32,000 nt of DNA from Candidatus Scalindua sp. Lineage in GTDB: Bacteria > Planctomycetota > Brocadiia > Brocadiales > Scalinduaceae. Numbering within the stretch: the stretch's first letter is position 1; every line of letters starts with the position of its first letter. The stretch lies in the NCBI GenBank assembly GCA_031316235.1, contig JALDRA010000002.1, forward strand, positions 1 through 32,000, written 5' to 3'. Positions 1 through 32,000 of this stretch are shown here, piece by piece. A model generated the notes under the pieces. The model did not search any database, was not told where the DNA came from, and saw nothing but the letters and a program-made list of their open reading frames with translations. The translations under genes were made by a program, and so were the position numbers.

Positions 1-78
1 ATTGCAGCGGAAGCTGCGAATAAAAGTGTCGCTGTAGTGATAATTTCTCCTTTGGTATATTGCCTTATAATCTTTCAT
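1..78 (-). CDS. 5' end of an unidentified gene that continues beyond the window (26 codons visible: MKDYKAIYQRRNYHYSDTFIRSFRCN...)
   Basis: ATG at 78..76 lies 1 nt after the TGA (82..80) of the upstream radical SAM/ArsM gene, which suggests translational coupling. The frame stays open to position 1. It is too short to assign a family. Confidence 0.35.
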   Translation of the reverse strand, partial: MKDYKAIYQRRNYHYSDTFIRSFRCN

Positions 79-79
79 C

Positions 80-2596
80 TCAACAACACGAAACACCCTC
101 TTCTGAAGTACTGCAACTGGATGATACATTACCCTTTCCATTAGGATTGTTAATGGTAAACTGACCAGTATAAGGTAGATTAGCGAGTTTTGCCGCTGTA
201 TCCGTGCATATTTCTACCGGCTCATTCCGGGGGAAGAGATGGCCTTCTTCATCGATAATAGCCTTATACGGGCCATGATAGATTGCCTTCTGCCCAACGT
301 ATACACACCCATCCTTCTTTTCAAACTTATATCCACGCACCGTTATAGAATGAAATGAATAGCCTTCCACATCTTTCCAGAACACCTTCGATAATGTCTG
401 AAGTCCGTAAAAACCAGCCTGTTCAAGATAGGCCATAAATTCATCTTCAGTAAGTGCGCCGCTGATACACTCGCCCCATAATTGCCTGTTAAGTTTAAGA
501 TGTGGGGGAGTCTCTGCCTGAGAGACAATATCAGATATTACAATCCTTCCATGGTCTTTCAGGATTCGCCACATTTCATTAAAAACCGCTTTTTTATCAG
601 GTGATAGATTAATGACACAATTTGATGTGATCAGATCAACAGTGCTATTATCAACCGGGATATCTTCCAGGAATCCCTTTCTGAACTCCACAATATCGTA
701 GCCGAGATTCTTTGCCACCAGATATCTGTTCTCGTCAGCAACCTTCAGCATTTCATCCGTCATATCAATTCCGTAAATCTTCCCCTTCGGGCCGACTTTT
801 TTAGCAGCAATGAAACAGTCAATACCCGCGCCTGCTCCCAGATCAACCATGGTCTCTCCCGGTAGAACCTCAGCAATAATTGTCGGACTCCCGCATCCAT
901 AGAACCTGTCCAATACTTCTTGTGGAATATGGCTGGTATCTTCCTGAGAATTCTTTGTCGGACAGCATAATTCCTCCTGAGGCTCTTCTGCCGCCTTACC
1001 GTAGAATTCACGCACGATACTCCTGGGCTTATCAACATCGAAAGAGAGTACACAGTTGGAATGAAGAGTGTAAACAGATTGTGAATCTGCAACCTGTTCA
1101 TCAGCGCCACAAACAGCCGCGCCATCACCCATCGATCTTAAAACAGTGGGGGCACTGAATCCTGTTTTTCTCTCCTGCGTTTTTTTCCTGACTTCGGCAA
1201 GCTCAAAGACAACATCCTTTGTTATTTTCTTGTGCAGATCACAATAAGGATCAAGAGCATGTATGCCGACGTTCTCGGGGAATTTATCTGTTTCAAGCTT
1301 GAACCCGTTCTCAGAGTAAAAGAATGAATGTTCAATGTCCCCGCCTCCACATATAAATTTAATATGACACTTGCTACACTTGTCTTTATTCTGAAGTGTC
1401 GCATTTCTGAATGCCTTGCTCATATTACTGTTTTCCCAGATTTCCCTGAGCGGATTATCAAGAACATTTCCACACCTCAGGCCTGCATGACCGGCAAATG
1501 AAGCAGAGGGATAAACGTCACCGTTTGAATATACACACATGCTGTCGTAACAGGCATTCCCCAAATCATAACGTGTGCCCCTGTTGCTGTTTGCCCTGAA
1601 TTTGTATGAATCATGGTTGTCAACTACAATACCTGATTCTCTGGCAACTTCCTTCACTTTTCCCGTTACTTCAATCACCCTATCTATCGGAGGAATGGAA
1701 TCAGTGCCATTGTCAGTTATCCTGCCCCTTTTATGAGCCCACAAAAGATGGTGGGTTTTTACTTCTAACAAAGCAAGCAATTTTGTCGTCTCCGGTATGT
1801 CATCTACGTTGCTGTTCGTAACGACCGTTGTTACCGTTGGAGAAAATCCGGCACCAACAATATTCTTAATCCCTTCAACGATCAGATTAAAACTACCTTT
1901 GCCTCTTAACGGATCATTGATCTCCGGCTTTGAGCCATCAAGGCTTATCTGGATCTTTAAGAGCTTTTTATCAAACTGTTGCAACTTTTCAATTGTTTCT
2001 CCCATCAGGAGCGTTCCGTTCGTAAGTATTATAAGTTCTGACTTTTTCTGGTTGCAGACATAATCGATAAGTTCAAAAATGTCCTTTCTCATGAGGGGCT
2101 CTCCTCCTGTAAAGTAAAAGCGGGATGTTCCCAATACCAGAGCCTCATCGATAATCATTTTGATGCTTTCAGTTGAAAGGCCCTTGTCCTCATTTGGTGA
2201 CGAATTCACCAGGCAATGTGAACATGTCAGATTGCATGAATTATTTGTGTGTATCCACAACTCATTGAGTTTGTCCACACGAATGAAATCTGCACGCCCC
2301 GTGTATTCGATCCTCTTTACCGGTTCTGATGTCAGAAATTCAGACCTTATCAGATCCTTCAGTAACGTATGAACTTCCAGCCATGCTCTGGTGTAGTCCA
2401 TATCAAAATTATTTGCATAGTTGTGCATCAGCTCCTTAACGTTTTTGCAATTCTTAATATCGTCTATGATCTGACTACCTCTTTTATCAGTAATAATCCA
2501 GTTCGGCATTTCGGGATCGAGAAACAGATGAAGAGAGTCCTGTTCTATATGATAATAATCAGGTGCGTAAAAAACCGATTTTTCGGTTATTTCCAT
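80..2596 (-). CDS. Fusion protein: PqqD/RRE-like N-terminal region + radical SAM (SPASM-type) + ArsM-family arsenite/SAM methyltransferase + Cys-rich C-terminal tail
   Basis: The ORF is open over 80..2650. I place the start at ATG 2596..2594 (MEITEKS...) because GGAGGT sits 10 nt upstream. CNLTCSHC is the CX3CX2C radical SAM cluster motif. The Cys-rich segment CYDSMC...LRCGNV...[13 protein letters not shown] is SPASM-like. The C-terminal half carries ArsM hallmarks: [22 protein letters not shown] (SAM motif I), [20 protein letters not shown] and WGECISGA. Confidence 0.85.
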
Positions 2597-2657
2597 TTTA
2601 ACTTCTACCTCCAATAAAACATTATGCAAGAAAAAGTAAAGCAATGCCACAAAGACA

Positions 2658-4091
2658 CTAAGTCACCAAGTCTATACTGGTCCTGATAGCTTTATACCTT
2701 TGTGGCAAAACGGTTTTTAACCATCCATAAATTAGCAGGACATAAAATGGGAGGTATTCCGGAAGCTTAAGCCAGTGCACTTCCTTCCATACCCATTCGT
2801 CATTGTACCATATCATTTTAGAAAACAATTCATGGCTCATAAAATAATAACAAATAACCGTTCCGGTCAGGACAAGCCACGCTCTGTTTTTGTTAAAACA
2901 GAGAAAGGGGATAATCCATGTCAGATACCACGGATGTAATGTTGGGGCCAATATTAAAAAAGTCCCAATAGCTATAAATACATAATGTAAGACAAAATTA
3001 TTCATCTTTATATTCCCTCTTTTTTCAGCTTCCTTTTTAGAGGAGGCAAGAGGAGGTTTTCCATTATTATGTATAATTAAAAGATTTAAATATTTTTTAT
3101 ATAAAATGAAAAGAACCGATCCAAAAATCAATGCTGTTACTATTCTAGATGCCACATGTGAGCCTATGCATAAACAGAAAATCAGGAAATGTGCAGAATC
3201 GTTAAAATGATACTGGGTCCCAAAATGGAAGAGAGTAGAAAACAGCCCGCTGCCGGCGCTGATATATGGTAAATACAAAACAGCTATAACGGCAAAAAAT
3301 ACTACAATATATTTACGTTTTTTACCTGGAATCAGAAAAGGTGCGACAATGATGAATATAAATTTGGACATTACTGCCAGGGCAATAGAAAAGACTGTTC
3401 CCAAATTTTTTCTAATCACACAGAGATACAACGCGAGTATAACAAAGAATATCTGAAGGGAATCACAATGGCCTCTTGCAGCAAAACTGAGAAGGATTAA
3501 CGGGCTCCACGCATATGTCAACACATTATGTGGATTTTTTCCCATCACCTTTAAAAACTTCAATAATATGAAAATTGACAGAACATCAAAGAACAGAAAA
3601 AAAGACTTCATTGATATTATAGTATGTGAAACATAATCGGCTACTGCGAACACCATAAGCGTAAGCGGTGGATAAATCGCAGGCAGATGTTTATGATTAA
3701 TATCAGAGAAAAAACTATCCCTGAGATGTTCCAGGCTTGAAGCTTCCGGTGGATGGGAGTAAGGACTTATCCCGTTTAACTGTAATTTTCCTTCCCATAG
3801 ATATCGATATATGTCGTCTGAAGGGGCAACCGGCAGAAGCGTAAGCCGAAATAGCAATGAAAAGATGATGATAGTCCAGAGAGCTGCAATCGAATTGTTG
3901 TTCTCCTGTTCATCCGACTCCTCATTCTTTGACATATAGAATATGGCAAATATATACGTAATAAATGAGGTAATGTACAAAATAGCAAAACAGGGAATAT
4001 TCTTTTTTATATCACCGATGTAAGCAATTACAATACAAAGGATTTCAATAATAAATCCTGTTATTAAAATGGTTATTAATTTCCTGTTCAT
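2658..4091 (-). CDS. Polytopic membrane glycosyltransferase, GT-C fold (DUF2029/GT87-like, polyprenol-phosphate-sugar dependent)
   Basis: The 477-aa ORF has about a dozen hydrophobic spans by eye. The first loop carries PSDDIYRYLWEGKLQLNGISPYSHPP, the acidic DD..RY..G....G..PY motif typical of this family. Confidence 0.6.
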   Translation of the reverse strand: MNRKLITILITGFIIEILCIVIAYIGDIKKNIPCFAILYITSFITYIFAIFYMSKNEESDEQENNNSIAALWTIIIFSLLFRLTLLPVAPSDDIYRYLWEGKLQLNGISPYSHPPEASSLEHLRDSFFSDINHKHLPAIYPPLTLMVFAVADYVSHTIISMKSFFLFFDVLSIFILLKFLKVMGKNPHNVLTYAWSPLILLSFAARGHCDSLQIFFVILALYLCVIRKNLGTVFSIALAVMSKFIFIIVAPFLIPGKKRKYIVVFFAVIAVLYLPYISAGSGLFSTLFHFGTQYHFNDSAHFLIFCLCIGSHVASRIVTALIFGSVLFILYKKYLNLLIIHNNGKPPLASSKKEAEKRGNIKMNNFVLHYVFIAIGTFLILAPTLHPWYLTWIIPFLCFNKNRAWLVLTGTVICYYFMSHELFSKMIWYNDEWVWKEVHWLKLPEYLPFYVLLIYGWLKTVLPQRYKAIRTSIDLVT

Positions 4092-4178
4092 TGTAATGAA
4101 ATATTTCAGACTGAGTGCCTACCCTGCACGAGAATCTTCAAAGTTCACCAAATGCGCGAATCTGATTTCCGCAGTGCA

Positions 4179-4460
4179 TTACTCAATATCAAAGACTTCT
4201 GTTTCGGGATTGCAGTCTGACCAGATAAACCAGTAAACGTTTAGAAAATTGACATGCCGAAGCGTTTTGCCCATCATGCTCCATTTTATACCAATCCCGT
4301 TTTCCAGGTCCCACGTAGTATTTGTTGTGCTGTCTGTCGTATCATTCCTGTTTTTCTCAAATTTAATCACCGTTCTGTCTACCTGCCTGTCATAAACCTT
4401 AATAATACCGGTATCGTTATTCCTGTAAACGAGCAGATTCATACCGTCAAATTCATCAGT
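4179..4460 (-). pseudogene. C-terminal remnant (~93 codons) of a DUF3179-family gene, truncated at the edge of repeat copy 1
   Basis: The translation TDEFDGMNLLVYRNNDTGIIKVYDRQVDRTVIKFEKN...TTWDLENGIGIKWSMMGKTLRHVNFLNVYWFIWSDCNPETEVF matches the characteristic DUF3179 C-terminus by eye (D..T.S.W....G.....G..L ... fWFaW..f.PeT.v). The frame upstream runs straight into the repeat, and no N-terminal half is present. Confidence 0.5.
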
Positions 4461-4600
4461 TATACTAAAACCGATTTGGTTTTCGGTTTTACTGGAAACC
4501 AAATCTTGGTGAAGGTATCCCCGGACAAAAAGCGCCGAGGACTTGTACTCGCTCAATTTTATCTCGGATTTTATCCGAAATCCAGTATGAGATGAGTATA
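4461..4600 (+). repeat. Dispersed ~140-bp MITE-like element, copy 1 (full length, subfamily A). The + orientation is defined arbitrarily as TATACTAAAACC...GATGAGTATA
   Basis: It differs at 2 of 140 positions from copy 9 (23968..24107). It is intergenic, between the GT2 and GT-C genes. Confidence 0.95.
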
Positions 4601-4716
4601 TCTCATATTTTCCTGTAAAATATCAGTACTGGCCCGACACAAATTGCCATTAGAAACTGATGTGAACACCACTGAACAAAGTAAGCAGAGATGTTTTTTA
4701 CATAAAAATAATTCAA

Positions 4717-6243
4717 TCAGCATTTTATTGTTTCATTAAACTTCTGAAAAAGAGAAAGCATGCCGACGTAAAGAAACCCGATCGCATACATCAACAGAAA
4801 AGGCCCGAATACAAATTTCTTATTACTCGTATATTGCATAAATCCTATGAAGCAATATACGCTTAAGAGTATTTCACTGATGAAGAATACCTGCAGTGGT
4901 AATGAGTAATTTTTTACCAGTATATTCCTGCCTCGATTGATCACACCGTACTTGGGCGTTCTAATAAAATCACTCTTGATATTAAACAGTGCTTCGAATA
5001 CCGCTTTTGTGTTATTAACAGCAATGCCACACCCTATAACCATAAGTGCGGGAATAAACAAACACCTTTTCTTCCAGTCTTTATAGCCCTTTTTCTGAGA
5101 AACTATATAAAGAAATGTAGGCGCAAATGCTCCCATGGATATTAAAAATATCAGGATTACCATTGTTAGAGAAACTGACATGTTACTGATCTGCTCTTTT
5201 AATAAAACGATGAGAGGAAAGGATAACAGGGCAAGCATAATCATCATTGGATGGACCATGTACTGGTTCAGGTGAATAAAGGCCTCTACCTTCTTTATCA
5301 GGCTATCGTTCGTCTTGAATATTTGAGGTAAAACCTTTTTAGCTGTCTGAATAGAACCCTTTGCCCATCTATGCTGTTGAGATTTATAGGCATTTATATC
5401 AACCGGCAGTTCTGACGGCGTGACAACATCAAACAGAAATTTAGTATTCCAGCCTTTTAATTGAGCTCTGTATGACAGCTCCAGATCTTCCGTCAGGGTA
5501 TCAAAATTCCACCCACCTGAGTCAATAATTGCCTCCCGTCTCCAGACCCCGGCAGTTCCATTAAAATTCATATATAATCCATTCCAGTTCCTGGCACCCT
5601 GCTCGATAATAAAGTGGCCGTCCATACCAATGCTCTGTACTATTGTAAGAAGAGAGAAATTTGGATTTATGTGCCCCCATCGTGTTTGAATAATGGCAAC
5701 TTTTGACCTTTCATAAAAGAAGGGAATAGTGTCATAAAGAAAATCTTTATCAGGTACAAAATCAGCATCAAAGATTGCCAGAAACTCACCTTCAGCCTTT
5801 TCCATGCCCAGGTTTAATGCCCCTGCCTTAAATCCATCTCTCGTGTCTCTGACAATATGATTTATGTTAAACCCTATCGCACGGTATTTATTAACCAGTT
5901 CAGATACAATGTCCCTTGTTTCATCATTAGAATCGTCCAGTACCTGTATTTCATGAAGCTCCTTCGGATAATCAATATTTATGACTGCCTTAATTAAACG
6001 TCCGACTACATGCTTTTCGTTATAAACGGGTAATTGTGTTGTAACTTTTGGCAGCATATCTTTGCTATGATTTGACCAGAATTGTTTAAGAAACTCCTGA
6101 TTCCCGGATGTTTCCTTCTTGACCTTCCTTAAAAAGAGATAAATCATATAATAATTATTGATGCCATAAAGGAAGAGCCATATCGCTGCAGGACAATAGA
6201 AAATAAGAATTATTATCAGCAATGTTTTGTTCATATAAATCAT
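4717..6243 (-). CDS. Processive family-2 glycosyltransferase (membrane-embedded beta-glycan synthase, CslA/cellulose-synthase-like)
   Basis: Motifs DDSND, FDADF (DxD), TEDLELS (TED) and QQHRWAKG (QxxRW) are present. One N-terminal and several C-terminal hydrophobic helices are visible. Confidence 0.85.
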   Translation of the reverse strand: MIYMNKTLLIIILIFYCPAAIWLFLYGINNYYMIYLFLRKVKKETSGNQEFLKQFWSNHSKDMLPKVTTQLPVYNEKHVVGRLIKAVINIDYPKELHEIQVLDDSNDETRDIVSELVNKYRAIGFNINHIVRDTRDGFKAGALNLGMEKAEGEFLAIFDADFVPDKDFLYDTIPFFYERSKVAIIQTRWGHINPNFSLLTIVQSIGMDGHFIIEQGARNWNGLYMNFNGTAGVWRREAIIDSGGWNFDTLTEDLELSYRAQLKGWNTKFLFDVVTPSELPVDINAYKSQQHRWAKGSIQTAKKVLPQIFKTNDSLIKKVEAFIHLNQYMVHPMMIMLALLSFPLIVLLKEQISNMSVSLTMVILIFLISMGAFAPTFLYIVSQKKGYKDWKKRCLFIPALMVIGCGIAVNNTKAVFEALFNIKSDFIRTPKYGVINRGRNILVKNYSLPLQVFFISEILLSVYCFIGFMQYTSNKKFVFGPFLLMYAIGFLYVGMLSLFQKFNETIKC

Positions 6244-6285
6244 CTCATTTCGTTTGCAAATTTATTTTGACTGTAAGTGAGTTCT

Positions 6286-6993
6286 CTACAAGTTGAGAAG
6301 AACCTGCTTATTCTCATTGTAATTGCTATCCAATCTTTCCCGCAACGCTTTCCCAAGTGACGTTGCCTTATCTATTGCTTCCGGCTGTTTTTCCAGACAC
6401 GGAATGATTTCAGGTGTAATTTTCACGTCCTCACCAAAAAACCGCTTTACACCACTGAAGCGGCAAACTTCGCCATAACCACACGAAAAGCATGCTACAG
6501 CACCTTGCGCGGCCACAACACCCACGCATTCAATCTCATTATAATCAAAGAACCCCTTGATATCATCACCTGCTATTTCATACATTTTTATGTTTCTTCC
6601 GGGCATTTCCCACTCTCCACCGCCGCCTACTGAGGCAATAGCCCCTATTTTACCGGAAAGCGTCATACCTCCATGCCCATCTTTATCGTGCCGAAAACAG
6701 TAAAATCGCTCAAGAAACGCGTGTGTGAGGGCATTAAGTCGTCCAAAATAATTAGGAGCTCCAATAACTAGAGCATCGGCTTCTAATACCTTGTGCATCA
6801 GGGGAATATAATCATCCCGGACTTTACACACATTATCCTCGATACAGCCAAGACAGCATGTGCAACCATTAATTGTCATATTATGTAAGGATATCAGCTC
6901 TGTTTCCAGGCCGGTTGCATCTAATACCGTCTTAACTAATTCTTCTGTCGTATGGCTCTTTCTCGGACTGCCACTAATACCAAGTACTTTCAT
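6286..6993 (-). CDS. Iron-sulfur flavoprotein / NADPH-dependent FMN reductase family (Isf-like)
   Basis: MKVLGISGSPRK...HTTE is the flavodoxin-like FMN-binding start. The compact Cys cluster CTCCLGCIEDNVC is typical of Isf proteins. The ORF is open to 7035, but ATG 6993 is preceded by GGGAGA and matches the family N-terminus. Confidence 0.7.
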   Translation of the reverse strand: MKVLGISGSPRKSHTTEELVKTVLDATGLETELISLHNMTINGCTCCLGCIEDNVCKVRDDYIPLMHKVLEADALVIGAPNYFGRLNALTHAFLERFYCFRHDKDGHGGMTLSGKIGAIASVGGGGEWEMPGRNIKMYEIAGDDIKGFFDYNEIECVGVVAAQGAVACFSCGYGEVCRFSGVKRFFGEDVKITPEIIPCLEKQPEAIDKATSLGKALRERLDSNYNENKQVLLNL

Positions 6994-7095
6994 TTTGTCA
7001 TTTCTCCCATATAATTTATCAATAGAACCAGACACTGATTATAATCATTTTCCCGCTCATATCAATATCCAAGCCATACCAGCTCCTTTTTGATA

Positions 7096-7359
7096 CTAAT
7101 GTAACAATTTTTCTAAAATCTCTTTGCTCGGAGGCCGGTTTTCCTTGTATCGTATCACTCCATTCTTATTCAGGATTATATTTAGCGGTATGCCTACAAC
7201 TTGATACAACCTTGCAACTTCAGCCTTAGAGTCAAGGACAACGGGATAGATTATCCGGTTTTTCTCTGCAAAAGATTTGACCTTTTTGTTACTTCCCTGA
7301 ATGTAAATACCTGACACCTTAAGGCCATCGTCTTTACGATTGCTGTAATATTCCTTAAA
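7096..7359 (-). pseudogene. C-terminal remnant of a TlpA/ResA-like thioredoxin-fold redoxin, lacking the signal peptide and CxxC region
   Basis: The open frame reads FKEYYSNRKDDGLKVSGIYIQGSNKKVKSFAEKNRIIYPVVLDSKAEVARLYQVVGIPLNIILNKNGVI... This corresponds to the second half of TlpA-like proteins. An in-frame TGA at 7362..7360 sits only 2 nt from the stop of the upstream gene, so there is no room for the N-terminal part. Confidence 0.6.
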
Positions 7360-7364
7360 TCATA

Positions 7365-8123
7365 TCATTTTTGTGCATTTAAGCCCCAATCGTAATCAAG
7401 ATACTTTACGGCAACTTCATTGTTCCTGACAAATTCTGCATCCTCAGGATTTAAATATCCAGCCACATACTCTTCTATCTTTTTCACATTCTTAAGGAAA
7501 TCGCCCTCGTACCATTTAAAGATATGAGAGAGATATAAGATACGGTTTTCCTTATCCAGATAATTTCTGCTCTTGTCATTAATAAATGACACCGCTTGTG
7601 CTTCAAGCTGCTCTTCCAGTTTTTCAACCTTGTATGTTTCTGGTAATAATTTCGGACAACTCATAGAAGCGCAATTAATAGCAAAATGTATCCTTGGTTC
7701 TCGAAATGCCTCTCTCAGCTTTTTATTTTCCAGTACTTGTAATGTAATCTCGCCAAGCTTTATCTCAAATTTTTTTCTCTTGAAAAAACTGTCAGGAAGC
7801 CAGCCCACATCACGAACACTCTTTATCGGATACTCATCCAGGACTCCCTTTATAACAAATGCGTTATACGCGTTTATCCAGAATGCCAGGCGATGTTTAT
7901 CGGAAGGGAGATCATCAGGATTTGTATGAGAAAGATACTCAAGATATTTCTTAATCTCATTATCTTTCTTCAGCCCCTTATAATCCACTAACCCCTCCTC
8001 TGAAACATAACGGCCCAGGAGCCCATCGAAGATTGAACCCGGATCATCCTGTTCAGATGCAGAAACCTTAATTGCCAGGCCATGAACTATTGTCAAAACC
8101 AGCATTAGTATAATGGTCTTCAT
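7365..8123 (-). CDS. DUF547 domain protein with N-terminal signal peptide
   Basis: MKTIILMLVLTIVHGLAIKVSA is signal-like. The LAFWINAYNAFVIKG and IHFAINCASMSCPKL motifs are typical of DUF547 (PF04784). Confidence 0.75.
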   Translation of the reverse strand: MKTIILMLVLTIVHGLAIKVSASEQDDPGSIFDGLLGRYVSEEGLVDYKGLKKDNEIKKYLEYLSHTNPDDLPSDKHRLAFWINAYNAFVIKGVLDEYPIKSVRDVGWLPDSFFKRKKFEIKLGEITLQVLENKKLREAFREPRIHFAINCASMSCPKLLPETYKVEKLEEQLEAQAVSFINDKSRNYLDKENRILYLSHIFKWYEGDFLKNVKKIEEYVAGYLNPEDAEFVRNNEVAVKYLDYDWGLNAQK

Positions 8124-8231
8124 TTTTATCTTTTCCTCATTTTGATTAGAAAATAGATTCCCGCTTAACAGATTGCGGGAATGATAGAGAAATGTTAAGT
8201 AGATAAGTCAGGCCGCAGTAGCGACATGACT

Positions 8232-8371
8232 TATACTCATCTCATACTGGATTTCGGATAAAATCCGAGATAAAATTGAGCGAGTACAAGTCCTCGGCGC
8301 TTTTTGTCCGAAGATACCTTCACCAGGATTTAGTTTCCGGTAAAACCGAAAACCAAATCGGTTTTAGTATA
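8232..8371 (-). repeat. Dispersed ~140-bp MITE-like element, copy 2 (full length, subfamily A)
   Basis: It aligns over its whole length with copy 1 in reverse orientation. It ends 1 nt from the stop codon (8375..8373) of the decayed oxidoreductase gene. Confidence 0.95.
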
Positions 8372-8372
8372 T

Positions 8373-8950
8373 CTAACCAAACCATCTTATCAACTTCTTG
8401 GTGACCTTGGGAATCCATCCGGAAAATATCTTTTCCGCATAGTACATGTTCGTTGTCCTTCTTACCGCTTGAGACAAGGTGGGATAGACATGTATGGTCT
8501 TTGTAATACTTCCCACCCCGAGATTATTCTGCATTGCCATTGCAAATTCGTGCAATAGCTCTCCACCCTGCGGAGCAAGAACATGAGCTCCCAATATTTT
8601 ACCCTTCTTCGTACAGACGATTTTAATAATCCCCTTATCCTCACCTTTCTCTTCGGATCATCATGCACACCAATCTTTGATATCACCTCTCTCATGTGGG
8701 TCATAATATTCTTAAAATCGAAGGAGATATCTGTATCATTCAAGCCGTATTCCTTAGACCGTTTAATGAGTAAAGCTGCTTTAGCGGACCGCACCAATGC
8801 CTTTGTGGGAACACATCCATAGTAGAGACAATCCCCTCCCAGCTTGTTTTTCTCAACCAGGGCTACTCTGGCGCCAAGCTGAATCGCTCCACTCGCAACG
8901 TTTAAACCTCCAGCCCCACCACCAATTACCGTAAGATCAAAATCTTTCAT
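8373..8950 (-). pseudogene. Pyridine nucleotide-disulfide oxidoreductase (dihydrolipoyl dehydrogenase/mercuric reductase-like) with a large internal out-of-frame deletion
   Basis: The N-terminal ~100 aa are present: DLTVIGGGAGG, and GGDCLYYGCVPTK as the redox-active CxxxxC. The C-terminal dimerisation segment is present too (EDKGIIKIVCTKKGKILGAHVLAPQGGELLHEF...YPTLSQ). The two lie in different frames and join near 8640-8660. About 300 codons of the FAD/NAD central region are missing. Confidence 0.75.
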
Positions 8951-9633
8951 AATATTATTTTCTCAGTTTTCTTAAATTTTTTATACATAGTTGGTACCAG
9001 GGAAATCAATATCAACAGCGAACCTGCAATAATCAAATTCGTCATTGCCTTTTTTCCGCTCCCTGTCATGCCACTGAGAAGAGCATCTGCAAAATAGGTA
9101 TAAATAAATGTGCCGGGCAACATGCCAAGGACTGAACCCAGCAAATAATCACGGTACTTAATCCTGGAAAGACCAGAGCCAAAGTTAAGTCCATTAAAAG
9201 GGACAAGAGGGATTAGCCTGAGTGTGAATATAAACCGGAAACCATGACCGGCAACTTTTTCATCAAAGGACTCTATCCTTCCATTCATAAGCCTTGCCAC
9301 GAAATCTCGCCCGAAGTATCTTGCCATCAAGAATGCAAGAGTAGCACCCAGATTAGAGGCCAATATGTTATAAAAACTACCCCATACCACCCCGAATATT
9401 GCCCCTCCGCACAAGGTTAAGAGTGAACCGGGTAACGCGAAAACAGATCCGATACCATAAATAATAATGAAAACGGGAGGTCCCCACCAATGTTCCCTGA
9501 ACCGAGAAAGAAGATCCAGAAGCACTTCCTTTTGGGTATATTGCGACAAGGAAGTATATCTGAACGCAAAGTACGCACCCGCAATAATAATTATCAGAAT
9601 TGCAAACTTTATAATTGATTTCTTGTTCGTCAT
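8947..9633 (-). CDS. TVP38/TMEM64 (DedA/SNARE-associated) family membrane protein
   Basis: The ORF is 228 aa with 5-6 hydrophobic spans. Motifs G.LLTLCGGAIFG and F..RLIPL.PFN..N...G (PF09335-like) are present. Its stop overlaps the downstream ATG as ATGA. Confidence 0.75.
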   Translation of the reverse strand: MTNKKSIIKFAILIIIIAGAYFAFRYTSLSQYTQKEVLLDLLSRFREHWWGPPVFIIIYGIGSVFALPGSLLTLCGGAIFGVVWGSFYNILASNLGATLAFLMARYFGRDFVARLMNGRIESFDEKVAGHGFRFIFTLRLIPLVPFNGLNFGSGLSRIKYRDYLLGSVLGMLPGTFIYTYFADALLSGMTGSGKKAMTNLIIAGSLLILISLVPTMYKKFKKTEKIIL

Positions 9634-9666
9634 AATCTTTCTCTCAAGCTTTCTTAAACATTCTCA

Positions 9667-10029
9667 TCATATCAATATTTTGTAACTTTGACACCATGAG
9701 GGTATACCGTAAGCATTAGCTTGAAGGTCATTTCATAAACACACCCTTTGCGTCTGCAATTCAGAAACAAGCTTCGATAGTCGTATAAACCAAGGTAAAT
9801 TCGTTGTTTGACAAATACCAATTTTGACAGGACCTGCAATACCAAAACAACCCGACAGAGGCGAAGATATTCTTCTCTTCTGTAAGAATTCACTGACAAT
9901 TATTTCAAGAGTAGGAGATTCCAGGCTCTTAAAAGTTTCCTCTTCAAGAATTTCTAAAACTGTTTCCGCAACTTCAAATAAAGCCAAACGTGTATTTGTT
10001 CCTCTGATATCACCGCACAAAACCTTCAT
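9667..10029 (-). pseudogene. glk: Glucokinase remnant: N-terminal ~98 codons, an in-frame TGA, 21 more homologous codons, then truncation
   Basis: MKVLCGDIRGTNTRLALF...GIAGPV...TTNLPW is the ROK-less Glk N-terminus. After TGA (9735..9733) the same frame continues NDLQANAYGIPS, the conserved NDf.A.ayg motif, and stops at 9669..9667. Roughly 200 C-terminal codons are absent. Confidence 0.7.
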
Positions 10030-11573
10030 GCACTATTCCTCCACGCGCGTCCATCTTTAGCCAATAGTTTATTAGAATCCCCAGGCCCCCAGGAACCGGA
10101 AGCATAATTAGGGAAGTTTCGTGCAGGTAAAGTTCCCCAGACATCTAATATCGTTGTTAACGTACTCCAGGCACATTCGACATTGTCTGATCTCAAGAAC
10201 AAAGTCGCATCTCCATGCATGCAATCATAAAGCAAGGCTTCATATCCAATGGCGGCCTTTTTATTTCCAAAAAAATCAGAGTAGGTAAAATCCATTTTCA
10301 TTGTTCCAATATCAAGTGTAGCTCCCGGTTTTTTTGCACTGAAACTCAAAGAAATGCCTTCATTGGGTTGAATCCTGATAACCAAAACATTTGTTTCCAA
10401 ATTCTCAACGGCGGTCTCCCTGAATAAAGTAAAAGGCGGTTTTTTAAAATAAATAACAATCTCTGTCATCCTCTTTGCCATCCGCTTCCCGGTACGAATA
10501 TAGAAAGGGACACCCGCCCAACGCCAATTATCAATCATCATTTTCAGGGCAACAAACGTTTCTGTGTTCGATTTCGGATTTACATCCGGTTCGGAACGGT
10601 ATCCGGAAACCTTTTCTCCATTAGCGAGAACGCCTTCTCCATATTGACCCCTTACCGTACAAGACAATACATCTTCATGTGAATAAGGATATATCGCATG
10701 TAAAACTTTTGCTTTCTCATTACGAACAGCCTCTGCATCAAATGAATACGGCGGCTCCATGGCAATGTAACTTAGTAATTGCACGATGTGATTAGACACC
10801 ATATCGCGTAAAGCTCCCACCTCTTCGTAGTAAGAAGCCCGATGTTCCACTCCCAACTCTTCACTGACGGTAATCTGGATGTGATCAATATAACGACGAT
10901 TCCAGATAGGTTCAAAAATACCGTTGGCAAATCTGAAAACTAAGATATTCTGAACTGTTTCTTTACCCAAATAGTGATCAATACGATAAACCTGGGATTC
11001 AGCCAGGTATTTCTGTAATTCATGATTCAGAGCTTGTGCCGACTCTAAATCTCTGCCAAAAGGTTTTTCAATAATCACCCGTTTCCAGGTTTGATCATCC
11101 TGTTTAATCAGTTCGGTTTGCGATAAGTTCTTTGTAATTGTTCCAAAGATGTTAGGCGGTGTCGCAAGATAAAAGAGACGGTTTCCCTGCGTTTTGTGGT
11201 TTTGCTCTATCTCAAGCAGTAACGTCTTCAGGTTTTCATAACTTGAAGGATCATCATAATCCCCTTGAACGTAGTAGAGACGCTGAGAAATCCAACCCTG
11301 TAATTCCGGGCTGTTTAATTCACAAGAGACAAACTGGCAGAGATCGCCGCTCAGTTTCTCACGAAATTGTTCATTTGTCAACTCCTTTCTTGCGAAGCCG
11401 ATGACGGCAAATTCATCAGGAAGCAGTTTCTCTGCACTGAGATTGTAAAGAGCGGGTATTAACTTACGCATCGTCAAGTCGCCGGAAGCTCCAAAAATAA
11501 CGATTAAACAAGGGCCTGCAGGCATCTCCATTATATTTATATTTTTTATTTCTTGAATATTTTTAGGCGTCAC
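10026..11573 (-). CDS. zwf: Glucose-6-phosphate 1-dehydrogenase
   Basis: FGASGDLTMRKL is the NADP-binding motif and RIDHYLGKE is the active-site signature; EKPFGRDL is also present. GTG start at 11573 is preceded by AGGAGA at 5 nt. An alternative ATG lies at 11531. Confidence 0.95.
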   Translation of the reverse strand: MTPKNIQEIKNINIMEMPAGPCLIVIFGASGDLTMRKLIPALYNLSAEKLLPDEFAVIGFARKELTNEQFREKLSGDLCQFVSCELNSPELQGWISQRLYYVQGDYDDPSSYENLKTLLLEIEQNHKTQGNRLFYLATPPNIFGTITKNLSQTELIKQDDQTWKRVIIEKPFGRDLESAQALNHELQKYLAESQVYRIDHYLGKETVQNILVFRFANGIFEPIWNRRYIDHIQITVSEELGVEHRASYYEEVGALRDMVSNHIVQLLSYIAMEPPYSFDAEAVRNEKAKVLHAIYPYSHEDVLSCTVRGQYGEGVLANGEKVSGYRSEPDVNPKSNTETFVALKMMIDNWRWAGVPFYIRTGKRMAKRMTEIVIYFKKPPFTLFRETAVENLETNVLVIRIQPNEGISLSFSAKKPGATLDIGTMKMDFTYSDFFGNKKAAIGYEALLYDCMHGDATLFLRSDNVECAWSTLTTILDVWGTLPARNFPNYASGSWGPGDSNKLLAKDGRAWRNSA

Positions 11574-11676
11574 GATTTCTCCTGTTTTACAGATTAAAAA
11601 TTTTTGCTATTGGTAACTGATTCAACGTGCCCTCCAGACGTCATCCGCATAGCCGATAAAACTTTCTCGGCAAAGG

Positions 11677-11814
11677 TATACTCATCTTAAAATGGTTTTC
11701 GGATAAAATCCGAGATAAAATTGAGCGAGTACAAGTGCTCGTCGCTTTTTGTCCGGGGATACCTTCATAGATTTAGTTTCCGGTAAAACCGAAAATCAAA
11801 TCGGTTTTAGTATA
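11677..11814 (-). repeat. Dispersed MITE-like element, copy 3 (138 bp, subfamily B, several substitutions and a 2-nt deletion)
   Basis: It aligns full length with the other copies. It lies about 100 nt upstream of the zwf start. Confidence 0.9.
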
Positions 11815-12085
11815 TGATCCTGACAGGAGAGAAAACGGGTGCAGAGTGCCGCTGAAAGAACCTCGACAGGTCGGAAGTGAGATAACCTCTCTCAGCCGCC
11901 CCTCCAGTTTTATCCCTTCCAGGTGTCTGCTCAATAGTACCTTTGCCAGGAGCCAGCGTCTTGCCGGTTCAACTCTATGTCTTCCAAACGAACATTCCCA
12001 CAAAGGTATTGTATGCAATGTTCAATACATGATCTGATTCGTGATAAGGGAGGTTGGCTCATGCAGAAAATAAATGATTGTGAAA

Positions 12086-13588
12086 TTATTCATGCTCCCC
12101 TGATACCTTGAACAGGTGAAATCCATAGGGGGTAATATCAAGATAGAGGCCCCTGGAAACAATCTCTTCCCTTGACCTGATATATTCGACCGGATTTGCC
12201 ATGTCTTCAAATGTCAGATTCTCTGTCCCAGAGAAAATATCAGCTACCGGAAGATGCAGGTAACACTGCGATTGGGAGGCTGAATAATTTATAATCAGCA
12301 GGAAGTGATTTGAGTTAAACACTCCTATAAAATTATCATTGGTTCTATTGCCCTCCCATGCAGGAGACGGTTCTAAGAGAATCCAACTGTTATCACCCTG
12401 CATTATTGTGTCAGTATTCGACAAGAGCATCTTATAAAAAGAATTAATCCGCTGGTCTGTTTTTTCTTCAGGCCTCCTGATCAGCTGCACCGGCAGTCTG
12501 ATTTTAAAACCTTCCAACTGCCCCTGGTGAAAAAGCTGGACACCAGGGGTAATAGTCATAATTAATGCGGCAGCCATTGACTTTTCAACGCCAAATGCTG
12601 TTACTGCACGGTCTTCGTCATGATTTTCAATAAATCTCAGATTTTTATTACATACATCATCATGCTCTGTCAGGACACCTTTTAATTTTCCAATATCCAT
12701 TTCTTTTAAGGCATCATAGAAAGGTTTGTCATACGCATAATCAAACCCGAGTAACAGAAGTTCGGTCTCAAGACCCCAATACACCTCGGCAATAAAGATA
12801 AAGCCGGGATATGATTGCTTTACATCCACAATAACTTCCTGCCAGAACTCCTGATCCGGTTCATCGAATTTATTGCTGTTGAATACTCTGTCCCCCCAGA
12901 TTTCACGCTGGATTCTTTTTAGAATCAACATCGCCATATCACAGCGCAGCCCGTCACAGAGTTGGGCTATGCTTAATACTACATCATGGATAGACTTTCG
13001 TGTCTGGGGATTAAAATAATTTAACTGTGCAACATCTGTCCATGCAGGGAAATAAGGGTCTTTTCCATACGCTACTATTGTTTTATAATTATCCACAGTA
13101 AAGAATGTTTCCGGGTTATTCCTTATATCTGCTTCCGATCCATTTATAAAAAGCTGAGGTTTTGTTTTAACCCAGGGATGGTCTAACGCTACATGATTCG
13201 GCACAAAATCCAGAAGAAGTTTAATTCCGTGCCTGTTCAATCTTTTTTTAAAATCCAGAATGCTTTTACGGTCACCCAGAGAACTGTCGATTTCATACCC
13301 GGCTACCGAATAAGGGGAACAACCGATATCTTCCGGCTTAAGATCCGGAAATACCTTCAGGAATTCACTGCGGAGGCCTTCATGATGAAGCGCAATATCT
13401 CTTCCTCTCCCGCTTGAGCGCCACACCCCCATCAGCCAGACAGCGTCAAATCCGAATTTCCTGATGCCTGTTATCTCTTCATCAGGGATAGTATCCAGTT
13501 TTATTTCACTCTGATATCTATGTGACAGCTCTTTCAGCCATATACGGGTGTTAATCTCATAAATGTGTGAAATTTTCTTTTTCGCCAT
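12086..13588 (-). CDS. GH13 alpha-amylase family glycoside hydrolase (cytoplasmic, specificity unknown)
   Basis: The four GH13 conserved regions are present: DFVPNHVALDHPW (I), GLRCDMAM (II, nucleophile Asp), FIAEVYW (III, acid/base Glu) and FIENHDEDR (IV). No signal peptide is visible. Confidence 0.85.
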   Translation of the reverse strand: MAKKKISHIYEINTRIWLKELSHRYQSEIKLDTIPDEEITGIRKFGFDAVWLMGVWRSSGRGRDIALHHEGLRSEFLKVFPDLKPEDIGCSPYSVAGYEIDSSLGDRKSILDFKKRLNRHGIKLLLDFVPNHVALDHPWVKTKPQLFINGSEADIRNNPETFFTVDNYKTIVAYGKDPYFPAWTDVAQLNYFNPQTRKSIHDVVLSIAQLCDGLRCDMAMLILKRIQREIWGDRVFNSNKFDEPDQEFWQEVIVDVKQSYPGFIFIAEVYWGLETELLLLGFDYAYDKPFYDALKEMDIGKLKGVLTEHDDVCNKNLRFIENHDEDRAVTAFGVEKSMAAALIMTITPGVQLFHQGQLEGFKIRLPVQLIRRPEEKTDQRINSFYKMLLSNTDTIMQGDNSWILLEPSPAWEGNRTNDNFIGVFNSNHFLLIINYSASQSQCYLHLPVADIFSGTENLTFEDMANPVEYIRSREEIVSRGLYLDITPYGFHLFKVSGEHE

Positions 13589-14191
13589 TGAATATATCCA
13601 AAAACCTTGAGTGCAATCACTATGCTTGCGTGTACTCTACAGATTTTCTCAAAAAAAACAACTCCCATTTATACCCATGGAAATCAACCTGTGGAGATTT
13701 CTTCACCTCCTCCATAACCCATCTTTCATCTTTTCATGCAGGCTTACCTCACCGGTTCTGAATACACCGTGTCAGCAGTAAAAAGCAGAAAGGATAAAAT
13801 CAGGCAGCATAAAAAGTTTCCCCATAACACACCTCCATTGATTTAAATGCACTGTAAGAGAAACAGAAAGTAACAGAAAGGCGGCCAGGTGTCAATATGA
13901 CATAGGATGACATGAGGAAGAGGGGGCAGAAATAATAATCCGCGTTCAAACCAGGTGTCTTCAGGTTTACCCCTGAAAGATGATGAAGATCTCCTCCCGT
14001 AAAACATGAGGCTCCAGGACATTATCCGAAACATCTCCGCAAGGTATACAACGCGTTCAGCCTATGGAGAGATCTTTCGTGAATCCTCACCTGAATCGGG
14101 GAGAGGAGGTTGGTTACGTCATCATTGACACCTGCCGAGAAGGAAACCAATCGGGAGAAGAAAGAGAGAAGTTCTGGCGGGTCGATTCGCA

Positions 14192-15016
14192 CTACAGAGT
14201 ATAGTCCGGCTTTACCCCCAGCTTATCAGCGATGAGGGAATTAAGTGCCCCGCGTAAAGCGATCAGCTCTGACTCGTCCAGGTGATCAAACTGTGCCAGT
14301 TTTTCCCGTATCTCTCTGATGGCGGGACTTACCCTGCCTTGTACCTCCTTTCTGGAGGTCAGGAAGGCCGCCAGGTTGGCGATGAGAATACCCCATGTTA
14401 TCAACCCGGAAAGAATAAGCACGAGCCCGAAGATGTGCCCGACGACCGTGACCGGTGCAATGTCGCCATAGCCGGGTGTCATCCACGTTACCAGTGATGC
14501 ATAGAGAGCATCCCAGTAGGTATTGATTTTTTCATTTACCCCGCGTTCGTAGTAAAACAGGAGACCTGAAGAAGCAAGCATGATGCCCGTGAGCAAAAGG
14601 AGTATCCACTGCAGCCCGTTAAGCCTGGCGAACTGGGAGACGTTAACACCCAGCACATTGAGCGAGCTGATAACCCGCGCCAGGCGTGTAATCCTGGACA
14701 GCCTCAGGATGCGAACAAGCCGCGCCGCTCTCAGCCAGCGTATCACCGGCAGTATGGCGACGAGGTCAAGCCAGTGTTCCTTCAAATAGCCTAATCGAAA
14801 AGAAGAGATTGAAATGCGGGTGACGAATTCAAGGATAAAAAATACGGTGATGCCCGAATCTATGCTGCCAAGTATGGCGATTCCCCTGTCTGAAAAATGG
14901 AATATATCCGGAAGAAAACCGATGATAACGAAGATAATAGCAAGTCCCACCATGAACAATTCCCAGGCAGTCTCATACGTATCAAAAAAGTAGACAAGTA
15001 TTTTACGAAGTTTCAT
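14192..15016 (-). CDS. Voltage-gated potassium channel (6-TM Kv-like)
   Basis: The S4 segment RWLRAARLVRILRLSRITRLAR has Arg at every third position. The selectivity filter is TPGYGD. There are six hydrophobic segments. Sampled 60-nt lines give 53-57% GC, against roughly 40% in the flanks. Confidence 0.85.
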   Translation of the reverse strand: MKLRKILVYFFDTYETAWELFMVGLAIIFVIIGFLPDIFHFSDRGIAILGSIDSGITVFFILEFVTRISISSFRLGYLKEHWLDLVAILPVIRWLRAARLVRILRLSRITRLARVISSLNVLGVNVSQFARLNGLQWILLLLTGIMLASSGLLFYYERGVNEKINTYWDALYASLVTWMTPGYGDIAPVTVVGHIFGLVLILSGLITWGILIANLAAFLTSRKEVQGRVSPAIREIREKLAQFDHLDESELIALRGALNSLIADKLGVKPDYTL

Positions 15017-15362
15017 AGTTTTCCTCTTGTTGTGGCAGGTTTTCTTTTGAGATGAGTGAATTCTTTATCGTACAAGCTACTCTGTTACACGCACCTTTCC
15101 AGGCCTCATGGATTTTCATGGTGACAGTATAACCGTTTTTTCTGATAAATCAACTGCCTGGTGGCATTCCTTTATTTCTGCAGCCGCATTTCAATGAAGA
15201 TCTTAAATAGCCACAGTGGGTAGTACAGAAAGAGATGGCAACATTCAGGCCCAGAGTAACCCAGGTTTTTCTGCCTTCTATCAAATCAAGAGAAGTTTTG
15301 TCGTGACAAACCCCTCCACCTCACTATGAAAAAAATCTATAGCTTACTATGGATTTTCGAAG

Positions 15363-15476
15363 TATACTCATCTCATAATGGTTTTCGGATAAAATCCGAG
15401 ATAAAATTGAGCGAGTATACCTTCACCAAGATTTGGTTTCCGGTAAAACCGAAAACCAAATCTTGGTGAAGGTATA
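15363..15476 (-). repeat. Dispersed MITE-like element, copy 4 (short 114-bp variant). It contains a perfect 24-bp inverted repeat, 15416..15439 / 15453..15476
   Basis: It lacks the 28-nt internal module CAAGTCCTCGGCGCTTTTTGTCCGGGGA. Its right arm is exactly complementary to its left arm (TATACCTTCACCAAGATTTGGTTT). It lies in the divergent region between the channel gene and pepD. Confidence 0.9.
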
Positions 15477-15636
15477 CAATTGCTGTCACGTATTAATCCA
15501 GTAGTCAGATAGACAAGTTAGAATTTACCCATTCAGCTGAAAAATTCATCAAAGTTAAAGCATTGAGAAGCGTTAAAAAAGAGGAGGAAGTGTTATAGTA
15601 TTTCACGAAGCGATTCAGGATCTGGAGCCTCGATTA

Positions 15637-17058
15637 TTGTGGGAGAGTTTTTCTCAGATTACACAAATTCCCCGGCCGTCAAAAAAAGAGGAGAAGATTG
15701 CAAAATTCATCAAAGAGATTGCTCTTCAGCACAATCTCCCGTGTAAGCAGGACAGTGCGGGTAACCTCTTAATCACGAAACCTGCAACACCAGGCATGGA
15801 CGATCGCCCAATCATTGTACTCCAGAGTCACCTGGATATGGTTTGCGAGAAAAATGAAGGGAAAGAGCATGATTTTGAAAAAGACCCCATCGTGATAAAA
15901 CGCGAAGGTGACTGGATCATGGCAGAGGGTACTTCACTCGGAGCTGACAACGGGATCGGTGTAGCTGCAGCGTTGACCATAATTAAATCTGACACACTTG
16001 TCCATGGACCGCTCGAATTTCTCTTTACCGTAGACGAGGAAACCGGTCTTACGGGAGCAAAATCACTTCAAGGTGATTTTGTAAACGGTCGAATTCTTTT
16101 AAATTTAGACTCCGAAGAGGACGGCACGCTGTTTATAGGTGGTGCAGGCGGGCTGAGCACCTCCTTGATGAAAAAGATTGAATGGGTGTACACGCCTTCC
16201 GGATGCATAGCGTACAAAATCAAGCTTAGCGGTCTCTGCGGCGGTCATTCCGGCCTGGATATCAATAAAGGTCTGGGGAACGCAATCAAACTCATGACAC
16301 GATTCCTGTTTCATCTCAATCAGGATGCAGAAGTGTATCTTTTTTCCTTTAACAGCGGAGAAAAACACAATGCAATCCCAAGAGAGGCAGAAGCTGGAAT
16401 TGTCATAAGGGGTGAATATGAAATCCTGTTGCAGAAAGCGGTGAAAAAGTTTGAGACCATATACATGAATGAGCTTCTGTTTACTGAGAAGAACGTAAAG
16501 TTGCGTATCAACCGGATTAAAGAACCACCTTCTCAAGTATTCAGCTCACATTTTCAGAATACGCTTATCTCTCTTCTCTATACTCTCCACCATGGTGTTT
16601 TGAGGATGAGCTGTGGGGTACCTGGCCAGGTTGAAACATCATCGAACCTTGCAGCCGTTCATACTTCTGAAAATCGAGTCGAAATATTGACCAGCCAGAG
16701 AAGTTCGATGATTACAGGCATTGATGATTGCGCCAACAAAATCAAGACTGCTGGTTTCCTTGCAGGCATGGAGGTAAAACAGGGAAATCGCTATCCTGTC
16801 TGGCAACCGGATCCGGACTCAAAGTTAGTGAAGGTTTGCCGATCAGTTTACCATGAATTATATGGATGTGAACCTGAAGTCAAGACAATTCACGCGGGAT
16901 TGGAGTGCGGCATAATCAGGGATCATTTTAAAGGGATGGACACCATTTCATTCGGCCCTACAATACAGAGCCCTCATTCACCAGATGAGAGAATGAATAT
17001 CCAGACGGTAAAAAAATTCTGGGATTATCTGGTACTCCTTCTGAAAAATATCCGGTAA
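15637..17058 (+). CDS. pepD: Aminoacyl-histidine (Xaa-His) dipeptidase, M20 family
   Basis: IPRPS.KEE, HLDMV, LGADNGIG, DSEEDG and a C-terminal HSPDE are all present. The start shown is TTG 15637, with GGAG 9 nt upstream. Homology to PepD N-termini (LEPRLLW) extends upstream, so the true start is uncertain (see findings). Confidence 0.9.
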   Translation: MWESFSQITQIPRPSKKEEKIAKFIKEIALQHNLPCKQDSAGNLLITKPATPGMDDRPIIVLQSHLDMVCEKNEGKEHDFEKDPIVIKREGDWIMAEGTSLGADNGIGVAAALTIIKSDTLVHGPLEFLFTVDEETGLTGAKSLQGDFVNGRILLNLDSEEDGTLFIGGAGGLSTSLMKKIEWVYTPSGCIAYKIKLSGLCGGHSGLDINKGLGNAIKLMTRFLFHLNQDAEVYLFSFNSGEKHNAIPREAEAGIVIRGEYEILLQKAVKKFETIYMNELLFTEKNVKLRINRIKEPPSQVFSSHFQNTLISLLYTLHHGVLRMSCGVPGQVETSSNLAAVHTSENRVEILTSQRSSMITGIDDCANKIKTAGFLAGMEVKQGNRYPVWQPDPDSKLVKVCRSVYHELYGCEPEVKTIHAGLECGIIRDHFKGMDTISFGPTIQSPHSPDERMNIQTVKKFWDYLVLLLKNIR

Positions 17059-17226
17059 AGCCAAGATTGATATCTTTCAGAGTATCAAAGCCTGAAGGAT
17101 CAAAAAGGTGAGTTCTCACGTCAGCAGGGCGTATAAACTTATTGTTTGACTGCAACTCTGCTTTATCTATCCATCTTCGAAACACTGCCATTTCCTGCTC
17201 TTCAGATTAATCCTGATTGATTCATC

Positions 17227-17366
17227 TATACTCATCTTACAATGGTTTTCGGATAAAATCCGAGATAAAATTGAGCGAGTACAAGTCCTCGGCGTTTTTT
17301 GTCCGGGGATACCTTCACCAAGATTTGGTTTCCGGTAAAACCGAAAACCAAATCGGCTTTAGTATA
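17227..17366 (-). repeat. Dispersed MITE-like element, copy 5 (full length, subfamily B)
   Basis: It aligns full length with the other copies. It lies between the convergent pepD and aroA 3' ends. Confidence 0.95.
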
Positions 17367-17433
17367 TTTCCAATTTCTGTCTTGTTTCTCAAATCAGATA
17401 GTTTCCGTCAATCTTGAAAATCTGACAACACAT

Positions 17434-18741
17434 TCAAGGTGTTTCATTACATATCGACTGGAGTTTTTCAAAATAGTCAGGGAATGTCTTTGCGACACAA
17501 TCAGGATTTTCCAACGTAATCCCCTCTGATCGCAAACCGATAAGCGCAAAGCTCATTGCCATACGGTGATCATCATATGTTGCTATGCGGGCAGCATGAG
17601 GGGCAGCAGGTTCGATCTCAAGACCATCATCATATTCTATCACATTGACTCCGATTTTCTGGAGTTCGGTTACAAGTGCCTTAATCCGATCAGTCTCTTT
17701 GTAGCGAAGATTCTTCACGTTTCGTATGTGCGTTTTCCCCTTTGCGAAGACTGCAACAACCGCCAGGGTCTGCACAACATCAGGGGTATCATTCATGTCG
17801 ATGTCTATCCCCTTCAACTCCCCACCTTCGATTTCCATCCAGTCATCACTTTTCTTCACCGTACAGCCCATTCTGCTCAATATGTCGGCAAATGCGGCAT
17901 CACCCTGGAGTGAATTGGTACCCAGGCCTTCAATTTTCACCTTTCCTCCCGTTATCGCTGCGGCTGCCAGGAAGTATGAGGCGTTAGATGCATCTGGCTC
18001 GACGATGTACCCGCACCCCTTATAGCACTGACCGGATTCAATAAAAAACTCTCTGTACGCATCCTGCCTTACCGTTACACCGAATTTCCTCATGACATCG
18101 ATTGTCATATCAACATAATTTTTCGAAACGAGATCCTCTGTTATTACAAGACGGACATCATTAGTCGCATAGGGGGCTGCTAAAAGGATTGCACTGACAT
18201 ACTGACTGCTTACATCACCCTTCATCCTGACTGTACCCCCCTTCAGTCCGTGCGCATGTATCACAACAGGCGGACAACCGGTATTATCCTTTGACACGAC
18301 ATTTGCCCCAAGTTGATTCAGACTATCAAGCAATTCCTGAATTGGTCTGTTCCTCATCCGTTCAACCCCGTCTATCTCATACCTGCCGTTCCCTAACGTC
18401 AGGGCCGCAGTCATAAATCGGACAACAGTTCCGGCGTTGCCTGCATATATGTTTGCTTCCCTGGCAGGTACTTTACCGCTGCAGCCGTTTACCAGCAGCG
18501 AATTATCTTCCGGAACACTTTTAACGGATACTCCTATGGTGTTAAGACCTGCTATCATGAACCGGGTATCATCGCTCAGCAGCGGATTTTTTATGACGGA
18601 TGGTCCTGCCGCAAGCAAAGCGGTTATCAGGGCCCTGTTCGTGTAGCTTTTTGATCCGGGAACAAGAACGGATGCCCGGATCCTGCCGGTTGGTTTTATT
18701 TCCAATATATCAACCACAAATTCCTCCTTACAGATGTTCAT
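17434..18741 (-). CDS. aroA: 3-phosphoshikimate 1-carboxyvinyltransferase (EPSP synthase)
   Basis: LVPGSKSYTNRALI, GNAGTVVRFM and DDHRMAMSFAL are present. The length of 435 aa fits the family. Confidence 0.95.
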   Translation of the reverse strand: MNICKEEFVVDILEIKPTGRIRASVLVPGSKSYTNRALITALLAAGPSVIKNPLLSDDTRFMIAGLNTIGVSVKSVPEDNSLLVNGCSGKVPAREANIYAGNAGTVVRFMTAALTLGNGRYEIDGVERMRNRPIQELLDSLNQLGANVVSKDNTGCPPVVIHAHGLKGGTVRMKGDVSSQYVSAILLAAPYATNDVRLVITEDLVSKNYVDMTIDVMRKFGVTVRQDAYREFFIESGQCYKGCGYIVEPDASNASYFLAAAAITGGKVKIEGLGTNSLQGDAAFADILSRMGCTVKKSDDWMEIEGGELKGIDIDMNDTPDVVQTLAVVAVFAKGKTHIRNVKNLRYKETDRIKALVTELQKIGVNVIEYDDGLEIEPAAPHAARIATYDDHRMAMSFALIGLRSEGITLENPDCVAKTFPDYFEKLQSICNETP

Positions 18742-18997
18742 TCACCGTCAGTATCCTGCTCAGAATGGTGAGCACAGGTACTGTTCATACGAAAACAGTT
18801 TCAATTCAATGCGATTATATGATGCCGGCAACACTTCATCAAGAACAAATGTACGGGACGGAATGTTTTTTACCCATTTTTGAAAATTATCAATTTTTTC
18901 TATGCAAAATTGTGGTATAACTTATATAATTTACCTGAATCTGAAAATTATTACGATACTTTTTGTAATTTGCTTAAAATTGAAAAGGAGTCACTAG

Positions 18998-19945
18998 TTG
19001 GACAAAAAGAAAAAAGTTGTTATCGGGTCAAGAGGAAGTAAATTAGCCTTGATACAGGCTAATTGGGTTAAAACACAATTGGAAGAAAAGTATCCGGAAA
19101 CCGAATTTGCTATTGAAAAGATAAAGACAACCGGAGATAAAATAACGGATGTACCGCTTGCGAAGATCGGTGCAGTAGGGCTGTTTACGAAAGAGCTTGA
19201 AAATGCTCTTCTCGATAAGAAGGTTGATCTTGTCGTTCATAGCGCCAAAGATGTTCAGACAGAGATACCGGAAGGCCTGGTACTTGGTGCTTTTACTGAA
19301 CGCAAGGACCCCCACGATGTACTTATCAGCAAAGATAATGTCTCTTTACGGGATCTGCCGAAAAATACAAAAATTGGTACGAGTAGTCTAAGGCGAAGAT
19401 CACAGATTCTTGCTTTCCGGCCGGATATTGAAGTTGTTGATATCAGGGGAAATCTTGATACGAGGTTACAGAAAATAGAATCAGGAGAATTAGATGCTAT
19501 CGTAGTAGCCATGGCAGGTTTGCAGCGATTTGGCCAAACCGACAAAGTAAGTGAAGTAATATCATATGATATTATGCTCCCTGCGGTTGGGCAGGGGGCA
19601 CTCTGTATAGAAATACGAGACGGTGATTTAGTCATTGAGAAAATCGTCTCAACCCTGAACCATTACGATACAAGGTATGCCGTCAAGGCGGAAAGAGCCC
19701 TGCTTGCAAAGCTCCAGGGAGGATGTCAGGTCCCGGTAGGTGCTCACGCAGAAGTATTATACCCTGTCAATATAAAAATAGAAGCTGTTATAGGCTCACT
19801 GGATGGAACTACCATCTACAGAGATTCAGTTACCGGCAAGGTAGATGATTGTGAAATTCTGGGGGAGGAACTTGCAAACAAGCTTTCAGGCATGGGCGGT
19901 TATGCGATTTTAAGTGAAATACGAAGCAGTCTTGCAAAAGAATAA
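18998..19945 (+). CDS. hemC: Hydroxymethylbilane synthase (porphobilinogen deaminase)
   Basis: IGSRGSKLALIQA and IRGNLDTRLQK are present, as is GGCQVPVG carrying the cofactor Cys. The TTG start is preceded by AAGGAG at 7 nt. Confidence 0.95.
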   Translation: MDKKKKVVIGSRGSKLALIQANWVKTQLEEKYPETEFAIEKIKTTGDKITDVPLAKIGAVGLFTKELENALLDKKVDLVVHSAKDVQTEIPEGLVLGAFTERKDPHDVLISKDNVSLRDLPKNTKIGTSSLRRRSQILAFRPDIEVVDIRGNLDTRLQKIESGELDAIVVAMAGLQRFGQTDKVSEVISYDIMLPAVGQGALCIEIRDGDLVIEKIVSTLNHYDTRYAVKAERALLAKLQGGCQVPVGAHAEVLYPVNIKIEAVIGSLDGTTIYRDSVTGKVDDCEILGEELANKLSGMGGYAILSEIRSSLAKE

Positions 19946-19983
19946 ATAACCTGCAAGTGGTGTGAGCGGTATCTTCAACTCTT

Positions 19984-20095
19984 CATACTCATCTCATAAT
20001 GGTTTTCGGATAAAATCCGAGATAAAATTGAGCGAGTATACCTTCACCAAGATTTGATTTCCGATAAAACCGAAAACCAAATCGGTTTTAGTATA
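19984..20095 (-). repeat. Dispersed MITE-like element, copy 6 (short 112-bp variant, subfamily B)
   Basis: It has the same 28-nt internal deletion boundaries as copy 4. Its first base is C instead of T. It starts 39 nt after the hemC stop. Confidence 0.9.
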
Positions 20096-20160
20096 TCGTG
20101 AAATCAGGCAGTAAGGCGGAAAATCATTTCACTGAATTGATCAGCAACAGCCTTACAAAG

Positions 20161-20210
20161 CCCTGAATTCAGGGCTAAGGAAAAATACCGGATTATTTTT
20201 CCTTAGCCCC
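20161..20210. terminator. Two adjacent hairpins between convergent genes (possible bidirectional terminator)
   Basis: The palindrome CCCTGAATTCAGGG spans 20161..20174. A perfect 16-bp stem pairs GGGCTAAGGAAAAATA (20172..20187) with TATTTTTCCTTAGCCC (20194..20209), with a 6-nt loop. No clean T-run follows on either strand, so the terminator function is uncertain. Confidence 0.35.
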
Positions 20211-20302
20211 TGCCATTTTACTATGAACGTATTCCCCGCAAAAGGCCTGATTGGCATCAGCAATGCCGACTCTCTCCCGGATTGCATGAACTCCTTCATG
20301 AT

Positions 20303-21688
20303 TCAGCCAACATTGTTATATTCCCTTACCCGGAATCGGACACCCAGCTCTTCGGCGATCTTCCTGCAGCTCTCAATGTCAACACCCGGTACGCTGACGA
20401 CAGAGACCATTACGTCGGGTATGAATTTCTTTGCCTTTTTGATAAAAGAGATCAGAGAGGCATAGGCATTACCATCATAAGGTTTACCATCAAATGAAGG
20501 CTGGCATAATCGTTCGTATTCATCAGCATTGTCAGTATTTAAACTTATGCATATGGTGTCTATCAACCCCTTCAGCTCTTCACAGATAGATCTGCCGTTA
20601 ATCAGATCCCCCAGGCCATTGGTATCAAGCCTCACTACCGCCCCCTTCTCTTTCAGATATCGGGCAACTGACGTTAACACATCCATTCTCTCCGTGGACT
20701 CTCCAAACCCGCAAAAAACAACTTCATCATATCCCGAAGGATCTCCGATAGCCGTTATCAACTCTTCTATCGTTGGCTCCTTTTCAAGACCAAGATAATA
20801 ACCCTTGACATAGGGAGCTGTTTCCCGGGAGCAGAAGACACAACGATTTGAACACCGGCTTGTTATGTTAAGATAAAGTGAGTTTCTAATTACATACGCA
20901 ATCTTCCCCCCTTGAGTATCGGGATGTCCGATACGGAAAAGATTCATGGCATTGTGAGTTGTAATTCTTTTAATGTCTTCAACGGAAAGTTTCTGCAGTT
21001 CGGCAAGGACAGGAATCACGTGCTCGAGATAAGACGGCTCATTTCGCTCTCCCCTCTTTGGTTGCGGGGCGAGAAAAGGGCAATCTGTTTCCAGAACCAG
21101 CCTTTCCACCGGCACTCTCCTGACAACCGCTCTTAGTGCTGTTGCCTTGGGAAATGTTACGGGTCCTGCAAATGAGATATGAAAACCCAGATCCAGAAAC
21201 TTCTCCGCAGTGTCCTTATCACCGCTGAAACAGTGAATGACACCTTCTATCTTCCCATCATAGGAACGAAGAATATCAAGACAGTCACTGCTTGCATCAC
21301 GGTTGTGAATGATAACAGGAAGTTTCATCCGCATTGCAAGTTCCAGATGCCGATGAAACAGCTTTTTCTGTTCATCAGGGCTGCTGCGATCACGGTAATA
21401 ATCAAGTCCTGTCTCACCGATGGCAACAATCTTTTCTTTTCCCGCTAAATTTTCCAGACAGGTCCAGTCATCTTCTGAAACATTTGACGCCTCATTTGGA
21501 TGGATTCCCGCACTCGCAAAAACCTCACTGAACCGCTGTGCAAGTTCAAGGGATCTCTTAGTTGACTTAACACTTACACCTACGTTGATAAAGTATTCAA
21601 CACCAACATTTTTTGCCCGTAATATTACCTCGTCAACTTCATTACGGTAGTCAGGAAAATCCAGGTGCGTATGCGTATCAATTATCAT
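20303..21688 (-). CDS. TatD-family metal-dependent hydrolase fused to a C-terminal radical SAM domain (TatD-associated rSAM type)
   Basis: The N-terminus reads IDTHTHLDF...GLDYY...HCFSG...ETDCPFLAP, which is TatD. The C-terminal ~190 aa carry CSNRCVFCSRE (CX3CX2C) and a small rSAM fold (FCGFGEST, RLDTNG). Confidence 0.8.
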   Translation of the reverse strand: MIIDTHTHLDFPDYRNEVDEVILRAKNVGVEYFINVGVSVKSTKRSLELAQRFSEVFASAGIHPNEASNVSEDDWTCLENLAGKEKIVAIGETGLDYYRDRSSPDEQKKLFHRHLELAMRMKLPVIIHNRDASSDCLDILRSYDGKIEGVIHCFSGDKDTAEKFLDLGFHISFAGPVTFPKATALRAVVRRVPVERLVLETDCPFLAPQPKRGERNEPSYLEHVIPVLAELQKLSVEDIKRITTHNAMNLFRIGHPDTQGGKIAYVIRNSLYLNITSRCSNRCVFCSRETAPYVKGYYLGLEKEPTIEELITAIGDPSGYDEVVFCGFGESTERMDVLTSVARYLKEKGAVVRLDTNGLGDLINGRSICEELKGLIDTICISLNTDNADEYERLCQPSFDGKPYDGNAYASLISFIKKAKKFIPDVMVSVVSVPGVDIESCRKIAEELGVRFRVREYNNVG

Positions 21689-21947
21689 AATTTATTTGTA
21701 TCCTCGTCTTTGACAAAATGTATGAATATGCCTCAGGTAAAGAGGCACCGTCGAGATTATGAAAATCGAGGTTTACCTCCCTCCCGGCCGATGCATGAGG
21801 AACGGTTTCCGATAGTTCGCAACGTGCAGATACAGTTATCTTTATTCAAAAACCCTGCACATCAGTATCTCTTCAGTCTATCCCGAACTCATTTCCCGGC
21901 CATTAAACGGTAAGAGGCTCTGTGCGTCACGTGGGAACCAATCTGGT

Positions 21948-22169
21948 TTATTTAAAAGATTTTTCGTCCCGATAATGCGGATCAATCCAGCATCTGGGAA
22001 GCTCTTCACCAGAGGGAAATAGTAAATCAGACTTCTTGAATTTCTCTGGATCCTGCAGCTCTTCCCCCTGCTGATAGCGGCCGACCACTTCACCATGGTA
22101 AGGAGCAAACAGCTCCTTTAAAGTTAATACCTCAACCAGATCATGATTACTTCTATCTTTTAAAAACAT
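21948..22169 (-). CDS. Small conserved hypothetical protein (73 aa)
   Basis: The sequence is MFLKDRSNHDLVEVLTLKELFAPYHGEVVGRYQQGEELQDPEKFKKSDLLFPSGEELPRCWIDPHYRD. From memory it resembles a widespread small uncharacterised family (..LVEVL.L..LF.P....V.GR...GEE.QDPE.F.KS.L.F.SGE.LP.CW.DP.YR). No function is known. Confidence 0.5.
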   Translation of the reverse strand: MFLKDRSNHDLVEVLTLKELFAPYHGEVVGRYQQGEELQDPEKFKKSDLLFPSGEELPRCWIDPHYRDEKSFK

Positions 22170-22436
22170 ACCTTACTCCAAAATCCTGTATTTGTATTGG
22201 AAGACTTACCATTAAGATAGATCTGATAATAAAGTTACCTATTGTCTAAGTCAAGGGAAAAGAAAAGGTTATTTAACTGTAATGGATGCCTCAAATGGAC
22301 CAGTCAGGTCTGGAACAACCACAGGATATTCTGACATAATGATCGCGCAATAAAAACAACCGGTTGTGCGGATGTTCTAAGATTTTTTCTCAAATCGACT
22401 CAAATTTCAGGCCGGTGATAAGAAGAGTACGGTAGT

Positions 22437-22576
22437 TATACTAAAACCGATTTGGTTTTAGATTTTTCTAAAAACCAAAGCCTGGTTACTGGTATCCCCG
22501 GACAAATGGCGCCGAGGACTTTACTCGCTCCGTTTTTTTTCGGATTTTATCCGAAAACCATTATAAGATAAGTATA
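22437..22576 (+). repeat. Dispersed MITE-like element, copy 7 (140 bp, degenerate/old copy, subfamily B)
   Basis: It has the same length and termini as the consensus but roughly 25 substitutions. The internal hairpins are partly destroyed. Confidence 0.8.
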
Positions 22577-22867
22577 AGACCAGAAGCAGGTGATCCAGCA
22601 AGTACCGTATCTTCCCCGTGTCAATAAAACTGCTTTATCATGTCCTGTAGAGTCATGCCGGCAATTTTTTAAGAATTCCTGAATGGTGACCAGGACATCT
22701 CACCAAATGGTATTTGCATTCCCATACAGCATGTGCTAATTTATTAAAATTTTGTTGAATAACTTCCGTAACTTTTCGTGTAACCTATTCCTATCACCAG
22801 GAGTTATTCTCTTTACAACAACTTCAAATCTCTACAAAAACTGCACAGCAGAGCTGCTGGTTTCAGG

Positions 22868-23012
22868 TATACTAAAACCGATTTGGTTTTCGGTTTTAGT
22901 ATACCTGAAACCAAATCTTGGTGAAGGTATCCCCGGACAAAAAGCGCCGAGGACTTGTACTCGCTCAATTTTATCTCGGATTTTATCCGAAATCCAGTAT
23001 GAGATGAGTATA
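22868..23012 (+). repeat. Dispersed MITE-like element, copy 8 (145 bp, subfamily A, 5-nt insertion variant)
   Basis: A change near the apical loop makes 22868..22903 a perfect 14-bp-stem hairpin, TATACTAAAACCGA / TCGGTTTTAGTATA. The copy ends 31 nt before the fabD-like ATG. Confidence 0.95.
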
Positions 23013-23043
23013 AATTAAACCGATCGACATAGGAGGAAAAAAG

Positions 23044-23898
23044 ATGGTAACGTTTGTATTTCCAGGACAGGGCTCACAGAAAAAAGGTATGGGAGATACC
23101 CTGTTTGATGAATTCCGGCCGCAGACAGCAGAAGCTGATCAAATTCTTGGCTATTCTATCAGGGAATTGTGTATAGATGACCCCAATGACCAGTTGGGAT
23201 TGACACAATACACTCAACCGGCGTTGTATGTGGTCAATGCCTTGTCCTATTTGAAGTGTTTACAGGAGACGAACAGAAAACCTGATTTCGTGGCTGGCCA
23301 TAGCCTGGGAGAATATAATGCACTGTTTGCGGCAGATGCCTTTGATTTTGAGACCGGTGTAAAGTTGGTAAAGAAAAGAGGTGAATTAATGAGCCAGGCA
23401 ACTGGCGGTGGAATGGCTGCCGTGATCGGCCTGAGCGAAAAAGAGGTCAGCGAGATTCTTAAGAACAACAATCTGGAAGGTATTACCATAGCAAATTACA
23501 ATACTCCATCCCAGTTAGTACTCTCAGGACGAAAAGCTGATATTGACAGGGCCCAACCAATTTTTGAAAGTTCAAATGCACGAAGGTACATACCGCTCCA
23601 GGTAAGTGCCGCGTTTCACTCTCCGTACATGAATGAGGCCAGGAGTGAGTTCGCCGAATTTCTGGAAGGATTTGAGTTTTCAGAATTGAAAATACCCGTA
23701 ATCTCGAACATCCATGCGTTGCCCTATGAGCCTTCAGCATTAAAAGAGAATTTAGCAGAACAAATCACCCACTCGGTAAGATGGACAGACAGCATACGAT
23801 ACTTGATGGCAAAGGGTGAAATGGTTTTTGAAGAGATAGGCCCGGGGAATGTCTTAAAGGGATTGGTCCGTAATATAAAAAGGGAGCTTGAAAACTAA
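23044..23898 (+). CDS. fabD: ACP S-malonyltransferase family acyltransferase (FabD / trans-AT-like)
   Basis: FPGQGSQ and GHSLGEY (active-site Ser) are present. [10 protein letters not shown] is a variant I associate with trans-AT-type enzymes, from memory. AGGAGG lies 7 nt upstream of the ATG. No other fab genes are adjacent. Confidence 0.85.
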
Positions 23899-23967
23899 AC
23901 GGACAAAAATATTGGTAATCGTATCTGTGCCGTTCGCATTGATATGTATTGCTAACGGTTGCGGGGA

Positions 23968-24107
23968 TATACTAAAACCGATTTGGTTTTCGGTTTTACC
24001 GGAAACCAAATCTTGGTGAAGGTATCCCCGGACAAAAAACGCCGAGGACTTGTACTCGCTCAATTTTATCTCGGATTTTATCCGAAATCCAGTATGAGAT
24101 GAGTATA
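23968..24107 (+). repeat. Dispersed MITE-like element, copy 9 (full length, subfamily A; used here as the consensus)
   Basis: Sequence: TATACTAAAACCGATTTGGTTTTCGGTTTTACCGGAAACCAAATCTTGGTGAAGGTATCCCCGGACAAAAAACGCCGAGGACTTGTACTCGCTCAATTTTATCTCGGATTTTATCCGAAATCCAGTATGAGATGAGTATA. Confidence 0.95.
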
Positions 24108-24168
24108 AATCAATTAATATTCAGGATAACTGCTTTCATGATCAGCCTGAAAAATTCCTGAGGATATT

Positions 24169-24576
24169 ATGGACAAGAAAAAACTGGCGGTTATTCATAT
24201 TGTTAAGAAAGAATTATCTTTAAGCGATGAGGAGTACCGTAATATCCTTGAACGAGTAGCAGGTGTCCGTTCATCCAGGGATTTAACGGACAGCCAGTTC
24301 CAGAAGCTGATGCGCTATTTTGTCCGTACGATGCATTACCGTGTAACAGGTAAAGGGATCACCTTCCGGCAAAAATATTATATAAAACAGTTAAAAAAGG
24401 ATCTCGGCTGGGATGACTCCCATTTTCAAAACTATATAAACAAATATTTCCACAAGAGCGATATCGAAACCTATTCCAGGCACGATGCCAGCAATCTTAT
24501 AGTTGCATTAAACACCATCCTCAAGAGTTACCGTCCCACTCGAGGAAAGACCGGGCAAAAACATGGCATTGAATAG
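24169..24576 (+). CDS. GemA/Mu gp16-like protein (DUF1018 family, phage-derived regulator)
   Basis: KKKLAVIHIVKKELSLSDEEYRNILERVAGVRSSRDLTDSQFQKLMRYF follows the DUF1018 pattern (IHi.k..Lgl.d..YR..L....G..S...Lt..e...l...f). GAGGA lies 5 nt upstream of the ATG. Confidence 0.55.
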   Translation: MDKKKLAVIHIVKKELSLSDEEYRNILERVAGVRSSRDLTDSQFQKLMRYFVRTMHYRVTGKGITFRQKYYIKQLKKDLGWDDSHFQNYINKYFHKSDIETYSRHDASNLIVALNTILKSYRPTRGKTGQKHGIE

Positions 24577-24690
24577 CAGCCTGCCCCATCGTCTCTATTG
24601 TCCTGATAATTATGTTTCATGATTTTTACCCGCCAGAAAGCACTTCTGGTAAACCCGCACTGCCACATGAACCTTCTTTTATAGAACCAT

Positions 24691-25617
24691 TCAAGATATC
24701 GTTCCAGATATCTTATCTAGGCTCTCACGCGCAGCTTTCCCATACTCGCTACTTTGGGTTGCAATTTCACGTAGCATGGAGAGCCCATTTTCTGAGAGAC
24801 CAGCGAGATTTCCAAGAGCCTTAATTGCTGAATAGCAAATGAAAGAGTCTTTATGCCCTAAGGCAAGGAGCAAAGCAGACTCGGCATCCGTGCCCATAGT
24901 CCCCAAGGCATCGATGGCTGAGGAGTCAATTTCAATGTCTGGGTCTTTGAGTAGATTCGTAATCACAGGGATCGCCTCTTTTGCAGGTTCATCGATATCA
25001 CCGAGAGCGCATCCGGCAAAAATTCGGACAAATTTATTTGGGTGCTGAAGAGAGTTAATCAGTTCTGGTATAGCTCCTGTTGAGGCCCCATCAGCCGCCT
25101 CCCGAGCAAATCCGATGGCAATCCATTTTGGGTCAGCAGTCGGCCGTTGCACAGCCTTGATGATTTCTCGAATCCGTTCAGCACCATCCTCAATTTTAGT
25201 AAGTCTTTTACGCTCAACATCCCGAGTAATGAGACCTTGACTCATCTCCTTTATCTTGGCTGGTTCGAATACACGACCTCGGTCGGATGCGATAGCACCA
25301 AAACGTTCTGAGGCGACCAAGGCTACGTGTTCGGCAAATGATTCGAAGCTACCGTGAGCCATATACATGATTTGCAGGAGTCCATCTTCACTCAGATATT
25401 CGACCAGGTTTAACTCAAGCCCAAATCGGCGCTGGACCTCTTCTTCAATCTCCCTGATCTCCTCTCTCTTAAACGGTTCGATGATGCGAAGGGCTCGGTC
25501 GAGCCGTTTGAGCCCGCCTGGCGTAAAGTGATCAAGAACGCGCTGTGTAAGGTTTGGAGGGGCCTCTTCCTCAACAAACTCGAATCTTCCAATAGTAAGG
25601 TAGTGAAAAAGGCTCAT
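24691..25617 (-). CDS. HEAT-repeat protein with an unassigned N-terminal domain
   Basis: The C-terminal ~130 aa show 3-4 PBS-lyase-type HEAT repeats (AIPELINSLQHPNKFVRIFAGCALGDI; AIPVITNLLKDPDIEIDSSAIDALGTMG; LLLALGHKDSFICYSAIKALGNL). GGAGGA lies 8 nt upstream of the ATG. Sampled lines give 52-58% GC. Confidence 0.6.
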   Translation of the reverse strand: MSLFHYLTIGRFEFVEEEAPPNLTQRVLDHFTPGGLKRLDRALRIIEPFKREEIREIEEEVQRRFGLELNLVEYLSEDGLLQIMYMAHGSFESFAEHVALVASERFGAIASDRGRVFEPAKIKEMSQGLITRDVERKRLTKIEDGAERIREIIKAVQRPTADPKWIAIGFAREAADGASTGAIPELINSLQHPNKFVRIFAGCALGDIDEPAKEAIPVITNLLKDPDIEIDSSAIDALGTMGTDAESALLLALGHKDSFICYSAIKALGNLAGLSENGLSMLREIATQSSEYGKAARESLDKISGTIS

Positions 25618-25700
25618 TTAACTAATCCTCCAATCGATCTTTTACGAAATCCAACTTAAGGCACATATCTTGATATCTCTATGCTTGAATGCCATGGTAC

Positions 25701-27047
25701 TCAAGGTGTCTGGAAGGTTGCCCTGGCTTCAATGATGTATTTCCCTGGATCTAAGGAGGCAAAATTTGTAGAAACAGTGCATTCACCATTAGCACAATTA
25801 TCCAGTGTAACGGATTGTGTTTTTGGTGTGCCACCTACATGCGGCTTTACACTAACCTCTACAGTAGTCCCATCTGGTACATTTTTAGTTTCCAGGTCTA
25901 CTTTTAATGGCCCCGGAGATGTCATAATCACATCCACCTCCCCAAAACCTCCAAGCGGTATTTCCGGTACAAGACCGTCATTATCATCATTAAGATGAGT
26001 AATCCTAACTTCTGGCGTTAAGGGATTTGTTAATGGGCCTAACGAAGGTGAACGTGTAGCTACTGGTATAGTTCTATTATCCGGGAAGTCATTTGCAAAA
26101 GACTCCATACGGATAATACCTAACCCATCAGTTGTCGAATTCGCACCATTCCTTGCTTCAATTCTACCGTTAACGTTACCGGTAATAGTCTTAGCAATCA
26201 ACCTAATGGCACCACCAGATCCAGGTCCACCAGATGTTGAACAAGCAGACAATCCTCTTTGGCCTCTCCCTCCCCCTGTAGTAAAAATATTTCCATTTAC
26301 CGTAATGGACCCGTTAGCAGCAATCAATATAGCTCCACCCCCACCTCCGCCTCCTCCACCAGAGCAATTAATTTCATTGGTTGATGAGGAACCACCTCCT
26401 CCTCCAGATCCACCAAACATCGGTAATAGTTCCGGCATCCCAATAAACGTCCCATCTCCTCCAATCCCAAATGGATCAAGATCGCCAACAAAATCAGATG
26501 CCTTCCCACCAGATCCTCCACCAGGTCCAAAACCAGTACCACCGTCATTAGCAAAGTTCATTAACTGATAGGCTCCATCACCTCCTCTGAATCCACCCGG
26601 ACCTCCCATACCCCCAATCCTACCTCTCCCATTTTCACCATTCACATTTATGCTATCATTCGTGTCTATCTCCACATCACCATTTACTAGGAGCGTCACC
26701 GGTGTATTTGCTTCATTTAGTTCAAATCGTATTGTGGCATTGCCTGTCGGGAAGCCGGGATAGCCATTCACAGTAAAACTGTCAAATATCAGGATCCCAT
26801 CGTCTGGTAAAGGAATTGTAATGGCATCCCCACTACGTGTTGTCCCTGACGGCCAGGTGTTTTCATCAACGCTGTTGAAGTCACCCAGACTATCATTACT
26901 TTCACTGCAACCGCAGATGTCGATCTCCTGGGCACTACATGGTACATGCTGAAGCAATAAACTGACTAACACGATAAACACCCCAATTCTGCCCATTTGG
27001 ATACAACAGATTATTAGATTGTCTATTGTTGATTTATTTCTCCTCAT
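25701..27047 (-). CDS. Secreted glycine-rich protein, probable beta-helix/repetitive surface protein
   Basis: The ORF is open to 27083. ATG 27047 (MRRNKST...) is preceded by AGGGGA and followed by a hydrophobic signal-like segment ending CSAQE. The central region has GGMGGPGGFRGGDG, GGSGGGGGSS, a G9 run, and repeated G-rich/(I/V)x(I/V) turns (AILIAANGSITVNGNI, AIRLIAKTITGNVNGRI). Confidence 0.7.
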   Translation of the reverse strand: MRRNKSTIDNLIICCIQMGRIGVFIVLVSLLLQHVPCSAQEIDICGCSESNDSLGDFNSVDENTWPSGTTRSGDAITIPLPDDGILIFDSFTVNGYPGFPTGNATIRFELNEANTPVTLLVNGDVEIDTNDSINVNGENGRGRIGGMGGPGGFRGGDGAYQLMNFANDGGTGFGPGGGSGGKASDFVGDLDPFGIGGDGTFIGMPELLPMFGGSGGGGGSSSTNEINCSGGGGGGGGGAILIAANGSITVNGNIFTTGGGRGQRGLSACSTSGGPGSGGAIRLIAKTITGNVNGRIEARNGANSTTDGLGIIRMESFANDFPDNRTIPVATRSPSLGPLTNPLTPEVRITHLNDDNDGLVPEIPLGGFGEVDVIMTSPGPLKVDLETKNVPDGTTVEVSVKPHVGGTPKTQSVTLDNCANGECTVSTNFASLDPGKYIIEARATFQTP

Positions 27048-27288
27048 TTTCAAATCCCCTATTAACAAATTAACATGAAACAAAATTTATAACTCTCTTA
27101 TAGTGATCCTAGACGTAATTATAAGCAAGTTACAATAAACGAAAGTTACTAGCACACTGTGGTTGCCACATTTATCAGACCAATTTTGTAGTTGCTTGTT
27201 TTATCAAGCTAATCATAATCTAGTCATTACTCGATTTCCACACGCCCACACCCCCAAAAAACCACCTTAAGCCTCATAAACGAGCCAA

Positions 27289-30200
27289 CTACTCATTTAC
27301 TTCCAAACCTATAATAGGTGCAACGACTGCTGGTGTCTCTCCTTCCTGAGGCGCACCCACAATAACGGTCAACTCATGAGCCTCCCCACCCGCATACAAT
27401 GTTAACGTAGCTCTTCCTGCTCGCCCTGTTGCTATTGGCAAAACTGTCACAGTTTTACCCTGTGTAATAAGTAATTCTGTACCTATAGATATTACAGCAA
27501 CCTCACTAGCATCACTGGTATATGTTACAACTTCACCACCAACACCTGCCGGGGAAGATAGCAGTTCTACATTCAGGTTATATCCACTGTTCTCCCGCAA
27601 GAATACCAGTCCCAAGGATTGTGGCGCGTACACATTTAATCCTACAACAGGCGCCAGAACAGGTGGTATCTGCCCCGCTGAAGGGGATCCAACTATAACA
27701 GTCAGTAAGCGTATCTCATCGCCCACCTGCAATCTCAATATCGCTTTTCCGGAAACAAATGTCTTAATGATAAACTGGGCATCTGTTTCTCCCGATTGAA
27801 TCACTACATTTCCATCAACGCGTGCAACTTCGGATCTATCGCTCGTTATCGTTACCCTGGTCTCCTCGGTTGCAGCAGTGTTAAGTAATTTGAGGGATAT
27901 AACCTGTTCTCTGCCCACAGGAATAATCGTACTTCCCAGAGAGTTGAGAGTATTTACCACGATACCAACAGGTCTGGCAAAAACAGGTGGTATCCTATTC
28001 TCTGAAGGTGTTCCTACAATAACTGTCAGCAAGCGCACCTCTTCTCCTACCTGCAATTTCAATATCGCTTTCCCGGAAACAAATGTCTTAATGGTAAACT
28101 GGGCATCTGTTTCTCCCGATTGAATTACTACATTTTCATCAACACGCGCAACGTCAGGGTTATCGCTTGTTATCGTTACTCTGATATCCTCGGTTGCAGC
28201 AGTGCTAAGCAATTTGAGGGATATAATCTGTTCTCTACTCTCAGGAATAATTATACTTCCGACAGAGTTGAGCGTATTTACCACAACACCAACAGGTTTG
28301 GCAAAAACCATTAATTGCTGTTGAGACACGGGTTCGCTTACTGATATAACGGCCGCATCGACGCCGTTATTTGAACTCGCTACAATTGTTGTATTATTAC
28401 CGAGAACATTCGTTATATCAAAACTGTTTCCTCTCACTTGTACAGGAAGTTCTGTTTCGCCTGCCGTTATTCTTACAGAATTCTGAAGAGTAACCACATT
28501 TGAATTGACAGCTCTCAAGTCAACCGTTAGATCTTCGTTTAAAGGACTCGAAAGTAAGAGTTGCAGTGTCCCCATTCCTCCAACTGGTATTCCTAAGAGT
28601 TTTGGTCGAATACGAAGACCCACAACCACATGTACGACCACCTGATCCTGAGCAATTATATCCCCACGACTATTTCGTGCGGCTGCCGTAATGGTCAATT
28701 GCGATGTTGCAATTACTGTCGGTACCGTAAAGGTTGTTTTGTAAAATGGTCCGGGTACAGGAGGAAACTCCTGACCATTAACAGTAAAGGTAACCGTAGA
28801 AATTCCAAGCGATGTGCTTCCTCTTGCCTGCAGGAGAAGTTCTGAATTCTCAATCACGTTGTCACCATTTACAGGATTTGTTATGGCAAAGGTCCCTGTA
28901 GTAAACGTATATATTAATGGTCCTGCCAATGGATTACCATCAGCATCTACTAACTGGTTATCCCATACATCAGTTATACGATCAGTCAGTTGTATTGTTA
29001 TTACTGTGCTAAACGGAAGCGCATCGTCAGGTGTAAAAATAAGTCCCGTGTTACCATTAGTGAAACGAAGTTCTCCGGTTACTTCAGTACCTCCTGCTTT
29101 AAGAGCAAATGAAGAACTATCAACTGTCTCTGTTTTAACAGGTTCCGTAAATCTAATCTGAATTGTCGTAGAGACAGAAACCTCAGTAGCACCATCGTGG
29201 GGAAATACACTTAATACCTGCGGCGAAGTCTGATCTGGAGATTCAGTCGTAAAGAAAGTATTAATCTGCTCTTCTAGTGCATTCCCTGCAACATCAGTAA
29301 TATCAGTGGTCACCACAACTCGATACCGTGTATTAAAGGTAAGCTCATTATCCGGCATGATGGTAATTGTTCGTCCCGCATTAGTAATGCTTATGCTCGC
29401 ACTGACAGTGTCTCCGCCATCAGCCGTAAATAAAACAGTATTACTATTTACCGTATCTGGATTAAGGGCTTCATTCAAAGTAATCCGTATCGTTGGCATC
29501 GGTTCTACGTCAACAGCTCCAACTGGTGGATCTACTGAAACAAATTCTGGTGGAATAACATCTGCCACTCTTAAGGTAATCGATGAAGATTTCGAATTAC
29601 CGGCATTATCCCTTGCCGTAGCAGTAATATTGATAGAAGCATTTGTGGCTGCCGCTTCAGGTACAGTGAATTGAAATTCTCTGCTTATTGTTGTTATTGG
29701 ATCAAGAGTAACCGTTTCCTCAAAAGTAGCAGCGCCAGTTACCTTAAGTTCAATCTCTGTTATTCCCACGTTATCACCCGCAGTGACAGTTACCGTAACA
29801 TCCTGCTTGGGAACTACCTCTGAGTTATCGGCAGGTTTATCAATACCTACCGTCGGAGCCATTGGATCCGTTACCGAAACGGGGAGTGTCACAGGGGCGC
29901 TCAGATTGTCATTTGCATCCTTAGCAATGGCAGTCAGCATTATGGGAGAACCAATAAGGGAGACATCATTGGGAACACTCAAAGTAAACGTAGTAGAAAC
30001 GGAAGGATTCCCTGTCGCAAAATCTCTCGTTTCAGGCACGATCGTTCCTTTGTCCGAACTCAAAGTTATACGTTTGATTCCTACATTATCTGTAGCGTCA
30101 ACAACTATGTCCAGACCCTCACCGATACCAACTGATGTTAACCCATTTTGCGTATTCAAACGTGAAACAACCGGTGCAGCATTATCCCGTACTACCATCA

Positions 30201-32000
30201 CCACAGGAGGAGAGTTTCCTCTATTACCATCTTCATCAACTGCATGTGCCGAAATGATTAAGTTATTACCGGCAGACGCGTTATTTGGTATCTGAAAGGT
30301 GAAACTGGTTGATGCCTTCGACGTGCGAATGTTATCCTTTGTAAATGAACCTATAGGAGTTCCTCCACTTGAGACATCAGCATGTATAGTAGACACCTTG
30401 CCTCTATCTTCTGCCATAACCTGTATTACGATCGTATCTCCTGGATCTACCAGTGTCCCAGATAGAGGATTTGAAACAGTTACGACCGGAGGTGCTCCGT
30501 CTGTCACAATTAATTGGCGTGTAACGGTCTGGCTGTTTTGCTGCAACGTATCTTTTGCTGATACTCTCAGGTTAATCGTTGCACCTGGAGCAGCAGTATC
30601 TGGCACGGTGAAATGGAATGTGTGATCAACAGTTATCAAAGGTGCCTCTAGAACTTCTACTTCATTAGCAGTTGCAGCACCCGTTGCTGAATAAGCAACT
30701 TCACGTACTCCAACATCATCGCTAGCACGCACAACAACATTTACCTGTTGGCCGGTAGCAACATTTGAGTGATCGAGAGGTTGTGTTATCACAATATCTG
30801 GAGGAAGGTTAGGATTCGCGTTAAGAACAATGGTCAGACCTTTACTAATATTGCCTGCCGTGTCTACCGCTTTGGCCTCTATACGTATCTCAGCACCAAG
30901 GCGATTGGTCAACACGAGCTCTATTTCGTAGGGTCGAGTCTCAACTTTTTTATAATGCTCACCATTTACAAAGAAGTCAACATAGGCGACATCATCTGCA
31001 TCTCCAGGGTCAGCAGTAATTCTGGTTTTCTCACCTACAAATATTGAGGTTCCACCCAGTGAAGTTAATGAATTAATATCTGGGCCTATGGTATCAATTG
31101 TACGAAAACTCCAGGTTGTAATCTCTTGTGGCTGTGGATTCGCGGCCCTGTCTTTGACCGGGCCCTGAATCGTAACCGTGTAGGTCTTATTCGGTTCAAG
31201 CCGTGATGCAGGGACAAATACTATGACGGTATCATTAAGGATCGGAAGAGTGTTCAGCTTTCCATCTATATCACTACTTCCATCATTGAGCGTAAAAGAT
31301 CTAATGCTGTCTCGATCAATAGCCTCATCAAACTTAACCCTGATTACGCTCTCAATTGGAACCTGCACGGCAGTATCCTGAGGACTCAGACTCAGAGTCT
31401 CAGGAGGTGTAGAATCATTTATGGTAAAATGGCTCTCAAAATCTTCAAGAAGAGTGAAGCCTACCATATCCTTGACACCAGGTGTTATGTTGCCATTAAA
31501 CCCCACTTTTTCTGAAACAACCGATACCGTAACTAAGCGAAGAGCAGGGATTGGCTTTGCAGGCGTAAACGTAATTGCAGGAGGTGATGTCGATGTCTGA
31601 ATCGTTCCCGTAATCTCTCCGGCGGCTGTTGAAACCTTAAATGTCTTATCATTAACCGTGTCAGGATCAACCGGCTCTGAAAGCGTAACAACGACACTGG
31701 TACCGGGACTAACATCCGATTCTCCGTCTGTCGGGGTGATACTCACTACTCTTGGACTATCATCATCAAGCGTAATTGTCCCCAAATCAACTATCTGACC
31801 ATTTTGATTAATCGTAACTTGTGCAGAATTCTGACCGGTACTGACAGGATCTAACAGCGCTATGTCGCTGTCTCCCAGCGGGATTGCTCTAAACTCAAAG
31901 CAGCCGTTTACGTCCGTTTCAGTGGTGAGACGTAACGCGCTCCTCCCTGCTTTAGTGAGGATAATCACAGCATTAGGAGCGGCATTAACCCCATCAGCTC
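27289..32000 (-). CDS. Giant cell-surface protein (more than 1560 aa, N-terminus outside the window) made of Ig-like domains: probable adhesin or S-layer-type protein
   Basis: The frame is open through position 32000. A CarboxypepD_reg-like segment (TDVNGCFEFRAIPLG) is followed by at least 4 SbsA-Ig/Big_5-like domains (P.V.S..P.dg...V.....i...F.E..d..TV......l). There are at least 6 ~95-aa Ig-like repeats with V.A.D..G motifs, and four C-terminal ~108-aa modules. Confidence 0.85.
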   Translation of the reverse strand, partial: ADGVNAAPNAVIILTKAGRSALRLTTETDVNGCFEFRAIPLGDSDIALLDPVSTGQNSAQVTINQNGQIVDLGTITLDDDSPRVVSITPTDGESDVSPGTSVVVTLSEPVDPDTVNDKTFKVSTAAGEITGTIQTSTSPPAITFTPAKPIPALRLVTVSVVSEKVGFNGNITPGVKDMVGFTLLEDFESHFTINDSTPPETLSLSPQDTAVQVPIESVIRVKFDEAIDRDSIRSFTLNDGSSDIDGKLNTLPILNDTVIVFVPASRLEPNKTYTVTIQGPVKDRAANPQPQEITTWSFRTIDTIGPDINSLTSLGGTSIFVGEKTRITADPGDADDVAYVDFFVNGEHYKKVETRPYEIELVLTNRLGAEIRIEAKAVDTAGNISKGLTIVLNANPNLPPDIVITQPLDHSNVATGQQVNVVVRASDDVGVREVAYSATGAATANEVEVLEAPLITVDHTFHFTVPDTAAPGATINLRVSAKDTLQQNSQTVTRQLIVTDGAPPVVTVSNPLSGTLVDPGDTIVIQVMAEDRGKVSTIHADVSSGGTPIGSFTKDNIRTSKASTSFTFQIPNNASAGNNLIISAHAVDEDGNRGNSPPVVMVVRDNAAPVVSRLNTQNGLTSVGIGEGLDIVVDATDNVGIKRITLSSDKGTIVPETRDFATGNPSVSTTFTLSVPNDVSLIGSPIMLTAIAKDANDNLSAPVTLPVSVTDPMAPTVGIDKPADNSEVVPKQDVTVTVTAGDNVGITEIELKVTGAATFEETVTLDPITTISREFQFTVPEAAATNASINITATARDNAGNSKSSSITLRVADVIPPEFVSVDPPVGAVDVEPMPTIRITLNEALNPDTVNSNTVLFTADGGDTVSASISITNAGRTITIMPDNELTFNTRYRVVVTTDITDVAGNALEEQINTFFTTESPDQTSPQVLSVFPHDGATEVSVSTTIQIRFTEPVKTETVDSSSFALKAGGTEVTGELRFTNGNTGLIFTPDDALPFSTVITIQLTDRITDVWDNQLVDADGNPLAGPLIYTFTTGTFAITNPVNGDNVIENSELLLQARGSTSLGISTVTFTVNGQEFPPVPGPFYKTTFTVPTVIATSQLTITAAARNSRGDIIAQDQVVVHVVVGLRIRPKLLGIPVGGMGTLQLLLSSPLNEDLTVDLRAVNSNVVTLQNSVRITAGETELPVQVRGNSFDITNVLGNNTTIVASSNNGVDAAVISVSEPVSQQQLMVFAKPVGVVVNTLNSVGSIIIPESREQIISLKLLSTAATEDIRVTITSDNPDVARVDENVVIQSGETDAQFTIKTFVSGKAILKLQVGEEVRLLTVIVGTPSENRIPPVFARPVGIVVNTLNSLGSTIIPVGREQVISLKLLNTAATEETRVTITSDRSEVARVDGNVVIQSGETDAQFIIKTFVSGKAILRLQVGDEIRLLTVIVGSPSAGQIPPVLAPVVGLNVYAPQSLGLVFLRENSGYNLNVELLSSPAGVGGEVVTYTSDASEVAVISIGTELLITQGKTVTVLPIATGRAGRATLTLYAGGEAHELTVIVGAPQEGETPAVVAPIIGLEVNE
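27658..28305 (-). repeat. Two tandem, near-identical 324-bp coding modules inside the giant surface-protein gene
   Basis: 27658..27981 and 27982..28305 encode FARPVGIVVNTLNSLG...SAGQIPPV and FAKPVGVVVNTLNSVG...SENRIPPV. Long identical DNA runs are shared (for example GGAAACAAATGTCTTAATG, then TAAACTGGGCATCTGTTTCTCCCGATTGAAT). A third, diverged module lies at 27325..27657 and a fourth upstream. Confidence 0.9.

Follow-up and report, generated by a model that had tools for sequence, protein, structure and literature searches.

A radical SAM-ArsM fusion protein of Candidatus Scalindua, a candidate organoarsenical synthase of the kind found in the place of ArsS in arsenosugar-type gene clusters of other phyla

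Introduction

To our knowledge, only two radical SAM routes to carbon-arsenic (C-As) bonds are known, those of ArsS and ArsL, and the steps by which methylated arsenic becomes an arsenosugar, an arsenolipid or arsenobetaine still largely lack, as far as is known, assigned enzymes. ArsS, the family of model TIGR04167 characterised from Synechocystis, is paired with the methyltransferase ArsM in the arsenosugar system, and the 'arsenosugar' names of TIGR04282 and TIGR04283 were themselves given through association with ArsS. This enzyme adenosylates DMAs(III) to 5'-deoxy-5'-dimethylarsinoyl-adenosine (PMC13598754). In the arsinothricin system the radical SAM enzyme ArsL makes the C-As bond and ArsM methylates the product; ArsL stands as a separate protein, a non-canonical radical SAM enzyme whose reaction is the transfer of a 3-amino-3-carboxypropyl group (10.1101/2024.02.01.577332).

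The gene analysed here lies in a window of 32,000 nt from Candidatus Scalindua sp., a marine bacterium of the anammox group (assembly GCA_031316235.1, contig JALDRA010000002.1, positions 1 to 32,000), in which one intact protein joins a peptide-maturase-type radical SAM enzyme and a complete ArsM.

Results

Gene, start codon and domain organisation

The ORF listing opened the reading frame at its first GTG (80..2650, minus strand). The ATG at position 2596 was taken as the real start, because a GGAGG motif lies 11 nt upstream of it and the N-termini of the orthologues, starting MEI, coincide with it. The deduced protein (Table 1) has a 100% identical counterpart in a Ca. Scalindua MAG and shares 52-91% identity with more than 100 full-length homologues, and its order of domains, running from an RRE-like domain through radical SAM, SPASM and ArsM regions to a Cys-rich tail, is the one read in a first-pass annotation of the window. 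The whole gene has a dN/dS of 0.08 relative to S. japonica, with values of 0.06-0.11 across all four segments of the fusion, pointing to purifying selection. The sole contig on record with an exact match is 3 kb long, and S. japonica and other relatives supplied the context downstream of the gene. Scanning the window for tRNA genes and Rfam families gave no matches.

Table 1. Positions of the fusion gene, its domains and motifs, and the neighbouring genes in the Scalindua window
Feature	Position (nt)	Strand	Basis or remark
Fusion gene, 838 aa, RRE-like / radical SAM / SPASM / ArsM	80..2596	-	Complete ORF; stop codon 80-82
Shine-Dalgarno GGAGG	2608..2612	-	Read from sequence
RRE/PqqD-like winged helix, residues 1-90	2327..2596	-	AF2 fold, family PqqD matches, TbiB1, CteB alignment
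Radical SAM core, residues 106-340	1577..2281	-	PF04055, 90 bits; C121/C125/C128 invariant
Cluster motif CNLTCSHC, residues 121-128	2213-2236	-	Read from sequence
SPASM/twitch-like auxiliary region and conserved extension, residues 341-515	1052..1576	-	Pfam SPASM, conservation, Foldseek
Complete ArsM-type As(III) SAM methyltransferase (predicted), residues 516-823	128..1051	-	phmmer, Foldseek, NCBIfam
C544/C545 (LCC)	962-967	-	ArsM half
C568 (GCG)	893-895	-	ArsM half
SAM motif DLGAGAGID, residues 585-593	818-844	-	ArsM half
C660 (SNC)	617-619	-	ArsM half
C710 (GEC)	467-469	-	ArsM half
Cys-rich tail, residues 824-838	83..127	-	Predicted disordered, pLDDT <50
Terminal CC, C837/C838	83-88	-	Invariant in 26/26 orthologues
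GT-C membrane glycosyltransferase, MptA/B-like	2658..4091	-	Upstream, co-directional, 62 nt from fusion start; weak TIGR03459 match
DUF3179 remnant	4191..4463	-	Residues 256-346 of 347-aa orthologue left
Membrane GT2 glycosyltransferase, CelA/PgaC/GT21-like	4717..6243	-	Kept beside fusion in S. japonica and Scalindua AMX11
NADPH-dependent FMN reductase	6286..7035	-	Generic Pfam FMN_red domain
DUF547 protein	7365..8123	-	Most constant fusion neighbour in Planctomycetota
Pyridine-nucleotide disulfide oxidoreductase remnant (cassette gene)	8376..8950	-	Internal deletion, residues 102-383
VTT/DedA-family membrane protein of cassette	8947..9633	-	In 10/34 fusion loci

Methyltransferase half

Judged by its sequence, the C-terminal half amounts to a complete ArsM, in which no residue known to serve As(III) binding and methylation is missing. 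Searches of the PDB with phmmer retrieved 5evj, 8xt7 and 4fr0 at E values of 1e-37 to 1e-39, and Foldseek matched ArsM/AS3MT structures at an E value of 1e-20 with TM-scores of 0.62-0.64 (normalised to the target). With the canonical enzymes CmArsM (4fr0), CrArsM (5evj) and human AS3MT (8xt7) the half shares 30-33% identity, the fold, the SAM motif, the four cysteines and the C-terminal domain. The cysteine spacing of 23, 92 and 50 residues counted in the first-pass annotation held good, as did the identity of its last interval (C660-C710) with that between C174 and C224 of CmArsM: C72, C174 and C224 of 4fr0 are matched position by position by C568, C660 and C710, and the first cysteine (the C544/C545 pair, equivalent to C44) aligns with a cysteine of CrArsM. 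According to the established ArsM literature, the C44 equivalent is needed for the first methylation of As(III). All As-binding cysteines are invariant in 26 of 26 diverse orthologues.

Among family models, Pfam Methyltransf_31 matched residues 580-728 (113 bits), the arsinothricin-ArsM model NF040538 aligned with the ArsM C-terminal domain (residues 648-829), and the arsenite methyltransferase model PRK11873 gave 239.8 bits, narrowly short of its cutoff of 263, for what is here one domain within a fusion. The half is of the classical type, unlike the ArsM of the arsenosugar system, the score of 240 bits with PRK11873 comparing with 162 bits for the arsenosugar-type model (AsSugarArsM). It also differs from canonical ArsM in sitting behind a 515-residue radical SAM module, in lying outside ars operons with ArsR, and in its extra invariant terminal CC.

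Radical SAM half and N-terminal domain

Pfam Radical_SAM matched residues 118-274 of the fusion (90 bits) and Pfam SPASM (PF13186) residues 350-411 (35.6 bits, cutoff 21.5). In the auxiliary region, C354, GGGDxxH (417-423), C496, H512 and C515 are invariant among 26 orthologues. The CxxCx5C motif (407-416) is present in the window copy and absent in 4 of the 26, so that a complete two-cluster SPASM is apparently not shared by the whole family. In comparison with sactipeptide maturases, the auxiliary-cluster cysteines are kept only in part, and the position of the last cysteine of the CxxCx5CxxxC motif is taken by the invariant Asp of GGGD. In SPASM/twitch enzymes a conserved seven-cysteine motif ligates two auxiliary [4Fe-4S] clusters.

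Foldseek matches of the N-terminal half included CteB, SuiB, anSME and PqqE, and in sequence and fold together it is closest to CteB, SuiB and SkfB, RRE included. CteB (5wgg/5why) has the same RRE, radical SAM and SPASM architecture and fold (TM-score 0.71-0.73 normalised to CteB, about 490 columns; phmmer E value 5e-15); the structural alignment spans more than the radical SAM and SPASM parts of CteB alone, and the sequence alignment begins at fusion residue 40. Unlike CteB, SuiB and SkfB, the fusion is covalently joined to ArsM and found in a context of arsenic, phosphate and thiol redox genes, with no RiPP cluster.

The first-pass annotation had set the radical SAM half apart from the ArsS type, and the comparisons agree with it. 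Orthology to ArsS was rejected, as BLASTP and hhalign aligned the core only (149-160 positions, 20-21% identity; 160 columns at 20% identity in the profile-profile alignment). TIGR04167 was absent among the best 25 NCBIfam matches of the fusion, and the Cys-rich C-terminal domain of ArsS is missing from its radical SAM half, which carries an RRE-like N-terminal domain and a SPASM region instead.

The earlier assignment of the N-terminus to RRE/PqqD stood at the level of the family and of the predicted fold, but not for the window copy itself, which had no match to Pfam PqqD (PF05402) at E<=1. The same model was matched by 20 of 26 orthologous N-termini (best E value 1.1e-8), precomputed PF05402 matches are on record for several homologues, and the top PDB match of the N-terminal family profile was the lasso-peptide RRE TbiB1 (E value 0.045). 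In the AF2 model (pLDDT 84-94), strands 15-19, 22-27 and 32-36 and helices 38-49, 53-63 and 68-84 form the beta3 (15-36) alpha3 (38-84) layout of an RRE winged helix, in which D27, P31-N32-W33, G40 and Y60 are invariant among the 26 orthologues. In known RREs, the strand that corresponds to the invariant PNW pairs with leader peptides.

Neighbouring genes in Scalindua

The S. japonica orthologue of the GT-C gene is annotated as PF26314 (MptA_B_family), and a homologue occurs in the fusion locus L122; GT2/GT-C neighbours of the fusion are limited to Scalindua and this locus. The best promoter-like site (7065->7038; 11/12, consensus match only) lies just upstream of the FMN reductase gene, whose identification as ArsH was rejected, there being no NCBIfam match at E<=1e-5. 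The disulfide oxidoreductase is down to 62 aa in Scalindua AMX11 and intact (474-475 aa) in L003, L007 and L172. In anammox relatives, the genes upstream of the fusion encode HMA, ECF sigma, zf-HC2 anti-sigma, VTT, pyridine-nucleotide disulfide oxidoreductase (PyrRedox) and DUF547 proteins.

The window contains no TIGR04282, TIGR04283, ArsR, PHO4 or Pst gene, and within 10 kb of the fusion TIGR04282 and TIGR04283 were found neither in the window nor in any anammox locus examined. The cassette of this Scalindua lineage is a reduced one, with two accessory genes left as remnants and with GT2 and GT-C added, and its final product may differ from classical arsenosugars; the arsenosugar link rests on orthologues in other phyla.

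Conserved cassette in other phyla and comparison with ArsS loci

Neighbourhood statistics were obtained by two-round tblastn, since clustering crude ORFs without supervision missed part of the neighbours in genomes of high GC content. At least one gene of the set TIGR04282, TIGR04283, VTT, PyrRedox, DUF547, DUF3179, PHO4 and Pst was present in 25 of 34 fusion loci and none in nine, whereas the same families occurred 0-2 times each in 53 ordinary ArsM loci. ArsR showed the opposite distribution (33/53 ordinary ArsM loci versus 2/34 fusion loci). TIGR04282 was found in 10 of the 34 loci, TIGR04283 in nine by tblastn (two of them, in the window and L002, being cross-matches of the large GT2), DUF547 in eight (and in 15/38 TIGR04282-anchored loci) and DUF3179 in four. 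Two scanned TIGR04282 neighbours of distant homologues scored 206-212 bits (cutoff 134), and one such TIGR04283 neighbour 238 bits (cutoff 182). The cassette often includes PiT or Pst phosphate (hence arsenate) transporters and redoxin/DsbD, and phosphate/arsenate transporter genes directly adjoin the fusion in eight loci.

In TIGR04282-anchored loci, the neighbouring radical SAM gene of about 350 aa is a true ArsS (TIGR04167 at 362-451 bits, cutoff 300). TIGR04283, DUF547, PyrRedox and VTT recur in these loci, and ArsS cassettes hold the same set as fusion cassettes except DUF3179. The TIGR04282 loci with a length of 6 kb or more, 48 in total, comprised 17 with ArsS, 11 with the fusion, none with both and 20 with neither, and accessory content was similar in the first two groups. 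The mutual exclusivity applies to two differently anchored samples and to +/-10 kb around the loci, not to whole genomes. The correspondence is visible in gene order, namely DUF547-TIGR04283-PyrRedox-VTT-[ArsS-ArsM]-TIGR04282 in L111 and TIGR04282-[fusion]-VTT-PyrRedox-DUF547-PHO4 in L122. L111 and L169 harbour natural ArsS-ArsM fusions with the same N-to-C order as the studied protein. In a neighbour-joining tree constructed without bootstrap support, the ArsM halves of the fusion group together in a single clade, and the ArsS-fused ArsM of L111 falls in its sister clade. Two further loci, L035 and L032, were rejected as ArsS-containing, their matches being weak cross-matches of the radical SAM core; at 61 bits against the TIGR04167 cutoff of 300, the L035 protein is a short radical SAM-ArsM fusion and not an ArsS. 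Finally, an arsQML-like context was found in none of the fusion loci examined, and ArsL, as described, is set apart from the fusion as a separate protein with another gene context.

Distribution and related fusions

Protein clusters with the full architecture number more than 100 and come from Planctomycetota, Nitrospirota, Acidobacteriota, Gemmatimonadota, Thermodesulfobacteriota and other phyla, so the fusion is far from the singular protein that it had first appeared to be. The same radical SAM clade (30-46% identity) is joined to ArsM-like domains keeping the equivalents of C72, C174 and C224 in at least three other architectures. Among such radical SAM-SPASM fusions, those of about 1020-1080 aa gain a DUF5714 at the C-terminus and are without the first Cys pair, the domain order is reversed in a type of about 705 aa, and a type of about 715-745 aa has Methyltransf_11, which is not an ArsM domain. 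The initial impression that the fusion maps to no characterised system was correct insofar as no curated NCBIfam model passes its cutoff and a literature search, which left most subscription-journal papers outside and may thus have missed a prior mention, returned no description; it does map, nevertheless, to the ArsS slot of the TIGR04282/TIGR04283 cassette.

Discussion

Since the fusion takes the place of ArsS in arsenosugar-type clusters, its family probably makes carbon-arsenic compounds in oxygen-poor habitats, and the earlier suggestion of an organoarsenical product is strengthened by this gene context. As to the enzyme itself, the combined evidence of domains and neighbours leans towards a bifunctional organoarsenical synthase with a non-orthologous radical SAM module in place of ArsS. 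The ArsM half would convert As(III) to methylated As(III), most likely DMAs(III), kept on its cysteines, and the radical SAM half would then form a further C-As bond in the role of ArsS, by a different catalytic module. The neighbouring thiol-redox proteins may keep the arsenic-binding cysteines reduced, and the phosphate-transporter link would tie the pathway to arsenate entering the cell with phosphate uptake. Several points count against such a synthase: the closest likeness of the radical SAM half is to enzymes whose hydrogen abstraction acts on peptides, the conserved RRE-like domain is not obviously needed for adenosylation of a small arsenical, the ArsM half scores slightly below the PRK11873 cutoff, the window has no TIGR04282 or TIGR04283 gene, and nine of the 34 fusion loci have no cassette gene.

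The same resemblance allows a variant, which appears unlikely, in which the CteB-like half, more than a mere stand-in for ArsS, would form a carbon radical on a bound peptide or protein recognised by the RRE (maybe its own Cys-rich tail), on a sugar or on a lipid, and ArsM-delivered arsenic would capture it. If true, radical capture by arsenic would be an enzymatic way of forming C-As bonds not known before, giving a new organoarsenical class from anammox bacteria and many soil and sediment anaerobes.

An activity like that of sactisynthases, in which the RRE binds a separate peptide or the protein's own Cys-rich tail, hydrogen is abstracted, and sulfur or ArsM-delivered arsenic captures the radical, is unlikely. 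The product of such a reaction would be a peptide-bound thioether or organoarsenical. The similarity of the N-terminal half to CteB, SuiB and SkfB speaks for it, as do the purifying selection on the RRE-like domain (dN/dS 0.11), its invariant PNW on the leader-pairing strand and the disordered tail with its invariant CC end. However, sactipeptide/ranthipeptide maturases have a precursor gene, and 32 loci showed no conserved small ORF at up to 2 kb from the fusion; the best 'families' reached only three loci each and were antisense shadows of genes that are conserved. Typical RiPP partners such as proteases and transporters do not recur, 4 of 26 members do without the SPASM CxxCx5C cysteines, and the genes around the fusion point to arsenic, phosphate and thiol redox. 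The idea of the first-pass annotation that methylation falls on a radical-generated intermediate carried by a peptide, lipid or glycan found no support, there being neither a conserved precursor ORF nor a FASII context.

Plain detoxification, with only the ArsM half acting on arsenic and releasing volatile or exported methylarsenicals, is likewise unlikely. Under such a scheme the part played by the radical SAM half might be supporting or unrelated, for example in anaerobic electron supply, enzyme maturation, or methylarsenical cleavage or rearrangement. The scheme agrees with the closer affinity of the ArsM half to PRK11873 than to the arsenosugar-type model, and with the existence of standalone ArsMs about 50% identical to it, two of which adjoin ArsR (L038, L039). 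It is difficult to reconcile with the scarcity of ArsR/ars resistance genes beside the fusion relative to ordinary ArsM loci, and with the conservation, under selection, of all radical SAM residues; moreover, the repeated appearance of radical SAM-ArsM fusions, in several architectures and in either domain order, suggests that catalysis is coupled.

Even less probable is a function unrelated to arsenic, such as modification of envelope lipids or glycans, ladderane synthesis, or methylation of another soft metalloid (Sb, Se, Te, Hg). The cysteines would then be conserved for a different ligand. The immediate neighbours in the window and in S. japonica are membrane glycosyltransferases, and the classic candidates for ladderane synthesis in anammox bacteria belong to the radical SAM enzymes and SAM methyltransferases (PMC2649909, PMC9821293). 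These candidates, however, sit in FASII clusters, and ladderanes are reported from anammox bacteria only (PMC2649909), whereas the fusion adjoins no FASII genes in the window, S. japonica or anammox relatives and is common in non-anammox Acidobacteriota, Gemmatimonadota, Nitrospirota and Thermodesulfobacteriota; a ladderane role was rejected on these grounds. The restriction of the GT2/GT-C neighbours, the invariance of all four As(III)-binding cysteines and the phosphate/arsenate transporter genes directly beside the fusion in eight loci likewise argue against a non-arsenic function.

The chance that two genes were merged by a sequencing frameshift or assembly chimera, hinted at by an in-frame TAG between the halves of the relative L017, is negligible, as the window ORF is uninterrupted, the linker is conserved with its three invariant residues (C496, H512 and C515), the AF2 model is confident overall (pTM 0.73), and the breadth of independent full-length orthologues, which at 90% identity form more than 100 clusters of the same continuous architecture and stem from many assemblers and phyla, already refutes an artefact. 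Selenocysteine recoding in this 'split' relative was rejected, its stop being TAG at a variable column and not TGA.

An organoarsenical synthase of this family would be a third catalytic solution to C-As bond formation, unrelated to ArsS beyond the shared radical SAM core, hard-wired to ArsM and widespread in anaerobic and micro-oxic lineages, anammox Planctomycetota included. For radical SAM enzymology, it would mean that the RRE-SPASM scaffold has been recruited beyond RiPP biosynthesis. The conserved partner set (DUF547, VTT/DedA, disulfide reductase, DUF3179 and TIGR04282/3) acquires roles that can now be tested, and the prediction that follows is a synthesis of complex organoarsenicals, coupled to phosphate uptake, in oxygen-minimum zones, sediments, groundwater and soils.

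Gene model and domain architecture

The minus strand of the window contains a single open reading frame at 80-2650, the start of which was assigned to an ATG at position 2596, preceded by a GGAGG motif 11 nt upstream and shared by all orthologues. The deduced product of 838 amino acid residues is identical to a protein from a Candidatus Scalindua MAG, and no curated family covering it was found in Pfam and NCBIfam scans. The best NCBIfam match of the C-terminal half was arsenite methyltransferase (239.8 bits, below the cutoff of 263), and the N-terminal half matched SPASM enzymes, namely AhbD, NirJ2, the mycofactocin maturase and sactipeptide maturases, all far under their cutoffs. The motifs quoted in the first-pass annotation were all confirmed, including C545, C568, C660 and C710 with their spacing of 23, 92 and 50 residues; as it had proposed, these cysteines correspond to those of characterized ArsM enzymes, three matching C72, C174 and C224 of CmArsM residue for residue and the first matching the first cysteine of CrArsM. 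At the sequence level, the C-terminal half is an ArsM with a complete predicted catalytic apparatus, and the N-terminal half possesses a canonical radical SAM site together with at least part of a SPASM/twitch domain.

The PqqD/RRE domain earlier recognized by eye holds at the level of the family and of the predicted fold, but not for the window copy itself, whose first 108 residues gave no PqqD match. Such matches were obtained for 20 of 26 orthologous N-termini (best 1e-8), and the top PDB match of the family profile was the lasso-peptide RRE TbiB1 (E 0.045, 69 aligned residues). In the AF2 model of the fusion (pLDDT 82.8, pTM 0.73) this domain consists of three strands followed by three helices (pLDDT 84-94), and the Foldseek alignment of the N-terminal half with the peptide maturase CteB (approximately 490 columns, TM 0.71-0.73) exceeds the span of the CteB radical SAM and SPASM domains alone. 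Because of this homology and predicted fold the domain, which includes an invariant PNW strand, is classified as RRE-like and is a putative peptide binder. The SPASM-like region was likewise retained in part: its Pfam match exceeds the cutoff, but the CxxCx5C cysteines are missing in 4 of 26 members and the customary last cysteine is replaced by an invariant Asp.

Features of the window and Pfam domains of the fusion protein
Feature	Position	Strand	Remark
VTT	8947-9633	-	cassette membrane protein
Disulfide-reductase remnant	8376-8950	-	residues 102-383 deleted
DUF547	7365-8123	-	
FMN reductase	6286-7035	-	not ArsH
GT2	4717-6243	-	
DUF3179 remnant	4191-4463	-	last ~90 residues left, versus 347 aa in S. 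japonica
GT-C	2658-4091	-	
Fusion	80-2596	-	
Radical_SAM	fusion residues 118-274		Pfam
SPASM	fusion residues 350-411		Pfam, above cutoff
Methyltransf_31	fusion residues 580-728		Pfam

Distribution and conservation of the fusion

The homology search listed at least 120 clusters, nearly all full length (52-91% identity, ~100% coverage) with a few truncated partials. Their source assemblies are independent and cover Scalindua, other Brocadiia, Thermodesulfobacteriota, Nitrospinota, Latescibacteria and Zixibacteria. A scan of reference genomes extended the range to Nitrospirota, Gemmatimonadota, other Planctomycetota, Wallbacteria and, among Acidobacteriota, Terriglobia, Vicinamibacterales and Thermoanaerobaculia. 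Positions invariant across 26 aligned, diverse members are the radical SAM cysteines, C354, GGGD (417-420), H423, C496, H512, C515, C764, C797, the terminal CC, the SAM motif and the four ArsM cysteines. Comparison with the S. japonica orthologue yielded a dN/dS of 0.08 overall, and of 0.11, 0.09, 0.10 and 0.06 for the RRE, radical SAM, SPASM plus extension and ArsM segments, respectively. The full-length independent homologues, the invariant residues and the low dN/dS exclude a frameshift or an assembly join, and with it an artefact of joined genes. Separately, a Gemmatimonadota orthologue (L017) carries an in-frame TAG at 8892-8894, in the variable DPY[C/Y/S] column between the halves, which may reflect a genuine split, a nonsense mutation or a sequencing error; as the codon is TAG, a TGA/selenocysteine site was rejected.

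When the N-terminal half alone was searched against 1.8 billion representative proteins, its nearest relatives (36-46% identity) were mostly fused forms of ~820-850 aa, along with some standalone proteins of ~475-520 aa. An ArsM-like region was present in 49 of the best 150 representatives, about 40 of which retain the counterparts of C72, C174 and C224. Among them are other fusions of this radical SAM clade: forms of ~1020-1080 aa (P0131, P0165, P0176) combine radical SAM, an ArsM-like region and a C-terminal DUF5714, lacking the first Cys pair and keeping the other three cysteines, and forms of ~705 aa (P0151, P0152, P0154) display the reversed order, methyltransferase followed by radical SAM-SPASM. 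That fusion occurred repeatedly and in both orders points to coupled radical SAM and ArsM catalysis on a shared substrate.

Gene neighbourhood in relatives

Since the fusion gene lies 79 nt from the window edge, loci of relatives were used for context. In deltaproteobacterial loci, ArsR and the fusion are followed by a DUF2064 protein, PstSCAB, a phosphate porin, redoxin and DsbD, in this order; in a further locus, the fusion has DUF3179, methyltransferase, GT2, VTT and disulfide reductase on one side, in this order, and DUF2064 on the other. The DUF2064 neighbours pass TIGR04282 (206-212 bits, cutoff 134) and the GT2 neighbour passes TIGR04283 (238 bits, cutoff 182), both models being named arsenosugar biosynthesis glycosyltransferases. 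In a two-round tblastn census, 25 of 34 fusion loci had at least one of TIGR04282, TIGR04283, VTT, disulfide reductase, DUF547, DUF3179, PHO4 and Pst, versus 0-2 matches per family in 53 ordinary ArsM loci from the same scan; conversely, ArsR accompanied 33 of the 53 ordinary ArsMs and only two of the 34 fusions. The fusion is linked to phosphate/arsenate transporters and to a cassette rich in thiol-redox proteins, namely DUF547, known fused to glutaredoxin in plants (PMC13621322), DUF3179, which occurs as a UxxC selenoprotein (PMC9312934), disulfide reductase and redoxin/DsbD. In the zixibacterial locus L008 (8054-9899) the fusion is immediately preceded by a gene resembling nucleoside phosphorylases and by a PiT (PHO4) phosphate transporter; the phosphorylase, seen in this locus alone, could process an adenosylated arsenical.

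Relation to ArsS

A metagenome scan anchored on TIGR04282 (loci of at least 6 kb) recovered TIGR04283 in 25 of 38 loci, DUF547 in 15, the reductase in 10 and VTT in 8, and given this recurrence the five families form one cassette. In 17 loci, a ~350-aa radical SAM gene immediately precedes TIGR04282, and its scanned representatives pass the ArsS model TIGR04167 (362-451 bits, cutoff 300). ArsS adenosylates DMAs(III) to DDMAA (PMC13598754). Of the pooled TIGR04282 loci measuring 6 kb or more, ArsS was present in 17, the SPASM-type fusion in 11, both in none and neither in 20, and accessory gene content was alike in the ArsS and fusion loci, which derive mostly from differently anchored searches and span +/-10 kb. 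The cleanest view of the swap is offered by L111 (DUF547, TIGR04283, reductase, VTT, ArsS-ArsM fusion, TIGR04282) and L122 (TIGR04282, RRE-SPASM/ArsM fusion, VTT, reductase, DUF547, PHO4).

True ArsS-ArsM fusions, of which we found no description as natural proteins, occur in L111 (8173-9990) and L169 (7957-9993), where ArsS (TIGR04167, 363-399 bits) and ArsM form one polypeptide directly upstream of TIGR04282, with radical SAM preceding ArsM as in the SPASM-type fusion. The possibility that the radical SAM half is a diverged ArsS was rejected, BLASTP and hhalign covering only a core of 149-160 residues at 20-21% identity. A neighbour-joining tree of the ArsM cores, built without bootstrap, places the ArsM halves of the fusions in one clade. 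Its sister group comprises the ArsS-fused ArsM of L111, four standalone ArsMs and L035, a short radical SAM-ArsM fusion, and both groups stand apart from the classic ArsR-linked clade.

The locus in Scalindua and other anammox bacteria

The reductase remnant of the window, from the pyridine-nucleotide disulfide oxidoreductase of the cassette, joins residues 1-101 to 384-474 of a 474-aa orthologue. As Scalindua AMX11 (L170) has a 62-aa remnant in the same place, the decay belongs to the lineage and does not stem from faulty assembly. DUF3179 recurs in the cassette, and the best promoter-like site, a consensus match only, lies upstream of the FMN reductase. In other anammox/Brocadiia loci, the gene directly upstream of the fusion is again DUF547, and HMA, an ECF sigma factor, a zf-HC2 anti-sigma factor, VTT and reductase often lie ahead of DUF547. 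The sigma/anti-sigma pair stands ahead of the cassette in L003 (5092-7079), L172 (5175-7093) and L171 (7809-9136), all Brocadiia, with a small HMA heavy-metal-binding protein also upstream in L003 and L172; together they may constitute a thiol- or metalloid-responsive regulatory module. VTT, the reductase remnant and DUF547 at window positions 7365-9633 are 81, 82 and 71% identical, respectively, to their counterparts at L003 7089-9985 (Brocadiia MAG), and the adjacent fusion proteins are only 57% identical, a discordance which suggests that the fusion and its neighbours differ in history. Neither TIGR04282 nor TIGR04283 occurs within 10 kb in anammox loci, so that arsenosugar-type downstream steps in Scalindua are only putative; GT2 and GT-C, or genes elsewhere in the genome, may fill this role.

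Elsewhere in the window, a 461-aa protein (20303-21688, minus strand) is a second unusual fusion, in which a TatD-type hydrolase domain at the N-terminus is followed by a radical SAM domain at the C-terminus. A phage Mu GemA-like ORF (24169-24576, plus strand) stands alone, its surroundings showing no obvious prophage genes, and a 1559-aa protein (27289-31968, minus strand) is built for the most part from bacterial Ig-like repeats of the Big_5 and Big_7 types. A GC peak of 0.505 at 14001-15000, against ~0.42 elsewhere, overlaps a 274-aa ion-channel gene (14192-15016).

Proposed function

Across 32 loci no conserved small ORF lies within 2 kb of the fusion, which weakens the case for a RiPP-type peptide modification. 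Plain arsenic detoxification fits poorly with the missing ars-operon context and with the recurrence of radical SAM/ArsM fusions, and a ladderane or envelope role loses weight as the family extends beyond anammox bacteria and FASII context is lacking. A function concerning arsenic is probable, and that the protein is an organoarsenical synthase is held slightly better than an even bet. As such a synthase, its ArsM half would methylate As(III) to DMAs(III), its radical SAM half would substitute for ArsS by forming the next C-As bond, and neighbouring redox proteins would regenerate the cysteines. By analogy with sactisynthases, arsenic may capture a carbon radical, and the tail is possibly a swinging arm; that the radical SAM product is the same adenosylated arsenical as that of ArsS is a tentative proposal, rather less than evenly favoured. 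No description of the family was found in the literature searched, nor a curated model in NCBIfam. The partnership of radical SAM enzymes with ArsM is already known from ArsS/ArsM and ArsL/ArsM, whereas here an unrelated, CteB-like RRE-SPASM module is fused to ArsM in the ArsS slot, which is new. The family is large and cross-phylum.

Follow-up and report, generated by a model that had tools for sequence, protein, structure and literature searches.

The window, as we call the whole stretch of 32,000 nucleotides analysed here, contains one short, strongly folding sequence nine times, and the question is what this repeat is and how it came to lie between so many genes. All nine belong to a MITE of Candidatus Scalindua, an anammox member of the Planctomycetota, that has apparently not been described before. 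We give a probability of roughly 0.7 to the reading that it is a non-autonomous element, moved by a trans-acting transposase with specificity for its inverted repeats, inserted at TA and spread Scalindua-wide. Selfish DNA of this type would be nothing out of the ordinary, but its host, marine anammox bacteria, is unusual. The element is assembled from swappable hairpin modules.

The nine copies in the window

The sequence-only reading had listed nine copies, and a repeat search, direct extraction and an nhmmer profile recovered exactly these, with the same coordinates and strands. No tenth copy was found in the window at nhmmer E<1e-3, the extra matches being only palindromic echoes of the H1 hairpin described below. 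The proposed division into two subfamilies also held, with subfamily A made up of copies 1, 2, 8 and 9. Copy 1 (4461-4600, +; 140 nt, nhmmer E=4e-49) has the window-specific right end ...CCGAAATCCAGTATGAG and, as had been noticed, differs from copy 9 (23968-24107, +; 140 nt), our reference for sub-features, at just 2 of 140 positions, 33 (T/C) and 72 (G/A). Copy 2 (8232-8371, -; 140 nt) is flanked by two minus-strand genes, 90 nt away from where a short Pyr_redox_2 ORF (162 aa) has its 3' end. Copy 8 (22868-23012, +; 145 nt) carries a 5-nt insertion, GTATA, in its H1 loop and ends 32 nt upstream of a fabD-like gene. Subfamily B includes copy 3 (11677-11814, -; 138 nt), located between G6PD and alpha-amylase-family genes, and its right end is also that of copy 5 (17227-17366, -; 140 nt), between convergent M20 peptidase and EPSP synthase genes. 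Two copies are short forms: copy 4 (15363-15476, -; 114 nt) lacks the 28-nt middle module, and copy 6 (19984-20095, -; 112 nt) lies 39 nt past the hemC stop codon. In copy 4 the left terminus has been swapped for the complement of the H1 3' arm, leaving 21-nt perfectly complementary outer arms, and nhmmer matches it on both the forward and reverse strands at 15430-15475. Copy 7 (22437-22576, +; 140 nt) belongs to a diverged, old subfamily with the compensated H1 apex TTTTAGA TTTT TCTAAAA, also found in RBC_AMX3 and SCAELEC01. Eight of the nine copies have TA at both ends, as claimed, the exception being copy 6, which ends GTATG.

The earlier statement that every copy is intergenic needs one qualification: copy 1 adjoins a fragment of a truncated DUF3179 gene (minus-strand ORF, 4179-4556), whose homology starts at the element boundary. 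The density of the window, one copy per 3.5 kb, proved a poor guide to the genome-wide figure, since elsewhere there is about one copy per 15 kb, the least biased estimate, obtained from two other Scalindua genomes. Two variants, the right end of subfamily A and GGACTTGTACTCGC, are restricted to the genome of the window, where the copies carrying them are near-identical; this fits a recent local burst.

A dispersed family inserted at TA

An exact 28-mer of the element matched 98 public-genome stretches, all titled Candidatus Scalindua or Scalinduaceae except for one MAG (MFD09964) labelled only uncultured Planctomycetota. The family is dispersed and not local, being present in at least four to five Scalindua-type genomes. 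The nhmmer profile gave 181 matches in total, 170 of them outside the window, with 114 full copies in unrelated flanks; the search space of 766 kb of public-genome DNA accounted for ~170 matches, 105 of full length. Rfam returned 0 matches at gathering thresholds, and those at relaxed E-values were noise.

Lineage-specific subfamilies exist. The 112-nt core consensus differs by at most 1 nt among three genomes, and in a fourth, CBDCUS, the consensus has the alternative TTGCAGTTA patch as well, while orthologous genes of the four species are only 76-84% identical. One syntenic insertion (L012 4498-4609 and L053 6827-6939) is 97% conserved between two species, with 3 differences, and the remaining intergenic region around it is unalignable. 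A near-identical consensus across species is unusual, and such conservation goes beyond the obvious expectation for an element that is purely selfish and decays.

Insertion at TA with an apparent TA duplication, suggested earlier from the ends of the copies, is seen directly in empty and filled sites. Where a copy of a second repeat family is empty, it reads ...CGCGCCTTGTACCTGGGCAG... (CCTTG-TA-CCTGG), and filled copies read CCTTG-TA[TACT...GAGTG]TA-CCTGG. Other length variants (L095, L078) are inserted at this same TA the other way round. A third repeat records another event, one of its empty copies reading TTAA-TA-AGTAAC. From the letters alone, an element that ends in TA and inserts on the 3' side of a TA would give the same picture as this apparent duplication. 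Nested and abutting insertions occur at the terminal TAs, both head-to-tail and tail-to-tail (L066, L001).

Intergenic placement was confirmed across the family: 102 of the 114 full copies are clear of every ORF of 100 aa or more, so that ~90% of copies are intergenic although a crude caller assigns ~72% of the DNA to coding sequence. Confinement to the locus, a match to an already named family and empty sites lacking TA had been named in advance as results that would count against the sequence-only reading, and none of them was found. Its core, a Correia-like MITE with TATACT/AGTATA ends, a TA target duplication and no transposase nearby, survived all the tests run.

Hairpin modules between fixed ends

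The termini are sharp, TATACT...AGTATA, and identical across the 114 full copies. Lengths range from 57 to 251 nt (recorded forms include 112, 140 and 166 nt, up to 251 nt), as hairpin modules may be absent, present, doubled or extended. In copy 9, the left end (23968-23993, +) reads TA followed by TACTAAAACCGATTTGGTTTTCGG and the right end (24082-24107, +) reads CCGAAATCCAGTATGAGATGAGTA followed by TA, the first and last TA being the apparent target duplication. Hairpin H1 (23969-24025, +) has the apex GGTTTTCGG TTTTA CCGGAAACC and the base ATAC(U)...GGUAU, and hairpin H3 (24051-24107, +) has the apex TCGGA TTTTA TCCGA and the base GUACUC...GAGUAU. These two hairpins are direct repeats of each other, both with an asymmetric TTTTA loop. 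The optional 28-nt middle module (24025-24052, +), with the stem TCCCCGG...CCGAGGA, is absent from short copies, occurs twice in L024, L074 and L012, and is also found inside one copy (L039) of a 182-nt sibling family; the loop of this middle hairpin is the most variable part of the whole family. The loops of some copies carry optional GC-rich hairpins, and H3 is found alone as a 55-nt unit (L005, L048). The minimal unit consists of the two ends, TATACTAAAACCGATTTGGTTTTCGG and CCGAAAACCATTATGAGATGAGTATA; copies of 57 nt, at three different sites, are just both ends with a TTTTA loop between them.

The ~26-bp terminal inverted repeat proposed earlier needs a caveat. The 18/26 match was found in subfamily B (in subfamily A, left end and reverse-complemented right end match at 17/26), but beyond the terminal TATACT it is largely made of the arms of two similar hairpins. 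The perfect inverted repeat is 6 nt only, with an additional 10-nt subterminal block. A copy of 140 nt has a folding energy of -50 kcal/mol whichever strand is taken, compared with -28.7 +/- 3.6 for shuffles (z ~ -5.8). The GC stem followed by five Ts is not of the terminator type, as the minimum-energy fold places the T-run in the loop of the middle hairpin.

Mobilisation, rival readings and known relatives

No transposase gene bounded by the element ends was found in ~800 kb, and no IS630 signature motif was found. The sibling family is 182 nt long and differs in its interior; its 26-bp inverted ends, TATACCCATYACRRANTGGWTTT, are near-perfect and depart from the right end of the element at no more than 3 positions, and the motif TATACYCAT..TGGTTTT is common to the ends of both families. 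Such a sibling is expected if one transposase serves several MITEs. We infer that this enzyme is probably IS630-like, and the MITE may be currently active. The transposase, most likely a DDE enzyme of the IS630/Tc1-mariner type, would recognise in trans a two-part end motif, TATAC and TGGTTTT ~10 nt inward, excise or copy the element and integrate it at a TA dinucleotide, leaving TA on both sides. Longer forms arise as internal hairpin modules are gained, lost, doubled or extended. Individual copies would decay neutrally with only the transposition-competent sequence lineage persisting, which would explain the same consensus in several species. Effects on neighbouring genes would be incidental, such as the truncation beside copy 1 or possible hairpins in co-transcribed RNA.

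One could instead propose a module that serves the host and is selected at each site, through mRNA stability or processing, protein binding or nucleoid organisation, mobility being only its history. The interspecies consensus, the syntenic L012/L053 copy in unalignable surroundings and the very stable folding of both strands speak for it, as does a small number of stem variants with compensation (CACTC...GAGTG in the lineage of L003/L004/L080, and the subfamily with the AGA/TCT apex, common to three genomes). However, single-side changes in the H1 stem kept the pair 50 times and broke it 43 times, as often as neutral transitions would, showing that stem mutations decay neutrally. Covariation was barely above controls (15 double-change cells against 9.3), and two event-type measures were not significant. 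Truncated copies and solo-end remnants are common, copies are nested, interrupted by IS110 or present and absent at equivalent sites, and module content varies freely. Copies show no orientation bias with respect to neighbouring genes (23 sense and 27 antisense in tandem-gene gaps, 51/49 upstream of genes, 38/47 downstream) and no fixed distance to gene starts or stops, so that orientation gives no backing to a strand-specific RNA role. Promoter and terminator scans of the copies gave nothing systematic; with the T-run in a loop, a terminator role is not borne out either. We regard selection of this kind at each site as unlikely.

Slightly less likely still is a hairpin transposon of the HUH/Y1 type, that is, a non-autonomous IS200/IS605 derivative (PATE) or a RAYT-mobilised REPIN, in which H1 and H3 would be the left- and right-end hairpins on one strand and the element, with TA as its own 3' end, would insert 3' of TA without duplication. 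The H1 and H3 apices are indeed direct repeats with a common asymmetric loop, TCGG(A)TTTTA(T)CCGRAAACCA, at 13 and 17 nt from the termini; single-strand (HUH) transposons typically show this arrangement as well. Conservation of the whole element between species resembles that of REPIN populations, which are long-lived across species. Fragments of IS200-type TnpA lie beside element ends twice, in the window at 22692-22739, between copies 7 and 8, and in L060 at 1131-1401, where a left-end fragment of 32 nt is 50 nt away. There is also a weak strand-composition bias (top strand on the C-rich strand 74 vs 47, p=0.018 uncorrected), and orientation is skewed on some contigs, but contig R7 runs against that trend and, of the copies that share 20 kb of the window, 4 are plus and 5 minus. 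An IS200 parent found no support, as two intact Scalindua-type IS200 copies (L100, L103) have common ends unrelated to the element, and neither did a RAYT parent, as the RAYT-like gene in L049 is bordered by its own, different hairpins. Insertion of both orientations at one and the same TA, the single hairpin of the dispersed 57-nt copies and the conventional inverted ends of the sibling family all argue against this model. Finally, segmental duplication or recombination at the locus, with no mobile family, would account for nine copies within 20 kb, some nearly identical, but the flanks of all copies are unrelated, the family is on dozens of contigs in several species and empty sites exist; this explanation is refuted, and we leave it almost no probability.

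The non-autonomous MITE thus preferred has a feature set that matches the published definition of bacterial MITEs, used here as a yardstick (PMC2229807). Correia/NEMIS of Neisseria (~107 and ~155 bp) is non-coding and mostly intergenic, has TA at both ends with target duplication and has no known parent transposase; its short and long forms differ by one internal block, and its transcripts fold into long stem-loops (PMC2229807). The Scalindua element has the same two-form pattern, 112 and 140 nt, a 28-nt block apart, but differs in its host, in its lack of sequence similarity past the first TATA, in its shorter inverted repeat and in its far more variable modules. The Correia end sequence is TATAGCGGATTAAC... 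The ~107-bp RUP of Streptococcus pneumoniae is intergenic, inserts at TA and lands in or beside mobile elements (PMC2229807). Scalindua copies similarly lie inside the second repeat family, beside IS200 debris and beside each other, although RUP has a known parent IS with matching ends (IS630-Spn1). ERIC/IRU of enterobacteria is an intergenic, strongly folding repeat of ~127 bp (PMC2229807). Its sequence is unrelated, and its effect on mRNA depends on orientation, whereas the Scalindua element has no orientation bias. ERIC/IRU is also conserved between species beyond its surroundings, a puzzle that recurs in the four Scalindua species. BOX of pneumococcus and BIME of E. coli combine a limited repertoire of hairpin modules, each present, absent or repeated, much like the middle module (0, 1 or 2 times) and the optional loop hairpins seen here, but without sharp TATACT/AGTATA ends and TA duplication. 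REP/REPIN-RAYT systems and IS200/IS605-derived PATEs are hairpin-rich, extragenic and long-lived, with two similar hairpins near their ends, and the Scalindua element shares this pair of hairpins and the cross-species conservation. It differs from them in the unrelated ends of the Scalindua-type IS200 and RAYT-like gene, in occupying one TA in both orientations and in having a sibling with classic inverted ends.

Nine copies in the window and a modular family in Scalindua

A repeat search and direct extraction recovered the nine copies of the ~140-nt intergenic element that the sequence-only reading had claimed for the window, with all coordinates and strands exact. When a profile built from six copies was run against the window, all nine were regained (E between 1e-25 and 4e-49) but no tenth, the extra matches being only echoes of the palindromic left hairpin, H1. 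Copies 1 (4461-4600, plus) and 9 (23968-24107, plus) differ at 2 of 140 positions and TA stands at both termini in eight of the nine copies, both as that reading had it. Its subfamily A (copies 1, 2, 8 and 9) also holds, and the left end matches the reverse-complemented right end at 17/26 positions in this subfamily and at the proposed 18/26 in subfamily B, the other end type. The short copies 4 and 6 are without one 28-nt block. For either strand of a 140-nt copy the predicted folding energy is about -50 kcal/mol, compared with -28.7 +/- 3.6 for shuffled sequences; the fold consists of H1 at the left, H3 at the right and a small middle hairpin between them. The density of one copy per 3.5 kb is unusually high, and the window carries ordinary chromosomal genes, among them G6PD, EPSP synthase, hemC, a fabD-like gene, genes for radical-SAM enzymes and glycosyltransferases, and one for a large Ig-repeat protein. 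The right end of subfamily A and an extra G in GGACTTGTACTCGC were seen in the window's genome only, in copies that are near-identical there, which fits a recent local burst.

To define the family, an exact 28-mer of the element was searched in a collection of species-representative genomes. It matched 98 genome stretches, which came from Candidatus Scalindua SCAELEC01, RBC_AMX3 and OFTM1, a Scalinduaceae MAG, and an uncultured Planctomycetota MAG. The window belongs to none of these genomes: its alpha-amylase-family gene is 81-82% identical to the RBC_AMX3 counterpart, and the stretch must derive from a further Scalindua-type anammox bacterium. An nhmmer search over 766 kb of fetched DNA gave 170 further matches beyond the window, and 114 copies, the window's nine included, are full-length and have unrelated flanks. 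In the fetched blocks the exact 28-mer is present in only 4 of 46 “secondary” copies, so the ~45 exact matches per genome would scale, roughly, to 300-500 copies, with one about every 15 kb.

The termini are very sharp across the family (TATACTAAAACCGATTTGG ... GAGATGAGTATA), and TA bounds nearly all of the 114 full copies. What lies between them is highly variable. Copies range from 57 to 251 nt, mostly 112-169 nt, and fall into classes of 57, 91, 111-113, 130-140, 162-169, and up to 251 nt, a spread that reflects hairpins being absent, single, doubled or inserted. In the alignment, the middle hairpin (TCCCCGG...CCGAGGA) is present 0, 1 or 2 times, optional GC-rich hairpins (CCTGTCTGCG...CGCACAGGCAGG or CCCGTCC...GGGCGGG) directly follow the TTTTA loop of H1 or H3, and a further GC-rich hairpin can come after H1. 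The 57-nt copies consist of the two ends with a TTTTA loop between them and nothing else, and H3 was also found alone as a 55-nt unit.

These properties are those of a miniature inverted-repeat transposable element (MITE). The element falls within the MITE size range (under about 200-300 bp, non-coding; PMC2229807) and contains no genes of its own; one frame is open throughout and varies with module content. The terminal inverted repeat is perfect over TATACT/AGTATA, while the inner 10-nt match corresponds to hairpin arms, and the many copies are dispersed among unrelated flanks, mostly intergenic. Two other identities were considered and rejected. A known RNA family was discarded as the window gave 0 matches at the Rfam gathering threshold and a relaxed search returned only noise (<=16.4 bits). 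A phage or plasmid vector was likewise discarded, with 0 element matches in viral contigs and none in the plasmid collection.

Insertion at TA and the putative transposase

Several copies sit within a second repeat family of ~150 bp, allowing empty and filled sites to be compared. Empty members read ...CGCGCCTTGTACCTGGGCAG... and filled members ...CGCGCCTTG TATACT...GAGTGTA CCTGGGCAG..., that is, CCTTG-TA-CCTGG against CCTTG-TA[...]TA-CCTGG. The same TA is taken in the opposite orientation by other length classes (loci L095 and L078), and the two orientations and differing lengths imply at least two independent insertions at this one TA. An additional event was found in a third repeat family, where one empty relative has TTAA-TA-AGTAAC. 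Copies also adjoin one another at the terminal TA, both head-to-tail and tail-to-tail. The TA target site that had been proposed from the window is therefore borne out, as the empty/filled comparison shows insertion at TA with TA on each side. Duplication of the TA is apparent, since an element with a terminal TA of its own would leave the same sequence if it inserted 3' of a TA. Insertion of this kind is the hallmark of IS630/Tc1-mariner transposition and is shared by several bacterial MITEs, RUP and Correia among them (PMC2229807). A search for orthologous empty sites between species was dropped because the intergenic DNA is too diverged to align.

The second repeat family itself (L087 5289-5446, L086 1124-1281, L077 4454-4611, L071 2293-2454, and about 55 more) contains ...ACGCTCCGGTTACGTAATTATTTCGCGCCTTGTACCTGGGCAG..., and one of its TAs has been struck repeatedly by the element. 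Of its 59 matches, 51 are in SCAELEC01; few come from the other genomes and none from the window.

No transposase bounded by the element's ends was found in the ~800 kb examined. End-motif pairs with the spacing of an IS were traced to neighbouring copies, to ordinary genes, or to an IS110-family insertion in a copy (L098), multi-copy ORFs in the examined DNA were ordinary genes with no transposase among them, and a motif scan of the examined loci gave no match to the IS630 signature SPxLNPxE. Based on the insertion at TA, with its apparent TA duplication as in IS630/Tc1-mariner MITEs, the most likely class of the enzyme would be IS630-like. Additional support for an enzyme recognising inverted repeats may come from a sibling MITE family of 182 nt that has a different interior and near-perfect 26-bp inverted ends (TATACCCATYACRRANTGGWTTT), which lie <=3 mismatches from the element's right end. 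Copies of this sibling were located at L004 453-634, L037 432-613, L046 6093-6274, L083 about 290-472, and L039 2409-2618, the last of which carries the element's middle module in the form TCCCCGG...CCGAAGA. Both families share TATAC followed by TGGTTTT ~10 nt inward. A transposase acting in trans would then read this two-part motif, and the parent IS would carry inverted TATACYCATNNNNNNNTGGTTTTNGG-type ends.

A parent of the IS200/IS605 type was a serious rival. H1 and H3 have apices that repeat each other directly and share one asymmetric TTTTA loop, an arrangement known from IS200/IS605 end hairpins, and fragments of IS200-type TnpA lie beside element ends at two places, L060 and the window. 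In the window, the remnant is a TnpA N-terminus (22692-22739, minus; LAHAVWECKYHLVRCP, then frame decay) that sits in the 291-nt gap separating copies 7 (22437-22576, plus) and 8 (22868-23012, plus). Two intact relatives of this TnpA (L100 and L103), however, have left and right ends that are common to both and unrelated to the element, and the IS200/IS605 parent (PATE reading) was rejected on these grounds. The debris beside element ends is better explained by MITEs landing in IS remnants, a behaviour described for RUP (PMC2229807). We also considered a RAYT parent, as a Scalinduaceae MAG encodes a RAYT-like Y1 transposase of 186 aa (L049 2721-3281, minus), whose match to Y1_Tnp (E=2e-4, 22.0 bits) lies just under the curated cut-off of 23. 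The hairpins beside this gene (GGGCAGG...CCTGCCC; TCTGTAAGGGCAGG...) are unlike the element, and a RAYT parent was rejected for this one examined genome. An IS630-like enzyme is the reading we favor for the mobilization of the element.

Placement, decay and cross-species conservation

Using a crude caller that assigns ~72% of the DNA as coding, 102 of 114 copies were outside ORFs of >=100 aa. Between tandem genes, 23 copies are sense and 27 antisense; the orientations are 51/49 within 400 nt upstream of genes and 38/47 downstream. Single-side changes in the H1 stem kept the pair 50 times and broke it 43 times, about the chance level for transitions, and the covariation count was marginally above controls. 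Many copies are truncated, reduced to a solo end, or interrupted by other elements. The sequence-only reading had pointed to a terminator-type arrangement, a GC stem followed by T5, and this did not survive: the T-run lies in the middle hairpin, within its loop, where the family varies most. As promoter and terminator consensus scans of the element revealed nothing systematic either, a terminator or promoter module was rejected. Placement, orientation, stem decay, remnants, and local variants are all MITE behaviour.

The family is strongly conserved between species. The 112-nt core consensus differs by <=1 base among three genomes, with a fourth also showing a small alternative patch, while orthologous genes of the same genomes are only 76-84% identical. 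Element identity between genomes (~94%) equals that within genomes. The loci were ascertained with a 28-mer from the right half of the element, and the left half is as conserved as the right. One syntenic insertion (L012/L053) has 3 differing positions although most of the surrounding spacer is unalignable. The shared consensus could be due to a conserved master lineage that has stayed active, to horizontal spread, or to some selection. In an alternative model, the element would be a long-lived partner of Scalindua, either selected for a host role of its hairpins as RNA or DNA, or served by a single-copy enzyme in the manner of REPIN-RAYT that leaves TA on both sides. This model would explain the near-identical consensus, the retained syntenic copy, and the direct-repeat end hairpins, but we regard it as improbable. 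Over all examined loci, the top strand of the element coincides with the locally C-rich strand in 74 cases and with the G-rich strand in 47 (p=0.018, uncorrected), a weak trend that one contig contradicts. Some RBC_AMX3 contigs have strongly skewed orientations (0/7, 7/1, 9/2), with no consistent tracking of GC skew.

Relation to known repeats, genomic impact and neighbouring features

The element shares size, TA ends, TA insertion, long and short forms, intergenic placement, and strong folding with Correia/NEMIS, RUP and ERIC (PMC2229807), and its modular build resembles that of BOX and BIME elements. By sequence or host it belongs to none of these. It works like Correia/NEMIS elements but is no member of that family, its host being Scalindua and not Neisseria. 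Its ends have only TATA in common with the Correia end. A search of the available literature found no paper combining Scalindua with MITEs. We propose, with fair confidence, that this is an apparently undescribed MITE, its interest lying in its host, in its extreme modularity with nested hairpins, and in its cross-species conservation; it leaves our knowledge of how MITEs work unchanged. The conservation deserves a closer look if confirmed in closed genomes, and the end motif common to two MITE families offers a concrete handle for finding the transposase.

Anammox bacteria are not available in pure culture and are known chiefly from metagenome-assembled genomes. In practice, assemblies break at a repeat of which each genome may hold hundreds of copies. 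Outside the window, its exact FabD was found on a single 1-kb short-read contig, the ends of which lie ~60-90 nt from the gene on both sides, near the window positions of copies 8 and 9; a metagenome scan with FabD gave nothing above 52%. The element also offers sites for strain typing and marks genome change in Scalindua, abutting at least one truncated gene in the window and serving as a landing site for an IS110-family element, GC-rich hairpins, and other MITEs.

Several such nested insertions were observed. A ~1.7-kb IS110-family element (L098 4416-6112; DEDD_Tnp_IS110 and Transposase_20 domains split into ORFs of 283 and 121 aa) lies inside a copy, in the loop of the middle hairpin. A ~245-nt repeat with ends ...GTCCGGTTAGGTTTTTGCG / CGCAAAAACCTAACCGGA... 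occupies the H1 loop at L091 5154-5512, with GTTTTA on each side, and at L066 644-about 800. GC-rich palindromes of 28-34 nt (CCCGTCCGAACGG...CCGGGCGGG) stand alone in these AT-rich genomes (L092 2784-2811, L091 5932-5961, L081 4384-4413, L006 5063-5096, L097 4823-4856) and look like a REP-like family; the same kind of palindrome is nested in the element's TTTTA loops.

Signs of gene decay were also seen in the window. The ORF at 4179-4556 (minus) covers no more of DUF3179 than its C-terminal third (profile positions 210-292 of 292), and because its homology begins at 4461, where copy 1 has its left boundary, this gene is truncated at the element. Two short ORFs resemble N-terminal gene fragments, which suggests local gene decay: a 162-aa Pyr_redox_2 ORF (8462-8950, minus; profile positions 1-58 of 291), whose end is 90 nt from copy 2, and a 98-aa glucokinase ORF (9733-10029, minus; positions 1-94 of 314). 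Directly after copy 9, a 135-aa ORF (24169-24576, plus) encodes a phage Mu GemA domain; its surroundings show no further phage genes. Two 300-nt copies at 27653-28276 (spacing 324 nt, 85% identical) are coding domain repeats, as they fall within the gene for a 1559-aa Big_5 and Big_7 Ig-like protein (27289-31968, minus). Two unusual fusions are encoded as well, TatD_DNase with Radical_SAM (20303-21688, minus, 461 aa) and Radical_SAM with SPASM and a class I methyltransferase (80-2650, minus, 856 aa).
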